A DNA stretch of 64,000 bases from an uncultured Spirochaetota bacterium (GCA_963835575.1 CAWIGG010000002.1:1664001-1728000), one strand, 5' to 3'. Positions 1 to 64,000 are shown, counted from the stretch's first letter. Numbers and translations: made by a program. Notes: generated from the letters alone by a model not told the origin.

Positions 1-112
1 CATAATAATTAAATAACAGACAATCGTTCAGCCATTTAAATTTATCCTCATCTATGAGCTTTTTATATTCCAGAATATCCTTTTTGATTTCTTCAATTTC
101 TTTATTCTTCAT
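1..112 (-). CDS. Small hypothetical protein (partial, runs off window), translationally coupled to the nucleotidyltransferase
   Basis: ATG at 112-110 overlaps the TGA of 109..612 (ATGA overlap); reads MKNKEIEEIKKDILEYKKLIDEDKFKWLNDCLLFNYY... with no stop to position 1; absent from the ORF track. Confidence 0.55.
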   Translation of the reverse strand, partial: MKNKEIEEIKKDILEYKKLIDEDKFKWLNDCLLFNYY

Positions 113-612
113 ATGCCTGTGCCTTTTTCTATCTGTTTTACCAGTTCCAGCTTCTTAATATCATCAAAGTCTTTCACTCTTCCGGCTGCTTCCTTCATTT
201 TAATTAAATCATCAATGGATATTAATGATACATTTATACCGTTTATGATCTTTACAACCCTTTTATTATAAGCTTTATTAAAATTAAGGGGTTGTGATAT
301 AACGATATCGATTACTTGATAATTTTCCTTTTTATGATAAAATGAAAAAGCTTTCATATTCTTATTATTAATCCAATCTTCTAATGTATTTTTATCGGCC
401 AGCAATTCGGGTTCCACAGGAAGTTTCGGCACATATCCCATATTTTTCATCAAATTTACAAATTTCAGTATATTATCTTTATCCATGCTTATAATAAAAT
501 CAATATCATTCGTCATCCTTTGAACATTATGAAGGTTGACAGCAAGGCCCCCGACAATAAGATACTTAATTTTACGTTCTTCCATTGCGCTCAGAACTTC
601 AAAATAAAACAT
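109..612 (-). CDS. Nucleotidyltransferase-family protein (DUF6036-like)
   Basis: IVGGLAV...R.T.DIDF signature and C-terminal LIKMKEAAGR.KD..DI motif. Confidence 0.75.
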   Translation of the reverse strand: MFYFEVLSAMEERKIKYLIVGGLAVNLHNVQRMTNDIDFIISMDKDNILKFVNLMKNMGYVPKLPVEPELLADKNTLEDWINNKNMKAFSFYHKKENYQVIDIVISQPLNFNKAYNKRVVKIINGINVSLISIDDLIKMKEAAGRVKDFDDIKKLELVKQIEKGTGI

Positions 613-736
613 TATTCCGCCCTATTCATTTATCTTTGCGGTCTCTGCGTGAAATAATACTCTGATAGTTAAAGAATATGCTTCAACTCTGTAAAGATAA
701 TAAATATATAAATTATACTTCAATAATTACTTTTTA

Positions 737-2059
737 TCATGATTTTTTCGCTTTATTTTTATACATAAGTTCCAGATTTTTTAAATGCTTTAAATATTCG
801 ATATCAAAACCGCTTCTATAGAGATAAACCGTATTATTCTGAAAAAGCGGCTCATCGACACCGGTAATGGCCCCTGCCTTTTCAAAATCAGGCGTAAGCG
901 GGATCGGCGAATAAAAGGACATCATCGGTAGAGCGCCGCTTTGAAAGACCATTTCCATTGTTTTTTCTATGGCGCTGCTGTCCTGGCCCGGAACATTTAC
1001 AAGCGTATAGGCTTTAATGTTTTCCTGTTTGAAACCGGCTTTATAAAGAATTTCAAGTGCTTTCCGGAATTCATTGATGCTTGTTTTATTTCCCTTCCTT
1101 TTCTGGAAGTTCTCATCAGCCGATTCCAGGGAAAGCCGTATATCCTTAAAACCGGCTTTTTTCATTAATACAGCCGTTTCTTCCGTTAAAAACCGGATAT
1201 GAAGGCCGTTGGGAGTATAAAACCGGACGGGAATATTTTCAAGAACAATTTTTTCAAGGATGCGGTTGACATGTTTCTCCGAATGAACCAGCAGGGCATC
1301 GTCATAAAAAGCAAAGTTGGAAACGCCGAATATACGGTTCAACTCAATGATCTTTTTCGAGATAATTTCCGGCGGATATTGAAAGAAAGTATTGAGATAG
1401 CTGTCCGCGCAGTATGTGCATTGGAACACGCATCCCACCGATGTCAGGATCGGAGCATAATAGTATTCGCCCATCAAGTCATAGGCGGGCGCCTTGATCT
1501 CCCTTGAAAATTTAAAGCCTGTTATTTCTTCCAGAATGTCCAGCACCTTATTCAGCCTCTGGTAAGGCATGACAAAATCCGTATTTATACTTCTTTTGGC
1601 ATGTGCTGGAAGAAGCGCAGCGTAAACACCGCCCAAAACAATTTTCGATTCCGGGAAAAAATCTTTAAGCAAATTAACCGTATATGATACACCCGAATAC
1701 CAGTATGTCATGCCGGATGTTACAAAAATAAATTTGGGAGAAAAAGGCACATTTTTTAATTCCTCAAGGAATGCCGCCTCAGCTATTCCATATCGCTTGA
1801 AATACCTGGGTATGTCCTTTAAAAGTGAAGGCGTCTTTATGATGATCCTGGGAAAGTGGCCTGTGCCGTTTTCGTTAAATTTCACCTTTTCATTGGATGG
1901 ATGAATCCTCGAAAGAGCGTTTATAAAATATACTTCAAAATGCTCTCTGATATAAGAGGCCAGTTCCAGAAGGCCGAGCGGCTTGGAAAAATGATCATAC
2001 GCGGCAAAATCCTCGATATAAGGGTTGACTAAAAGAATTCCACTGCGGCTTTTATTCAT
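737..2059 (-). CDS. B12-binding-domain radical SAM protein
   Basis: CVFQCTYC motif; N-terminal B12-binding-like region (PLGLL, GGVYA); start moved to MNKSRSG at 2059, overlapping the truB stop. Confidence 0.8.
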   Translation of the reverse strand: MNKSRSGILLVNPYIEDFAAYDHFSKPLGLLELASYIREHFEVYFINALSRIHPSNEKVKFNENGTGHFPRIIIKTPSLLKDIPRYFKRYGIAEAAFLEELKNVPFSPKFIFVTSGMTYWYSGVSYTVNLLKDFFPESKIVLGGVYAALLPAHAKRSINTDFVMPYQRLNKVLDILEEITGFKFSREIKAPAYDLMGEYYYAPILTSVGCVFQCTYCADSYLNTFFQYPPEIISKKIIELNRIFGVSNFAFYDDALLVHSEKHVNRILEKIVLENIPVRFYTPNGLHIRFLTEETAVLMKKAGFKDIRLSLESADENFQKRKGNKTSINEFRKALEILYKAGFKQENIKAYTLVNVPGQDSSAIEKTMEMVFQSGALPMMSFYSPIPLTPDFEKAGAITGVDEPLFQNNTVYLYRSGFDIEYLKHLKNLELMYKNKAKKS

Positions 2060-2942
2060 TAAAAACCCGTAAATAATTAAAATTGACGCCTTTTTTTTCC
2101 ACAACAGCCAGTACAATATTATCCTTTATAATTTTATAAAGCCCGTCCCTGATCTCTTTTTCTTTAAAGAAGTCATCTTTTAAGATCCGGCCGTTCAACA
2201 CAAATTCCTTTTGATTCAAAAAGGTTAATTGTTCCAGAGGCAGGGCATCGTTAAGGGATATGATGCATTGTCTGATATTCAAATCGGTTACATCATCCAG
2301 ATCCATGCATTTTTCAAGTGTAATGCCGGAGCTTGAAGATCTGACAAGTTTTTTAATATAACCGCCGCATCCCAGCTTTTTTCCAATGTCCCTGGCCAGA
2401 CTTCTGATATAAGTCCCGGACGAGCAGGAAACTATGATGCTTAATTCCTTTTTTTTCTCTTCATACCGGTCCAGCCGGATATCATATATTTCTACAAGCC
2501 TGGGTTCCATCTCGACAGCAATATTATTACGGGCAAGTTCATAACCCCGCCGGCCGTTGACCCGGAGGGCGGAATAGCGGGGAGGGACCTGATTTATTTT
2601 ACCGATAAATCCCGGCAATACCTGTTCAATATCAGCTAAAGCCACGTCCTTTTCAAATGTCTCTATTACGCTGCCTTCCGCGTCATCGGTATCCGTATTA
2701 GCGCCCAGACTGATAAGAGCGATGTATTCTTTCCGCGACTTGAGCAAAAAATCAAAGGCTTTTGTTGCTTCGCCGAAAAGGATCAATAAAACACCGGCGG
2801 CCAGAAGATCAAGAGTCCCGCCATGGCCTATTTTAACGCTTTTCCAGTCAAACTTTAAGCGCTGTTTCAAAACACGGATGACATCAAAAGAGCTCATACC
2901 TGAAGGTTTATTGACCGGCAATATTCCATTAATTATTTGCAT
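2052..2942 (-). CDS. truB: tRNA pseudouridine(55) synthase
   Basis: VNKPSGMSSFD, KIGHGGTLD, PPRYSAL, GTYIRSLARD motifs; start moved to MQIING at 2942. Confidence 0.95.
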   Translation of the reverse strand: MQIINGILPVNKPSGMSSFDVIRVLKQRLKFDWKSVKIGHGGTLDLLAAGVLLILFGEATKAFDFLLKSRKEYIALISLGANTDTDDAEGSVIETFEKDVALADIEQVLPGFIGKINQVPPRYSALRVNGRRGYELARNNIAVEMEPRLVEIYDIRLDRYEEKKKELSIIVSCSSGTYIRSLARDIGKKLGCGGYIKKLVRSSSSGITLEKCMDLDDVTDLNIRQCIISLNDALPLEQLTFLNQKEFVLNGRILKDDFFKEKEIRDGLYKIIKDNIVLAVVEKKGVNFNYLRVFNE

Positions 2943-3029
2943 AAATAATCCAACATATATTATATATTGACAAAAAAATAAAATAAACGAATCATGGAGA
3001 AGTTCGGAAAAAAAGTTATAATTATTATA

Positions 3030-3065
3030 GAGCAGTTTCAATAACTATAGTTTTTAGAACTGCTC
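3030..3065. repeat. 36-bp MITE-like inverted repeat flanked by TATA on both sides
   Basis: ATTATAGAGCAGTT (3024-3037) / AACTGCTCTATAAT (3058-3071) is a perfect 14-bp inverted repeat; ends resemble the IS5 termini in this window. Confidence 0.6.
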
Positions 3066-3095
3066 TATAATCTGTTTATATTGAGAGAGTAATGA

Positions 3096-3740
3096 ATGAA
3101 AATAATAATTCTTGTCTGTATGCCGGTTTTTTTCTGCTTTTCCGCTCTTGCTTCCTTCGACTTTGTCATTTTAAAATATAAAAGCGGCGATTATTATAAT
3201 GCGAGAGCCGGGGTCGGAAATTTTCTGATTGAGCTTAAAAAAAGGACAACAATCGATGTGAATGAAACCCCTATCGAGCTATCTTTAGAAGATGAAAACC
3301 TTTTTAATTATTATTTTCTTTTCCTCAACGGTCATGTTCCCATTCAGTTTTCTGAAAAAGAAAAGCTCCTTCTCAGGCGGTTTGTTCTGAATGGCGGATT
3401 CCTTTTCGCTAATGATGATTACGGCATGGATGAATCATTCAGAAAAGTAATTAAAGAAGTTTTTCCCGATTATAATCTGATTGAAATCGATTTTAATCAC
3501 CCGGTTTATCACATCTTTTATAATTTTAATCAGGGACTCCCGAAAATTCATGAACATTACGAAGGCGCTCCCAGGGCATATGGAATATTTATTAACGGAC
3601 GCCTGGCTGTTTTTTACGATTATAATTCAGATATTGCCGACGGATGGGACTCTCCGGAAGTTCATAATGACCCGCCGGAAAAAAGAGAGGCGGCTTTTAA
3701 GATGGGAATTAATATTGTTATTTACTCGCTCAGCGACTGA
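3096..3740 (+). CDS. DUF4159-family protein with signal peptide
   Basis: LFLNGH, NGGFLFANDDYGMD, GLPKIHEH, DGWD..H..P...RE.A..MG.NI pattern. Confidence 0.75.
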   Translation: MKIIILVCMPVFFCFSALASFDFVILKYKSGDYYNARAGVGNFLIELKKRTTIDVNETPIELSLEDENLFNYYFLFLNGHVPIQFSEKEKLLLRRFVLNGGFLFANDDYGMDESFRKVIKEVFPDYNLIEIDFNHPVYHIFYNFNQGLPKIHEHYEGAPRAYGIFINGRLAVFYDYNSDIADGWDSPEVHNDPPEKREAAFKMGINIVIYSLSD

Positions 3741-3748
3741 TAATTATA

Positions 3749-4327
3749 TCAGAGATTATAGCCGATAAGCGCAGCGGCGTTAAATCCGAGTTCCGCTGTA
3801 TACCAGCTTTTGATTACACCGCCCTCAACTATAATTGAAAATAATGATTTTCTAAAAAACTCCACTCCTATCCGGGGCGAAAACATTACACCGGACATCT
3901 GCAAATTAGAAGTGTCTAAAATGTTATTGGCAGGATAAAGCCAGCGGGCCGCAATATAAACGGAAAAATTAGGATCTAATTGCATATCGAGCATAAACGC
4001 AATAGAAGCGTTCCAGGCGTCCGCAACATAGCCGACGGCCAGATCATACGATCCATAAAAAGGAGGAATGATAAAAAGTGTTAATTTAGCATCACCCATT
4101 AATCCGGATTTAAAAACCCTTACTCCAATTTCGCTATTGCCCGGAATTCCATAACGCAATCCCAGTGTAAACATATTATAAATATCATTACTGGCTGTAT
4201 AAATATCTGAGGCCATGTAAATACTTGTTTTAAAAGCATCATTACAGACAGGACTTGTAGCTAAAGGGGCAGAAAATAAAGTTGAAAATGAACAGAATAA
4301 AAAAAAGAAACAGACTGTTTTTTTCAT
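3749..4327 (-). CDS. Exported hypothetical protein, probable small outer-membrane beta-barrel
   Basis: Signal peptide; alternating aromatic/hydrophobic strands. Confidence 0.5.
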   Translation of the reverse strand: MKKTVCFFFLFCSFSTLFSAPLATSPVCNDAFKTSIYMASDIYTASNDIYNMFTLGLRYGIPGNSEIGVRVFKSGLMGDAKLTLFIIPPFYGSYDLAVGYVADAWNASIAFMLDMQLDPNFSVYIAARWLYPANNILDTSNLQMSGVMFSPRIGVEFFRKSLFSIIVEGGVIKSWYTAELGFNAAALIGYNL

Positions 4328-4329
4328 TA

Positions 4330-5049
4330 TCAGTATTCCACCATTTTATATCCCACGCCGAAAACAGTTTTGATATATTTCGGTTTTCTTCCTAAATCAA
4401 GAATTTTTTTCCTGATGGATACAATATTTGTGTCTATGACTCTTTCGGTGACATAAACGCCGTCGCCCCAGATTTCCTTCATCATCGTATCCCTTGAAAC
4501 TACTTTGCCGCGGTTTTTATAAAGAAGCCTGATTATCCCGAGTTCTTTTGGAGTAAGAGGTTCTTCTTTATTATCATTTTTTACAACCATCTTATCCAGA
4601 AATATCAATGATTCACCTATTTTTATTGTGACCGGTTCGTAACCGTTCAGGATCCCGATATTCGCCAGTGATCCTGCCTTCAATATATTAATTTTACGCA
4701 GCTGCGCTCTAAGCCTTGCCAGAAGTTCCATCATGGAAAACGGCTTTGTCAGATAATCATCCGCTCCCAGATTCAATCCGAATACTTTATCTTCTTCCTT
4801 TACCCGGTCCGAAATAATAATAACAGGTGCTATTTTATTTATTTTACGGAAACTTTTAATTAATTCGATACCGTTGAAATCTGAATAAAATATATCTATC
4901 AGCACAGCATCAAAAGCCTCATTTAATGTTCTGATACGGGCATCCTTCTCATTTAAAGAAATAAACGCTTCAAATCCCTCAAATTCAAGGCTGTCTTTTA
5001 TAGATGTGGCTAAATTCTTATCGCTTTCGATTATTAATATTCTCTGCAT
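4330..5049 (-). CDS. OmpR/PhoB-family response regulator (no adjacent kinase)
   Basis: GADDYLTKPF receiver motif; winged-helix C-terminus ending TVFGVGYK. Confidence 0.92.
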   Translation of the reverse strand: MQRILIIESDKNLATSIKDSLEFEGFEAFISLNEKDARIRTLNEAFDAVLIDIFYSDFNGIELIKSFRKINKIAPVIIISDRVKEEDKVFGLNLGADDYLTKPFSMMELLARLRAQLRKINILKAGSLANIGILNGYEPVTIKIGESLIFLDKMVVKNDNKEEPLTPKELGIIRLLYKNRGKVVSRDTMMKEIWGDGVYVTERVIDTNIVSIRKKILDLGRKPKYIKTVFGVGYKMVEY

Positions 5050-5267
5050 AAAGTCCTCCTTTATTAAGCACCATTCTCATATAAATAATAATCATTTTTT
5101 AATAAAAAAACAAGATCTCGCCGATACGATAAGAGATTTTTTCTGAAATGCCCCTTTAATAAAAAAACGGGAAGGTACCGGATATACTCCTCTTTAATAT
5201 CCGGTCCCCTCCTTCATGGTTTTACTTTAATAAGTTTCTTTAGTTGAAAATAAAAGAAAGGATAGAC

Positions 5268-5543
5268 CTATTTTTTGACCTTTTCAGCAAGCTTTTTACC
5301 AACTTTGAATTTCACAACTTTCTTTGCCGCAATATTAATCTTGGCACCGGTTTTAGGATTTCTGCCGATTTTTGCATTTTTTTTCTGAATCTGGAAAGTA
5401 CCCCATCCAACAAACTGAACTGAATCACCTTTTACCAGGGCATCCTGAATTGCAAGTAAAAAAGAATCCACCAGGTCTCCTGCGCGTTTTTTGCTCTCGC
5501 CAACCTTGTTAGCAAAACGAGCGATAAAATCAGCTTTCGTCAT
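5268..5543 (-). CDS. hup: HU-family DNA-binding protein
   Basis: MTKADFI...GWGTF...GRNPKTG...VKFKVGK; GAGGA RBS upstream of 5543. Confidence 0.93.
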   Translation of the reverse strand: MTKADFIARFANKVGESKKRAGDLVDSFLLAIQDALVKGDSVQFVGWGTFQIQKKNAKIGRNPKTGAKINIAAKKVVKFKVGKKLAEKVKK

Positions 5544-5630
5544 ACTTCCTCTCCTTTTTATAAAAATTATATAGTAATTATACACCAGTTAAAAATATAT
5601 TGCTATTTTTATAATATTATTTTTATCTCT

Positions 5631-6956
5631 TTATTTCTTTAACACGCTTTCATCAGTTTTTAACACCGATGGATCGACTTTATTTGCCTGTATCTTATCT
5701 ACCGGTAAATCTTTTGGGGCTTCAGCAGTACTTGCTTTTTCCTGAACGGCCTGTTTAACGTCTTCTTTCGTTGTATCTTTTTTCTCTTCTTTTTTAAATG
5801 TTAACTTGGCTTTTATTTCCGATAATTTTGCTGTTATACTTTCATCTTGAATGACCTGAACAATATACCTTGTATCATCATATTGAAGATTAATTTGAAT
5901 AGGATAGCGGACTATTTCCTTTTTTGCATTAATATAAACATTAACATAAGGCGTTAATGTTTGAGGGAAGCTGTAATCTATCACTTCAGCTATTTCGCCC
6001 GTATTGAGAGTAACAAATGTACCTTTTTTGAATATTTCTCCTTCTGTGAGATGAAAAGGCATTTCTTTTGTAAACGTCTTAGCCAGCCTGGGTGCAAAAT
6101 TGACCCCGCTTTCTTTATTGATCTGTGTTAAAGTATACCAGAACGGTTTCCCGGATTTGCCGTCCCTGGGCGTCGTAATCGTGTCAAAGGTATTTGCAAG
6201 GCTGATGATCTGAGCGCCTTCTCCCATCTGTTCACCCCTCAGCCCGAAAGGATACCCCTTACCGGAAACTTTTTCATGATGCAGCAGAACAATTTTCTGA
6301 ATAATAGATGGATAAGAAGAATATGCCCTGATGATCTCATAACCGAAGACCGGATGTTTTTTCATTATTTCATATTCTTCATCAGTAAGCTTTTCCGTTT
6401 TGGTTAAAATTTCCTTTGGAATAAGTGTTTTTCCAATATCATGGAGAAGTCCTGCTGTTGCAATTACTTTCAGACCTTCCTCAGTATAACTTAGCTTTTT
6501 TGCCAGCATGATAGCAATTATAGACACATTAATAGAGTGTGTATAAGAATAATCATCAAAATCTTTCAAATCCAGAAGATTTAGTACAGAATCATCCTTA
6601 GCTGAGATGTTTTCCACAAAATCAGAAGCCACTTTATCAATTTCCTTTTGAGGAAGGTTTGTTTTGACTTTGGCGGCATTTTCCAATTCCTGAATTGTAT
6701 TCACAGCTTCATTCATGACTGACTGTTCTACGGCCGGTTTTGTCGTGTCTGTTTTTGGTATAAAAGCAGGCCTGTTATAATAAATTTTCTGAATCCCTTT
6801 TGCCTTCAGGTCATTAATCAATTCAATAGTTAATGGTATATTTGCATCGCTGATCTTATCGCCTTTATCTGTAAAAGCCTCGCCTTTTAAAATGATGCCA
6901 GGATAAAGGAAATTAACTAATAAATGAACCTTTTGATTGGAAGCAGGTTTTTCCAT
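5631..6956 (-). CDS. HD-GYP domain protein (c-di-GMP phosphodiesterase-like)
   Basis: YTHSINV, LLHDIGK, HHE..SGKGYP motifs. Confidence 0.88.
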   Translation of the reverse strand: MEKPASNQKVHLLVNFLYPGIILKGEAFTDKGDKISDANIPLTIELINDLKAKGIQKIYYNRPAFIPKTDTTKPAVEQSVMNEAVNTIQELENAAKVKTNLPQKEIDKVASDFVENISAKDDSVLNLLDLKDFDDYSYTHSINVSIIAIMLAKKLSYTEEGLKVIATAGLLHDIGKTLIPKEILTKTEKLTDEEYEIMKKHPVFGYEIIRAYSSYPSIIQKIVLLHHEKVSGKGYPFGLRGEQMGEGAQIISLANTFDTITTPRDGKSGKPFWYTLTQINKESGVNFAPRLAKTFTKEMPFHLTEGEIFKKGTFVTLNTGEIAEVIDYSFPQTLTPYVNVYINAKKEIVRYPIQINLQYDDTRYIVQVIQDESITAKLSEIKAKLTFKKEEKKDTTKEDVKQAVQEKASTAEAPKDLPVDKIQANKVDPSVLKTDESVLKK

Positions 6957-6995
6957 TCTTCTGCCTCATTTCTTTTTAATAAAATTACAGATATA

Positions 6996-7177
6996 GGCAG
7001 TTCTAAAACCTTGTGCTGGTTTGATAAACTTGGTTGGTGTACCTGCAGACTGTGTGAAAACTATTTTTCGCCACGTATTTATTGAAGTTACGGAACGAAA
7101 AATATAGAATTACGATGCAAAACACCGACTTTTCACACAGTCTGCTGCCGAACCACACCACAAGTTTTGAAACTGCC
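6996..7177. repeat. Nested MITE-like inverted repeats
   Basis: Outer GGCAGTTCTAAAAC(C)TTGTG / CACAAGTTTTGAAACTGCC; inner perfect 16-bp GCAGACTGTGTGAAAA (7045-7060) / TTTTCACACAGTCTGC (7130-7145). Confidence 0.7.
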
Positions 7178-7290
7178 CGGGAATATAAAGCTTTAAGTTA
7201 ATGAAAACGACGCTTTCCCTCACTATTTTGCCAGGACACTCAAATAAAGCTCATAAAACGGCGAGAGTTTACAAATTTCAGTAATTCGGC

Positions 7291-7374
7291 GGCAGTTCCT
7301 AAAAATTCATCGGGTATTAAACTTTACCGCTATAATGGATAACATATAAAATCAATGTTTTTTTGGAACTGCAC
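7291..7374. repeat. Degenerate MITE-like element of the G(G/A)CAGTT family
   Basis: GGCAGTTCCTAAAAA at 7291 and TTTTTTGGAACTGC ending at 7372. Confidence 0.45.
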
Positions 7375-7667
7375 ATATTATAAATGATGGGAAAATTTTT
7401 GCAAGGAAAAAAGTATTTCAAAACTTTATAGTTAAATCTGCCCCTGTTGATTTTCTTATTATGTTTATTTGCGTACGCAATATATTTATTCCATTTTCAA
7501 TTCATATTTCAGAAAGATGAGTAAGTCCTTTGAATACTCGGGACGTGTTTAGTAAAATATAACCACTCGGGACTTTTAGAAGAATGGCTGATGTTCATTC
7601 AACTATACTTAAATAACAAAAATCAAAAATAGCTCATGATCTGATAAAGATTTCACTGATTACTTTA

Positions 7668-8558
7668 TCAATTTAAATATGAAAAGAGATAGGAGCTCTC
7701 TTTGTAATTTCTGATCTGATTGATAGCTCCCTGTTCTATCTGTCTGATCCGCTCTTTTGTCAGATTTAATTTTTCGCCGATTGAAGAGAGTGATTGCGGT
7801 TCTTCGCCGTTCAGGCCGAAACGGTATTCTATAATTCTTTTTTCCCTTTCCGGCAGCTTTTTAAGCAGATTTTGAATCATTTCCTTTAATGAAGATTTTA
7901 TTGCCAGATCATCAGGTCTTTTATCATCTTGAGAATCCTGAATGATATCTTCCGATGAACCGTTATCTTCATCATAAAACAAATCTTCAAGAGAGGAATG
8001 AGCCTGAGATATTTCCAGTATTTTTTTTACATCATTTCTATTGATGCAAAGGTGCTCGGCTATGATTTCATCTGAAGGACGCTTGCCGAATTTTTTTGAA
8101 TATTCTTCAATATATTTCCATATATGCATCAACTCATTAGTCCTATTCATTGGAAGCCGTACCATTCTGGATTTTTCTGAAAGGGCTTTCATAATTGACT
8201 GCCTGATCCACCATATCGCATATGATATAAAATGAAAGCCTTTTTTATAATCAAATTTGTCTATAGCTGCAATCAATCCTAAATTTCCTTCACTGATAAG
8301 GTCAGAAAGGGGTATTCCGAATCCCTGATATTTTTTTGCAATGGAAACAACGAAACGCAAATTTGAAACAATAAGCTTTTCCACCGCCTCGCTGTCTCCG
8401 GCGGCAGCCCGTTTTGATAACTCCAATTCCTGATTTCTGGTTAATAAAGGGATTTTATCTATTTCTTTCAAATATAATGATACTGCATTTGTTTTTAAAA
8501 ACTTATCTATTCTGTCATATCTCAATTCAACCTTTTCATTCTTACTTTCTTTTTTCAT
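7668..8558 (-). CDS. Alternative sigma70-family factor (RpoD/RpoS-like, lacking region 1.1)
   Basis: YLKEIDKIPLL region 1.2, NLRFVVSIAKKY, DLISEGNLGL, YAIWWIRQ, LTKERIRQIE region 4; 296 aa. Confidence 0.92.
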   Translation of the reverse strand: MKKESKNEKVELRYDRIDKFLKTNAVSLYLKEIDKIPLLTRNQELELSKRAAAGDSEAVEKLIVSNLRFVVSIAKKYQGFGIPLSDLISEGNLGLIAAIDKFDYKKGFHFISYAIWWIRQSIMKALSEKSRMVRLPMNRTNELMHIWKYIEEYSKKFGKRPSDEIIAEHLCINRNDVKKILEISQAHSSLEDLFYDEDNGSSEDIIQDSQDDKRPDDLAIKSSLKEMIQNLLKKLPEREKRIIEYRFGLNGEEPQSLSSIGEKLNLTKERIRQIEQGAINQIRNYKESSYLFSYLN

Positions 8559-8589
8559 AAACTGCTCCTTTTTTATCTAAAATACTATA

Positions 8590-8605
8590 AGCAACAAATA
8601 TGCCA
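8590..8605 (-). promoter_or_regulatory. sigma54 (-24/-12) promoter upstream of the sigma70 gene
   Basis: Minus strand TGGCATATTTGTTGCT: GG-N10-GC spacing exact, ending 32 nt upstream of the ATG. Confidence 0.75.
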
Positions 8606-8835
8606 TTAAAATATTTAAAATACCCATTGAAATCAATAGAATTATGACTTTTTTATGATATTTATATACAATAATATTTGTATCATAATGACGCAGAAAA
8701 ACCGTTAATATGAAACTAATATGTCAAATTGATTCCTTTATAGATTAAAACTTTTTATATAGCAATGATATCTGCTTGCCTTTTATAACCTAATTATTTA
8801 TATTTAATGTAAATAGAAACAAAAATGGAGATTTT

Positions 8836-9381
8836 ATGAAATACAGTTTAATATTAGGCAATAATTTCGAAGAAATCGAAGCTGTAACAGCTATCGACCT
8901 GCTCCGGAGAGCGGGAGTGACAGTGGATACATATGGTGTCGGTTCAGATTCAATTAAAGGAAGAAGCAATTTAACAGTAAAAACCGACAGGATTTTAAAT
9001 AAATCAAGCGATATCAACACAAGCGAATATGACGGCATACTTTTGCCGGGCGGGCCCGGCGCTCAAGATCTGGCTAAAAACGAAATAATCCTCAAAATTA
9101 TTCAGGATTTCAATAAAGAAAATAAGCTCATTTACGCAATTTGCGCGGCCCCTTTAATACTGGATAAAGCCGGAGTTTTAAAGGATAAAAAGTATACATG
9201 TTATCCGGGAACGGCCGTTACTTCAGGACAGCGACTTGACGAGCGTATTGTAAAAGACGGCAATATTATTACTTCACAGGGCGTCGGAACAGCCCTGGAC
9301 GCGGCAATTAAACTGGTGGAAATAATAGTGTCGCCGGAAGAAGCAAAACAGCAGGCCCTTAAGACTTTGTACCACAACTGA
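8836..9381 (+). CDS. DJ-1/PfpI (YajL/ThiJ)-family protein
   Basis: FEEIEA, DLLRRAG, LPGG.G, AICAAP nucleophile Cys, TSQG.GT. Confidence 0.92.
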   Translation: MKYSLILGNNFEEIEAVTAIDLLRRAGVTVDTYGVGSDSIKGRSNLTVKTDRILNKSSDINTSEYDGILLPGGPGAQDLAKNEIILKIIQDFNKENKLIYAICAAPLILDKAGVLKDKKYTCYPGTAVTSGQRLDERIVKDGNIITSQGVGTALDAAIKLVEIIVSPEEAKQQALKTLYHN

Positions 9382-9458
9382 AAGAATTCATTTTTTTGTT
9401 TATTTTTACTTTTATTTTTATAATAATTCATCTTAAAAAACAGGAGAGGCTGAATCAA

Positions 9459-9752
9459 ATGGCTCAGATTACAACAGCTGATGTGGAAAAAACCGCCGCA
9501 CTGGCCAAACTGGAATTTTCAGGCGAAGAAAAGAACCGTTTTGTCGATCAGTTTTCAAAAATAATAGGCTTTGTTGAGAAAATCAGCGTGCTTGATACTG
9601 AGAAAATCAATCCAATGACGCATGCGGTTGAAAAGAGTAATGTCGTCAGACCTGATTCTGTACAAGAATCCATGCCGAATAGCGAGATAGAAAAAATATC
9701 GCCTCAATTCGCAGAAGGCAGCATTGTTGTACCCAAGATCATTGAATATTAA
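9459..9752 (+). CDS. gatC: Asp/Glu-tRNA amidotransferase subunit C
   Basis: VEKTAALAKLEF...NVVRPD...VVPKII; AGGAG RBS before ATG 9459. Confidence 0.9.
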   Translation: MAQITTADVEKTAALAKLEFSGEEKNRFVDQFSKIIGFVEKISVLDTEKINPMTHAVEKSNVVRPDSVQESMPNSEIEKISPQFAEGSIVVPKIIEY

Positions 9753-9761
9753 GGGCTCAGA

Positions 9762-10379
9762 GTGGTAAAAAACACCTTTCCTGATATCTATCAAGAAATC
9801 AGAGTCGGCGACAGCTTCTCTCTGAAAGAATTTCAAAAAAAGATTACTAAAAAACATGTAATAATTGATATGGGCTGCGGCCATGGCGACTTTCTCATTG
9901 AACGGACACAGGAACACCCCGATCATTATTTTGTGGGTATTGAGATATCCAGAAAAAGGGTTTTTAAAACTTCTCATCGTTTATCTAAAAGAAATATTAA
10001 GAATTTCGCAGTTATTGATTCTGAAGGAGAGCTGGCTTTAAAACTCCTTTTTCCCGACAATTCAGTTGATGAAATACACATTAATTTTCCCGATCCCTGG
10101 CTCAGGAAAAGGCAATGGAAAAACAGGATCTTTAAACCTTCTTTTTTAATACAGGCTGTCCGGGTCCTTAAAAGCAACGGTTCCCTTTATTTCGTAACAG
10201 ACGTACGGGAATATGCCGAGCAGGTAGGAACTTTATTATCGGAATTTCCGCTTCTAAAAAATAATTATGATAATTTGATTGAAATAAATATCTATGACGG
10301 CTTCCCAACGCTATTTTATAGAAAAATGAGCCCTCTGAGGGACATCAACTATCTTAATTTTATCAAAACAGATTCATGA
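9762..10379 (+). CDS. trmB: tRNA (guanine-N7)-methyltransferase
   Basis: DMGCGHG, VGIE, INFPDPW, TD..EY motifs. Confidence 0.92.
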   Translation: MVKNTFPDIYQEIRVGDSFSLKEFQKKITKKHVIIDMGCGHGDFLIERTQEHPDHYFVGIEISRKRVFKTSHRLSKRNIKNFAVIDSEGELALKLLFPDNSVDEIHINFPDPWLRKRQWKNRIFKPSFLIQAVRVLKSNGSLYFVTDVREYAEQVGTLLSEFPLLKNNYDNLIEINIYDGFPTLFYRKMSPLRDINYLNFIKTDS

Positions 10380-10421
10380 AACTTCTATTTTATTTCATAA
10401 CAATATTTTCCGATTATTATA

Positions 10422-11705
10422 GGGCGGTTTGAAAAACCCACGTATCATATACAAATAGTATATAAAAACATATAATCATAGTCAAAGAAAACAGAGGTAA
10501 GGCTATGACAAAAATTAAGCGGAAAGACCGTAACTTGTTTGAATATCAGGAGCGGATGGAAAAGCTAAGCGGCGTAAAAACACCGCTGGATAAGCTTAAC
10601 AGGGTTGTAGACTTTGAGATGTTCCGGCCGCTGTTAACAGAGATTTTGGCGCCGAAAGAGCAGAAGGCGCCGGGCGGAGCGCCACATTATGACTATGTTT
10701 TCATGTTCAAGATACTGATATTCCAGAGGTATTACAATCTTTCCGATGAGCAAGCGGAATTTCAGATCAATGACAGGTTATCCGTTCAGCGATATCTTGG
10801 GATAACACTTTCGGACAAAGTTCCGGACTACAGTAAAATCTGGGAATTCAAGGAAAAACTGATGAAAGCGAAAGCAATAGAGAAACTTTTTAAAATATTC
10901 GATGAGAATCTTGAGAATAAAGGTGTGATAGGGAAAGCGGGCGTTATGGTAGACGCAAGTTTTGTGGATGTTCCCCGGCAGAGGAACAGCCGCGAAGAAA
11001 ACAAGAAAATAAAAGAAGGCGAGGTTCCGGAAGATTGGAAAGATAATACGCATAAGCTTTCCCATAAAGACACGGATGCGCGCTGGATGACCAAGAATAA
11101 AGAGAGGCATTACGGATACAAAAACCATACAAAGGTTGATGTGAAGTCAAAACTTATTCGTTCTTATGTCACGACAGATGCGAGCGTTCACGATTCACAG
11201 GTAGTTGAACCTCTATTGAATGAGAAAGACAAAGGGAAGCCGTTTTACGCGGACAGCGCATATGTTGGCCCAACGGTAGCAGGAATATTAGAAAAATTTG
11301 AGATGAAAAACCGGATTCACGAAAAAGGATACAGAAATAAGCCATTGACGGAGAAGCAGAAAGAAAAAAATAGAAGAAAGAGCCGCATCCGAGTTCGTGT
11401 TGAGCATGTTTTTGGTTTTGTTGAAAATAGTATGAACGGCAGTACAATACGATCGATAGGAAAAGAAAGGGCAGAGAGCCAAATCGGGCTGATGAATCTG
11501 GTTTATAATTTAGCACGGTATGTTGTGGTAAAAGGTCGAATTGCGTCTTGTGCGGCTTAAAATACAGAAGATATGGATAATATTGCCCGTGTTTGGCTGA
11601 ATTTTGGTAATAGAAACAGTTTTTAACCTGTTGGCAGAAATATTTTGAAAATATTTTCTATTATCAGGGAAGTGTTGATAAATTAGGCGGTTTTTAAAAC
11701 CGCCC
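10422..11705 (+). mobile_element. IS5-family insertion sequence, copy 1 (1284 bp)
   Basis: Terminal IRs GGGCGGTTTGAAAAACC / GGTTTTTAAAACCGCCC; TATA duplicated on both flanks; second copy at 46044. Confidence 0.93.
10505..11560 (+). CDS. IS5-family DDE transposase
   Basis: YNLSDEQAE, VDASFV, DTDARW, YGYKNH, YADSAY, RVRVEHVFG. Confidence 0.95.
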   Translation: MTKIKRKDRNLFEYQERMEKLSGVKTPLDKLNRVVDFEMFRPLLTEILAPKEQKAPGGAPHYDYVFMFKILIFQRYYNLSDEQAEFQINDRLSVQRYLGITLSDKVPDYSKIWEFKEKLMKAKAIEKLFKIFDENLENKGVIGKAGVMVDASFVDVPRQRNSREENKKIKEGEVPEDWKDNTHKLSHKDTDARWMTKNKERHYGYKNHTKVDVKSKLIRSYVTTDASVHDSQVVEPLLNEKDKGKPFYADSAYVGPTVAGILEKFEMKNRIHEKGYRNKPLTEKQKEKNRRKSRIRVRVEHVFGFVENSMNGSTIRSIGKERAESQIGLMNLVYNLARYVVVKGRIASCAA

Positions 11706-11744
11706 TATATATAAATCTGCGTTGTCACATTTGGAGTGAATTTT

Positions 11745-12785
11745 ATGACAAAAAGCGCTTTTTACGCTTTATTGAAATCAATACCGAAATCCGAGCTGCA
11801 CCTGCACGCGGAAGGAATTATCAGTATTGATACCGTAAAAAAATTTCTGAAGAGGAATAAGAAGCCGGGCAGCGGCGAAAAGGTATTGAATAAATTATTC
11901 AGATATAATAGTTTAAAGGAATTTATTCATTCTTTTCTTTTCATTCAGAATTTGTTTGAAAAACCATCCGATTTTGAAGTTCTTTTTGATGATGTGTCAA
12001 AGTACCTGGTCTCAAACGGTATCGCTTACTGCGAATTATTTTTCGCTCCATCCTCTTTTGTACAAAAAGGCTTGGATTTTGAAGATATAATTAATGTAAT
12101 TAGTAAAAATATAGAAGAAATTAAATCCAGACACAATATTATTGTTAAAATCATCATTGATATCTCAAGAACATTCGGGGTCCAGAATGCGGCCAATAAT
12201 TTAAATCTTGTTGAGAAATACCGGAATAAGAATATTATAGGCATTGGCCTGGGAGGCGATGAATTAAAAGGACCGGCGAGAGATTTTAAAGACTTATTTC
12301 AAACAGCCCGGAAAAGCGGTCTTCATACTGTTGCCCATGCCGGAGAGGACGACGGCCCCCACTCCGTCTGGGACGCCCTTCTCATATTAAAGGCTGAAAG
12401 AATCGGCCATGGCATTTCTTCCATCCAGGATGTTAAATTAATAGAATACCTTAAGGAGCATAACATTCCGCTGGAAATGTGCATCACCAGTAATTTATTC
12501 ACAAAAAAAATCGTCAAAAAAATCGAAGACCATCCGGTAAGAAAACTCTATGAAAAAGGCGTATTGGTTACCATCAATACTGATGATCCGACATTTTTTC
12601 ATATCAATATCATTGATGAATACTGGAGTCTCTATACAAAGCTGAACTTTTCTCTCGAAGAAATAAAATGCCTGATTATCAATGGTTTTAAAGCCGCCTT
12701 TTTGAGTGAAAATGAGAAAAAGGATTACATCCGGAAAGTGGAAGCGAAATGGGCGGAATATATTAAAAATACTAAAGCGGGCTGA
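11745..12785 (+). CDS. add: Adenosine/adenine deaminase
   Basis: PKSELHLHAEG, AHAGE, RIGHG, NTDDP; GGAG RBS before ATG 11745. Confidence 0.9.
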   Translation: MTKSAFYALLKSIPKSELHLHAEGIISIDTVKKFLKRNKKPGSGEKVLNKLFRYNSLKEFIHSFLFIQNLFEKPSDFEVLFDDVSKYLVSNGIAYCELFFAPSSFVQKGLDFEDIINVISKNIEEIKSRHNIIVKIIIDISRTFGVQNAANNLNLVEKYRNKNIIGIGLGGDELKGPARDFKDLFQTARKSGLHTVAHAGEDDGPHSVWDALLILKAERIGHGISSIQDVKLIEYLKEHNIPLEMCITSNLFTKKIVKKIEDHPVRKLYEKGVLVTINTDDPTFFHINIIDEYWSLYTKLNFSLEEIKCLIINGFKAAFLSENEKKDYIRKVEAKWAEYIKNTKAG

Positions 12786-12797
12786 AGCCCGCTTTTT
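12774..12797 (+). terminator. Rho-independent terminator after add
   Basis: AAAGCGGGC-TGAA-GCCCGCTTTTT. Confidence 0.8.
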
Positions 12798-12826
12798 CAT
12801 CAGTCTGATTTATCAATCAGATAAAT

Positions 12827-12908
12827 TGGTCGGGGGTGGATTCGAACCACCGAAGGCAATGCCAGCAGATTTACAGTCTGCCCCCTTTGGCCACTCGGGT
12901 ACCCGACC
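12827..12908 (-). tRNA. tRNA-Tyr (GTA)
   Basis: GGTCGGGTACCCGAGTGG...GCAGA-CTGTAAA-TCTGC...GGTTCGAATCC; long variable arm. Confidence 0.96.
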
Positions 12909-12929
12909 GTTCAAATTTACAACTGGAAT

Positions 12930-12958
12930 ATTCTAAGTAATAACCAATTATTTGTCAA
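12930..12958 (-). promoter_or_regulatory. sigma70 promoter of tRNA-Tyr
   Basis: TTGACA-17 nt-TAGAAT on the minus strand. Confidence 0.75.
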
Positions 12959-12975
12959 AAAAATACCCTTTTTAA

Positions 12976-13004
12976 TAGACTTTGCTTGATTTCTGTTGTA
13001 AAAT
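12976..13004 (+). promoter_or_regulatory. sigma70 promoter of tRNA-Arg/tRNA-Ser
   Basis: TAGACT-17 nt-TAAAAT. Confidence 0.6.
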
Positions 13005-13019
13005 ATCTACCTCGAAAGC

Positions 13020-13093
13020 GCGCTCATAGCTCAGATGGATAGAGCATCAGATTGCGGATCTGGGGGCCGGAGGTTCGACTCCTCCTGGGCGCA
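13020..13093 (+). tRNA. tRNA-Arg (GCG)
   Basis: Acceptor GCGCTCA/TGGGCGC; anticodon arm TCAGA-TTGCGGA-TCTGG; GGTTCGACTCC T-arm. Confidence 0.93.
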
Positions 13094-13106
13094 AATTAAA
13101 ATAGTT

Positions 13107-13193
13107 GGAGAGATGCCAGAGCGGTCGATCGGGTCTGACTCGAAATCAGATGTGCAAGCGATTGCACCGGGGGTTCGAATCCCTCTCTCTCCG
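13107..13193 (+). tRNA. tRNA-Ser (CGA)
   Basis: GGAGAGA/TCTCTCC acceptor; TCTGA-CTCGAAA-TCAGA; long variable arm; GGTTCGAATCC. Confidence 0.96.
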
Positions 13194-13420
13194 ATGGTAC
13201 ACATCCTGTAAATCCTATTAATGCGGGCAATTATAAATCTTAATATAGAGTTGGTGAAATATTCAATGTGATTTTAATTGCCGTTTCTGAGAATTTCTTA
13301 ATAATGACAAAACTTTTGGGGATCAAGGACTTCCGCTTACATTACTTCCGGCATTCCAGCGATTCCTTGTCATTAGAATTATAAATTTCATCTGAAAGAA
13401 AGTTTGGGGAAAAAGGCGAT

Positions 13421-13861
13421 TTATTTTTCGGCTGGTAAAACCACCAGATTTCCCTTCATCCCGAAGTGTCCCATTCCGCAAAATACCGAGCAATGGATAA
13501 GATAACTGCCTTCTGCTTCAGCCTTGAAGGTTATTGTTTCAGTTTTTCCAGGTGACAGTTGACGGTCAATTTTTAATTCCGAAATGCCAAACCCATGCGT
13601 CACATCTAAGCTGGTAACCTCTAACTGCACTTGCTCTCCGCTCATGACAACGATCGGATCCGGTACAAATTCATATTGTTTAGCCTGTACCTTGATTACA
13701 CGGACTCCATCTTTGAGCTCACCGGAAGGTATAAGAGACTTAGTTTCCGTTTTTGTGAGTTTAGTATATCCAGGGGCGCAACTTATTAATACTAAGGCCA
13801 AAAAACTTGCGCTTAGTGTTAATACTAGAAAATTCATTCCCTCTTTTTTTGCTTTTCTCAT
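13421..13861 (-). CDS. Stand-alone CuA/cupredoxin (COX2-like) lipoprotein
   Basis: Lipobox-like LISC; DVTHGF and HCSVFCGMGHFGM CuA ligands. Confidence 0.8.
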   Translation of the reverse strand: MRKAKKEGMNFLVLTLSASFLALVLISCAPGYTKLTKTETKSLIPSGELKDGVRVIKVQAKQYEFVPDPIVVMSGEQVQLEVTSLDVTHGFGISELKIDRQLSPGKTETITFKAEAEGSYLIHCSVFCGMGHFGMKGNLVVLPAEK

Positions 13862-14275
13862 AATAAAGCCTCCTCAAGTTTATTTAATGTTTACTGACAG
13901 AAATGCTTATCATTCCAACATAATAGGATATAAATTTCAACCGGTAAAAAGGCGACATAATCGCCAATTTCAAGGCAGTTAAGTCAAAGTCCCTGTAAAA
14001 AAAATTACCGATTCTTATAAATTAGCATAAAATCAATTAAATATAGATATTTGAGGACTAATCGTCAAACAGGCTTCCTATATTTGAAAAGACAGGGCCT
14101 GCATCACTCATAGGCCATTACGCCGATTTTCAAATAAGGAAATAAAGATATCGGATAAGATCAAAATAGGCTTGTGAAAAGACTTAAGGCTAATAAAACC
14201 AATGCAAAACTTCGCCCTGATGAACAGAGAGAAAAAATAAAGAGCAGCGTATGGGAATTTGGGGTAATTTAATTT

Positions 14276-15061
14276 TCAACCTTTCTTTTTTTTAAATATT
14301 TTTTTTATCCCGCGGGTAATTATCCGTACAATATGTCTGGGAATAATATAAATAAAAGTAATCGTTACAAGCGCAGTATTAAGCACACTGATGTGAAAAT
14401 TATCTTTAAATCCTTTAAAGTGGCTCACTCTCTCCTCAGCCGGAGGATAATAAACACCAATGGGTACAATTTCCACAGGATAGTCGCGCCATATCCATCT
14501 GACCAGCGATTCCAATTCAAAATCATATTTAACAGTAAAAAAATGGAATTTATTCATTCTTGAAACCGTGTATAATCTATAGCCTGATTGAGAATCCTTA
14601 AGGTCCCGGTTAGTTTCCAATTTCACCCAGAAGTTTGAAAACTTCCTTCCGAAAACACTTTTTTTAGGAATGCTCTGATCCGTCATATCGCGGTTGCCGA
14701 TGATTAAGATATCCTTTCCCGGCTTCACTTTTTCCAGGAATTTCGGGATGTCGGAAGGATAATGCTGGCCGTCAGAATCGAGAGTGATCGCATATTCATA
14801 TCCCAATTCTTCCGCTTTTTTCAGACCCTTTCTTAAGGCGGCGCCCTTGCCCTGGTTTTTTGAAAAAGAAACAACGTCTATTTTATTTTTAAAGCGGTTC
14901 AGAATACTCTCTGTTTTATCTGTACTCCCATCGCTGACAACGATGACATTCCTGGTATATTCCAGTGTTTCAATGATCACTTTCTCGACAGTCTTCTCGT
15001 TATTGTAAGTAGGGATAATTACACAAAAGTTTATGTCAGAATAACTCCTGTTGTTTCTCAT
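14276..15061 (-). CDS. GT2 glycosyltransferase (aryl-polyene/flexirubin-cluster type)
   Basis: IIPTYNN, DGSTD, GKGAAL, LDSDGQH, DSQSGYRLY, RVSHF. Confidence 0.88.
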   Translation of the reverse strand: MRNNRSYSDINFCVIIPTYNNEKTVEKVIIETLEYTRNVIVVSDGSTDKTESILNRFKNKIDVVSFSKNQGKGAALRKGLKKAEELGYEYAITLDSDGQHYPSDIPKFLEKVKPGKDILIIGNRDMTDQSIPKKSVFGRKFSNFWVKLETNRDLKDSQSGYRLYTVSRMNKFHFFTVKYDFELESLVRWIWRDYPVEIVPIGVYYPPAEERVSHFKGFKDNFHISVLNTALVTITFIYIIPRHIVRIITRGIKKIFKKKKG

Positions 15062-15218
15062 TTACTAGCTTCCCCTTTTTCATAAATTGAGCCTTTGATA
15101 ACGGCAAATCGAAAGGCCTTATTTTCGGGAGTTATTTCAATATTTAAGGGTGGATTTTGAAATTGTATCCTTTATGTCCAAATAAATCCGTGTCACCTGA
15201 ATATTCAGTTTCTTTAAT

Positions 15219-15833
15219 CTATATATTTTTGTCTTTTTTGAGAGCGTCCAGAAATTCCTGAGAATTGACCATTTTCACGGTTTCACATCCTATCTGGTTC
15301 ATGATATCATTAAATGCTTCCACCATAGGGTCGTAAGACACGACGATTCCAAATCCAGTGCTCTTGAAAATCTGCTTTTTATACAGGATAGTGGATCTAT
15401 CGAAAGCAATGAGTTGAATTTCAATGGAACATTCAATCTTGTAACCCATGTATCCGTCACACCAGAATTTCTTAATGAAGATGTCCAGGGATGGCGAGCT
15501 ATTTTCTACGACTAAATAACCACTTTGCGAAAGGGCTTGTTTTATAGTTTTTTTTACTTCCTCAGCGACAGTCGTTCCTTTTTCTGAATTTAAAGACCAG
15601 GGATTGCCGTATCCGCCGCGAACCGTGCCTAATCTTGATGGTTCATTTTTACCGTATTCCACATCACGTGCATCGATCACATTTCTAATCGTAATGTCCC
15701 CGTAATTGCCTCCTTTATCCGAATATTGCGCCCTGGTAAAGGAAATTGCAGGAACACAGCTCAAGAGACACATGCATACTATATCGGCAAACAAGAAAAA
15801 TGCAAATTTAGAGATTGTTTTATATTTTATCAT
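15219..15833 (-). CDS. Hypothetical lipoprotein (YajG-like)
   Basis: LLSC lipobox; V.DAR and LG.VRGGYGNP motifs. Confidence 0.55.
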   Translation of the reverse strand: MIKYKTISKFAFFLFADIVCMCLLSCVPAISFTRAQYSDKGGNYGDITIRNVIDARDVEYGKNEPSRLGTVRGGYGNPWSLNSEKGTTVAEEVKKTIKQALSQSGYLVVENSSPSLDIFIKKFWCDGYMGYKIECSIEIQLIAFDRSTILYKKQIFKSTGFGIVVSYDPMVEAFNDIMNQIGCETVKMVNSQEFLDALKKDKNI

Positions 15834-15931
15834 GTTTCATTATCCTATCTAAAAAAACCAAACTGGGAAAATTCTACTTGATTTCTGAAATTAATGCAAA
15901 TAATTATTTAGTTATCAACTATCTTGTTAGA

Positions 15932-17622
15932 CCTAAACTGAGCGATTCTTTTATTAATTCAAAAAATCGGCCTGTTAAACGGGTGGGGTTTTAGAAATTT
16001 TAAGGAGTGAGATATTACCCATCCAATTTAAAGTACAAGACCCTTTAGAAAAGGTCCTTATTTGTTGAAATTTTAGTTTTGAGCGCAATACCCCCTTATC
16101 CGGTTTTTTAGCTTTAATAATTTATATTGGGACAACGAACAGGCATTTGTCCCAAACTTTAAATAGCCCCAATTCGTCTATTACTTCATGCCGAAATTTC
16201 AATACAATTTTTCTGCTTCTTCTTACGATCTTTCCGGCTATGTCAATAAAAAGCCGTCTTACAGTGTCCGGATAACTGCCAATTGGGAAGCTATCTGAAA
16301 GCGCGTCTTCCTGCATAGCAATCAATAAATTGCGGGATATCAGCATCAGAAAATAGTATGCGGCATTTGAGATAAACCTTTTGAAAGGGAGTGTTTCATC
16401 CGCAAACTCCTTCACGCTCCGATTTACCAATTCATCCTTCGCCCTTAAGAGATAAAGTTCGATAATCTCTTTAGCCGCCAGGTATTTTTCCAGTCCTGCC
16501 TTTTTTAGTAATTCCTGATTATATAAATTTGTGTAAATTAAATTATCCGGTTTCGCAAAATCCAGAAGGTACTCATCTCCATTATTTGCCCTTTTACAGT
16601 AAATCGCCCGGCGGCCTTTGCTCCATTTCTCCCGTTTGTCTCTAAAATCACAATATTCCCAGACATCGCCTTTTCTCTCAAAATTGCTCCAGCCTTGCGG
16701 AAGCTTGCGGATCAAATCCAGTTTGATGTCGTTGTACATTGTACCGCCGCAGATATAGTAATGTCCGTTTTCTTCCATCCATTCATAGTATTTCTGATCA
16801 TTGAACCCACTATCTGAAACAACAATAACCGGCACGTCTTTATCGTATTCTTTACGGATCTTTCCGATGATTTTTTCAAGCGATTCGTTCAGGTCATTCC
16901 CGTGATTACAATGTGCGCTCCCTTCCCGAAACAGCGAATAAATCACATAAGGCCCCCAATAGAACAATAAAGGATGAAACCCTTTTACCATTTTATATGT
17001 CAGAGTTACGCCTTCCCGTTTTCGCGCGCTGTTATTGTCTAATACCGTCGAATCAACACCAAGTACAATTACCTTTGGCCGGGTTATTTTGAGCCGCCAG
17101 ATAAACAACTCCAGTAAAAAATGACCTAAAGCATTCACCATTTTTTCCGTTACGGCGCCTAAGAACCGTTTCATTGTATGTGAGGATGCCATTTCATTCT
17201 TTGAGAACTCAATTGTCCCGGCATACCCCATATTGTTTTTCAGATCGTCAAACCTCGTCATAGTATTTTGGCTTCCGTCAACGAAAAAGCAGAATATCTG
17301 CTTTAGTATATTCTCGATCTTTTGCCCTTTTGAACTTTTCCGCAGGCCGTCAAATATTCCAGTAATCAGCGATAATACGTGTGTCCCTTTGAGGTATCTG
17401 CAAAAAAATGCCAATCCTCCCCTGCCGCTTAATAGATCATCCGTTATTCCAATTTCAGAAATCTCATTTTTGCAATATTTATTTTTTTCAGCCATAATTA
17501 ACCTGCTTTTGCACCCAATGGGTGTTTTTTCGGGGTAAGGATGGCGGCAACCATTTCCTTACCCCATTCTATTTTAGCATGGTTTTTTATAATTCGGCTA
17601 ATAAAGAATCGCTCAGTTTAGG
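15932..17622 (-). mobile_element. IS1380-family insertion sequence (1691 bp)
   Basis: 20-bp perfect IRs CCTAAACTGAGCGATTCTTT / AAAGAATCGCTCAGTTTAGG; 5-bp target duplication TTAGA (15927-15931, 17623-17627). Confidence 0.92.
16122..17495 (-). CDS. IS1380-family transposase
   Basis: LSGRGGL, GVDST, REG...Y....GFHPL, DSGF, F..NAAY; 457 aa. Confidence 0.88.
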   Translation of the reverse strand: MAEKNKYCKNEISEIGITDDLLSGRGGLAFFCRYLKGTHVLSLITGIFDGLRKSSKGQKIENILKQIFCFFVDGSQNTMTRFDDLKNNMGYAGTIEFSKNEMASSHTMKRFLGAVTEKMVNALGHFLLELFIWRLKITRPKVIVLGVDSTVLDNNSARKREGVTLTYKMVKGFHPLLFYWGPYVIYSLFREGSAHCNHGNDLNESLEKIIGKIRKEYDKDVPVIVVSDSGFNDQKYYEWMEENGHYYICGGTMYNDIKLDLIRKLPQGWSNFERKGDVWEYCDFRDKREKWSKGRRAIYCKRANNGDEYLLDFAKPDNLIYTNLYNQELLKKAGLEKYLAAKEIIELYLLRAKDELVNRSVKEFADETLPFKRFISNAAYYFLMLISRNLLIAMQEDALSDSFPIGSYPDTVRRLFIDIAGKIVRRSRKIVLKFRHEVIDELGLFKVWDKCLFVVPI

Positions 17623-17727
17623 TTAGATTGATGTTTAATTTGAGATTTTTTATGCATCTTGATAAAATATTTCCTGCTTGAATCATAGTTAGACTCTATA
17701 TATTTATTGATTTTCAGGAGATAATGC

Positions 17728-18981
17728 TTGAAGATAAAACTGATTTACCCAAAATGGCCGAAACTAAAAAATCAGCCGGAATTCAACCTTCCGCCGCATG
17801 GGCCAGTCTGTTTTGCCGCAGCGCTTCCTAAAGATATTGATATTTCATTCTGCGATGAAAATGTAGAAACATTACATTTTGATAATGATGCCGATTTGAT
17901 CTGCATGTCAGTAATGCTGACATGTCAAATACCCAGAGCATGGCAGATTGCCGACACCTATCGTGAAAAGGGTAAAAAAGTTATTTTCGGCGGAATTGCC
18001 GTTATGCTTCATTATGAGGAAACCCTCCAGCATGCTGACAGTGTATTTTTAGGCGAAGCAGAGGGCCGGATGGAAGAGGTCATTAATGATTTTAAAAACG
18101 GAGCATTAAAAAAAACCTATGATTTTCTTCTTAATTTTCCCGATACAAAATTAATCGGGACCGCACGCAGGGACATATTAAACCGCGAGCTGTATAATTT
18201 CCGCGGAGTACAAATGGTTGATTTAGTGCACGCTTCACGCGGCTGCCGGTTTAACTGCTTTCCATGCTGTACCCCCTATCTGGGAGGATGTAAATTCCGT
18301 CCGCGGCCTATTGAAAAGGTGGTTGAAGAGCTGAAAAACATTGATAATAACCGCTTGTTTATTGTAGACAACTCGCTTTCTCAGGACGACGAATGGGAAA
18401 AGGCATTATTTAAAGCTATAGTCCCCCTTAAAAAAAAGTGGGTGTCCCATCCCATAAAAGACGACGATGAGATTCTTGATCTCGCGGCTGAAGCCGGATG
18501 CTGGTATATCTATCAGGCAGTTGTGGATACATCAGACCACATTAGAAAGAAAATCAAGCGTCTTAAGGAACGCGACATCGGCGTCGAAGGGACCATCATT
18601 CTGGGCACTGATGATCATGACGAAGATTACATAAAACGGCTGGTTGATTTTCTTATGGAGATAGAGCTTGATCTTGCTGAGTTTACAATACTGACGCCTT
18701 TTCCGCATACGCCGATCCGGACCCAGTTGGAAAAACAGGGGCGCATCCTGCATAACGATTGGACAAAATATACCTGCGGCGAAGTGGTTTTTAAACCGGC
18801 AAAGATGAGCGTTGATTCTTTACAGAATATGTATGAATATGCATGGAATACATTTTATGGGGATTTTAGTAAAGAAGTAAAAATGGCAAAGTTATATTTG
18901 AAAGTCATTGAGCTTGAAAAAAAGGACGGGACATTTAAACAGCCGAGATTAAGCCCTGAACGCGGCTGGGTAAAAATCTAA
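17728..18981 (+). CDS. B12-binding radical SAM protein (island copy 1)
   Basis: SRGCRFNCFPC; B12-binding-like N-terminus (DEN, VIFGGI, GEAEG); TTG start with AGGAG RBS. Confidence 0.88.
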   Translation: MKIKLIYPKWPKLKNQPEFNLPPHGPVCFAAALPKDIDISFCDENVETLHFDNDADLICMSVMLTCQIPRAWQIADTYREKGKKVIFGGIAVMLHYEETLQHADSVFLGEAEGRMEEVINDFKNGALKKTYDFLLNFPDTKLIGTARRDILNRELYNFRGVQMVDLVHASRGCRFNCFPCCTPYLGGCKFRPRPIEKVVEELKNIDNNRLFIVDNSLSQDDEWEKALFKAIVPLKKKWVSHPIKDDDEILDLAAEAGCWYIYQAVVDTSDHIRKKIKRLKERDIGVEGTIILGTDDHDEDYIKRLVDFLMEIELDLAEFTILTPFPHTPIRTQLEKQGRILHNDWTKYTCGEVVFKPAKMSVDSLQNMYEYAWNTFYGDFSKEVKMAKLYLKVIELEKKDGTFKQPRLSPERGWVKI

Positions 18982-19021
18982 TTATAACGGCCTCAGACAA
19001 TCCATTCTTAAGGAAAAAGCA

Positions 19022-19921
19022 ATGCGGAAAGCACCTAAAATTATTATTAAAAAACGGGGAAACGCTTTAGGTTTTTTAATTTTCCGGACAGCCTTGAAAC
19101 TATTGGGATTGCGCGTTACATATTTTATGCTTTATTTTTTGTGTTTGTATTATCTTTTGTTTGACCGTCAAGCGGTCACCGGCGCATCAGCGTACTTAAA
19201 AAGAAGATTTCCCCACAGTAATTATTTCCATTTGCGCCTGCATATATACAGACTTTTTATCAGTCAGGGCAAGCAGCTGCTTGACCGTTACGCGGCAGTT
19301 TCCGGAGCTGTAAATTTCGACACAACACTGGAAGGCAGTGAGAATCTGCAGGAACTATTAAATGCCAGAAAAGAGGGATTTATTTTATTGACTGCTCATG
19401 TCGGCAACTGGCAGACCGCTTTAATGACGTTAAAAAATTTAAAACGAAACGTATACTTATTAATGCGGCCGGAAGACAATCCGGAGATTGAGAAATCATT
19501 AGGCATTAGAAAAAAAAACGATCATATACATATTATATCCCCTGAAGAAGGGCCTGATGGAATAATCAAAATTATGAGCGCAGTTAAAGAAGGCGGCGTT
19601 GTGTCTATTATGGGAGACCGCAAATATAACTTTGAAGCCTTAGGCGCCGAGTTTCTCAAAGATACCGCTTATTTCCCTTATGGCCCGTTTTCTATAGCGG
19701 CCGCGTTGAATTGCCCGATGGTTGTTCTCCTGTCAGCCAGAGTTTCGTATAAGAAATATCTTGTCGATGTGAGAAATGTTTTGTATCCAGTCTATAATCG
19801 CCCTGATAAAAAGAAGGAACAGCTGAGGGTATTTATACAGCAGTTTGCAAGGGTATTAGAAAATTATACCCAAAATTACCCTTATCAATGTTTTTTATTT
19901 CACGATATATGGAAAAACTAA
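19022..19921 (+). CDS. LpxL-like (lipid A lauroyltransferase family) acyltransferase
   Basis: LLTAHVGNW, MGDR, FP.GPF..AA, YPYQ.F.F.D.W. Confidence 0.82.
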   Translation: MRKAPKIIIKKRGNALGFLIFRTALKLLGLRVTYFMLYFLCLYYLLFDRQAVTGASAYLKRRFPHSNYFHLRLHIYRLFISQGKQLLDRYAAVSGAVNFDTTLEGSENLQELLNARKEGFILLTAHVGNWQTALMTLKNLKRNVYLLMRPEDNPEIEKSLGIRKKNDHIHIISPEEGPDGIIKIMSAVKEGGVVSIMGDRKYNFEALGAEFLKDTAYFPYGPFSIAAALNCPMVVLLSARVSYKKYLVDVRNVLYPVYNRPDKKKEQLRVFIQQFARVLENYTQNYPYQCFLFHDIWKN

Positions 19922-19934
19922 AAAGGAGAAGAAA

Positions 19935-20216
19935 ATGGCAGATCCCAAAGAACAACAGCTGGCTGAGATCCGCACAAAAATCAAAGAGCTTTTAGTGAGT
20001 CATTTATCATTACAAAATGTCAAACCCGCAGACATTAAAGATGATGAAATTCTTTTTGGCGAAGGGCTTGGCCTTGATTCCTTAGACGCTGTCGAGATTG
20101 TGGTTCTTTTACAAAGGAATTTTGGCCTGCAAATTAAGGATATGAATGAAGGCACAAAAATTTTCTATTCCATTGATACATTATCACGTTATGTTCTGGA
20201 AAACTGGAAAAAATAA
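19935..20216 (+). CDS. Acyl carrier protein 1
   Basis: LFGEGLGLDSLDAVE phosphopantetheine motif. Confidence 0.93.
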   Translation: MADPKEQQLAEIRTKIKELLVSHLSLQNVKPADIKDDEILFGEGLGLDSLDAVEIVVLLQRNFGLQIKDMNEGTKIFYSIDTLSRYVLENWKK

Positions 20217-20218
20217 AC

Positions 20219-21388
20219 ATGGATAACGGTAATGCAGTAATATCCGGGATGGGTGCGATTTCAGCCTGCGGTAATACAATCAGCGAAACCCTGGATGCAT
20301 TTACAGAAAATAAAAGACATGGCGGACCGGTATCCTTATTCCAGACTAACCTATCGTATCCGGTTTTTGAAGTTAAAGACCTGCCAAAATTTAACACTAA
20401 CTCTATGCGTTCATTGGATCTGACCGTAGCGGCGGTAAACCAGGCCGTTGAAGAAAGCGGGCTGACCGATTCGCTTAAGAGCTTCCGTATTGGAGTGTGT
20501 CTGGGCACAACTGTAGCCAGCCAATTAAATGATACTGATTTTTACCGTCAATATAAATCTACGGGAAGCGCGCCGATGAATTCGGTTGACCGGTATCTTA
20601 ACGGCAACCTGGCTGATGCGGTTGCCGAATACCTTGGTATTAAAGGGCCGCGGTGCACAGTTGTAAACGCCTGTTCTTCCGGCACCGACGCGATCGGCGT
20701 TGGGTTATCATGGCTCAGGACTGATTTAAGCGATATAGTAATCTGCGGTGGAGCGGATGAACTGAACAGGGTCCCATATACAGGTTTCGGCTCGCTGGGT
20801 GTCGTCAGCGATTCTTTATGCAGACCTTTTGATAAAGAACGTTCCGGTTTAAACCTGGGCGAAGGCGCCGGGATCGTCATTATAGAAAAAGAGGATGTTA
20901 TCAATAAACGCGGGAAAAAAACAGATCTTTTCATTAATGGATACGGCCTGGCCTGCGACGCATATCATTTGACAGCGCCGCGCCCCGACGGCAGCGGCCT
21001 CAAAAATGCTCTTTCCAGGGCGCTTAAGGAAGCAGGGATTACTCCTGAACAGGTTTCATTTATTAATGCTCATGGAACAGCAACTAAAGACAATGACAAA
21101 GTTGAAGGCCGCGTATTATCTGCTGTTTTCGGTTCAAAGGTCAAATTTCTTTCAACAAAAGGTTTTACAGGACATACTTTAGGCGCCGCCGGCGGATTAG
21201 AAGCGGTATTTACCGCGCTAGGATTACGGTATGGCTGGATACCTGCGAGCCCTGGTTTTAACACCCTGGATGATGATATCGGTATTGCGCCGGTCAATCA
21301 AAAAACCGGGATTACGGGCAGTTACGCGGTTTCAACATCATTAGCGTTCGGCGGGAATAATTCCGCTTTAGTAATTTCGAGGAAATAA
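20219..21388 (+). CDS. Beta-ketoacyl-ACP synthase (KS1)
   Basis: NACSSG, NAHGTAT, GHTLGAAG, AFGGNN (Cys-His-His intact). Confidence 0.93.
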   Translation: MDNGNAVISGMGAISACGNTISETLDAFTENKRHGGPVSLFQTNLSYPVFEVKDLPKFNTNSMRSLDLTVAAVNQAVEESGLTDSLKSFRIGVCLGTTVASQLNDTDFYRQYKSTGSAPMNSVDRYLNGNLADAVAEYLGIKGPRCTVVNACSSGTDAIGVGLSWLRTDLSDIVICGGADELNRVPYTGFGSLGVVSDSLCRPFDKERSGLNLGEGAGIVIIEKEDVINKRGKKTDLFINGYGLACDAYHLTAPRPDGSGLKNALSRALKEAGITPEQVSFINAHGTATKDNDKVEGRVLSAVFGSKVKFLSTKGFTGHTLGAAGGLEAVFTALGLRYGWIPASPGFNTLDDDIGIAPVNQKTGITGSYAVSTSLAFGGNNSALVISRK

Positions 21389-21389
21389 T

Positions 21390-22412
21390 ATGAATATCAG
21401 CGGCATAGGAATTGTTTGTCATCGCGGGCGCGGCATTGAAAATCTGCAGAAGGCATTGATTGAAGGCTGGAAAAAGCCTTATCAGGCTTATTATGTGCCC
21501 GCTGAAGCAATGAATGACAGCAATGTATTGAAAGAAATGCGCCGAGCGGACGATTTAAGCAAAATGGCATGCATTGCCGCATATGATGCATTTGCCGACA
21601 GCGGACTCGGCCAGGAAGAAAAACTTTCCATGGGAATTATTCTAGCGACTGCCTTCGGGCCGCACCCGACTACATTCCGCTTTCTTGATGATATAATAAA
21701 ATATGGGGATTCTCAGGTATCGCCGACTATATTTTCTCATTCAGTCCATAATGCCGCTTTGTCCTATGTTTCATACGCATTGCAAAGCAGGGGCCCGACT
21801 TTAACCATTACTCAATTCGCCCATTCATTTCATCAAGCCGTGTCCCTGGCGGAAGCCTGGTTAAATGAAGGCCGCTGTGATTACATATTAGTCGGTACTG
21901 CCGACCAATATGGGACAGTGATGAGCTACATATGCGGCCAAAAATTGAAAATCGCCGATGACGGCATCATCCGGCCTTTTTTATTCGCATCCGGCCCTGC
22001 CGCTGTTCCCGGAGAGGGCAGTGTGTTTTTTTTATTAACGAATAAAGAAACAAAAAAGTATGCGGCAATAAAAGCCTTATCAGCCGAAATTTCCGGCGGG
22101 GAACCGGATATGTGTATTTTAGACTGCGATGGTATGACGGGAAATGAGGAGAGATATATTCCGGTCAAGAAAACCAATTCACTTGTATCCAGCTATACGC
22201 CGCTGTTCGGCAGCATGCTTACCGGCAATAGCTTTAGCTGCGCCGTATCCGCTTTGATGTTAAAGAACCAGTATTGCTATGCCGCGCCGGTAAAAGACAA
22301 TCCGCATAGTCTCAATTTGTGCGTTTCGTCCGGACCGGAAGCCTTGAATAAAATTAATTGTCTGAAGTACGGCTGTAAAGGCGAGAAAATCGAATTTTCA
22401 TTGACGCGGTAG
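21390..22412 (+). CDS. Ketosynthase chain-length-factor-like partner (CLF1)
   Basis: MRRADDLSKMA and SPTIFSHSVHNA; catalytic Cys/His motifs absent. Confidence 0.8.
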   Translation: MNISGIGIVCHRGRGIENLQKALIEGWKKPYQAYYVPAEAMNDSNVLKEMRRADDLSKMACIAAYDAFADSGLGQEEKLSMGIILATAFGPHPTTFRFLDDIIKYGDSQVSPTIFSHSVHNAALSYVSYALQSRGPTLTITQFAHSFHQAVSLAEAWLNEGRCDYILVGTADQYGTVMSYICGQKLKIADDGIIRPFLFASGPAAVPGEGSVFFLLTNKETKKYAAIKALSAEISGGEPDMCILDCDGMTGNEERYIPVKKTNSLVSSYTPLFGSMLTGNSFSCAVSALMLKNQYCYAAPVKDNPHSLNLCVSSGPEALNKINCLKYGCKGEKIEFSLTR

Positions 22413-22424
22413 GAATTAAAGGGT

Positions 22425-23768
22425 TTATCTTTTTCTGGTTTTAAGCAGGAGATCCCATAAAGGCCCTCTCATCCCCGAGTTATGAAGGAACCTGTTTCTT
22501 TCAGCGAATCCAGTCCAGGGGAATACCCAGCTTCTTTTTTCTTTAAAAGATTCTATAAGATAATTGTTCAGCCACTTTATATCAATTTCAGGCGAGAAAT
22601 AATATTTTTCCTGTTGAAACAAAACGCTTTCATCCGGTATCAATCCTTCCTTTTTCGCCAGCTCACAAATACCGGTATTTGGAAAAATCCGTACTCCCAT
22701 TCCTCCCAATACGACGCAGAATTCCAGCTCCGACAAATTTTTTATCCCTTCGCGCACAGTTTCACTGGTTTCGGCCGGTCCTCCAAATATGATAAAATGC
22801 GAGCCGGGGATTTCATATTCTGCAAAAAGATTATTGGCCAGCCTGACATCATCCCAATGAAAATTCTTCTTCATCCCCTTAAGAGTACGGTCGCTCGAAC
22901 AGTCTGTCCCCCATTCCACACAATGCAGGCCTGTCCGCTTCATCAGCAGGACTTCATCCCTGTTAAACTTTGCCGGCCTCATATAACATGTCCAGGGGAT
23001 GGACATCTCCCTGCGGGCCATTTCTTCCATAATTAATAAATACTGATTATTTTCATCGTTAAACACTGAATCTGTAAAAAATATAAAATCGGCGGCATGC
23101 CGGTTTATTAAATACTCTATTTCATCAACCACACACTCCGGCTGCCGGAAAATATAACTATTACCTTCCAGGCTTGGGTAGGAACAGTACAAACATTGAT
23201 GCGGGCAGCCTCTTTTTGAGTAAATATTAAGCATTCCACCCTGCTTCAGGTAGAATTCGGACAGCCGCTTTTCACGATCAAGAAAATAATCATTTTCTCC
23301 CGAATGATCTGTTGCCCCATGAATAACCGGATTTACAGGGGGATTTTTATCTTCCAATTGCTCAATAAGTTTCGGAAGACTTATCTCTCCCGGGCCGATG
23401 ATCCCGTAATCTGCTCCCAGATATTCAAGAAATTTCTCGGGAAAAATTGTATAAGCGGTTCCGCCTAAAATAATTGGAACATCAATCTTTTTTTTTATTT
23501 TTTCAATGATAGATTTGTATTGAACTATAAATGAATGAGGATCATTAAAATTTACATTATCTATATTCCTCATCGATAAAGCGATATAGTCCGGTTTAAA
23601 CTCCGATAGGATATTATCTATAGATTTTTCACCATCAACCAATAAATCAATTAATTCCGTCTCATGCCCTGATTCTTTCACGGCGGACGCAACCAGATTC
23701 GCTCCCAGAGGATAAACAGGATAGGGATCATCCATCAAGTTAGCGGATATCATCAATAATTTAGCCAT
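22425..23768 (-). CDS. Lipid-biosynthesis-type B12-binding radical SAM protein (island copy 2)
   Basis: LMISAN..DPYPVYPLG, SMRNIDN, KRGCPHQCLYC, FTDSVFN; resembles the TIGR04072-type family as recalled, not searched. Confidence 0.85.
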   Translation of the reverse strand: MAKLLMISANLMDDPYPVYPLGANLVASAVKESGHETELIDLLVDGEKSIDNILSEFKPDYIALSMRNIDNVNFNDPHSFIVQYKSIIEKIKKKIDVPIILGGTAYTIFPEKFLEYLGADYGIIGPGEISLPKLIEQLEDKNPPVNPVIHGATDHSGENDYFLDREKRLSEFYLKQGGMLNIYSKRGCPHQCLYCSYPSLEGNSYIFRQPECVVDEIEYLINRHAADFIFFTDSVFNDENNQYLLIMEEMARREMSIPWTCYMRPAKFNRDEVLLMKRTGLHCVEWGTDCSSDRTLKGMKKNFHWDDVRLANNLFAEYEIPGSHFIIFGGPAETSETVREGIKNLSELEFCVVLGGMGVRIFPNTGICELAKKEGLIPDESVLFQQEKYYFSPEIDIKWLNNYLIESFKEKRSWVFPWTGFAERNRFLHNSGMRGPLWDLLLKTRKR

Positions 23769-23774
23769 ATTTAA

Positions 23775-24440
23775 TTACTCAAACAATACTGAGAAATTTG
23801 TATTTTTGTTTAATGTTAATTCTGCTTTCGCTGTACCGGTATTATCTGATGACAAAACGGAAAACGCGGCACCTTTTGGAAATTTCTCGTTTTCTTTAAT
23901 GCTTTTCGCCACTTCCACCCATCCTGTTAATACTATTCTGCATTGACCGGATTCCAGTAAGGAAAGAGAAGAATAAAGAACATCCATGCCCAGATGTGCC
24001 GGATCATTCCCTACGCAGAAAGAAGGGCCGGTAAAGTTAAAAAATACGGCAATTTCTCCTAAGGCGACATTTGGAAGAGTGTACGAAAAAAGATTCGGTC
24101 TTGAAAAGGCCCCCTTCTCCTCCTGAGTAGACTCAAAAAAGGATATATCATTATCATAAACACCGGTCCGGCTTCCAGCTATAATTCCGATATTCTCTTT
24201 TTCTTTTCTCTGAAGAAGCCCGGCGTCTTTTAAAGCGAGAACCGCGGAAGAAAAACAAACCCTTGTATAAATGTCAAAACGTCCGAATCTGGGCGGCAGC
24301 TCTTTTATATAATTTTGCAGTTCAGGATATTTAAAATCCACCGAATCATTAGAAAACTGCGGTTTCGATCCGAAAAATCCGTAACCCAGAGATGAGAGCC
24401 AGCCGCTTCCCAGAACATAAAATTTAGTATTTTTTATCAT
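23775..24440 (-). CDS. Short ketosynthase-like (CLF-type) protein (CLF2)
   Basis: RFGRFD, SRPNLFSYTLPNVALGEI; no catalytic triad. Confidence 0.75.
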   Translation of the reverse strand: MIKNTKFYVLGSGWLSSLGYGFFGSKPQFSNDSVDFKYPELQNYIKELPPRFGRFDIYTRVCFSSAVLALKDAGLLQRKEKENIGIIAGSRTGVYDNDISFFESTQEEKGAFSRPNLFSYTLPNVALGEIAVFFNFTGPSFCVGNDPAHLGMDVLYSSLSLLESGQCRIVLTGWVEVAKSIKENEKFPKGAAFSVLSSDNTGTAKAELTLNKNTNFSVLFE

Positions 24441-25543
24441 GATATATTTTCCATTAAAACAGCGGCATTAATTCCGCCGAAACCTGAGTTGCTGGTCAAT
24501 ATATTCTTCCCCGGGAAAATAGTTTTATTGATAACTATCTTCGGGGATTCCGGTGTTACACATCCTACTGTAGGCGGTATAATCCTCTCTGAAAGGCATT
24601 TCCCGCATAGAGCAATTTCAATCCCCCCGGCTGCCCCGAGACTATGGCCTATTGCCCCCTTCACGCCAAACATCGGTGGGAAGTTATCACCGAATAAAGT
24701 CTCCGCCGCTAATAATTCCATTGAGTCATTATATCGAGTCCCTGTTCCATGCGCGCAAAACGCCTGGACATTTTCCGGCTTAAGTCCGGACATTACAATT
24801 GACTGCCGTAATGCTTTCTCCAATCCGGCTCCGTCTCTGGAAGGACCTGTAATATGATTGGCGTCATTAGTAATACCATATCCGGACACGAGGATATCCG
24901 ACTGCCGTTCCGCCGATAAATACAGCGCCGCGGCCCCGTCCCCTAATGTCAAGCCGTTTCTATTAACATCAAAAGGCATGCAGACATCTTCCGTCATCGC
25001 TTTTAAAGATGCAAAGCCGTAGTAAACAAACCGGCTGACAATATCCGCGCCAGCGACCAGGATATGGTCATACCTTCCCTCTGCAATAAATTGAGCTGCC
25101 ATGATCACTCCGGCAGTTGAAGAAGCGCAAGCGGCATTGATTTCCATACCGCCGTTGTTTAATCCCATTGTACTGCTTAACCAGCGGCGAAAATCATATG
25201 CGGAAGAATACCGCGGCATTTTTGAGCCGTTATAAAGGCTTTCAATAGTTTCAATATTATTTTTAATCCCTGTCCATATCACATAAGTGCCGGCAGGTAA
25301 TTTCGGAAAACCGGAAAGGCATTCTTCCATTAAATGCTGAGTTAAATTTTCCCGGGTCTCAGATAGATCTCTTTTATATAAAGACAAGCCTGTATTTACA
25401 AGTAATGAATTATTAAAATGTTCTTTTTTTATGATACTGGATTGGTTATTGAGAATTGATTCCCAGGTCTGGTCATAAGATCCCAATCCGGTTGCTATTG
25501 CAGAGTAATTTAAGAAAACATCCCTCTTCATTTCAAACACCAA
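24437..25543 (-). CDS. Beta-ketoacyl-ACP synthase (KS2)
   Basis: AACASS, AHGTGT.YND, GHSLGAAG, SGFGGIN. Confidence 0.9.
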   Translation of the reverse strand: MVFEMKRDVFLNYSAIATGLGSYDQTWESILNNQSSIIKKEHFNNSLLVNTGLSLYKRDLSETRENLTQHLMEECLSGFPKLPAGTYVIWTGIKNNIETIESLYNGSKMPRYSSAYDFRRWLSSTMGLNNGGMEINAACASSTAGVIMAAQFIAEGRYDHILVAGADIVSRFVYYGFASLKAMTEDVCMPFDVNRNGLTLGDGAAALYLSAERQSDILVSGYGITNDANHITGPSRDGAGLEKALRQSIVMSGLKPENVQAFCAHGTGTRYNDSMELLAAETLFGDNFPPMFGVKGAIGHSLGAAGGIEIALCGKCLSERIIPPTVGCVTPESPKIVINKTIFPGKNILTSNSGFGGINAAVLMENIS

Positions 25544-25995
25544 TCATCCCATTTCCGAATGAATTTCTCGGCAAAATCCGGCCTTAACAGCATGGGTTTA
25601 CCGGTAAAATCCGTATAGAGCTGCACGGTATAACCCTTCACAGAAAGAATACCGTTTTCCGAATAAATCTCATAACTCATATTCATTTTGGCAGCTTCTG
25701 TCCAGTGGCAGCTTGTCTTGATCCGGAATAATTCATCATATTGAAGCGGGTAGAAATAGTCAATGTGGATCTGCACAATCGGCATGGCAAAACCGTTCTT
25801 CGCCATGTCATGATAAGTGAACCCGAACTTCCGGCCCCATTCATTCCGCCCTTGCTCGAAATAACTGGCATACCGCCCATGCCAGACTATCCTTAAGCTG
25901 TCCACTTCATCGAACTGAACTCTTCGAAAACATTCGGCAGTCAGAGGATGTTTCTCGTCAGGTGAAAAATAAAAATTACTTCTTCTATGAGTCAT
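25528..25995 (-). CDS. Acyl-CoA/ACP thioesterase (4HBT/YbgC hotdog fold)
   Basis: VQFDEVDSLRIVWHGRYASYFEQGR. Confidence 0.88.
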   Translation of the reverse strand: MTHRRSNFYFSPDEKHPLTAECFRRVQFDEVDSLRIVWHGRYASYFEQGRNEWGRKFGFTYHDMAKNGFAMPIVQIHIDYFYPLQYDELFRIKTSCHWTEAAKMNMSYEIYSENGILSVKGYTVQLYTDFTGKPMLLRPDFAEKFIRKWDDWCLK

Positions 25996-26000
25996 TATAA

Positions 26001-26366
26001 CTATCCTTTATTAAAACATCCGCTATAACGGGATATTTCCCTGTCATTCTCTCCCTTGAATGATGCTGAAAAAGAAATGAGAGAATCATTACTCTTATCA
26101 ATTTTTAAATTACAGGAAATAATCTGATTAGGAAGCACCACTCCGCTGATTTTCATTTTTTTTATATTTTTAAAAACAACTGCTTGTTCCATAAATAATT
26201 CTAATGCCAGATTACCGATTTCCAGAAGCATGATCCCGGGTAATATTGGATTTTCAGGGAAATGGCCGTCGAACGCTTCAAAATCTTCCGGAATGGCCAT
26301 TTTAAAAGATATAAAATCATCGCCGATTTCCATACCGTTTATATAAGAATACAGTTTTTTATGCAT
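26001..26366 (-). CDS. FabZ/FabA-like dehydratase hotdog domain (possibly C-terminal half of a split gene)
   Basis: FDGHFPENPILPGI motif. Confidence 0.8.
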   Translation of the reverse strand: MHKKLYSYINGMEIGDDFISFKMAIPEDFEAFDGHFPENPILPGIMLLEIGNLALELFMEQAVVFKNIKKMKISGVVLPNQIISCNLKIDKSNDSLISFSASFKGENDREISRYSGCFNKG

Positions 26367-26443
26367 ACTTGAGGTTAGATAGGCCGGCGGCTGTTTATCA
26401 TTTGTTATTATATTATTTTTCTGAATGGATTGGCTTTTAGCGG

Positions 26444-26884
26444 TTAATAAATTAAAATCCGATAAATTCTAACTTCATATATCTTTGTTACCAGCTCAGC
26501 GATTTTCCCGCCGTCCCTATGAATTATCCCCCGAATAAACTTTACCTGGGAAATTTCTTCCGAAAGGAATCCTTTTATAGTCAATAAATCGCCTGAATTG
26601 ACCGTCTGATAAAACTCTGCTTCCTGAACACCGACAAATAAGCCTTTTACCGTTTTTTTATTATGGAACTTTTCATTATATCCCTGGATAGCAGCGACAA
26701 GCTGATTCACATACTCTATCAGAACACTATTGGATAATTGTTTATTATAATTTAAAAATATATTATCCGGATTGATAATTGCAGAACCTTCCCCATCTTC
26801 TATTTTTGATTTTATCAGTATTTCATCAAAACCCATTTTTCCTTTCTGGGGTATCAAATCCCTGATCTGGCATGGAAGACTCAT
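26444..26884 (-). CDS. Hotdog-fold dehydratase-like protein (possibly N-terminal half of a split gene)
   Basis: LIPQKGKM, LIEYVNQLVAA, GLFVGV. Confidence 0.7.
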   Translation of the reverse strand: MSLPCQIRDLIPQKGKMGFDEILIKSKIEDGEGSAIINPDNIFLNYNKQLSNSVLIEYVNQLVAAIQGYNEKFHNKKTVKGLFVGVQEAEFYQTVNSGDLLTIKGFLSEEISQVKFIRGIIHRDGGKIAELVTKIYEVRIYRILIY

Positions 26885-26897
26885 TTAATTATTCCCC

Positions 26898-28490
26898 TTA
26901 AATTTCAAAAATATCCCTGTGATTCAATATGTCTTTTTCAAATATTAAATCCAGAAAGTTAGTCAGCATATCATGGAAAACTGTTTTGCCGTTATAAACT
27001 GTAAAGTGAGAGACCAGCTTTTTATAATAACCGGATATCCCTTTTCCCATTTTAGACGGATCTTTGAAAGACATTGCCTGTAAATCAGCCAATATTTCCA
27101 ATGTGAGAATGTACTTCAGATTGCATACCTGTGTATATACTTTTCGCGCGGCGACAGTTCCCATACTGACAACATCCTGATTGGATGAATTACATGAGAT
27201 ATTATTTGTGCTGACCGGGTTTGCCAGCTGCCGGTTTTCCGCTGTGGTGGACGTGGCAAGATATTGCGCTCCCATAAATCCCATGTCGAGCCCCCTTATA
27301 CCGCTGATTAAATACTCGGGCAGCTCTCCATTTAACTTGCTGTCCAATAATGTATTTAATCTTCTTTCAGAGATATTCGACATTGTAGAGAGGGCAATTG
27401 CCAGACTATCCATATAAAATCCAATACTCTGTCCATGGAAGTTTCCGCCATGCAGTATCTTATTTTCTTCAGGAATGATAATAGGATTATCATTGGATGA
27501 ATTCGCTTCCAGGACAACAATATTTTCCGCTGTCTCTATCGCTTCATAAACCGGGGCCAAAACTTGCGGAGTACATCTTATGGAGTAAACATTTTGAATA
27601 AATATGCTGGTTTCAAAAACATGATCATCTCCATTTGCTTCTTCCCTGATAATCTCATGTAAATCAGACCGGTTGACAACATTTTTGGAACCCGCGACCA
27701 GCTCTCTTAAAATTTTAGCGATTTTTATCTGTCCCCGGTGGGGTTTGAGTTGATGGAGCGTTTCATCCAGGAAATCGCTGATACTGTTAAATATTTCTAT
27801 TGAAAAAGCCGCGGCAATGCATTCCACCGCCAGAGCATGTTTCGCATGATAAACCGCAAACGCTGCGATTGCGGTCATTACCGATGTCCCGTTGATCAGG
27901 GCAATACCTTCTTTTAAACCCAGTTTAAAAGGCTTTAATTTTGTCAGCCGGAAAGCTTCTTCTGCTTTTATTAATTTACCTTTATAAAAAACCTGCCCTT
28001 CCCCGATTAACATGAGAGCCAGATGGGAAAGATGGATCAAATCGCCGGAAGCTCCGACGCTTCCCCGGCTGGGAATATAGGGGGCTATCTGGTGATTTAT
28101 CACTTCGGTCATAAATTCCAATAATTCCACGCGGACCCCTGAATACCCTTTTATTAAAGAATTAAGCCGTACAGCGACAGCGGCCAGGGCGATGGTATGA
28201 TGAATGGGTTCCCCTAATCCGGCAGCATGGCTCCGGACAAGGTTTTCCTGAAGAAGCTCAATAGAATCATCATGAACTATTTTATTGCACATGGAACCAA
28301 ATGAGGTATTAACTCCATAAACAATATTTCCATCTTTAATCTTTTTCAGGAGGAATTCCCTGCTGGCCCTGCATTTTTCTAATGAGTTCTTGTTCAAAGC
28401 AGCTTGCTTTTCACCGGATCCAATCGCTACAATATCATCTATAGTAAGATTATCTCCGTCCAAAATAACAGATTTGTTCTGATTGTTCAT
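26898..28490 (-). CDS. Aromatic amino-acid ammonia-lyase (MIO; HAL/TAL family)
   Basis: YGVNTSFG, NLVRSH, GSVGASGDL (MIO ASG), INGTS, YSIRC.PQ, GGNFHG, NQDVVSMG. Confidence 0.93.
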   Translation of the reverse strand: MNNQNKSVILDGDNLTIDDIVAIGSGEKQAALNKNSLEKCRASREFLLKKIKDGNIVYGVNTSFGSMCNKIVHDDSIELLQENLVRSHAAGLGEPIHHTIALAAVAVRLNSLIKGYSGVRVELLEFMTEVINHQIAPYIPSRGSVGASGDLIHLSHLALMLIGEGQVFYKGKLIKAEEAFRLTKLKPFKLGLKEGIALINGTSVMTAIAAFAVYHAKHALAVECIAAAFSIEIFNSISDFLDETLHQLKPHRGQIKIAKILRELVAGSKNVVNRSDLHEIIREEANGDDHVFETSIFIQNVYSIRCTPQVLAPVYEAIETAENIVVLEANSSNDNPIIIPEENKILHGGNFHGQSIGFYMDSLAIALSTMSNISERRLNTLLDSKLNGELPEYLISGIRGLDMGFMGAQYLATSTTAENRQLANPVSTNNISCNSSNQDVVSMGTVAARKVYTQVCNLKYILTLEILADLQAMSFKDPSKMGKGISGYYKKLVSHFTVYNGKTVFHDMLTNFLDLIFEKDILNHRDIFEI

Positions 28491-28491
28491 A

Positions 28492-29799
28492 TTATGCTTC
28501 CTTTCTCATATCAAAAAATATTTGTCTTTTCCTTTTTCCGGAAGGCAGCGTCTTTTTTAATAATTCATCATTATCAATGACTTTCAATTCCGGCACGACC
28601 CTTAATCCCGCCCGGAACTGTTCTTTCAGCTTTTCAAGATCATAATTCTTTTTAGCATTCGACATGACAGCCACCACCCGGTCTTCCCCGAATTCAGCCG
28701 AATAAACTTCCACATAACATCCCGCAAAATCGGGGTTCGCTTCAACAATAGAAACAATTGAATTGGGAAAAACCACCGTTCCTTTGTATTTGAGCATCTG
28801 TGATTTTCTGCCCAGAACGGGAGCGATCCGTTTGGTTGTTCTTCCGCAGGAACAGTTTTCATTAATGATAAACGATATATCCCCTGTTTTGAATCTCATG
28901 AGAGGCATTCCCTGTACGCCTAACGGACTAACAACCACTTCTCCGATTTCGCCGTCAGCCAATTCGTTTCCTTCATCATCGACTATTTCCACATAAATCA
29001 GTTCCGGCCTGAAATGTCCGCCCTGTCTGTGCTGACATTCACAAAAAGTCGATGCCATTTCCGTGGAGGCGTAAGTTGAATAGAGGGGCGCATTCCACAA
29101 TTGTTCAATACGGCTGCTGGATGGAAGAAGGTTCAGCTTTTTATCCCTGATAGGTTCGCCAATCGCTAAAATCCTCTGTACTTTTAAAGCGGCCGGATCC
29201 TCGCCCTCATCAATTGCGTATGCAGCCACATTGGCTAAAACTGAAGGCACTCCAATCAAAACCGTCGGATGATGAATTTTAATAATGTTCCAGATATGCT
29301 GCGAGCCTGACGCCCCGACCCTGATCATATGTGTGCCCAACTTTACACCGCCTAAAAAATACGCCAGTCCTGCCATAAATCCGCGCTCAAGCGCGACACA
29401 GACCGCCATTGTGTCCTCTCTTCTGACTCCGGCAATCTGAAATGCCACCTGCTCATTATATGTCAGACGGTCCAGGTCGCTTTTAGTCAAAAGAAAATTA
29501 ACGGGGGTCGTCCCTTCTGTTGCGGAAGTAAAACAGGTATCAACAATATCCACTTCTGGAACGGCAAGAAAGTCATTATTATATTTTAATAAGTCATCTT
29601 TAAGTGTGAAACCGATTTTTGAAAAATCTTTCAGGGATGTGAATTCTCTAATTGAATTGCCTGATCGTTTTTTATAAAACGGGCTTTCCTTCAGGCAATA
29701 ATTCACCTGCTCAATGAGACAACTCTCCTGCAGCCGGTCAGATTTCTCCCTTTTCTCATATTGAAAATCAAAATCGTCCTGCCATAGCATTTTATTCAT
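28492..29799 (-). CDS. Phenylacetate-CoA-ligase-family aryl-CoA ligase
   Basis: FTSATEG, GEP, YASTE, GMPLMRFKTGD, CSCGRT. Confidence 0.88.
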   Translation of the reverse strand: MNKMLWQDDFDFQYEKREKSDRLQESCLIEQVNYCLKESPFYKKRSGNSIREFTSLKDFSKIGFTLKDDLLKYNNDFLAVPEVDIVDTCFTSATEGTTPVNFLLTKSDLDRLTYNEQVAFQIAGVRREDTMAVCVALERGFMAGLAYFLGGVKLGTHMIRVGASGSQHIWNIIKIHHPTVLIGVPSVLANVAAYAIDEGEDPAALKVQRILAIGEPIRDKKLNLLPSSSRIEQLWNAPLYSTYASTEMASTFCECQHRQGGHFRPELIYVEIVDDEGNELADGEIGEVVVSPLGVQGMPLMRFKTGDISFIINENCSCGRTTKRIAPVLGRKSQMLKYKGTVVFPNSIVSIVEANPDFAGCYVEVYSAEFGEDRVVAVMSNAKKNYDLEKLKEQFRAGLRVVPELKVIDNDELLKKTLPSGKRKRQIFFDMRKEA

Positions 29800-30034
29800 A
29801 GTTCACCTCAGTGAAATAAGCGGTCTGGATTTCCACTCTACCGGAACTTTTCCTTCTTTGTTTTTTTTCATCCCGGCCGTTTCTTGTCCCTGGTATATCA
29901 GCAAAATAAAACATCCGCAATCTTTCACAACTTCTCAAAAAAACCGTGTTCTTACAGTCTTTTGTCAGGTATAATAAAATAGAGTCCCAAGCAAAAACGG
30001 GCTGCCTGGACCAATCCAATAATAATTCAGTCAT
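29792..30034 (-). CDS. Possible small hypothetical protein
   Basis: 80-aa ORF fills the gap between ACP2 and the ligase and overlaps the ligase start; no recognisable motif. Confidence 0.25.
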   Translation of the reverse strand: MTELLLDWSRQPVFAWDSILLYLTKDCKNTVFLRSCERLRMFYFADIPGTRNGRDEKKQRRKSSGRVEIQTAYFTEVNYE

Positions 30035-30065
30035 CCGAATCGAATCTAACTCAATAATGATGGAA

Positions 30066-30326
30066 TTAAGGTCTCTTGGATTCTATATAATTAAGAATAT
30101 CCTGAATACTTCTAATCTTACTGATAACAGGACCGTCATTAGCCCGGTCTATTTTAAAATTAAAAGCTTTTTCCAGCGCTACGATCAAATCCACACTATC
30201 CAGGCTGTCCAATCCCAGCTCATCAAAAATCAAGGCTTCTTTGGCGACTAATTTCTCCTCAATTTCAAATTCATCAACAAAAACCTTTTTTACTTTCTGA
30301 AATATCTCATTTGTTTCCATTATCAT
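30066..30326 (-). CDS. Acyl carrier protein 2
   Basis: LGLDSLDSVDL motif; start could be 30320. Confidence 0.93.
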   Translation of the reverse strand: MIMETNEIFQKVKKVFVDEFEIEEKLVAKEALIFDELGLDSLDSVDLIVALEKAFNFKIDRANDGPVISKIRSIQDILNYIESKRP

Positions 30327-31566
30327 ATCTCCTTAACAATAATATGGAATTTATTCCGCCAAAAGCGAAACTGTCTTTCATAATCAAATTCGGTTTGATA
30401 TCTATAAATTCTCTTAAATAGTTTATTTTTCCGCAATTCTCATCAGGGTTTTTTAAATTTTTTGTTGGAACAAGACGTCCCTTTTCCAGCATCTTGAGGC
30501 AGACAATTAATTCAAGAGCGGCGCTCGCTCCCAAGGTATGGCCAATATGGCCTTTTAAACTGCTGACATAGGGATTATATCCCTTACCATTAAATACAGT
30601 TTCCAGGGCTTTTGATTCTTCACAATCGCCGAGAACCGTCCCGGTGCCATGCGCATTTATATAATCAATTTCTGAAGGAGAAATACCCGATTCTGATAAG
30701 AGCCTCTCAATACCCGCTATCAGTTCTTCTTCCGTCACGCGGGTCATATGTTCCCCGCTGGAAAAAGTACAGAAACCCGCTATTTCCCCAAGGATCTTTG
30801 CCCCTCTCTTTTTTGCGTTTTCCTCGCTCTCAAGGACAAGTGCGCCGCCGCCTTCTCCGCAGACCGTTCCATCTCTATCTTTATCAAACGGCTTTGGAGT
30901 CTCCTCCGGTTTATCATTATAATGAAAAGATGCCGCCTGCAGTAAATCAAAAGTAGCGCTGGTTGTCACATGGAGTTCTTCCGCGCCTCCGCATACCATC
31001 CCTTTCTGCAGGCCGTATTTCACCGCTTCATAGGCTAATCCGATCGATTGCGCCGCTGATGAACAAGCGCTGCAAGGCGACAGTACCCTTCCTTTAACAT
31101 TAAAATAACATGCGATATTTGCTGCTGTGGTATGGGACATAATTTGAAAAAATTGTCCGGATTTAATTGAGGAAAGACTTTTTTCCTGTTTTAACCGGTA
31201 AGCAAAATCATAAATTGATTTGCTGCTCCCTGTTGTTGAGGAAAAAGCCACTCCATAATCTCCCGACATAAAATGCTCTTCTTTTAATCCGGCCATATTG
31301 ACCGCTTCTTCTGCGGACAGGCAGGCAAGTATTGAAGTCCTTCCCATGTTCCTGCGTAAATCGCGGGGTATTCTTTTTTCATTTAAGTCAGCTGTGATCA
31401 CGCCTCCAACTTCGCATAACATGTCAGTAATGCATTCTTTCCAGCTGCTGCCGACATTGATGATACCCGAACGGTTTGAAAACATCCCTTCTGAGAGAGC
31501 CTCAACCCCGATTCCGAATGGGGAAACAGCTCCCATACCGGTTATAACAACTTTATTTTCTTTCAT
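30307..31566 (-). CDS. Beta-ketoacyl-ACP synthase (KS3, FabF-like)
   Basis: SACSSA, PFDKDRDG, NAHGTGT, GHTLGAS, FAFGGIN. Confidence 0.93.
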   Translation of the reverse strand: MKENKVVITGMGAVSPFGIGVEALSEGMFSNRSGIINVGSSWKECITDMLCEVGGVITADLNEKRIPRDLRRNMGRTSILACLSAEEAVNMAGLKEEHFMSGDYGVAFSSTTGSSKSIYDFAYRLKQEKSLSSIKSGQFFQIMSHTTAANIACYFNVKGRVLSPCSACSSAAQSIGLAYEAVKYGLQKGMVCGGAEELHVTTSATFDLLQAASFHYNDKPEETPKPFDKDRDGTVCGEGGGALVLESEENAKKRGAKILGEIAGFCTFSSGEHMTRVTEEELIAGIERLLSESGISPSEIDYINAHGTGTVLGDCEESKALETVFNGKGYNPYVSSLKGHIGHTLGASAALELIVCLKMLEKGRLVPTKNLKNPDENCGKINYLREFIDIKPNLIMKDSFAFGGINSILLLRRYDNGNK

Positions 31567-33017
31567 TGTTTTATTACCTTTGACCAGAATTCATCGGTTT
31601 CACACAGTTCAAAAGCCAGACTGAAAGCGGAAATCATGGATCCCAGGAAACCCGGATAAATTGCCTGCCCCACCAGATACAATCCCCTGATAGGCACTTT
31701 GTGCTGGAATCCAATCGAATTCAATGTTTGTTTAATACCGTATGCCGATCCATTGATTGTCTTGGTATAACGTTCAAAAGACCAGGGTTTCAAATAATCC
31801 AATAATACCGTCTTCCCTTTCAATTCCGGAATTCTGTTATATAATATCTTTTCAATCAATTGGAATTTTTCATCCGCGAGCGTCTTTTTCTCTTCCTCAC
31901 TTGCCGGGGAGCTTCTATCATCATCTGCCATAAAGACGCTGAAAATCATCTTCTCATTTTTTTCACCGGAATGATTTTTAGTTGTACCGACGACAATATT
32001 CAGGCTTTTATCATAACAAACAAAATTCTCAAATGCAATATCTTTACTATTTTCAATCTTAAAAAAAGCGACATACATCCCGATTGTATTTTCCGCTTCT
32101 TCCAGCCGCCGCTTAAAAACCGGACGAAAAGCATTCTCTTTGACTTTGTCTTTTAATAACTTCGGGTTAAATGAGGCAATTATATTCGACGATAAATATT
32201 CCGCGCCGGAAAGCGTTCTTACCCCGATTGCGTTTCTGTTATCGCCTACCAGTATCTCGGAAATTTCCGAGTTGACAAAGAGATCAACGCCATGCTTTGA
32301 AAACTCCCTTTTATAATTCGAAAGCAGTTTATTGATCCCATTTATAGTGAAGAAACCCGGAGACCGGTAGAATCCGCCCAGTACAAAAGCATGCATAACG
32401 AAAGGGACTTCTTCCGCTTTACTCCCGATAAGGATATAGCTCAATGTTCCAAGCATATCAATTAATTCTTGAGAAGCATGGTATCGCTTCAAGCAATCTC
32501 TCAGGGTATAGTTGGCTGTATCCGCAAAACCGCTGTTTTCATTATTTTTACCGGGGAGCAGTGAATGATTGAAATAAAACGACTGCTCATTTACTTCTCT
32601 TAATAATCTTATGTAATTATGAACAGCTTCAGCGCTTTCAGGGAAATAGGAGAGAAGCGCATTCTCCACATTATCAAATCCTTTTGGGATATGATATTCT
32701 TTTGAACCGATAACAATATCGCCGTAGCCATTTTCATTCAATTCTTTTTCAATATTATCAGAAATACCCAGGTATTTTAAGAAAGCAGAAATTGCTTCCC
32801 CATCATCCATCCACCCGCTTATATGCAAACCGGGACTGCATTCACAATCCATTCTTTTATAAGGTCTTATTAATGGAGCTATATCCGAATCCCTCTCAAA
32901 TACTGCGACTTTTTTACCTTCTTTCGCTAAAATTAAAGCGATTGTCAATCCGCTGATGCCCGCCCCAATAACTATTGCTTCATATTTATTTAATAAGCTT
33001 TGATCATCAAACAGCAA
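31563..33017 (-). CDS. Phytoene-dehydrogenase-like FAD oxidoreductase 1
   Basis: IVIGAGISG Rossmann motif; P.SFERYT....GSAYG; GLYLVGQ. Confidence 0.85.
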   Translation of the reverse strand: MLFDDQSLLNKYEAIVIGAGISGLTIALILAKEGKKVAVFERDSDIAPLIRPYKRMDCECSPGLHISGWMDDGEAISAFLKYLGISDNIEKELNENGYGDIVIGSKEYHIPKGFDNVENALLSYFPESAEAVHNYIRLLREVNEQSFYFNHSLLPGKNNENSGFADTANYTLRDCLKRYHASQELIDMLGTLSYILIGSKAEEVPFVMHAFVLGGFYRSPGFFTINGINKLLSNYKREFSKHGVDLFVNSEISEILVGDNRNAIGVRTLSGAEYLSSNIIASFNPKLLKDKVKENAFRPVFKRRLEEAENTIGMYVAFFKIENSKDIAFENFVCYDKSLNIVVGTTKNHSGEKNEKMIFSVFMADDDRSSPASEEEKKTLADEKFQLIEKILYNRIPELKGKTVLLDYLKPWSFERYTKTINGSAYGIKQTLNSIGFQHKVPIRGLYLVGQAIYPGFLGSMISAFSLAFELCETDEFWSKVIKQ

Positions 33018-34213
33018 TTTGTTCCCCCAAATCCGGCTGAATTCAACAACATAATCTTCGGTTTTAAATCAATTGTTTCAGTTGCTATTTTTAAAGGCGG
33101 CGTTCCTTCTTCCTGCTTTGTAAAATTAATATTCGGAGCTATAAATTCCCCTTTAGACATAAGAAGGCCGTAAACCACCTGTGAAGCCCCTGCCATCCAC
33201 ATCTCATGCCCGGCCATCGATTTAATAGATGAAACCCACGGCATATCCTGCCCGAATACATTATAAATCGCCTCAGCTTCTTTGATGTCCCCTATCATTG
33301 TTGAAGTCGCATGCGCGGCAATATAATCAATATCTCCAGCTGAAAGCGCCGAACAATTAATAACGTCCCTTATACAGCGTTCCAATCCCACGCCGGAAGG
33401 CACCGATAATTTGTATCCATCTGAAGAAAAGGAATAACCCAGAATTTCGCCCAGTATATTCGCCCCTCTTTTTTCCGCCAGATCATAACGTTCCAGGGCA
33501 ACAATGGCCGAGCCTCCGCTCGGCACCAGACCATCCCTGGTTTTATCAAACGGGCGGGAAGCCCCGGCCGGATCATCCACTCTCATCGAAAAAGCTTCGG
33601 TGGCATCAAAACTGCACACGGCCTGCCAGTTAATTTCCTGAACCCCGCCGCAAAGAACCCTTTCCTGTCTGCCGCTTGCTATTAAATCGGCGGATTGGCC
33701 GATAGCATGCCCGCCGCTGGCGCAGGCTCCGCTGATTGTCCAGCTTGCGCCCTGAGTCTGTAAAAGCGCATTTAAATTAATAGTAACATGCGAATTAAGA
33801 GACATAAAGACACGAGTGGCCCCGATAGGAAGGGTCCGTTTTTCATTTTTTGTTATTTCTATTGATTCTGATACCGGAATGGCCGTGCTGTCATTCCCCA
33901 ATATTAATCCCGTTTGCGGGCTGATCAGCTCTTCCTGACGCCATCCCGCCTGAGTATAAGCGACTACCGCGGAAGAGTATGCCTGCAAGGCTTCCACTGT
34001 GAGAGTTCTGAGTTGTTTATTTTTTAAATCAGGTTTATTAAATCCCTTGATCTTTCCTGTAAGCGGGCTTCTAAAGCCAAGCTCAATTCTTTCCGGATCT
34101 ATCACAATACCGGAAATGCCCCGGCGGAGAGAATCGGTCACTGTTTGATAATCAGAACCCAGAGTTGATACAATCCCTATTCCGACTATCGCTACTTTAT
34201 ACATAAATTCCAC
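32990..34213 (-). CDS. Beta-ketoacyl-ACP synthase (KS4, FabB-like)
   Basis: [34 protein letters not shown]. Confidence 0.92.
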
Positions 34214-34922
34214 CGTTTACGGCGATAATCTGTCCTGTAATATATGATGCGCCGGGAGAACATAAAAAAGAAACAACCGATGCCACTTCTTCCGGATTAC
34301 CTATTCTTTTCATGGGAATTCTTTTGATAATTTCATCTATGGGCAATCCTTTAATCATCTCCGTTTCTATGAAACCCGGAGCGACAACATTGACCCTGAT
34401 CCCGCGTCCAGCAACTTCAAGGGCCAGCGACTTGCTCGCGCCTATAATTCCTGCCTTGGCCGCAGAATAATTACCCTGCCCCGGCAATCCGCTTTGTCCG
34501 GCGGTGGAAGATATATTGACAATAATACCTTCCCGTTTCTGCAGCATATGAAATAAAACCCTTCTTGTAATATTAAAATAACCTTTAAGAGTTACATCAA
34601 TCACATCCTGCCAATCCTCATCCTTCATCCAGACCAATAATGAATCTCTTGTGATCCCGGCATTATTGACCAGCACATCCGGGACATCCTTTTCCAGCAT
34701 AGGCTGAAGAACTTTTTCCGTTTCCTCGCCTGAAGACACATCAAAAGGAAGCAATAGGCATTCCCTGCCGGCCGTTTCAACTTTTTTCTTTAACACATTC
34801 GCGGCGTCATGATTATTTCTATAATTCGCCCAGATATTATAACCATCTTCAGCTAATTTTAAAGCAATGCTGGCCCCGATTCCGCGGCCAGCTCCGGTAA
34901 TTAAAGCAATTTTTTTTTCCAT
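34197..34922 (-). CDS. fabG: 3-oxoacyl-ACP reductase (cluster-specific FabG)
   Basis: [31 protein letters not shown]. Confidence 0.92.
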
Positions 34923-35120
34923 AACACACTACTTATCTAAGATTTTTCTAAAATCACTATACTGCACAACAAGCTATTTAATTATTTTTAAATTTTTAAG
35001 AAGATGAATTGCGAAATATTTACCTTTTTATGAAAAAAACAGTATATGATTTTTAATTGCAATTATTCTATTTTAAAAGATTCTTTTTTTTATCTTTAGC
35101 GTATGCATCTCCCCGATCCA

Positions 35121-35156
35121 TTTTGTAGAGATGCATGGCCGTGAGTCTCTACAAAA
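35121..35156. repeat. GTAG-type REP-like palindrome
   Basis: TTTTGTAGAGA-TGCATGGCCGTGAG-TCTCTACAAAA. Confidence 0.55.
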
Positions 35157-35526
35157 CGTTGCAGGACTATAAATAAGCTTTGATAAAAGAACCTTTCAAT
35201 CTAGATTTATTATAAACCTTGGACAAAAAAATATCAAATAATGAACTTTAAGCTATTACTTCAAAAACTCTAATTTTTGAACTTCTAATAATTAATATAC
35301 TTTGGACAAACTGTAATTTTGCAATATTTAAAATATATTTTCAACCTATTTAATCCTCAGGGCAAAACAGATCCGGCTGATAATAACTTTGTTCTTTTTA
35401 TTTTATTTTTATCACAACGGTATAATAATCGGCAGTCATTTTTAACATTGAAAGCGGAGAAATCCGTCTTTACCGGAAGAAAAAAGAATCTTTTAACCGC
35501 CGGACTTGATTCTTTCAGCAAAATAA

Positions 35527-37143
35527 TTACTTTAATGAGTCTACTGGGCTTTCCTTTGCCATCTGTTTGAATAGTTTAGCCATTCCAAATTTCAAAATAG
35601 TAGAAACACATAATATTCCCGATATTATCGCTCCTGCAATACCCATCACAGTTACATCCACTCCTGTAAGATATAAACCTTTGATACTCGTTTTCGGCTG
35701 TAAACAATTAAGTTCAAAGCGTTCAGGCGAATGTTCAAGTCCATATATTTCACCATATCTGTAATTGGTAAAATGATTTGTGGATAATGGAGTTGAGACT
35801 TCAGCGTGTACTATATGCCCCTTAATCTGAGGGAATAATTCATACAATTTAGAAAGCATTTTTTGTTTAAACCGGTCTTTTAAGGATTCATAATCCTTAC
35901 CTCTATTCATCCAGGGTCTGTCTTCAAATTCTTTGAACCAATCCAAATTAGATACTCCGATAGCCTGAATCGTTGAAGTGTCCTTATGATCTTCATCCCA
36001 TAATGGATCTTTAGCCGATGGAAATGAAATATAGGCAAAATGCAGTTTTTCATTCTCATTTTTCAACGCCTTTTTGAACATCTCATCAATAGAATATTTT
36101 TCATAAAACCAGACATTGTACTTTGGCAATTTTAAGCCGGCAGCAGATCGATCCAATCCCAGATAAAGACATAAATGCGAATGCGACGGTTTTACATTTT
36201 TAAGTTTTTCTGCCCATGGTTTATTCAAATTATTTTTGAGTAAATAATTATAGGTGTTGTAAACTCCGGCGTTACTGATTATATTTTTGAAGGCAATGAA
36301 TTTATCATTCACAATAATTCCCTGCACTTTATTTTTTTTAACAATAATTTCAGTAACCTCGGCATTCACAAAAACTTTTCCTCCAAGACCATTTAAAACT
36401 TCGATCATGCTCCGGCATATCTTATCTGATCCGCCCGCCGGATAATAGCCTCCTTCAATGAAGTGATTTACCACAAGGGCATGTGCGGCAAAACTGCTCT
36501 CTTTGGGCGGCAAACCATAATCGCCGCATTGAGCGCATAATACATTGATTAATTTAACATTATCCGTTAATCCGCTTAAAACCTGATATGTGGTTTTTGA
36601 AGAGAATTCATTGAATGCTTTTCTGAATATTCTACCTAAAGTATGTTTTAAGAAAAAAGGGAATACTTTCTGAATAAAAAACAAATTACCTTTCCCCGAC
36701 ACTTTTTCTATCAGCTTAAAGTACCTGTCAATGGCCTCTTTATCCTTCGGAAAATAGGAATGTAATTGATCTATGATTTTGTCCTTCCCGCTTGTTAAAT
36801 AGTATTCCTTTTTCCCGAAAATTATTTTGTCATAGACGTTTCCCATGTTTTCCCATTTTAATTTATTGTTTGTAAGGGAATCAGATAATTTTCTGAGCGG
36901 AGAATCCTCTTTCATATTTCCAACATAATGCACACCGACATCCCATACAAAACCATTTTTTCGCTTGAATGTATGAGAAAATCCCCCGGGGACATAATGC
37001 CTTTCCAGTACAACAACTTTTTTCCCTGTTCTGGCTAAAAACTGCGCGGCTGTCAATCCCCCAATACCGGAGCCTATTATTATAAAATCTGTTTCACTAA
37101 AGTTATATCGGGAATCAAAATTATTATATAGCTTTTCAGACAT
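35527..37143 (-). CDS. Phytoene-dehydrogenase/retinol-saturase-like FAD oxidoreductase 2
   Basis: IIGSGIGG, ERHYVPGGFSHTF, WDVGVHYVG, YISFPSAKDP, STPLST.HF...GEIYGL. Confidence 0.88.
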   Translation of the reverse strand: MSEKLYNNFDSRYNFSETDFIIIGSGIGGLTAAQFLARTGKKVVVLERHYVPGGFSHTFKRKNGFVWDVGVHYVGNMKEDSPLRKLSDSLTNNKLKWENMGNVYDKIIFGKKEYYLTSGKDKIIDQLHSYFPKDKEAIDRYFKLIEKVSGKGNLFFIQKVFPFFLKHTLGRIFRKAFNEFSSKTTYQVLSGLTDNVKLINVLCAQCGDYGLPPKESSFAAHALVVNHFIEGGYYPAGGSDKICRSMIEVLNGLGGKVFVNAEVTEIIVKKNKVQGIIVNDKFIAFKNIISNAGVYNTYNYLLKNNLNKPWAEKLKNVKPSHSHLCLYLGLDRSAAGLKLPKYNVWFYEKYSIDEMFKKALKNENEKLHFAYISFPSAKDPLWDEDHKDTSTIQAIGVSNLDWFKEFEDRPWMNRGKDYESLKDRFKQKMLSKLYELFPQIKGHIVHAEVSTPLSTNHFTNYRYGEIYGLEHSPERFELNCLQPKTSIKGLYLTGVDVTVMGIAGAIISGILCVSTILKFGMAKLFKQMAKESPVDSLK

Positions 37144-37291
37144 ATAAACACATTATAAAACCCATCCCGGTTACTTAAACTTATTATAGGAAAATAATAA
37201 AAGTATATCTCCTTTTAAAGAAGCGGGCAACAATATAGTCAGATTCCTATCAATATATTCTAATTCCTGAATTTTTGGAACTGAAATTTAT

Positions 37292-38158
37292 CTAAAAGTC
37301 AAAGCTGATCCTGAACGCGCAGCCAATTTCAAACCAATCAATATTGTCAGCCGCTTCGGTATATTTTACGGTTTTATTCTGGGCAAATATATCCAATCCG
37401 CATCCGAAATGATTATACTCAAAAAGAACCCCAATACCGCCTATGTAACCAATCCCGGTCGCGGGCCCGGTATACCAATGAATGGTTTCGCTGGCTGATG
37501 CCTCTGCAAGACTCTTATAGTCGCTTGAAAGATCGAAAGTAGTAAAGTTCGGCCCCGCAAAAAAGCGGACAGCCAGGCCCATGAAACGATCGTCCCGGTT
37601 AATAAACGGCTTGAAAGGAATACGGGCTATCAGCATTGCTTTAGCCGTACCACCATAGCCGAATAAAAGAGAACTATATCCTTTAGGGAAACTTACCGAT
37701 ATTGCATAATAATCGTAACTTAAAGATATACCTACGTACTTTAAGAAATACCAATCAATACCAATTCCGGCACTTATACTGCCAATGGATTCTGGTGTAG
37801 GACTAAAACCCCAGTGAATTGAATCATACATTTTTCCGCTTATCAGATAATCAGAACAAATATTAATAAAAATGGAAACATCTTTAAATGAATTGCCGCC
37901 GGTTTTCAAAGGTTCATTAGTTCCCACTGTTTGAGCCTGTGCGGATGTTGAGTCGGAACTATCAGCTGTTGAAGCGGCTTCATTCAAAGCAAGTAAAATG
38001 GGATAGTCATTTCCTCTTTCTCCTTCAATGACAAAGGCAGGATCTTCTTTTTGGATGAACTTGCCGTCAATCGCCGTCCCTTCATTCAAATTACAGGTCT
38101 TCGCTGACACTGTGCCCGCAATAATGATCATTGCAAGCAGTAAAGTGAAGTGTTTCAT
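37292..38158 (-). CDS. Exported protein, probable outer-membrane beta-barrel
   Basis: Signal peptide; amphipathic strands; C-terminal Phe. Confidence 0.55.
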   Translation of the reverse strand: MKHFTLLLAMIIIAGTVSAKTCNLNEGTAIDGKFIQKEDPAFVIEGERGNDYPILLALNEAASTADSSDSTSAQAQTVGTNEPLKTGGNSFKDVSIFINICSDYLISGKMYDSIHWGFSPTPESIGSISAGIGIDWYFLKYVGISLSYDYYAISVSFPKGYSSLLFGYGGTAKAMLIARIPFKPFINRDDRFMGLAVRFFAGPNFTTFDLSSDYKSLAEASASETIHWYTGPATGIGYIGGIGVLFEYNHFGCGLDIFAQNKTVKYTEAADNIDWFEIGCAFRISFDF

Positions 38159-38542
38159 TTTATACCCTCCTGTGAAAATTACAGTTGATAATCAACAAAC
38201 TTTGGAACTTCGTTCATTATTCGGATTCCAAGGGCCGCTGTTTATGCTTCCAATACTCCATATGGCTGCGCCGTATACCTTTACTAAAAGTCCTATTTGC
38301 CATACAGTTCCAAAACCTGTTGTGTGGTTCGGCATGCTTGCTTCTCGAGCAGCGCCGGGGAACACCAAACAAGTTTATTGAACCAGCCGGGTTATTGGAG
38401 TTGCATATAATTAATATACCCCGCCAACACGAACAATTTGAAATATTTGAAAAATATATTTTTAACAATTCAATCCGGGGGCTGATAATGTTTTATTCGT
38501 TTAGGCGCATCAGTCCGGTAATAAACAACACCTCATACCGGC

Positions 38543-40444
38543 TCATTCCTTTTCCATTACTATTGGTGATAATATATTGAGGTGGCCGCTGGCTGCCTTC
38601 ATTTCAATTTCTTTCGTTTTGTAGCCTTCGGCATATAAAGATAATTTATACTTTCCCTTAGGAACATCAAAAAACATCAATCTTCCCTCTGAATAGAAAT
38701 CCTTGTAATCAGAATATAGAGATGAGAAAGATCTTGTTTGAGAATTATCCGGAATTATTTCGCGATGTAAACCCTGGCCTTCAAGAATTATCTTCGCGAG
38801 GTCAATATGCTGGTCAATTGCCTGCAGCATACCTCTGGAATTGGCCGGATTCGCTGTCGCGTTTACAACAGTTGCATACACAAGTATTTCTAAGCTGATC
38901 GAAAAAGAAAACTCATTTGTTCTTCCATTGGAAACAATCAGAGAAAACTTCTCGGGATTTGCCTTAAAACCGTAAGCCAATAAATTTAAACTATATTTCC
39001 CGGCAGGTATAGGGCCAATTACCTGCTTTCCCAGCAAAGGATCTAGATATAACATTTTTTCACTTTGAATTTCCTTCCTGGTTTTATTGTGTCGTATAAG
39101 TCTGGCATAAAACTGCAGCGGTACAACTTCTTCCGACAGACCATTTATTTGCAAGGAAATAAAGCCGCCTTTCAGTTCTGCAATCTTCCTGCTTTCAGCG
39201 TAAATAAGAGTTTGTATCTGCTGAATAACTTCCTTATCCTCTAATATGCCAGTATGACCGTCGTTAAATCCAAAAGTTCCCAATGATTCTAATTGGGCTC
39301 TTTCATCCAGCTGGCTCTCCAGAGTGATCGTCCCGTCATTAGCGGCTTTCCAGGGAACTCTGTCACCTTTGAATCCAAAAAACAGGTAAAAAGGGATTTG
39401 CCTGCCTATTTTTCTTATGTATAACGAAGAAATAAATTCACTTCCTGTAGCCAGGTCCCTCCAGCTATTCAAAACGACCGGAGAAGATTCAACACCTTTT
39501 TCGGCATCCTCGACCCCGCCCCATGGTGTACACAAAGTATAAAAACCGCGAATATACGGATAACTTTCCGCGAAATCAATCAGGAATTTCCTTGCCACCA
39601 ACCCGCCGATGCTATGCGCTACTATGTACAAACTATTAAAACGGTAATTCAGCTGCAGTTCACCAAGTTTCTTGTTTAATAGATTCGCCATTGATGTCAG
39701 ATGAGAACCTGAGGGATAATAATAAAACCATAGCTGATACTTCTTTCTATCGAACTGCTCCGCAAAAGCCTCGAAATTAACAGGTGAGCCCATAGCCCCA
39801 TGGATAAATAATACGGGAATTTTTTTGGGATCATATTTTTCAAGAAAATAAATATTTCCGCCGATATTCCGGAAAAATTCAACCGGTGCATAATATCCTT
39901 TTATTGCAGTCTCCAAAGAAAAAAGAGGGTCATCAAAAGAAAACAACGTCCCTGCAAGGGTACTGTGACGAGGATCAGGTCTGCCGTCTTTGACCTTGTA
40001 CCCAACCGGAAAATCTGTTCTTTCCAATCTTTTACTTGAAATGGCAATATCCAGATTTTGTATCAGCCCGCCGCCCTTTAATTCAATTTTATCAGGGGCT
40101 CCATATTGACCGGCAAATTCATTAAAGTCGAATACAAAATCATTGTTTTTATCTTCAAAGGCAAAAAGATAATAGTCGCCCTCACCAACCATTAACTCAT
40201 AGGATCCCGGGGCATCTAAATACGCATAGTGCTCAATGATAATCTCTTCATTGATTTTCTGATAAGCTACCACAATTATTGGACCTTTAATATCTTTGCT
40301 TCCTATGATCCTGCCTGATAAGATTGTTGAAGATAACGCTTTCCGAGTCTGTGAGGCAATAGTGAAAAGTGCGCATTGGAAAAGACTCAATATTATCATG
40401 AGTAAAATGAATAGGGGAATTACTTTTTTTATCAAAGTTATCAC
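38543..40444 (-). CDS. Exported alpha/beta-hydrolase (lipase-like) with accessory domains
   Basis: VLFIHG, AHSIGG nucleophile elbow, NDG, GH.GIL; N-terminal hydrophobic segment ending in Cys. Confidence 0.78.
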   Translation of the reverse strand: MITLIKKVIPLFILLMIILSLFQCALFTIASQTRKALSSTILSGRIIGSKDIKGPIIVVAYQKINEEIIIEHYAYLDAPGSYELMVGEGDYYLFAFEDKNNDFVFDFNEFAGQYGAPDKIELKGGGLIQNLDIAISSKRLERTDFPVGYKVKDGRPDPRHSTLAGTLFSFDDPLFSLETAIKGYYAPVEFFRNIGGNIYFLEKYDPKKIPVLFIHGAMGSPVNFEAFAEQFDRKKYQLWFYYYPSGSHLTSMANLLNKKLGELQLNYRFNSLYIVAHSIGGLVARKFLIDFAESYPYIRGFYTLCTPWGGVEDAEKGVESSPVVLNSWRDLATGSEFISSLYIRKIGRQIPFYLFFGFKGDRVPWKAANDGTITLESQLDERAQLESLGTFGFNDGHTGILEDKEVIQQIQTLIYAESRKIAELKGGFISLQINGLSEEVVPLQFYARLIRHNKTRKEIQSEKMLYLDPLLGKQVIGPIPAGKYSLNLLAYGFKANPEKFSLIVSNGRTNEFSFSISLEILVYATVVNATANPANSRGMLQAIDQHIDLAKIILEGQGLHREIIPDNSQTRSFSSLYSDYKDFYSEGRLMFFDVPKGKYKLSLYAEGYKTKEIEMKAASGHLNILSPIVMEKE

Positions 40445-41238
40445 CTCACCCTATCCATTGTGTTCGATGGAGAAAACTCCCCATTTACCATATTTGTTGA
40501 ATTTTCCGTACTGTTTGTATCCTGTGTTAATTTCATTTCAATATATTCCATAGAAGAATGTTTTGAGGTAATGATCTGGTCGTACAGGAATATTTTCGTG
40601 ATAAATGTTTTTCCCTCCCATTCCTTCGGCGCGGTATAGTAAGCGGTTGTCATTTTTTTTCCGCTGAGCGCGTAGAAGTCCGCCTTTACCGGCAGAAAAA
40701 TATCTTCATCCACCCACATTTTGATTTTATTATAATTCGCACCCCTGTCCTTCGCGGACAGTTCAAGAAAAAAACATTTTTTCGCGTTCGATTTGCTTCC
40801 GTCAGGATTCATCCCGGCAATCGAATCCTCTCCTTTCGGCTCCGCGTTGTAATCCTCAGCATAACTCACTCTGGCCACATCGCCATATGATACCCCTCCC
40901 ATCAGTCTTTGCGAAGCTGTAATGCGGATGGGATTTTTTGTATTCGGGACAACAATCCAGATATCATTATCATGGATCAATATCTTCCGGCCTATCATGC
41001 TCGCCGGTTCCAGATAGGTGATCATGGTCATTTTCCCCTCTTTCACATAACCCTTCATAACAGTGGAATCCTGAAACCGATCGTTTTTATAGCTTTCAAC
41101 CCGGATTGTCATTTCAAAATCATTGCTGATTAAGCGCTGGCTGTCTATTTTCTGAATAATCTCATCCGCCGTAATGGAATATCCCCCGGCGGACACACTC
41201 AGGATAAAAAATACAATGATTATTATTTTAAGTTTCAT
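40441..41238 (-). CDS. LolA-like outer-membrane lipoprotein-sorting protein
   Basis: Signal peptide; EPA...GRKIL, PIRIT.SQRLMG..SYGD, Y.KI..WVD; adjacent to Lol-type ABC genes. Confidence 0.8.
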   Translation of the reverse strand: MKLKIIIIVFFILSVSAGGYSITADEIIQKIDSQRLISNDFEMTIRVESYKNDRFQDSTVMKGYVKEGKMTMITYLEPASMIGRKILIHDNDIWIVVPNTKNPIRITASQRLMGGVSYGDVARVSYAEDYNAEPKGEDSIAGMNPDGSKSNAKKCFFLELSAKDRGANYNKIKMWVDEDIFLPVKADFYALSGKKMTTAYYTAPKEWEGKTFITKIFLYDQIITSKHSSMEYIEMKLTQDTNSTENSTNMVNGEFSPSNTMDRVR

Positions 41239-41246
41239 AGATCCTC

Positions 41247-42470
41247 CTATATCCAGCGTAATGCGTCTGTAATGGATATTTTAGATGCCCTTCTGGAAGG
41301 ATTGATGGAAGCGATCACAGCCACAAGAGCAAAAAGCAAAAGTGATAAAGCTATTACAAATAAATCCGGATGAAAATAAACATGTAAAACCACTGTCTCA
41401 TCCCCTTCCTTTATCATAACCGGCAGTCCGCCGATTAATTCAGTAAAACCTATAATTAAATAGCTGACAATTAGGCCGGTAATCCCTCCGATCAGTCCGA
41501 TCAAAGAGCTTTCGGCGATGAAAATCCTGGCTACCTGGCTTCTTTTAGTCCCAAGGGCGCGGATTGTCCCGATTTCCCGGACCCTGTCATAAAGGTTCAT
41601 ATTCACTGTATTGGATATTGTAAATGTGACAATCCCGAGAATAATTAATATGATAATAGTAAATACCGCATTATACATCAATTTAACGCTCTGGTAAAAT
41701 TCCGCCAGCGATTCCCAGACCTTATATTCCAGTTTATATTTTCTGGAAATTGCATCGATTTCCGGGAGAATTTTCCGGGTATCCGCGGTGTTTTTCAAAA
41801 GAACCACTATTTTCTGGACACTGTATCCGGTATTGAGCAGGTTTTGTATTTTTCCCAGCGATGCCGCTGCCGAAATATTATCCGCATCCGCATATCCGGT
41901 GTGAGTTAAACCTATCACCTCGAAATCCACGGCGTTTATTCCGCCGCCCTTCATGTTTCCCATTAATGTCAATGTGTCGCCGATTTTAGCCGAGAGCTTT
42001 TTTGCCAGACCATCCCCGATAATCAATCCGTCAGGTTTTGCCGAACTCAAATTTGTACCGCTGATCAGGCCTGAATAGAAATTGAGCCTTGACTCATTTT
42101 CAGGATTCCCGGCTTCACCTATGACCACAGCGGATTTTTCGCCGGATGAGAGGATCCCGCTGAAAGCCATACGGGTAGTCACCAGTTCTACTCCGGGTAT
42201 ACTCCGCAATTCTTTTAAAACCGGAGCGGTATTTTTGATCAGATATTGAAAAGGATCATCACTGCCGTATTTTGAAAAACCTTCCGAATATAACTGGTAG
42301 TGTCCGATCCCGCTATGGATCATGGATTCTTTCAGCTCATTCGAGTTCCAGTTGAAGAAACCATGGGTCAACAGGCAGGCTGTCATTCCAATTATAATTG
42401 AAATCATGGTAATCAAAGAACGCCTGAAATTTTTTATGATATTCCTGAACCCGACTTTTAAATAAAACAA
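41247..42470 (-). CDS. LolC/E (FtsX-like) ABC permease
   Basis: RNIIKNFRRS, DRVREIGTIRALG, PSRRASK. Confidence 0.9.
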   Translation of the reverse strand: MFYLKVGFRNIIKNFRRSLITMISIIIGMTACLLTHGFFNWNSNELKESMIHSGIGHYQLYSEGFSKYGSDDPFQYLIKNTAPVLKELRSIPGVELVTTRMAFSGILSSGEKSAVVIGEAGNPENESRLNFYSGLISGTNLSSAKPDGLIIGDGLAKKLSAKIGDTLTLMGNMKGGGINAVDFEVIGLTHTGYADADNISAAASLGKIQNLLNTGYSVQKIVVLLKNTADTRKILPEIDAISRKYKLEYKVWESLAEFYQSVKLMYNAVFTIIILIILGIVTFTISNTVNMNLYDRVREIGTIRALGTKRSQVARIFIAESSLIGLIGGITGLIVSYLIIGFTELIGGLPVMIKEGDETVVLHVYFHPDLFVIALSLLLFALVAVIASINPSRRASKISITDALRWI

Positions 42471-42482
42471 ACAGCCTCCCTC

Positions 42483-43709
42483 TTAAATCCAGCGAAGGGC
42501 ATCTACTATCTGAAGCCGTGCCGCGCGGAATGCCGGATAAAATCCGGCAGCCGCCGCTGTTATTGAAAAAAGCAGCCATAACCAGAGCGCCTGAATAAGA
42601 TCCGGCTTGAAAAGCGCAATATATCCTCTGGCCTGACCCGGAGGCGGCGGAATGGGAATGCCGCCCAGCGTATTGAACAGGAACGCCAATCCATAACCCG
42701 CGATGATACCGAAAAACCCTCCGATCAGACCGATCAATAAGCTTTCGGATATGAATATTTTCCCAACCTGGAACCTTGTTGTCCCGAGCGACCTGATGGT
42801 GCCGATTTCCCGCACCCTCTCCTGCATGGCAAGATTTAAAGTATTGGTGATCGAGAAGATCACGACTAATATAATAATCATCATCATAAGCATGTATACC
42901 AAATCATAAAACAACTTCGGCTGGGTGTACTGCACTCCCGCCAGCTGACGCCAGTCGAGGTATTCCAGTCCCATTTTATCACAGAGCTTCCTGATGGACG
43001 GCTCTATTTTCTGCAGGTCTTCCGTATTATTTAATAATACAATGACCCGGTCCGCTGAGCCGGGCAGGTTTAACAGGTTCTGTATTGTTTTCAGGTTGGC
43101 AAGCATCAGCACATCATCGTAAGCTTTTATCTGCGCTCCGATTATGCCGGTAATATTCAAATCCACAGCGTTAACACCGCCGCCCTTTATTGTCGACATG
43201 ACCGTAATAGAATTCCCCACACCCGCATTTAATTTCCGGGCGACACCGCTTCCGATCATAACCCCATAAGGCTTTTCATCCTTCAGAAAGGACCCGTCTT
43301 TTAGGGTCGCAAAAGTATTCAAGCCCTGCTCTTCCCTGGAGAGGCCGGCCATGCCCAGAACAATGGCGCTTTTCTCGCCGGATGAGACAATCCCCTGGAA
43401 ACTCAGACGCGGAGCAAAAAGCTTAATCCCCGGTATCCGGGCCAGTTCCTGTAAAACCGCTTTATAATTGGTAATCAAATATTTATAGGGTTCTTCATTA
43501 CTGTGTTCGAGATAACCTTTCCGGTATAACTGAAAGTGCCCCAGCCCGCCGTTAATCAGGGATTCCCTCAAGCCCCAGAGCGTATGGGACATGAATCCCT
43601 GCGCCAGAAGGCATGCGCCCAGCCCGATCACAATGGTCAGCATCGTCTTAACAGAACGCCTGTAGTTTTTCAGGAGGTTGCGGAGCCCCAGTTTAATATA
43701 AAACAGCAT
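42483..43709 (-). CDS. LolC/E (FtsX-like) ABC permease
   Basis: RNLLKNYRRS, ERVREIGTIRSLG, PAFRAARL; paralogue of the neighbour. Confidence 0.9.
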   Translation of the reverse strand: MLFYIKLGLRNLLKNYRRSVKTMLTIVIGLGACLLAQGFMSHTLWGLRESLINGGLGHFQLYRKGYLEHSNEEPYKYLITNYKAVLQELARIPGIKLFAPRLSFQGIVSSGEKSAIVLGMAGLSREEQGLNTFATLKDGSFLKDEKPYGVMIGSGVARKLNAGVGNSITVMSTIKGGGVNAVDLNITGIIGAQIKAYDDVLMLANLKTIQNLLNLPGSADRVIVLLNNTEDLQKIEPSIRKLCDKMGLEYLDWRQLAGVQYTQPKLFYDLVYMLMMMIIILVVIFSITNTLNLAMQERVREIGTIRSLGTTRFQVGKIFISESLLIGLIGGFFGIIAGYGLAFLFNTLGGIPIPPPPGQARGYIALFKPDLIQALWLWLLFSITAAAAGFYPAFRAARLQIVDALRWI

Positions 43710-43712
43710 AAT

Positions 43713-44384
43713 TCATCCCGCCTGCCGGACCAGTTCGCCGTCAAGTATATGGATTATCCGCTTGGCGTATTTTGCGACCATGTCGCTGTGAGTAGAAAAA
43801 AGGAAGGTGACATTATGACGGGCATTCAACTCCAGGAGAAGCGATATGATTTTCCCGCCTGTTTTTGAATCCAGATTTGCGGTCGGTTCATCCGCGAGAA
43901 TTATATCAGGGTCCGTTACAAGAGCTCTCGCGATCGCCACCCTTTGCCTCTGCCCGCCGGAAAGCTCATCCGGCCTGTGCTTCATATAATCTTTAAGCCC
44001 GACGGATTCAATCGTCTGCATCACTTTTTCTTTGTTAACTTTCCCGCCCCGTATCATCAGCGGATATTCTACATTTTCATACACATTCAATACAGACATC
44101 AAATTGAAACTCTGGAAGATAAAACCGATATGCCGGTTTCTGAAAACGGATAATTTATTATCCTTCATCTTCCGGATCTTTTCACCATGGATCTCGACGT
44201 CCCCTTCCGTCGGATTGTCCAGACAGCCGATGATGTGCAGAAGAGTGGATTTACCGGCCCCGGACGGGCCCATCAGGGATATAAAATCCCCTCTTTCGAT
44301 ATCCAGGTTCACATTCTTCAGCGCTGTGATCTCCACTTTATCCATTTTATAAATTTTTGATACATTCTTCGTACAAATCAGCAT
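43713..44384 (-). CDS. LolD-like ABC ATP-binding protein
   Basis: [26 protein letters not shown]; start moved to MLICTK at 44384. Confidence 0.92.
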
Positions 44385-44513
44385 ATTTCTCCTCTTTAAT
44401 TCCAACTTAAAAAATTGTAACAAAAAGATATAATAAATGCAAAAAAATTCTATTTATAACAGGTTTTTGTTTGATACTGCAGGTTATCCTGTAATGACAG
44501 ACATTAGAGAATC

Positions 44514-44545
44514 TTATCTGCCCATGAATTTCCATGGGCAGATAA
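44514..44545. terminator. Hairpin downstream of P13-like gene 1
   Basis: TTATCTGCCCATG / CATGGGCAGATAA, 13-bp stem. Confidence 0.55.
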
Positions 44546-44558
44546 TTGAAAATTAATG

Positions 44559-45221
44559 TCAGAAACTGTATGACAGCAGATTCATGTGAAAAAGTTCGGG
44601 CGATACCCTTGACGTACTTATATTGTCAGCCGTCATCCTGTGATCAAACTCGATTGAATCGATAGCTGTAATTCCAAGCCCGGCTTTCAGCTTATTATTA
44701 TAGCCATCGGCATACAATAAAGCGCTGGCAGTAGAATAAATCTCAAATCCTATCATAAGCACTAAACCGGCTACCATAACATAAAGGCCGCCAGTATCAA
44801 CCGTATTGTAACTGCTCGCACTTGAGCTGCCGGTCGCAGAATACAAGGAACTGTAAAATTGCACATAACCAACCATATAAACAACAGTACTGCCGGCAAA
44901 ACCGGCCACACTGACAACACCGCCGACACTGTCGCCGACAAGCCAGTTGCCCAATGAAGGAACTACAAGACTCAACCATCCAAGAGGACGGATCTTTTTG
45001 TTTTCATCAAACAGCGTCATTTTTGACTCTTCGTTCAATTTTGAAGAAACAGTCTGCATTTGTTCCACTCCGCCTTTTTCCAGGAAAACGCGGGAATCGA
45101 TCATAGATTGAGTTTTGATTATACCATCATCACCAGCCGATGCAGATGTCTTGTCCTCAGCAATGGCTGACAGCGGCAATAATACAAACATTAAACAACA
45201 CAGGCACAGAATTCCTTTCAT
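44559..45221 (-). CDS. P13-family (Borrelia-type) porin-like membrane protein
   Basis: Signal peptide; L..PSLGNWLVGD..GG and YADGYNNKLKAGL resemble P13 motifs (GIGSF.QGD..GG; FANSYNRKLK) as recalled; C-terminal Phe. Confidence 0.65.
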   Translation of the reverse strand: MKGILCLCCLMFVLLPLSAIAEDKTSASAGDDGIIKTQSMIDSRVFLEKGGVEQMQTVSSKLNEESKMTLFDENKKIRPLGWLSLVVPSLGNWLVGDSVGGVVSVAGFAGSTVVYMVGYVQFYSSLYSATGSSSASSYNTVDTGGLYVMVAGLVLMIGFEIYSTASALLYADGYNNKLKAGLGITAIDSIEFDHRMTADNISTSRVSPELFHMNLLSYSF

Positions 45222-46043
45222 GTTAATCCTCCATATAAAATATCAACTTAAAATTCTAATGAATTCAATTTTAAAAATCAATATATTTATAATTCTTATA
45301 ATAATACCGGATGTCCATTCAAATTTTGTAATAATTTTAAATTAAATTTATTTAGATAATATATCGTCCTAGGCTATTGCTGTTTTAAATTTTTCAATAC
45401 ACATAAAAAACATGCCTGTGGAGTCCATAGGCATATGATTAAACATTTTAATTAGAAGCTGTAAGACAGCAGATCCATATGAAATATCTCCGTTGCAGAT
45501 TTTTCTTTATTCAAGTCCTGTAAAGCCGTCTTATGGTTGTACTCGATGGGATCGATTTCGGTGATGCCGAGACCGGCCTTCAGCCTGGTGTTGTAATTGT
45601 AGAATAGGCGCTGGCAATGGAGTAGATATCAAAGGACAACGAAATCGCCGGATAGATCATCATAATCACATATCCGACTAACAGGTTATCCATATTTTCT
45701 GTAATCACAGCCGAAATTAATATTCCATAACCTACAGTAAATACCGCAAGACCGGTCACGTGACCGACAATGGTGGTAACGGCGCCGTCTTTATCCCCTA
45801 CAATCCAGTTCCCCAGCGAAGGCAGCGCCAAATTCAGCCATCCCCATGCACCGTACTTCTGGTTCTGGGAATAAAGCATTTCCTTCAAATCGCTGTCCAG
45901 GTTCACCGAGACCGATTTCATTTTTTCCGCACCCCCATTTTCCAGAAAAACACGGGAATCAATCATAGATTGGGTTTTAATCAGGGCATCATCCCCGGCG
46001 TTCTTATCCTCAGCAATGGCTAAAAGCGGGAATAATACTAAAA

Positions 46044-47327
46044 GGGCGGTTTGAAAAACCCACGTATCATATACAAATAGTATATAAAAACATATAATCA
46101 TAGTCAAAGAAAACAGAGGTAAGGCTATGACAAAAATTAAGCGGAAAGACCGTAACTTGTTTGAATATCAGGAGCGGATGGAAAAGCTAAGCGGCGTAAA
46201 AACACCGCTGGATAAGCTTAACAGGGTTGTAGACTTTGAGATGTTCCGGCCGCTGTTAACAGAGATTTTGGCGCCGAAAGAGCAGAAGGCGCCGGGCGGA
46301 GCGCCACATTATGACTATGTTTTCATGTTCAAGATACTGATATTCCAGAGGTATTACAATCTTTCCGATGAGCAAGCGGAATTTCAGATCAATGACAGGT
46401 TATCCGTTCAGCGATATCTTGGGATAACACTTTCGGACAAAGTTCCGGACTACAGTAAAATCTGGGAATTCAAGGAAAAACTGATGAAAGCGAAAGCAAT
46501 AGAGAAACTTTTTAAAATATTCGATGAGAATCTTGAGAATAAAGGTGTGATAGGGAAAGCGGGCGTTATGGTAGACGCAAGTTTTGTGGATGTTCCCCGG
46601 CAGAGGAACAGCCGCGAAGAAAACAAGAAAATAAAAGAAGGCGAGGTTCCGGAAGATTGGAAAGATAATACGCATAAGCTTTCCCATAAAGACACGGATG
46701 CGCGCTGGATGACCAAGAATAAAGAGAGGCATTACGGATACAAAAACCATACAAAGGTTGATGTGAAGTCAAAACTTATTCGTTCTTATGTCACGACAGA
46801 TGCGAGCGTTCACGATTCACAGGTAGTTGAACCTCTATTGAATGAGAAAGACAAAGGGAAGCCGTTTTACGCGGACAGCGCATATGTTGGCCCAACGGTA
46901 GCAGGAATATTAGAAAAATTTGAGATGAAAAACCGGATTCACGAAAAAGGATACAGAAATAAGCCATTGACGGAGAAGCAGAAAGAAAAAAATAGAAGAA
47001 AGAGCCGCATCCGAGTTCGTGTTGAGCATGTTTTTGGTTTTGTTGAAAATAGTATGAACGGCAGTACAATACGATCGATAGGAAAAGAAAGGGCAGAGAG
47101 CCAAATCGGGCTGATGAATCTGGTTTATAATTTAGCACGGTATGTTGTGGTAAAAGGTCGAATTGCGTCTTGTGCGGCTTAAAATGCAGAAGATATGGAT
47201 AATATTGCCCGTGTTTGGCTGAATTTTGGTAATAGAAACAGTTTTTAACCTGTTGGCAGAAATATTTTGAAAATATTTTCTATTATCAGGGAAGTGTTGA
47301 TAAATTAGGCGGTTTTTAAAACCGCCC
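46044..47327 (+). mobile_element. IS5-family insertion sequence, copy 2 (1284 bp)
   Basis: Same IRs as copy 1; TAAAA duplicated (46039-46043, 47328-47332). Confidence 0.93.
46127..47182 (+). CDS. IS5-family DDE transposase
   Basis: Protein identical to 10505..11560. Confidence 0.95.
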   Translation: MTKIKRKDRNLFEYQERMEKLSGVKTPLDKLNRVVDFEMFRPLLTEILAPKEQKAPGGAPHYDYVFMFKILIFQRYYNLSDEQAEFQINDRLSVQRYLGITLSDKVPDYSKIWEFKEKLMKAKAIEKLFKIFDENLENKGVIGKAGVMVDASFVDVPRQRNSREENKKIKEGEVPEDWKDNTHKLSHKDTDARWMTKNKERHYGYKNHTKVDVKSKLIRSYVTTDASVHDSQVVEPLLNEKDKGKPFYADSAYVGPTVAGILEKFEMKNRIHEKGYRNKPLTEKQKEKNRRKSRIRVRVEHVFGFVENSMNGSTIRSIGKERAESQIGLMNLVYNLARYVVVKGRIASCAA

Positions 47328-47511
47328 TAAAATTAAAACTTGTAAGCACAGAATTCTCTTCATTCTAATCCTCCTTGGTTACACATATTTACAACAATAT
47401 TCTAAAATAATTATAAAAAGAGGGAGAATATTTTTCAATCTGGATATATGAACACGGACAATTCTTTTTAGAAAAAGATGAAAATCGAATAAAAAACACC
47501 TGGTGATAGGC

Positions 47512-48271
47512 TTAATTCTTTTCCGGCAAAAAAAGTTTTTTTGCCGGATCAGATTTTATAAAATCTGAAAAAGCGGCGTTCCAGGCATCCCAGTCATGGC
47601 CTCCTTCAGCCCAGAAAACCATATCCGGAGATAGCGCACGGGCCACTAGATCCTGCATTCTATGATACCGGTCATCCTTTCCTGCCAGAAAAAACTATCC
47701 TGGGGTATTTCCCTGATGCATCCTGAATACAGTTTTTGAGATAAACCCAGGTATCCCGGACATAATCCAATCCCGGGGTACCTTTTGATTCCCACTTGAG
47801 CAAACCGCCCGCTTGAGCTATTTCATTGACGATTTGTCCTTCTTCAATATAAGGGCCGAGCAGAATAATTCCCTTAATTTTTCCCGGATTTTTCTGCCCA
47901 TAAAGCAATGCGCCGAATGAACCCATGGAATTTCCAATAAACCAGTAGTTCCTGTATTTTGAAAGTTCGGGCCTTCCAAATACATCTGTATTAAGCCGTA
48001 TAAGGAGCGACCTGTCTAAATAATAGGGTAATTCGGCATCCACCGATACGCAGTCAACCGGAAGCCCGCTGGTCCTTATAATTCTAAGAAGTCCCTGAGA
48101 ATCAAAATCCGTCAAATCGCTTCCCCGGCCCGGAAGAAAAATCAGAAGATTATCCTGTGTTTCTGAAGGTTTGAAAAGATAGCTTTGCGATCGCAAGTAT
48201 TTTGTGGAAAAGCATGAAAAAAAGAGAAAGAATACAAAGATTATGGCCAATAGAATATATTTCTTCATCAT
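47512..48271 (-). pseudogene. Alpha/beta-hydrolase lipoprotein with apparent +1 frameshift
   Basis: FLPGRG and GNSMG in the first frame; removing one base of the A6 run (47689-47694) continues ...GKDDRY...EGGHDWDAW to a stop at 47512. Confidence 0.75.
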
Positions 48272-48442
48272 AACCTCCCAAAAAAATATTTTGACTAAAT
48301 CCGGGGGAAAAATAATCTTGCAAATTTTATAATTAAAGATAGAACTTCTTCTTTCTATGTCAAAGAAACATCGGATTTTTTTACAAAGCAGTTAATGACG
48401 GTTTAAGGTATTTAGCGTTCACATTATACGGAAGGGTTTAAT

Positions 48443-49183
48443 CTAATTGTTTTCCCGAAGTATTTTTTGAATAGCCTGCCGAGTTTTATCCCGCATCGCG
48501 GTGATTTCCAGCTGACGGTCGCCATGCCCGGACGGATAAATGGGGTCCAGCAGGACCAGCTTGATACGGCTTGGAGAAATACTGCGTCTGCCGGGCGCCA
48601 TAAATTTTCCAGCGCCGAGTATACAGACCGGCACAACAGGGTATCCGGTTTCCATGGAAAGAGCAAAAGCGCCTTTTTTAAAACGGCCCAGACGGCCGTC
48701 GCGGGAACGATGTCCTTCCGGCCACATAATCAGTGAAACGCCTGATTTCAGCAATTCCGTTCCTCTCTGACTGATCCGCTCCCAGCCTTCATGAGCACTG
48801 ATATAACCGGCAAGCCGCATGAGCGGGCCATAGACGGGAATTTTAAAAGGCCATGATGTAACAAAGCAGGCATTTATCAATAGAGCGCCGAACAGATAAG
48901 GATCTATTGCAGAGGTATGATTGGCAACCAGGATGCATGGTTTGGGGAATTTTCCCGCTCGATACTCGACCCTGGCAGGGGCAAAAAAAGGTACCATACA
49001 GACGAGCATCCACCCGTATATGCTGATTCCCCACCTGAGCGCATGATCAATGGTCCGGCCCAGGAAAACGGCAAAAACCAGAAGAATAAATGGAAGAACA
49101 GCCAGACCCAGAATTGTCACAACTATAAACATGGGCCAGTAATAGATATTTAAAAGTATTTTCTTCATGATCACCGCCGTCAT
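48443..49183 (-). CDS. PlsC-like lysophospholipid acyltransferase
   Basis: ANHTSAID (HxxxxD), WPEGHRS, FKKGAF. Confidence 0.9.
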   Translation of the reverse strand: MTAVIMKKILLNIYYWPMFIVVTILGLAVLPFILLVFAVFLGRTIDHALRWGISIYGWMLVCMVPFFAPARVEYRAGKFPKPCILVANHTSAIDPYLFGALLINACFVTSWPFKIPVYGPLMRLAGYISAHEGWERISQRGTELLKSGVSLIMWPEGHRSRDGRLGRFKKGAFALSMETGYPVVPVCILGAGKFMAPGRRSISPSRIKLVLLDPIYPSGHGDRQLEITAMRDKTRQAIQKILRENN

Positions 49184-49186
49184 AAA

Positions 49187-49972
49187 TTATTTTCCGGTTT
49201 CAAGTATAAATCCTTTCTCTTTGAGAAACCGGATTGTTTCTTTCAAAGCATGCACCGTGGATTCCCTGTCATTCCTGCTCCAGGGCAGTATTCCGTCATG
49301 GAACATTATAATGGAAGGGGACTTTAACTTTCTCTTTATTCTATCAAATATTTTTTCTGCCGGGACTTTGGTATCAAGTGTCCGGATATCCCACATAACC
49401 GGTATCAAGTCCAGGGTTTTTATGACTTTGGCGATAACAGGATTTTTATGACCGATGGTCGGGCAATAGTATTTCGGCTTTATGCCTGTAATATTTTGTA
49501 TAATGGTATTTGTCCTGGCAATTTCTTCCAGAACCCTTTTATAACCGAATAAAAGTATGTTAAAAGGGTGCGAATAGGTATGGTTGGCGATTATATGATT
49601 TTCTCTATGCATTCTTTTAATAATCTCCGGATATTGTTCCGCTCTTTTTCCCATAACGGCAAAGAGAGCATGAATTCCCTCTGATTTAAGAATATCGAGG
49701 ATCTGGGGAGTATAGACAGGGTCCGGCCCGTCATCAAATCTCAATAAAATTCCGGGTTGATCATTAAAATATTCCTTTCCTTTTACTGTGTTAATGAAAA
49801 AGTTGGTTCTTGAAGAAAACATGCCGTAAATATAAAAAGCCTGCTGAAAACAAATGATAAGGATGATCCCAATTAATAAACACATATATGAACTGAATAC
49901 TACAGATAATAGAATTACAATTAATAGTCCGCAAAAGGCCGCTATTATTGTCAGATTAAATTTGGAAATCAA
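49187..49972 (-). CDS. Polysaccharide deacetylase (NodB-like) with N-terminal TM segments
   Basis: FDDGP, NHTYSH, IIMFHDG. Confidence 0.88.
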   Translation of the reverse strand: MISKFNLTIIAAFCGLLIVILLSVVFSSYMCLLIGIILIICFQQAFYIYGMFSSRTNFFINTVKGKEYFNDQPGILLRFDDGPDPVYTPQILDILKSEGIHALFAVMGKRAEQYPEIIKRMHRENHIIANHTYSHPFNILLFGYKRVLEEIARTNTIIQNITGIKPKYYCPTIGHKNPVIAKVIKTLDLIPVMWDIRTLDTKVPAEKIFDRIKRKLKSPSIIMFHDGILPWSRNDRESTVHALKETIRFLKEKGFILETGK

Positions 49973-49984
49973 AATTCCTCCTTC

Positions 49985-50350
49985 TTAATCCTGATCTGGA
50001 TGATCTGATTTCCCAAAATAACCGGGAAACAGCGTTTTTACTAATTTGGCAAAAAAATAAACGGGGTATTTGATACAATCTTTCCCGGCCAGGGCGAGCC
50101 CTATGAAACCAAGAATCCAGCTTGAAACGTAAACAAAAGAACTGCTTATTAAACCGGTTGATATTTGTTTATTGATTCCTGAAAAAATCATTATCAAAAC
50201 CGGGGCCCCATAGCCGATAATAAAGGAAAAAACGAGTATAAAAATCCCGATCCGCATCATAATGGGCAGACTGGAAAAGGGCATTTTATCAAGCTTTTTC
50301 TCAACTTCCAGGTTTACCCACTCTTTAAATTTACTTTGCTGCATAAACAA
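49985..50350 (-). CDS. Small hypothetical membrane protein
   Basis: Two hydrophobic segments; overlaps the methyltransferase stop. Confidence 0.55.
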   Translation of the reverse strand: MFMQQSKFKEWVNLEVEKKLDKMPFSSLPIMMRIGIFILVFSFIIGYGAPVLIMIFSGINKQISTGLISSSFVYVSSWILGFIGLALAGKDCIKYPVYFFAKLVKTLFPGYFGKSDHPDQD

Positions 50351-50966
50351 ATAAAAGAATCCCTTTGTTAAGGAAGTTTTTAAGACACAAATCCGTCAGC
50401 TCTTTTACTGCCAGGCCATTATCTGTAAGAAGCATTTTCATTCTCCTTTTGCTGAAAGCATTCATAAAAATCCCCTGTCTGAAATAATTTCCCAGTCTTC
50501 CCCACCACCGCCAAAAGGTGTCATGAGCCGTTGTTAAAATGAGATGCCCGCCCGGGGCCATAAGGCCGGAAATTTTTGCAAACAGGGCTTTTGCATCCTT
50601 AATATATTCTATGGCGGAAAAGCTGGTTATGATATCAAACTTTTCTTTAAAAGGGATTTCCATAAAATTACCGCAGATCTGTTTAATATTGGATATCCCC
50701 TTCTCTTTTGCTTTTTTAGACATAATGTCAAGCATATTTCCGGAAATATCTACTGCTGTAACCTGTCTTACCAATGGCGCGGCTTCCAGGGTAAACCTGC
50801 CTGTTCCGGCCCCGATCTCCAATAAAGAATGGTTTTTTCCGGCAATCTTTTTAATGGCGTCTAATGCGATTTCCCATTCCGGAACTCTGACAAAGCCGAA
50901 TTCATCCTGCTCCTTATCATAAACAGACGCATTGGTATTGTAAAAATTTTGAACTTTACTTTCCAT
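50331..50966 (-). CDS. Class I SAM-dependent methyltransferase
   Basis: LLEIGAGTG, AVDIS..ML, FDII, LMAPGG; start moved to MESKVQ at 50966. Confidence 0.88.
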   Translation of the reverse strand: MESKVQNFYNTNASVYDKEQDEFGFVRVPEWEIALDAIKKIAGKNHSLLEIGAGTGRFTLEAAPLVRQVTAVDISGNMLDIMSKKAKEKGISNIKQICGNFMEIPFKEKFDIITSFSAIEYIKDAKALFAKISGLMAPGGHLILTTAHDTFWRWWGRLGNYFRQGIFMNAFSKRRMKMLLTDNGLAVKELTDLCLKNFLNKGILLFVYAAK

Positions 50967-51022
50967 AAACCCCAATAACCTTTCTTTGATAAAATAATCT
51001 CTCCGCTGATATACAGAATTCC

Positions 51023-51355
51023 GCGCTGTCCCTCGGCAGGTTTGGTTCCCGTCATTCAACGAGTCCACAGGCTGTACAAAAAGTCGAATTTTTTACTAAA
51101 AGTGAACTTTTTTTTTAAAAAAATTAATTAACCACAAAGCTCACTGAGAACACAGAGATATTATAACTTGTTTTTACCAATAAGATAAAACAATTCACTC
51201 TGTGTTCTCCGTGATCTCCGTGGTAAAAATATTTGATTTTGGATATCTGTTCATAGCTAATTCAATAGTTTTTACACAATCTGTCACCAACCAAGCACAG
51301 TCCCCCGGTTTAAACGAGGGAGAAACACCAACCAAACCGGGTCGAGGAATAGCGC
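51023..51355. repeat. Three-layer nested inverted repeats (MITE-like)
   Basis: Outer GCGCTGTCCCTCGGCAGGTTTGGTT / AACCAAACCGGGTCGAGGAATAGCGC; middle CAGGCTGTACAAAAAGT (51068) / AGTTTTTACACAATCTG (51283); inner GAGAACACAGAG / CTCTGTGTTCTC. Confidence 0.7.
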
Positions 51356-51432
51356 ATCGCTTTGCCATGAATTCACTTTTCAATTTTTTAGAATTCAATA
51401 ATTATACTATCATGACAGTAATAATGCAAAAA

Positions 51433-52341
51433 TCAATATCCAAGCCTAATACCAGTATTGATATACATTCCCGATGAAAGGAAATCCTTACCCGCTTCCA
51501 CATTTAACTTGAACCAGCCTATCGCGATTTCCATCCCTGCGGAAAATACAAGCCCCTGGACTATTGAATTATCAGGGAGGAAGTTATCGGCGTTCTGAAT
51601 GAGCGAACTGCTGCCGGCGAATCCGGTCTGTGCCTGACCGAAAAGGCAATAATAATCCAGCCTTCCATAGAAATTAAACATGAAAAGCTGATTGTCCGCG
51701 AAGATCTCCAGGTTTAATCCGTTGTAATTCCAGCCCGAATTGAAATTCCCGGTATATGAAGCGTTCGTCCCTTCGATGACCGCCGATTGATTCATTTGCC
51801 TGCTCAGGGACCCGGATGTATAGCTGTACCCGGTCCCGGCATAAAGTCCGGTCATAAAAAGCGCGTCTTTAAGAAGATGGTAATAGAGGCTGGCGCCGAT
51901 CTTGAAATTATTCACGCTCGCGTTTTTAAAATTCAAGGCCGGAAGGAAGGAGACATCAATAGTTCCCAGAAGATCGGCCGGAAATGCCGCCGCGAGGGAA
52001 AGATTGACAGCCGGCATGTCTTCTCCGCTTCCGTAAATATTCTCCAGCGGTCCGAAGAGAGGGTACTGAGAATTGTCGATATTATAAAAAAACAGAGGGG
52101 CAACAGCATCGCCGAAAGACAGGTCCGCGGAAAAGGTTATCTGCCCCGGCACCCCTAAAACAGGTTCCGCTTTCTTCATATTGAGGTAACAGCAGATTGT
52201 ATCCCGTATCAGCCGGTTCTGAAAAGACATAAGCGCGGACTGTTCCCCGGCCAGGTCTGTACTGTCATAAGCCGTAACGATGGAAATTGAAAGCGTTCCG
52301 ATTATCGACAACATAAACCCGGTTTTAATAAATGCATTCAT
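51433..52341 (-). CDS. Exported protein, probable outer-membrane beta-barrel
   Basis: Signal peptide; Gly/aromatic-rich strands; ends TGIRLGY. Confidence 0.55.
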   Translation of the reverse strand: MNAFIKTGFMLSIIGTLSISIVTAYDSTDLAGEQSALMSFQNRLIRDTICCYLNMKKAEPVLGVPGQITFSADLSFGDAVAPLFFYNIDNSQYPLFGPLENIYGSGEDMPAVNLSLAAAFPADLLGTIDVSFLPALNFKNASVNNFKIGASLYYHLLKDALFMTGLYAGTGYSYTSGSLSRQMNQSAVIEGTNASYTGNFNSGWNYNGLNLEIFADNQLFMFNFYGRLDYYCLFGQAQTGFAGSSSLIQNADNFLPDNSIVQGLVFSAGMEIAIGWFKLNVEAGKDFLSSGMYINTGIRLGY

Positions 52342-52374
52342 ATTCGTCCTCCGGACGGTCTGTGAATATTATCA

Positions 52375-52665
52375 TCAGAATATCCTGATTATATAAGTGT
52401 TTAATAGAGATCCTAAATAGATCAAATAAGATAAACAGGTGATAATGAGTAAAATAATACTGCCTGTTTTCCTGTTCTTTATAGTTCCGGCTATGCTCCA
52501 GACAACGCATAATAGACCGAGAGAGATTTCAAAAACGAAAAACGCAACAGACAAAACCGAGCGCAAGCGGGATGAAAAATTTATGTAAAACAGTGTAATA
52601 TATACGGGCCATATAAGCAGCGCGAAGAATATAAAAAAAACAAAGACCTTGATAACCTTTTTCAT
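52375..52665 (-). CDS. Small hypothetical membrane protein
   Basis: Three hydrophobic segments; AGGAGG RBS. Confidence 0.55.
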   Translation of the reverse strand: MKKVIKVFVFFIFFALLIWPVYITLFYINFSSRLRSVLSVAFFVFEISLGLLCVVWSIAGTIKNRKTGSIILLIITCLSYLIYLGSLLNTYIIRIF

Positions 52666-52739
52666 AATGAAATCCCTCCTATAATAAAATCAATCGTTAT
52701 TAGTGTTCCTGCCGTGACATTTTCACCGGCTTTTTAATA

Positions 52740-53897
52740 CTAATATCCCTGCCTCCATATATTGGCCGGCGGAGAACCGACGGCGCCTATATTAAAACTC
52801 AAAACAAAGTTAAAGTTCCTGCTGTTCGCCAGGGCGATATCGAACCTGATCACTGTCAATAGCGACCCGTTGAACCTTACCGCGAGCATGGGTGTAATGT
52901 AAACGGAGTTGATGAAATTTCCCGAACCCGGCAGGGAACCGTTATTGAAATACCCGGCGTACGCGGCGTTATACCCGATGAGGAAGCCGGGGGAAAATTT
53001 GAAATTATAGCTGGTGAAATACCAGAAAGCCGGCGAGTCCCAGTACAGACCGCCGGGAAAAAGAAACCGCAGTTCAAGGCTGCCGTTGACAAAATAATCC
53101 CCGGGCATATTGTAGGACCCTATTACGCTTGTCGCGGGAGAGAAGGCCCAGTACGGATTATGCTGCAGAAGCGATTGTCCCGATAAATCCATCGCTATGA
53201 CAAAAATCCTGAATGGGTGCAGCAAAAGCTGGCCGCGGGCGAAGACCGAATTAACGAGGCCGTGGTAATCCCCTCCCGCATCATTGACAATACTGCAGCT
53301 GTCGCCGAGCGACAGCAGAAATCCCTCTTCAGGATAGATAAACACTTCCCCCAGCGTCCATTGCTGAAGGGAAGAATATCTTCTGTCATAGATGAAACTC
53401 AGGTTGATGTTAAACTTATTGTAATTATAGTAGCTGTAAAACGGATCCTGATAGATCAGCCTGTTCATTGAATAGTTGATATCCGCGTTGACCTGGCAGA
53501 AATAGAGAAAAGAGTAATTACCGTAGACATCCAATAAATCCTGGCTTTGCCATGCGTAATCAGGGTTGTTTACCATACCGGTCCCGTTGGACAGGACCGT
53601 ATTGTTCTGGATGAAGTGCTGATAACCGTAACCGAAATTCAGGTTTGGTCCGGTGACAGATATATTCTGAATGATCCCGGCAAAACCGAAATTATTGAAA
53701 AACTGATACGGTGAAGAAGAACTGAACAATGGCAGATAATACCCGTAAATTGAACTGACCGGGGTCCTCGGCAGGTCCAGCGGGAGGTTTTCCTCTTCCC
53801 CGGCGTAAGATAATACGGATACCAAAATCAGCACAGAGGAATACAGGATATTTTTGAGCTTTCCAAGCAAATTGATACTCTGAAAGTAAACAATCAT
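52740..53897 (-). CDS. Hypothetical outer-membrane beta-barrel-like protein
   Basis: Signal-like N-terminus; Tyr/Phe/Asn-rich alternating strands. Confidence 0.55.
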   Translation of the reverse strand: MIVYFQSINLLGKLKNILYSSVLILVSVLSYAGEEENLPLDLPRTPVSSIYGYYLPLFSSSSPYQFFNNFGFAGIIQNISVTGPNLNFGYGYQHFIQNNTVLSNGTGMVNNPDYAWQSQDLLDVYGNYSFLYFCQVNADINYSMNRLIYQDPFYSYYNYNKFNINLSFIYDRRYSSLQQWTLGEVFIYPEEGFLLSLGDSCSIVNDAGGDYHGLVNSVFARGQLLLHPFRIFVIAMDLSGQSLLQHNPYWAFSPATSVIGSYNMPGDYFVNGSLELRFLFPGGLYWDSPAFWYFTSYNFKFSPGFLIGYNAAYAGYFNNGSLPGSGNFINSVYITPMLAVRFNGSLLTVIRFDIALANSRNFNFVLSFNIGAVGSPPANIWRQGY

Positions 53898-53930
53898 AAT
53901 CCTCCCTCTCTTTTAATTTCCGGCCGGATT

Positions 53931-54785
53931 TTACTTCCAGATATCGCTTTTTTCCAATAACCAGGTCTGGTCTCCTATGTCCAGGTGAAACTTGATCCAC
54001 CTTCTCCTCGGCCCTTCCTCATACCATAATTGTATGGCTTCTGTAAATTGTTTCAGAAGGCCGGCTAAAACGGGGTCCTGAATATATGGCACGACTTCGG
54101 TAGTTTTTATCTTCCCGAACGGTGTATCGATTATGACGCCTTTTTTAATAATTTTAAAATTAGCCAGGAACGGTTCTTTCACATATTCCTGCCACACATT
54201 TATCAAGCCCGGCTTATTCCAATCATAGATCCTGGCCCCGATCAGAAAAAAAGGCATATAATGCCAGAATGGGTAATTCGGATCGACATCCTTAAACTCA
54301 AATTTTTTCTCCCTGATATCATCGCCGTCCCAGAACTTCATAATCGAGTACATCGTGCGGTTGGTAAACCGGCAGTCCTCAAAAAACGCCCCTTTGTTCT
54401 TGTTTCTCCTGACAAAATAGTCGGTATCATCGTAATAATATCTCAGCATCTGCCCTGAGCTTAAATCGATTGTGAAAATATAATCATAATTCGTATAATG
54501 ACCCGGCAGGGGCAGGTCCTTATTATTATAGACCCACAAAAAACTATAAATTTTAATAATATTTTTTGAGAGATATGTTGTTACCGCATGAATCTCTCCT
54601 GTTTTCAGCTTTCCTGTATATTGTCCGACAGTAAGATGTTCATATTCGGGAATTTCCACGTTTGTCAGAATGCTCATAGGAGGCAGAGCCAGATTTTCCG
54701 CGGATAAACCGGCCGGCAGCAAAACTCCCAAAAAAAACAAAAATATTACCATGCCTTTCAGTCTCAAAATCATTATTTCCTCCAT
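53931..54785 (-). CDS. Hypothetical exported protein
   Basis: Signal peptide (...AGLSA); 284 aa; co-oriented with neighbours. Confidence 0.55.
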   Translation of the reverse strand: MEEIMILRLKGMVIFLFFLGVLLPAGLSAENLALPPMSILTNVEIPEYEHLTVGQYTGKLKTGEIHAVTTYLSKNIIKIYSFLWVYNNKDLPLPGHYTNYDYIFTIDLSSGQMLRYYYDDTDYFVRRNKNKGAFFEDCRFTNRTMYSIMKFWDGDDIREKKFEFKDVDPNYPFWHYMPFFLIGARIYDWNKPGLINVWQEYVKEPFLANFKIIKKGVIIDTPFGKIKTTEVVPYIQDPVLAGLLKQFTEAIQLWYEEGPRRRWIKFHLDIGDQTWLLEKSDIWK

Positions 54786-54928
54786 AGGATTATTTAACTA
54801 TTGAATCTATGACATTTTAAAAAATTTGTACGAAATGTGCAAACATTATTCAGTTGATAACTGGCGCAAAGCCGCCTTAGTAAGAGAAAGAAGCATTAGA
54901 ACTTCATTAAAGTGTGAGCCTTTTTTTT

Positions 54929-54961
54929 AAAAAAAAAGGGGGAAGCCGAAAAACTTCCTCC
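54929..54961 (-). terminator. Rho-independent terminator after 55001..55693
   Basis: Minus strand GGAGGAAG-loop-CTTCCCCC followed by a T9 run. Confidence 0.65.
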
Positions 54962-55000
54962 TTTTCTGTATTCTTCATTATTTTAGACCATAAATTGGTA

Positions 55001-55693
55001 TTATTTTTTAAATATGGATTTCATAAGTATTGAAAACTGTGAACCGACAATTTCTTCCATATTCGATTCCAGAAGATCATAAGATTTTCCGCCAAAGGCG
55101 CCGCCGGCGGCTCTATCTTCTCCGATAGCTTTAAGTAAAACTTTTCCGGTAACACCGTCAACCAGGTCGAATTCAAGTTTTATTTTGGTGGAACCTGCTC
55201 CAAAACCAATCCAAAGCCTTAGAGATTCTGAACCGGGATCAACTATAACAGCTTTAGTTTTCAAAATCAGAACATTCACACCGGAGGGTGTTGTATCAGC
55301 TTTTTCCATGGGAATTATCAGAGAGGGCGCAAAAGAGCTGAGACTTTTCCAGTAAAAAGTATCGATACTATTCATAAACTTATTGATAATTATTTTATTA
55401 TCTTCATCATCTTTCTTCGCGGCTTCCTTTGTCTTGACATCGACGTCTTTATCATAAAAAACTGTATCCTTCTGGTCAATAGGCAAAACAATTATTTTAA
55501 TGTAATTTGAAACATCGATTGAACTGTTGAATGCGACAGATTCAAGAATATAATTGCTTGTACTCACCCAGGGATTTGATACCGACGGATAGCTTGCAGG
55601 CAAAGAATATACTTCCGGCCGTGAAGACCTGCACCCGGAAGCTATTAAAACCGTTAGAGACAGAATGGCAATAAAAAAAATGAGTCTTTTCAT
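55001..55693 (-). CDS. DUF4410-like lipoprotein
   Basis: IASGC lipobox; DPGS..LRLWIGFGAG motif. Confidence 0.7.
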   Translation of the reverse strand: MKRLIFFIAILSLTVLIASGCRSSRPEVYSLPASYPSVSNPWVSTSNYILESVAFNSSIDVSNYIKIIVLPIDQKDTVFYDKDVDVKTKEAAKKDDEDNKIIINKFMNSIDTFYWKSLSSFAPSLIIPMEKADTTPSGVNVLILKTKAVIVDPGSESLRLWIGFGAGSTKIKLEFDLVDGVTGKVLLKAIGEDRAAGGAFGGKSYDLLESNMEEIVGSQFSILMKSIFKK

Positions 55694-55920
55694 TTTCCCT
55701 CCTTATTATATTTTTACTAATGCAAAAAATCATAATTGAAATTAAGTAAAAATGCAAGAAAATAAATTAACTAATGTCAAAAAATAAACAAATTGTGTAT
55801 GTTCGATTGGACGGGTTAACACAGTTCATCTATTAAAGCTTGAGCCGCATCATAACCATATTAACACTTGGACAACCTTACAATCGCTTTGGCAATACTT
55901 CTGTATTATTGAGATGACCA

Positions 55921-57402
55921 TCAACTGGAATGGCCTTGCTTCGCGGGATCGAACTGATTTTTGGCGGCCAGAAAATCGGGCAGGTTTTTCAGCATATGCC
56001 AGAGTGAATGCCGGTGCTGCCAGATGCGCTTCCTGAACCTGCGGAGCCAGTCCCTGCTGGTATAAAAGCGCTTGACATGCTCGTTGTAAAGATGGTCGAG
56101 GCGTTCCTTTGATCCGATGCTTTTGGGAACAAAAACAAAATTGAGGCAGTTCATCTGTTTCCAGTCATCCTCGAACGAGCCTTCTTCCCGGATGGTTTTC
56201 CACAACGGCGCGCCGGGAAAGGGTGTGAATTTGGCCATGTTCATATCGTCAAGACCGAGCGACATGACAAAGTCGCTGGTCCGGCGGATTGAATCCTCGG
56301 TTTCCCCGGGAAGGCCCATCATGAAGAGGCCTTTTGCGCGGAGGCCGGCGGCCTGTATGCGGGCCACCGTGTCCCTGACCGCTTCCAGGGTAACGCCTGC
56401 CTTATGCTTTCTCAGCATGCCCGGGTCCGCGGACTCAATGCCCAGCGATACCATCAGGCATCCGGCGTCTTTGAGCATCTTGAGAAGCCTGTCCGGGGCA
56501 AAGCCGACGCGAACCGCGCAGTTAAACTGCATGTCGATGGGTTCCTTAATAAGCCTGCCGCAAAGCTCAACAATGCGCTTCTCGTCGGTGGTAAATAGAT
56601 CATCGTAAATATTGACATGGCGGATGCCGAACTTCCCGTTGAGATATTTTAAATGACTGTATATATACCCGGCGGAATTATAACGGAACCCTTTTTTGAA
56701 AACCGAACGGTCGCAGTACGAGCATTGGAACAGGCATCCGCGGCTGGTAACCATGGATGTGCATGGAAATTTCGCATAGCTGAAGAGCGGCAGGTTATAG
56801 CCCCTGGGAAATCCCTTCAATTTTTCGTAGGCGGGGAAGGGCAGAATATCCAGGTCTTCTATCATTTTACGCGGGCTGTTTTCAACAACATCCCTTCCGC
56901 TGCGCCAGACGATGCCTTTCACATCAGCGGGATTCCCGCCAAGCGCCAGCTCAGCCAGTGTCATTTCTCCTTCGCCCATGACAAGGAAATCGAAAGCGGG
57001 GTAATCCTTCAAAAGGGCCGCGCCAAGCGCCGAGCAATGAACACCGCCGCACACCGTGATGACGCCCGGACTGGCCAGTTTAAGCGCGGCCGCCATGTCC
57101 GCAGCGTCGGGAAAGGAAGAGGTTGTGGCTGAAAATCCGATTATATCGGCATTGAGCTTGAGTATTTCTTTGATGTTAACCCGGAAATCGGATGACGCAT
57201 GGGGACCAAGGCAGTCATGGATGAAAACCTCGCTGCCTTCCTTTTCCAGCCATGCCGCGATTGAGAGGATCCCATGGGGTATCATACGGTTTGCCGCCGT
57301 GATTACATCCCTGCTGCCCTTGATCCAGTTTGAACCGCGGGGGTGGACGAGGACAATGCGCCGCTTCCTTCCTGCCGCCTGAATTTTATTCATATATTCC
57401 AT
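55921..57402 (-). CDS. B12-binding radical SAM protein (island copy 3)
   Basis: PHGILSIAA, GGVH, GEGE, TSRGCLFQCSYC, YDDLFT, GLPGET, TPFPG. Confidence 0.9.
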   Translation of the reverse strand: MEYMNKIQAAGRKRRIVLVHPRGSNWIKGSRDVITAANRMIPHGILSIAAWLEKEGSEVFIHDCLGPHASSDFRVNIKEILKLNADIIGFSATTSSFPDAADMAAALKLASPGVITVCGGVHCSALGAALLKDYPAFDFLVMGEGEMTLAELALGGNPADVKGIVWRSGRDVVENSPRKMIEDLDILPFPAYEKLKGFPRGYNLPLFSYAKFPCTSMVTSRGCLFQCSYCDRSVFKKGFRYNSAGYIYSHLKYLNGKFGIRHVNIYDDLFTTDEKRIVELCGRLIKEPIDMQFNCAVRVGFAPDRLLKMLKDAGCLMVSLGIESADPGMLRKHKAGVTLEAVRDTVARIQAAGLRAKGLFMMGLPGETEDSIRRTSDFVMSLGLDDMNMAKFTPFPGAPLWKTIREEGSFEDDWKQMNCLNFVFVPKSIGSKERLDHLYNEHVKRFYTSRDWLRRFRKRIWQHRHSLWHMLKNLPDFLAAKNQFDPAKQGHSS

Positions 57403-57528
57403 CCTTCTTGATCAGGGCCTGTTAAATAACACGCAACATATTGAAATGTAATGGAATATTTTAGTTTTTGCCTTAAAATAATGCAAGGAAAATTTATAAA
57501 ACTATAATTACCCTCTCCTCTCAGTCTG

Positions 57529-57557
57529 TTGACATCATTTAACTCAGATGATAGAAT
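57529..57557 (+). promoter_or_regulatory. Near-consensus sigma70 promoter just inside the island's right end
   Basis: TTGACA-17 nt-TAGAAT with extended -10 TG (TGATAGAAT). Confidence 0.7.
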
Positions 57558-57670
57558 AGTAGTGAGGATGGAATTTACCCGGTTTATTTATTGTGATTGA
57601 TCTTCGCTATGAAGTGCCCGTTTTATAATTTTTATTTAAGACAGATTTATACAAAAATGTTGAAAATGGA

Positions 57671-57689
57671 GATTCCCTCTCTCTCCGAT
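57671..57689 (+). repeat. attR-like copy of the tRNA-Ser 3' end
   Basis: 18/19 match to 13177-13195; 16 bp perfect (TCCCTCTCTCTCCGAT). Confidence 0.75.
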
Positions 57690-57702
57690 TAGGTCTTTAA
57701 AA

Positions 57703-60168
57703 ATGAATGTAATTATCATTAATCTTATCGCAACAATTCTATTCTGCGGATTGGGTTTCCTTGCTGGAAATTATTATACAAAAAAACATATCGCTTACCG
57801 TACAAAATGGGACAAACTGATAAAAAAAGCCGAAGAGGCCGTCATTCTGCTTTTTAAGAATCTTTCACACCCTCAAAAAGCGGATAAAACCCTCTCCAGT
57901 ATTCTGAACATGCTCTCCATTGACGATCTTGTGAATGTCTTGATCCTGCGTTATGACGGTTCTTTCCTGACAAACGTAATGAATAATGAAATCATCTACA
58001 ATGAAAATATAAAAAATCTTCTGTTAGAAAAAAAACAAACGAGCGACGCGAAATACATCTATTATAAAAATAATCCTTTATTCGGCATATTGGAATCTCA
58101 TTTAAAGAAAAAAAACTTCCAACAAGCCGTTGTTTTTCCATATTTACCGGAAATATTCGATGTTGAGTATTTTGTTATTTTTTTCCGCAAAAAAGAAAAA
58201 GATTATTTTAATTCAAATTATTATATTGAATTTATGAACGGGCAGATTTCCATTCTGCTCTACCTTCGCGAGATTCTTTCCGAATATAAGGATAAAGAGG
58301 AATTTATTAACCGTCTCTTTTTTAAAAATCCTATTTCAATGTGCGTAACCGACAGAGTGGGTTCTATTATAAAAAATAATTCCAGTTTTATAAATTTTTC
58401 AGCGAAAGACATGAACCGTATCACACAGGTTATTGATCATTCAACTTTTTCCAGGGTCATTGACGGTCATACGCTGGAAAAAGACACTTTTTACAGCAAT
58501 AGAAATATCAAGATTTACGGAATGCCGCTGCATAATTCAAACGGTATTATTAAAGGCGGAATATTTATTTTACTGGATGAATCCCTCCAGTACCTTCTTT
58601 TAAAAAAACTGGAAGCATCGGAAGAACGCTATAAAAAATTCCTGAAAGAACTCCCCATCGGACTCGCCATTATCAACCAGGACGGTATTATTTATTTTGT
58701 CAATGATAATTTCATCTCTTCCCTGGGTTTTTCAGAAGCGGATAAACTTCAGGGAAACCTTATCCAGAATTATTTCGATATCCCGGATAATAATTTTAAA
58801 GAAATCGCTGATAAAGTCCAGGAACAGGATTTTCTTATCCTTAAGCTCTCACTCAAAAATGATTTCAGCAATAGAAATTATTCTGTTCATCTTCAGAAAA
58901 TACTTCTCGGCGATGTTGAACTGATTGAAGCCACTTTTCAGGATATCAGCCTGGAAAACAAGCTTTATGCCCAGCTGGCGGAAAAAACAAAATTGATTGA
59001 GGAAGAACTTGACACCGCGAGAAAAATATGGAACCACGTTCTATCCATACCGCCGATATATTCTTCACTCATCCGCTTTGAAACATTTTTTAAGCCTTCT
59101 TCACAGCTCGGCGGAGATTTTTGCGATATAATACAGATGGATGATTATCATATCGGGATTATAATGGCTGATGTATCAGGCCATGGCGTCTCTGCATCGC
59201 TCCTCACATCCATGCTTAAAATGCTGGTGGAATTCTCTCCGAAAGAACCGGAAAGAATTGACGACATCATTAATTATTTAAACCTGGTCCTGTTAAAAAT
59301 ACTGCCGGAAGACCAGTATATCACGCTTTTTTACGGTATTATCAATATTAAGGACTACACGCTTGAATACATAAACTGCGGCCATCCGTTCCCCATACTT
59401 TATAATGACAAAACCGGCGATATCGTTATACTGGAAGGAATGACATATCCTCTGGGCATACGAAAGAATGTGCCTTTTCATGACGCCTGCCGGAAAGTGG
59501 ACCTGCCGAGAAACTGTAAGATTTTTGTTTATACAGACGGGATCCTGTCCTTCAGGAAATTGAACCGGATGATGAAAACGGATGACCTGATTGATATTTT
59601 CCAGCAGAGCGTCCAGCTCCGCACTAAGCATGTATTGAACGATATGTACATGAAAATGCTGAAAACCTCAACCCAATTCGCGGATGATGACGTCAGTATG
59701 CTGCTGATCATTCTCAATAAAGACCTTGTTTACAAGAAATTCCTTTCCATACCCAGCAATGTCCTGGAAATAGACAACGCCATACTCAAAATCACCGACA
59801 GCATGAATAAAATTATTCGGCTGGATGACGAGGAAAAGTGGAAAATATACACGGCTCTTTATGAAACTATGATCAACGCTGTGGAGCATGGCAATAAATA
59901 CGGAGCGCAGAAAAGAGTAACGGTTATTTATAGAATATTAAAAAACTGGATCATTATGAAAGTGCGGGATGAAGGCATCGGATTTGATTATAAAAATCTT
60001 CCCAGCCCTCTTGAAGATGATAATATGCTCAAACCTTCAGGCCGCGGTGTTTATATGGTCAAAAAAGTCATGGATAAAATCCGGTTTAACAATGCCGGCA
60101 ATGAAATTACAATGTTTATGCACCTCGGCAGCTCTATGGAAATGGGAGAAAATCTAAATGCCGGATAA
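57703..60168 (+). CDS. Membrane-anchored PAS + SpoIIE/PP2C phosphatase + RsbW-like HATPase fusion
   Basis: N-terminal TM; PAS-like repeats; LGGDF, ADVSGHG, YTDG, DDVS (PP2C); E...NAVEHG, DEG.GFD, GRG (anti-sigma kinase). Confidence 0.88.
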   Translation: MNVIIINLIATILFCGLGFLAGNYYTKKHIAYRTKWDKLIKKAEEAVILLFKNLSHPQKADKTLSSILNMLSIDDLVNVLILRYDGSFLTNVMNNEIIYNENIKNLLLEKKQTSDAKYIYYKNNPLFGILESHLKKKNFQQAVVFPYLPEIFDVEYFVIFFRKKEKDYFNSNYYIEFMNGQISILLYLREILSEYKDKEEFINRLFFKNPISMCVTDRVGSIIKNNSSFINFSAKDMNRITQVIDHSTFSRVIDGHTLEKDTFYSNRNIKIYGMPLHNSNGIIKGGIFILLDESLQYLLLKKLEASEERYKKFLKELPIGLAIINQDGIIYFVNDNFISSLGFSEADKLQGNLIQNYFDIPDNNFKEIADKVQEQDFLILKLSLKNDFSNRNYSVHLQKILLGDVELIEATFQDISLENKLYAQLAEKTKLIEEELDTARKIWNHVLSIPPIYSSLIRFETFFKPSSQLGGDFCDIIQMDDYHIGIIMADVSGHGVSASLLTSMLKMLVEFSPKEPERIDDIINYLNLVLLKILPEDQYITLFYGIINIKDYTLEYINCGHPFPILYNDKTGDIVILEGMTYPLGIRKNVPFHDACRKVDLPRNCKIFVYTDGILSFRKLNRMMKTDDLIDIFQQSVQLRTKHVLNDMYMKMLKTSTQFADDDVSMLLIILNKDLVYKKFLSIPSNVLEIDNAILKITDSMNKIIRLDDEEKWKIYTALYETMINAVEHGNKYGAQKRVTVIYRILKNWIIMKVRDEGIGFDYKNLPSPLEDDNMLKPSGRGVYMVKKVMDKIRFNNAGNEITMFMHLGSSMEMGENLNAG

Positions 60169-61054
60169 AGCTTATCACACCCCGGTAATGCTTCCGGAAA
60201 TATTGGAATCCCTGAACCTGCATAAAAACAGCATCATTATTGATGCGACATGCGGCGAAGGGGGACATTCTGAAGTCATCATACAAAAAATACCGGAAGG
60301 AAAACTCATCTGCATCGACAGAAATGCCCTTATTCTTTCAAGAGCCAGGTCCAGGCTGAATGAATATCAAAATATCAGTTATCACAATACAACCTTTGAT
60401 AAAATTTCCATTATTTTGGCTCAAGAAAAGATATTAAAAGTCGATGGAATATTTGCGGATTTAGGTATATCTCTTTTCCATCTTCAAGGGGACAAAAGCC
60501 TCGGATTCAGCTATACGGATGAAAATTCACTGGATATGAGGCTGGATGAAAGCGCTGAAGTGAGCGCGGCGGATATTGTGAACCGGTTTAATGAAAAGCA
60601 GATAGCAGATATATTGTACATTTACGGCGAAGAGTATGAATCAAGAAAAATAGCCGGGGCAATATGCCGGAACAGGCCTGTTAAAAACGCTTTTGAGCTT
60701 TCGCAGATCATTCTCAGGGCAAAAAGGGAAAGAAAAGGGTCAAAAATTCATCCGGCGGCGAAAAGTTTTCAGGCTTTAAGAATTTTTGTTAATAAAGAAT
60801 TAAAAATTCTCGAAAGTTTTATACCCCAGGCTGTCGATAATCTACAGGAAAACGGAAGGCTGGCAATTATCAGCTATCACTCCCTTGAAGACAGGATAGT
60901 GAAAAACGCCTTCAAGGATCTGGAAAAGGCTGGATTGGGAAGGATTATGACAAAAAAGCCCATGATACCTTCTCAAGACGAAATGAGAAAAAACAGGGCT
61001 GCCAGAAGCGCGAAACTGAGAATCTTTGAAAAAAGAGGACTGCCGAATGAATAA
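60158..61054 (+). CDS. rsmH: 16S rRNA m4C1402 methyltransferase
   Basis: HTPVML.E, DATCGEGGHS, LDMRLD, FQALRI.VN.EL, SYHSLEDRIVK, ARSAKLR. Confidence 0.96.
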   Translation: MPDKAYHTPVMLPEILESLNLHKNSIIIDATCGEGGHSEVIIQKIPEGKLICIDRNALILSRARSRLNEYQNISYHNTTFDKISIILAQEKILKVDGIFADLGISLFHLQGDKSLGFSYTDENSLDMRLDESAEVSAADIVNRFNEKQIADILYIYGEEYESRKIAGAICRNRPVKNAFELSQIILRAKRERKGSKIHPAAKSFQALRIFVNKELKILESFIPQAVDNLQENGRLAIISYHSLEDRIVKNAFKDLEKAGLGRIMTKKPMIPSQDEMRKNRAARSAKLRIFEKRGLPNE

Positions 61055-61409
61055 TACTGGATTTTCCGGTCTTAAGATATTTGTAATTCTTATTTTATTT
61101 GTCGGCTTTTTATTTGTTCTTGTCGAACAGAGGCTTGAATCAAAAGACTATGATATACAGATCAGAGAACTGCAGAAAAAGATAGAAACCCTGAACTCCC
61201 AGAAAAGGGAAATCAGTCTGAGGGTTGACTCGGAACTCCAGAGGATTTCCTCCTATGATTATTCCACTCTCGGTTCGCCCATATCCATGAAAGATGTTAT
61301 TTTTGTTCCCATCAGCGACTTTTCAGGACAAAAAGATGACAATCATTCCAAAAATCCGGGAAAGAACATATTCGATCAGCTTATCACCATTATATTAAGC
61401 GCCTTTTAA
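61047..61409 (+). CDS. FtsL-like cell-division protein
   Basis: Directly after rsmH; one TM helix followed by a coiled coil; assignment mainly positional. Confidence 0.55.
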   Translation: MNNTGFSGLKIFVILILFVGFLFVLVEQRLESKDYDIQIRELQKKIETLNSQKREISLRVDSELQRISSYDYSTLGSPISMKDVIFVPISDFSGQKDDNHSKNPGKNIFDQLITIILSAF

Positions 61410-61420
61410 CCAATTTCAAT

Positions 61421-62209
61421 ATGGATCAAATGAACATAAAACTTACACTCAGTTTTGACGGAAGTTCTTTTTCCGGCTGGCAGAAGCAGAAAAATTCACC
61501 GAGTGTTCAGGGGAAAATAGAACAGGCCCTTTCTGCGGTCTATAAATGTAAAATCGTACTGGCTGGGATCGGAAGAACGGATGCCGGAGCCCATGCAAAT
61601 CAATTTACCGCCAATTTTATTGTAAAAAAAACCGGATTCCCCATTGAAAAGCTCTGTCCGATTCTGAACCGCCGGCTCTATCCCGATATCTGGATTGGAA
61701 ACGCCGAGGAGGTTCCTCTTTCATTTCATTCCAGGTTTTCAGCTTCCGCCCGGGAGTATATATACCAGATCATTCTTCTCCCCCGTTTAACAAAGCGAAA
61801 ACAGCCTTTACTGCCTTTTATATCCCGCTATGCCGGCCTTAGTGAAAGAGAAATCGATATATCACGTCTAAGGGCAGCCTGCCGTTTATTTGCCGGCATT
61901 CATTCTTTCAGGAATTTCTGTTATGGATATAAAAAGGATATGAATTTTATCAGAAAGGTATATTACTTCAGGGCTGCCGATTGCGGAGAAAAAATTATTT
62001 TTTTTATTAAAGGAAGCGGTTTTTTAAAAGGAATGATCCGGTCTCTCATTTCTGTCTGCCTGAACTATGAATCAGGCAAATTGAGCTTGAAAACGATCAA
62101 GCAGGCCCTTGAGAATAAAATCGACCTGCCGGTGGAATTCAAGGTCCCCGTTCCGGCCTGCGGTTTATATTTCAAGAGAGGATACTTTAATAGCCCATCA
62201 GCTTCATGA
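61421..62209 (+). CDS. truA: tRNA pseudouridine(38-40) synthase
   Basis: FDGSSFSGWQ.Q, GRTDAGAHA, FHSRFSA..R.Y.Y, GFL.GMIR. Confidence 0.93.
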   Translation: MDQMNIKLTLSFDGSSFSGWQKQKNSPSVQGKIEQALSAVYKCKIVLAGIGRTDAGAHANQFTANFIVKKTGFPIEKLCPILNRRLYPDIWIGNAEEVPLSFHSRFSASAREYIYQIILLPRLTKRKQPLLPFISRYAGLSEREIDISRLRAACRLFAGIHSFRNFCYGYKKDMNFIRKVYYFRAADCGEKIIFFIKGSGFLKGMIRSLISVCLNYESGKLSLKTIKQALENKIDLPVEFKVPVPACGLYFKRGYFNSPSAS

Positions 62210-63032
62210 TGACAAAGAAAACCGGAGTGGAAAATATCAAGCTGTCAAAACGGTCGAAGAACCCGCCATGTCCCGGCAGAAGATCGCTGGAATCTTTCAT
62301 ATGCGCCCATCGTTTAATGGTAGACTCGCCAAGATCGCCGATAATACTTGCCATAATGACTGAAAAAGCAACAACCGCCATAACCGGCAGAGTAAACTTT
62401 GTAGGCATGGAAAAAATATTCTGTAAGATAAAAATAACAGAGCCGGTTAAAATGCCGAATATAAAAGCCCCGAAAAAACCCTCTACTGTTTTATTAGGGC
62501 TTGACAGGAATTTTACCTTATGCCTTCCGAAAAGTTTTCCAAACAGCCATCCTCCCGTATCCGTTAAAATCGTGATGAGGAGCAGAATTGCAAGAATCCA
62601 TCCGGACATGTCCATTCTTTTAATTAAACCAATTAACGGGGCAAAAATTCCCAGTAATAAATAACTGAACAGGGAGAGAGTAATACTTTCCATCGACATC
62701 TCAAAATTTCCAGAGACCGATTCAATAACTATTAATGTTAAAATATATACGGTGATAAGGCCCAGCTGGATTACAAATAAGTAAGACATATCATAAGCAT
62801 TCATTCCATAGAGAAAAAAACTGATAAAGCTGAGAGTTAAAGCGATGGAATGAATCCAGAGATTGAATTTGCAGCCTTTTTTTTCAGCCAGGTTCGCGAT
62901 TTCATATGCGATAACAAGAGCGACCAGTAACACGGCTATAAATACAGGCAAACCGTTGAATGTACTTGTGAAAACAACCCATGCCCCCAGCGGCAAAATG
63001 ATCAGTACAGTGATTAATCTTTTCCAGGTCAT
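62187..63032 (-). CDS. cdsA: Phosphatidate cytidylyltransferase
   Basis: DTGGW.FG..FG, SPNKTVEG, GDL.ES..KR....KDS..LLPGHGG..DRFDS. Confidence 0.95.
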   Translation of the reverse strand: MTWKRLITVLIILPLGAWVVFTSTFNGLPVFIAVLLVALVIAYEIANLAEKKGCKFNLWIHSIALTLSFISFFLYGMNAYDMSYLFVIQLGLITVYILTLIVIESVSGNFEMSMESITLSLFSYLLLGIFAPLIGLIKRMDMSGWILAILLLITILTDTGGWLFGKLFGRHKVKFLSSPNKTVEGFFGAFIFGILTGSVIFILQNIFSMPTKFTLPVMAVVAFSVIMASIIGDLGESTIKRWAHMKDSSDLLPGHGGFFDRFDSLIFSTPVFFVIMKLMGY

Positions 63033-63049
63033 ATTAGTATCCTTTTTAA

Positions 63050-63781
63050 TTATTTTATCCCTCCGAACCTTCTCTGCCTTTTCTGGAATTCATTTATAGC
63101 CCGGCAAAAATCCCTTCCATTGAAATCCGGCCAGCATTTTTTTGTAAACCAGAACTCTGAATAACTGGATTGCCAGATTAAAAAATTGCTGATCCTGTAT
63201 TCGCCGCTGGTACGGATGATAAGATCAACGCCCGGCAATTCCGGCTGATAGAGGTATTTTTCAAAATCCGCTTCATGAATATTATTAAGGTCTACCTTAC
63301 CGCTTTTATAATCAAGCGCCAGTTTTTTCGCGGCATCCAGAATTTCTCTTTTACCGCCGTAATTGAACACAATATCCAGGACATAAGAACGGCAGTTCTT
63401 TGTCTTAATGACAGATCCTTCAAGAAGCTTTACCAGATTATTATCCAGGCCTTCTTTTATTCCCGTAATGATCAGGCGGATATCATTTTTAATGAGCGTC
63501 TCTGTATATTCCAAGACCAGATTTTTTGCCAGATCCATCAGGAAGGAAACTTCCGCTTTCGGCCTCTGCCAGTTTTCGGTCGAAAAGGCATAGACGGAAA
63601 TATATTTGATCCCTACTTTTTTATTAAATTCTATAATATTTTTTAATACTTTATATCCTTTAATATGGCCCTGGACCCTGGGCAGATTTCTTTTCTTTGC
63701 CCATCTCCCGTTGCCGTCCATAATGATGCCGACATGGGCCGGCAAAGCCTTTTCATCAATATCATAAGAATAAAGCCGCAT
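63050..63781 (-). CDS. uppS: Undecaprenyl diphosphate synthase
   Basis: HVGIIMDGNGRWA, YAFSTENW.RP, DLIIRTSGE.RISNFL.WQ. Confidence 0.96.
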   Translation of the reverse strand: MRLYSYDIDEKALPAHVGIIMDGNGRWAKKRNLPRVQGHIKGYKVLKNIIEFNKKVGIKYISVYAFSTENWQRPKAEVSFLMDLAKNLVLEYTETLIKNDIRLIITGIKEGLDNNLVKLLEGSVIKTKNCRSYVLDIVFNYGGKREILDAAKKLALDYKSGKVDLNNIHEADFEKYLYQPELPGVDLIIRTSGEYRISNFLIWQSSYSEFWFTKKCWPDFNGRDFCRAINEFQKRQRRFGGIK

Positions 63782-63787
63782 ACTCCT

Positions 63788-64000
63788 TCAGACTTCCATA
63801 ATCTCTTTTTCTTTTTTACCTACCAGCTCATCAATATTCTTAATATGATTATCAGTCACTTTCTGGATCTCATCCAGTTCTTTTCTTTCGTCATCCTCGC
63901 TGATATGCCCATCCTTTGTCATTTTTTTCACATGTGCATTGATGTCCCTTCTTTCATTTCTGATCGCGACCTTGATCTCTTCAGCAACTTCCTTTATCTT
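63788..64000 (-). CDS. frr: Ribosome recycling factor (C-terminal part; 5' end outside the window)
   Basis: Translates ...AEEIKVAIRNERRD...ISEDDE...IQKVTD...KKEKEIMEV*; canonical frr-uppS-cdsA order. Confidence 0.93.
   Translation of the reverse strand, partial: KIKEVAEEIKVAIRNERRDINAHVKKMTKDGHISEDDERKELDEIQKVTDNHIKNIDELVGKKEKEIMEV

Follow-up and report, generated by a model that had tools for sequence, protein, structure and literature searches.

The window analysed here is a stretch of 64,000 nucleotides and contains a 43-kb block (14276-57402) delimited by a GT2 glycosyltransferase gene and by the last of three genes for B12-binding radical SAM enzymes (Table 1). Pfam and NCBIfam scans recovered at their places all the gene types that an earlier sequence-only reading had listed; that list was incomplete, and two insertion sequences (IS) have to be added to it. 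The host was said to be a probable spirochaete, and this is supported because the related records are labelled Brevinematales and the source genome has 4 FlaA matches, against 0 in 14 control genomes.

Table 1 Features of the block (positions in the window; KS, ketosynthase; scores from the scans and alignments named)
Feature	Coordinates	Strand	Evidence
GT2 glycosyltransferase, polyprenyl-/lipid-phosphate hexose type; left edge of conserved block	14276-15061	-	Pfam Glycos_transf_2 89.9 bits
IS transposase (DDE_Tnp_1_4), adjoining the rSAM_a cassette	16122-17495	-	Pfam 120 bits
rSAM_a, B12-binding radical SAM enzyme, unnamed family	17728-18981	+	Pfam B12-binding 37.1 bits; Radical_SAM 28.4 bits, just below cut-off 29.5
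LpxL/ApeD-type acyltransferase (LPLAT)	19022-19921	+	Pfam Lip_A_acyltrans 56.6 bits
ACP1	19935-20216	+	NCBIfam NF006617/PRK09184 73.1 bits (cut-off 70)
KS1	20219-21388	+	PRK09185 295 bits (cut-off 407)
CLF1, CLF-like partner	21390-22412	+	Alignment
T4072, TIGR04072 "lipid biosynthesis B12-binding/radical SAM protein"	22425-23768	-	NCBIfam 513.3 bits (cut-off 360)
CLF2, short CLF-like partner of KS2	23775-24440	-	Alignment
KS2	24437-25543	-	Pfam
4HBT/YbgC-type thioesterase (TE)	25528-25995	-	TIGR00051 80 bits (cut-off 68.7)
Double-hotdog dehydratase	26001-26884	-	FabA/ApeI-like half 26001-26366; ApeP-like half 26444-26884
MIO ammonia-lyase, predicted tyrosine ammonia-lyase (TAL)	26898-28490	-	Pfam Lyase_aromatic 537 bits
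FlxY/PaaK-type aryl-acid CoA ligase	28492-29799	-	NF053551 FlxY 444.4 bits (cut-off 520)
ACP2	30066-30326	-	Pfam/NCBIfam
KS3, ApeR-like	30307-31566	-	7f27_A 307.8 bits
CrtI-like flavoprotein a	31563-33017	-	Pfam/NCBIfam
KS4, FabB-like	32990-34213	-	Pfam/NCBIfam
FabG/FlxB-like ketoreductase	34197-34922	-	FlxB 306 bits (cut-off 340); FabG NF004200 279 bits (273)
CrtI-like flavoprotein b (accessory insert 35527-40444)	35527-37143	-	Pfam/NCBIfam
Secreted protein (accessory insert)	37292-38158	-	Pfam/NCBIfam
Secreted alpha/beta-hydrolase (accessory insert)	38543-40444	-	Pfam/NCBIfam
LolA_like carrier	40441-41238	-	Pfam/NCBIfam
Two FtsX/MacB (MacB/LolCE-type) permeases	41247-42470, 42483-43709	-	Pfam/NCBIfam
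LolD-type ABC ATPase	43713-44423	-	Pfam/NCBIfam
Two paralogous membrane proteins	44559-45221, 45580-46107	-	5' end of second overlaps IS
IS copy (DDE_Tnp_1 + DUF772)	46043-47185	+	Identical over 1143 nt to 10421-11563
Alpha/beta-hydrolase-like lipoprotein	47672-48271	-	
PlsC acyltransferase	48443-49183	-	
NodB-type deacetylase	49187-49972	-	
3-TM protein	49985-50350	-	
Class I SAM methyltransferase (MT)	50331-51068	-	
Secreted proteins, outer-membrane beta-barrel-like	51433-52341, 52740-53897	-	Signal-peptide-like N-termini, C-terminal aromatic residues
Secreted protein, DUF3108-like	53931-54785	-	Signal-peptide-like N-terminus
rSAM_c, B12-radical SAM, HpnJ/BchE/AprD4-like; right edge of conserved block	55921-57402	-	Pfam Radical_SAM 76.1 bits, B12-binding 70.2 bits

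Conservation of the block

The block from GT2 to rSAM_c was found by tblastn in five of five related genomes (G001, G002, G004, G005 and G007), with variable internal gene order. Since it recurs in these relatives and the genes flanking it in the window have no match in the stretches fetched from them, its genes are not neighbours merely by chance. Identities in all five relatives are 61-77% for GT2, 60-74% for T4072, 64-89% for TAL and ligase, 54-90% for the genes of 30066-34922 and 70-85% for rSAM_c; the thioesterase (71-82%) and the anchor and head-group genes of 47672-51068 (49-78%) are also conserved among relatives. All genes except the dehydratase are full length relative to these homologues. 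The three secreted proteins of 51433-54785 are kept in G001, G002, G004 and G007; they have no Pfam match at E<=1 and gave an atlas lead of 0.95 with low recognition.

The three B12-radical SAM genes and two flavoprotein genes of the sequence-only reading are all present, but two are not fixed parts of the cluster. Only T4072, rSAM_c and flavoprotein a are constant in the five relatives; rSAM_a (2/5) and flavoprotein b (only in G004, 66% identity) are variable accessories in this lineage. The other two genes of the insert have no match in the relatives' stretches, and the ORFs at 15219 and 55001, like the insert as a whole, are unmatched in most or all of them.

Radical SAM enzymes and the inverted cassette

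The CX3CX2C motif is present in all three B12-radical SAM enzymes. T4072 proved a full member of TIGR04072, in line with the proposed link to the "ladderane-candidate" clusters. By sequence scores, its nearest characterised relatives are BzaD and TsrM (177 and 143 bits, the best other NCBIfam models), and its closest solved structure is TsrM (6wte; 110.7 bits, E = 7e-31). The equivalent of TsrM Arg69, the Arg under the corrin ring, is kept in T4072 and invariant in 18/18 aligned family members, but the equivalent of Glu273 is Val in T4072 and in all 18. According to the available text of PMC9204698, Glu273 keeps SAM from the cluster in TsrM and renders this enzyme non-radical. T4072 has therefore likely retained ordinary radical SAM cleavage, and the analogy to the polar aromatic methylation of TsrM is incomplete.

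The rSAM_a family is very strongly conserved: 6261 homologous proteins were found at E<=1e-40, and the best 120 of these 6261 matches share 73-100% identity under names from several phyla. The usual tandem partner of TIGR04072, it is detached from that gene in this lineage, where the cassette is inverted. Among 33 distant metagenome TIGR04072 loci, scored within 10-kb flanks of T4072, homologues of rSAM_a occur in 27, LPLAT in 27, ACP1 in 26, KS1 in 30, KS2 in 30, CLF2 in 25, TE in 24 and GT2 in 19. In the related genomes, rSAM_a was found in 3/41 and in none of four congeners, although these keep the remaining cluster, so it is dispensable there for the role of T4072, whatever this may be. 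The whole cassette 17728-22412 was not found in 4/4 congeners, and in the KS1 tree the window copy groups with distant loci, away from the congeners; the evolutionary origin of this cassette differs from that of the rest of the cluster. The adjoining IS has no tblastn match in the relatives' fetched stretches. We propose that 19022-22412 is a second-chain module.

The third enzyme, rSAM_c, has as its nearest characterised relatives HpnJ (NCBIfam 172 bits, cut-off 578) and AprD4 (structure 6fd2; 88.9 bits), which acts on an amino sugar. It also matches the NCBIfam model BchE (148 bits) and has homologues of 44-48% identity in 15 of the 33 distant loci. The substrate of HpnJ is given as a glucosamine-bearing hopanoid in the available part of PMC9204698.

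Starter, chain and anchor

Within the operon, the lyase and ligase genes are flanked by those of the dehydratase and ACP2. The lyase shows the motifs ASG, RSHAAG and NQD, that is, a HAL-like motif 1 with Gln at motif 2; the portion available of PMC3992019 describes the same mixed pattern in FlxA, an assayed tyrosine ammonia-lyase. Because of these motifs, because it is the sole MIO gene in the genome and because no urocanase was found there (94% complete), the lyase is predicted to be a TAL. Its NCBIfam scores are 453 bits for FlxA (cut-off 700) and 458 for HutH (539); the FlxA, FlxY, FlxB, PRK09185 and HpnJ scores all fall under the curated cut-offs.

In alignments, the four KS have Cys-His-His and both CLF-like proteins are devoid of the catalytic Cys and His. 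KS3 is strongly similar to 7f27, an Acinetobacter baumannii APE ketosynthase structure, and KS2 matches 9s5h_B (133 bits), 6qsp_A (123 bits) and 7f28_B (109.6 bits). The suggested link to APE and flexirubin pathways is borne out by this backbone likeness in KS3, ACP1 and the FlxY/FlxB-type genes. GT2 matches AglJ (92 bits) and PpgS, a polyprenyl-P-GalNAc synthase (64.8 bits), both below the NCBIfam thresholds.

The best-supported functional reading, to which we assign a probability of about 60%, is a radical-SAM-equipped relative of the APE/flexirubin clusters making an aryl-primed type II PKS/FAS chain that would be tailored by radical SAM enzymes, anchored on an amino sugar or a glycerolipid and exported. 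This agrees with the sequence-only reading, save that two of the tailoring genes are variable accessories. The product would probably be a tyrosine-primed polyene pigment-lipid, which after modification by B12 radical enzymes would be exported to the outer membrane. The lyase would convert tyrosine to 4-coumarate, which the FlxY-like ligase would activate and which ACP2, KS3, KS2:CLF2, the FabG-type reductase and the dehydratase would extend to a polyene. A second chain may be built by ACP1 and KS1:CLF1 and transferred to a lysophospholipid by the ApeD-like acyltransferase. GT2 could add HexNAc to the lipid phosphate, the NodB-type enzyme could deacetylate it, and PlsC may carry out an acylation. 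T4072 and rSAM_a would alter a chain; it was suggested to be methylated or cyclised, and C-methylation seems most likely. Possible tasks for the other enzymes are remodelling of the amino sugar (rSAM_c), a change in chain saturation or geometry (CrtI-like flavoprotein) and release of intermediates (thioesterase). Transport of the lipid to the outer membrane would fall to the LolCDE-like ABC system together with the LolA-like carrier and the beta-barrel-like secreted proteins.

It is also conceivable, if unlikely, that the cluster is decaying in this genome and the product is no longer made, which would be compatible with any reading of the intact cluster. The dehydratase, listed simply as a hotdog enzyme by the sequence-only reading, is present but has two hotdog domains (FabA 30.3 and ApeI-like 20.3 bits in Pfam; the 26444-26884 half ApeP-like by atlas features, an atlas lead scored 0.95). 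Three-frame reading shows it split by a 1-nt frameshift near 26466, whereas it is one ORF of 290-326 aa in 21/21 close-relative rows. Moreover, a recently active IS, present in two identical copies, lies within the 5' end of one of the cluster's genes amid a long minus-strand operon, and the second IS adjoins the rSAM_a cassette. The two IS elements and the frameshift may thus impair the cluster. Yet, the remaining genes are full length, neither hotdog half is disrupted and the second one possesses an ATG of its own; distant loci encode stand-alone versions of each half (124-163 aa), so a split dehydratase can work, and the frameshift, in an AA/AAA run, is possibly an assembly error.

Alternatively, the core (KS/CLF pairs, radical SAM pair and CrtI-like flavoprotein) could make a non-aryl unusual fatty chain, polyunsaturated, methyl-branched or cyclised, of the kind suggested for the clusters of Kuenenia and Desulfotalea, with TAL and ligase as an add-on for a separate or minor product. 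TAL was not found within 10 kb of T4072 in 24/33 distant loci, so the substrate of T4072 need not be aryl. In addition, the best PDB match of KS2 (9s5h_B) is apparently not an APE KS, and among the syntenic clusters of Rattray et al. 2009 Desulfotalea yielded polyunsaturated hydrocarbons, not pigments, in the available text (PMC2649909). Nevertheless, TAL and ligase are conserved within the operon in all five relatives, TAL recurs in 9 distant loci (57-61% identity), KS3 is strongly APE-like and the Pfam and NCBIfam scans revealed no enoyl reductase gene in the cluster, which makes this alternative rather improbable.

It is very improbable that the span consists of two or more unrelated operons that are merely neighbours, with a PKS/FAS core next to housekeeping Lol genes and envelope genes. 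The unmatched insert and ORFs would fit this, as would the rarity of export and anchor genes within 10 kb of T4072 in distant loci (PlsC 10/33, deacetylase 1/33, MT 1/33). However, the block as a whole, GT2 and rSAM_c included, stays together in the five relatives, and genes of these export and anchor types also belong to the characterised flexirubin and APE clusters. Moreover, the best LolCE match in the genome, which holds many LolCE-like paralogues and seven LolA_like genes including that of the cluster, lies outside the cluster. A Lol-like set dedicated to exporting the lipid is plausible, and the aryl-primed, lipid-anchored product remains our preferred reading.

Comparison with known clusters

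A gene-for-gene match to a characterised cluster was sought and none was found; the co-occurrence of radical SAM genes with the KS block was confirmed in relatives and distant loci. The cluster shares with the flexirubin cluster of Chitinophaga pinensis/Flavobacterium johnsoniae (flxA-flxY, darA/darB) the TAL/FlxY-type starter module, the FlxA motif pattern and a FlxB-like reductase, as well as the deacetylase, glycerolipid acyltransferase, LolA, GT and exporter mentioned in the available text of PMC3992019. It differs in its FlxA, FlxY and FlxB scores, each below cut-off. As the sequence-only reading had held, no dialkylresorcinol (DarA/DarB-like) gene was found in the cluster; no DarB candidate is evident because the only KS-III-type gene in the genome is 1.37 Mb away. 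Neither "phytoene" nor an enzymatic "radical" appears in the accessible text of that paper (PMC3992019).

The APE/APEL clusters (apeA-R) of E. coli CFT073, Xenorhabdus doucetiae and A. baumannii have in common with it an ApeR-like KS, a KS:CLF pair (KS2 matching 6qsp and 7f28), two ACPs (ACP1 scoring above the PRK09184 cut-off) and a KR. The hotdog dehydratase pair and the thioesterase also recur there, as do LPLAT, GT2, the LolA-like carrier and the SAM methyltransferase. The solved APEL structure is a two-chain GalNAc-phosphate-glycerol, with ApeD as LPLAT, ApeJ as GT and ApeE/ApeF as the two ACPs (bioRxiv 10.1101/2020.12.19.423268), which explains the presence of both two chain-building sets and lipid-anchor enzymes. 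Here, a LolCDE-type ABC system and the TAL/FlxY-type ligase replace the ApeM-type RND exporter, not seen among the scanned ORFs, and the ApeH-type loader, not seen in the cluster; among the ape genes named in the available texts, nothing corresponds to the three B12-radical SAM enzymes or to the CrtI-like flavoproteins.

The "ladderane-candidate" clusters (Kuenenia kuste3335-3352, Desulfotalea DP185x) were compared by their gene types as listed in the available part of PMC2649909, where Rattray et al. 2009 describe syntenic clusters with SAM-radical enzymes, phytoene-dehydrogenase-like genes, phenylacetyl-CoA ligase and GT. Common to both are a TIGR04072-class enzyme with a second and often a third radical SAM enzyme, and neighbouring KS of which one is active and the other inactive. 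Both also have a flavoprotein resembling phytoene dehydrogenase, a PaaK-type ligase and a GT, together with a deacetylase-like gene and a SAM methyltransferase. Ladderane-type chemistry is called unsolved in the available text of a 2026 review and a preprint. Unlike them, the cluster studied here has a split radical SAM pair, an inverted cassette, a TAL for an aryl starter and a spirochaete host, and nothing in it points to ladderanes. Its novelty had been overstated, as the same architecture is common in anaerobes, with TAL in 9/33 distant loci: it is a Brevinematales copy of a widespread "ladderane-like" cluster family of anaerobes known since 2009 (PMC2649909), and what is specific to this lineage is the split radical SAM pair, the cassette of other origin, the two IS elements and the frameshifted dehydratase.

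Gene content and host of the cluster

The gene content of the window was established from an ORF listing and from Pfam and NCBIfam scans, which recovered in its place every gene type that the sequence-only reading had listed. The cysteine and the two histidines of FabF/FabB-type enzymes are present in all four long ketosynthases (KS1 to KS4; alignment A1), and these residues are lacking in two shorter proteins of the same alignment, as in chain-length-factor partners (CLF1 and CLF2). All three B12-binding radical SAM proteins have the CX3CX2C motif. When 62 window ORFs were compared by tblastn with stretches fetched from five related genomes (G001, the congener G002, G004, G005 and G007), the genes from the GT2 through the last radical SAM gene found matches at 40-90% identity in these genomes; the flank genes of the window had no match in these stretches, except the cupredoxin-like ORF at 13421. 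The block 14276-57402 thus behaves as one unit. Five ORFs (15219, 29792, 37292, 38543 and 55001) have no match in the stretches of the five relatives, the second CrtI-like gene has high identity in G004 only, and the radical SAM gene at 17728 (rSAM_a) and its neighbours in G005 and G007 only. For 12 ORFs without an assignment, a Pfam scan at the relaxed threshold E ≤ 1 gave DUF4410 as the sole usable match. Orthology of the class I methyltransferase to a solved anammox methyltransferase gained no support, its PDB matches at E ≤ 1e-8 being just six generically named ones.

Features of the window, with the number of distant metagenome loci that hold a homologue with coverage of half of the query or more; flanks were at most 10 kb, so that low counts for distal genes are not proof of absence
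Feature	Coordinates	Distant loci
Fourth radical SAM gene	737-2116	
IS copy outside the cluster	10421-11563	
Cupredoxin/CoxB-like ORF	13421-13861	
GT2	14276-15061	19/33
IS element	16122-17495	
rSAM_a (B12-radical SAM)	17728-18981	27/33
LPLAT	19022-19921	27/33
ACP1	19935-20216	26/33
KS1	20219-21388	30/33
CLF1 (340 aa)	21390-22412	23/33
T4072 (TIGR04072 enzyme)	22425-23768	
CLF2 (221 aa, N-terminal domain only)	23775-24440	25/33
KS2	24437-25543	30/33
Thioesterase (TE)	25528-25995	24/33
Double-hotdog dehydratase	26001-26884	
MIO lyase (putative TAL)	26898-28490	9/33, 57-61% identity
FlxY-type ligase	28492-29799	4/33 (10-kb flanks)
ACP2	30066-30326	8/33 (10-kb flanks)
KS3	30307-31566	
CrtI_a	31563-33017	3/33 (10-kb flanks)
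KS4	32990-34213	
FabG/FlxB-like	34197-34922	
Second CrtI-like gene	35527-37143	
Lol-like set	40441-44423	
ORF entered by the second IS	45580-46107	
Second IS element	46043-47185	
Methyltransferase	50331-51068	
rSAM_c (B12-radical SAM)	55921-57402	15/33, 44-48% identity; further 11 are cross-matches at 21-24%
PlsC		10/33 (10-kb flanks)
PAS/SpoIIE/HATPase fusion	57703-60168	

Several genes at or beyond the edges deserve mention. The cupredoxin/CoxB-like ORF (146 aa) adjoins the GT2 gene, as its counterparts do in G002 (63% identity) and G004 (48%), and may be part of the cluster edge. The fourth radical SAM gene lies 12 kb from the cluster; its B12-binding match is weak (19.4 bits) and its likeness to PhpK/BchE reaches 49-55 bits. 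In the cluster stretches of the relatives it finds just cross-matches at 22-28% identity. Divergent from the last cluster gene lies the gene of an 821-aa fusion of a PAS-like region, a SpoIIE/PP2C phosphatase and an RsbW-type HATPase_c_2 kinase domain, without match in the relatives' cluster stretches. In G002, the interval between CLF1 and GT2 (L033, 2001-4972) holds an alpha/beta-hydrolase/radical SAM/SPASM fusion (586 aa) and a GT1-type glycosyltransferase gene that have no counterpart in the window; accessory cluster genes differ inside one genus.

The earlier suggestion that the host is probably a spirochaete agrees with the labels of its relatives and with its gene content: two related records (L026 and L027) are labelled 'uncultured Brevinematales bacterium' and cluster members are named '[Brevinematales bacterium]', Brevinematales being an order of Spirochaetota, and FlaA has four matches in the window's genome versus none in the 14 control genomes. 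Eight public records in which the cluster is present at 71-75% T4072 identity (L018-L025) are labelled 'Bacillota bacterium'. These loci fall within the T4072 clade of the Brevinematales-labelled relatives; the labels conflict, and those of the eight records are taken as doubtful.

The cluster also carries signs of damage, namely IS elements and a frameshift. One IS borders the rSAM_a cassette. The second (DDE_Tnp_1/DUF772) runs into the 5' end of an ORF and is identical over 1143 nt to the copy outside the cluster; the similarity of the two copies extends over about 1290 nt, with 4 mismatches. In all 21 close-relative rows (about 16 once re-fetched copies are discounted), the double-hotdog dehydratase is a single ORF, 290-326 aa in length. 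In the window, a single-base frameshift directly after '...IYEVR' puts the linker and the second domain in another frame; the cause may be genuine (fission or decay) or an assembly error in a short run of A. The split dehydratase may still work, since stand-alone halves (124-163 aa) occur in distant loci.

Radical SAM enzymes and the history of the cassette

T4072, which the sequence-only reading had singled out for comparison with TIGR04072, is a full-length member of that family (513.3 bits versus a cut-off of 360, model positions 1-443 of 443; 512.9 bits in the genome scan); the other two radical SAM proteins of the cluster are not members (50 and 77 bits versus the same cut-off). The nearest characterised relatives of T4072 are BzaD and TsrM, both of which methylate aromatic carbons. 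Like TsrM, T4072 keeps the arginine under the corrin (TsrM Arg69, here R67), which is invariant in the 18 aligned relatives (A2). Unlike TsrM, it has a valine (Val235), invariant in the same alignment, at the place of Glu273 of the GGE motif. An excerpt of PMC9204698 describes Glu273 as a ligand of the unique iron that makes TsrM non-radical. Since the arginine is kept but the glutamate is replaced, T4072 is expected to carry out genuine radical chemistry, and its identification as a TsrM-type non-radical cobalamin methylase was rejected. Its reaction would most likely be the C-methylation of the aryl head or of the chain, cyclisation being a less probable alternative.

The third enzyme, rSAM_c, resembles HpnJ, BchE and AprD4. 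It is far under the cut-off of the HpnJ model (172.4 versus 577.6 bits) and was not retained as the hopanoid cyclitol-ether enzyme itself; the likeness is a resemblance only. HpnJ acts on a hopanoid, whose glucosamine ring it contracts (excerpt of PMC9204698), and this likeness, together with the GT2 and the deacetylase of the cluster, suggests that rSAM_c might remodel the head group.

rSAM_a has no close solved relative (best 27.5 bits) and falls under every NCBIfam cut-off (best TIGR04013, 66.6 bits versus 251). Conservation within its family is exceptional: among its 6261 matches (E ≤ 1e-40), the best 120 are 73-100% identical, and the names of these 120 include Omnitrophota, Desulfosarcina, Desulfococcaceae, Elusimicrobiota and Thermodesulfovibrionia. 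It is also patchy, being found in 3 of the 41 related genomes and in none of the four congeners (E ≤ 1e-60). As a separate observation, the rSAM_a proteins P0126-P0243 have 73-84% identity across Omnitrophota, Desulfobacterota, Elusimicrobiota, Thermodesulfovibrionia and Brevinematales records, and the partner T4072 in the same loci is just about 40-48% identical.

The rSAM_a gene lies directly upstream of T4072, on the same strand, in 54 of the 57 loci holding rSAM_a. The pair is uncoupled in the window, in G007 and in the metagenome loci L045-L047. There, an inverted cassette made up of rSAM_a, LPLAT, ACP1, KS1 and CLF1 comes after T4072 and is convergent with it. The histories of T4072 and of the cassette were compared in a quick IQ-TREE phylogeny of T4072 and a FastTree phylogeny of the best KS1 match per locus, in which L050, L052, L054, L085 and L092 gave other KS paralogues that branch outside the KS1 clade. 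All 18 close rows form a single clade in the T4072 tree (SH-aLRT = 100). In the KS1 tree, 12 of these 18 (G001, G002, G004, L020-L025, L043, L044 and L048) form their own clade and the remaining six (those of the window, G005, G007 and L045-L047) nest among the distant L090, L107, L063 and L096 (support 99). Identities with the window follow the same pattern: 74% for T4072 and 42% for KS1 in the congener G002, 41% and 75%, respectively, in the distant L090. The cassette thus has another evolutionary history than the rest of the cluster. A tblastn search with G002 ORFs against window positions 13001-24500 found no remnant of a congener-type cassette near the IS (15062-17727). Since the congeners keep T4072, without rSAM_a and with another LPLAT-ACP-KS-CLF cassette, a comparison of their lipids could assign a reaction to each of the two enzymes; the presence or absence of rSAM_a and the cassette swap inside one genus provide a built-in comparison for function.

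Starter module, kinship with aryl-polyene clusters and proposed lipid

The backbone of the cluster is like that of aryl-polyene (APE)/flexirubin clusters. KS3 matches 7f27_A at 307.8 bits; KS2 matches 7f28_B at 109.6 bits and, at 123 bits, 6qsp_A, which we take to be the Xenorhabdus ApeO. The structures 7f27 and 7f28 are named in a paper on two A. baumannii aryl-polyene ketosynthases, and we infer from an excerpt of it (PMC8358021) which of the codes corresponds to ApeR. The APE core set is made up of apeO/R, apeE/F, apeC, apeI/P, apeQ and apeM (bioRxiv 10.1101/2020.12.19.423268, Fig. 1 legend). Counterparts to the ketosynthase ApeR and to the ketosynthase ApeO with the CLF ApeC are present in the window (KS3, KS2 and the CLF-like partners without Cys/His), as are those of ApeE/F and ApeQ, namely two ACPs and a ketoreductase. 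ACP1 passes PRK09184 (73.1 bits versus a cut-off of 70), ACP2 is a generic ACP and FabG passes NF004200 (279 versus 273). Regarding the ApeI/ApeP pair, the frameshifted dehydratase gene reaches 20.3 bits with the ApeI-like Pfam model (cut-off 28.5) and 30.3 bits with FabA (cut-off 23), and 26444 is ApeP-like by language-model (atlas) features only (score 0.95). The RND exporter ApeM is absent, no MMPL/RND family being found among the Pfam matches of 60 window ORFs; an ABC LolCDE-like set is there instead.

The flx cluster is described as including a deacetylase, a glycerolipid acyltransferase, LolA, a glycosyltransferase and an exporter (excerpt of PMC3992019). Nevertheless, a strict flexirubin cluster was rejected: the flexirubin equivalogs remain under their cut-offs (FlxA 453 versus 700, FlxY 444 versus 520 and FlxB 306 versus 340 bits), and the Pfam scans found no KS-III-type (darB-like) ORF in the window, where the sequence-only reading had seen no dialkylresorcinol genes (darA/darB) either; the genome's single ACP_syn_III_C match lies far from the cluster (C2:310 kb).

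The lyase has an ASG MIO motif and 'RSHAAG' at motif 1; its 'NQD', which lines up with an identical triplet in a tyrosine aminomutase, presumably corresponds to motif 2. It is the only MIO enzyme of the genome (94% complete), in which no urocanase match was found, and a role in histidine catabolism was discarded on both counts. The proven TAL FlxA combines HAL-like residues in motif 1 with the TAL/PAL residue in motif 2 (excerpt of PMC3992019). Since the motif pattern is that of FlxA, and in view of the genomic context, the lyase is read as a probable TAL. The TAL/ligase starter module would thus predict a coloured, tyrosine-labelled and easily detected product, a chromophore that would make the cluster a tractable variant of its family.

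In the solved structure of APEL, an aryl polyene is esterified to GalNAc-phosphate-glycerol, with two further acyl chains, a conjugated C26:5 one and a saturated one, on the glycerol. ApeD, an LPLAT, attaches the second chain and ApeJ the sugar and the polyene, with a separate ACP for each chain (bioRxiv 10.1101/2020.12.19.423268). Such a structure would explain the two ACPs, two KS:CLF pairs, LPLAT, GT2, PlsC and deacetylase of the window. The sub-threshold resemblance of the GT2 to polyprenyl-phosphate-GalNAc synthase (64.8 bits) would fit a sugar-1-phosphate-lipid linkage. The LolCDE-like and LolA-like set would then export the lipid. With 7 LolA_like genes and many LolCE-like paralogues in the genome, and its best LolCE match outside the cluster, such dedicated export is plausible; for the same reasons, a housekeeping Lol system was set aside as the main reading of the set. 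Elsewhere in the genome (G000:C5:185256-195601), six tandem LolCE/MacB-type permease genes adjoin the best LolA_like match, an unusual expansion.

A more novel reading, less likely than not (probability roughly 0.3), is that the product belongs to a lipid class without characterised precedent: a tyrosine-primed polyene glycolipid of the spirochaete outer membrane, its chain methylated or cyclised by T4072/rSAM_a and its amino-sugar head remodelled by rSAM_c. The cluster would also bring APE-type outer-membrane lipids to the spirochaete phylum.

Relationship to the ladderane-like cluster family

The family is very widespread, with 1163 TIGR04072 relatives (E ≤ 1e-30), whose names include KSB1, Sumerlaeota, Calditrichaceae and Phycisphaerales, and more than 6000 relatives of rSAM_a. 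Among the 80 metagenome loci fetched, 39 have a length of 12 kb or more, 6 of them close (T4072 at least 60% identical) and 33 distant. In the window, in its relatives and in distant loci, T4072 co-occurs with KS/CLF pairs, LPLAT, ACP and thioesterase, the combination expected of 'ladderane-like' clusters. The cluster is a further member, in Spirochaetota, of a catalogued but uncharacterised family; the interpretation made from the sequence was largely right, except for its claim of novelty. A literature search found no paper naming TIGR04072 and, by title, nothing related on Brevinematales biosynthetic gene clusters.

Comparisons with the Kuenenia, Desulfotalea, E. coli and Chitinophaga clusters were made through family models, PDB chains and papers. 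An excerpt of Rattray et al. 2009 (PMC2649909) reports for Kuenenia SAM-radical enzymes, phytoene-dehydrogenase-like genes and divergent FabF paralogues, in a set that also has a phenylacetyl-CoA ligase, a glycosyltransferase, a deacetylase-like gene and a methyltransferase, with synteny in Desulfotalea, Geobacter and Pelobacter. The conserved cobalamin-radical SAM pair of the family is suspected of building ladderanes, the chemistry of the pathway being still unsolved according to excerpts of a 2026 review and a 2026 preprint, and the radical SAM enzymes of the family are standing candidates for ladderane formation. The usual order of the 'ladderane-like' genes, on one strand, is [TAL] KS2 CLF2 rSAM_a T4072 [rSAM_c] [GT2] LPLAT ACP1 KS1 CLF1; the window has all of these genes but in another order, with rSAM_a at the head of the inverted cassette.
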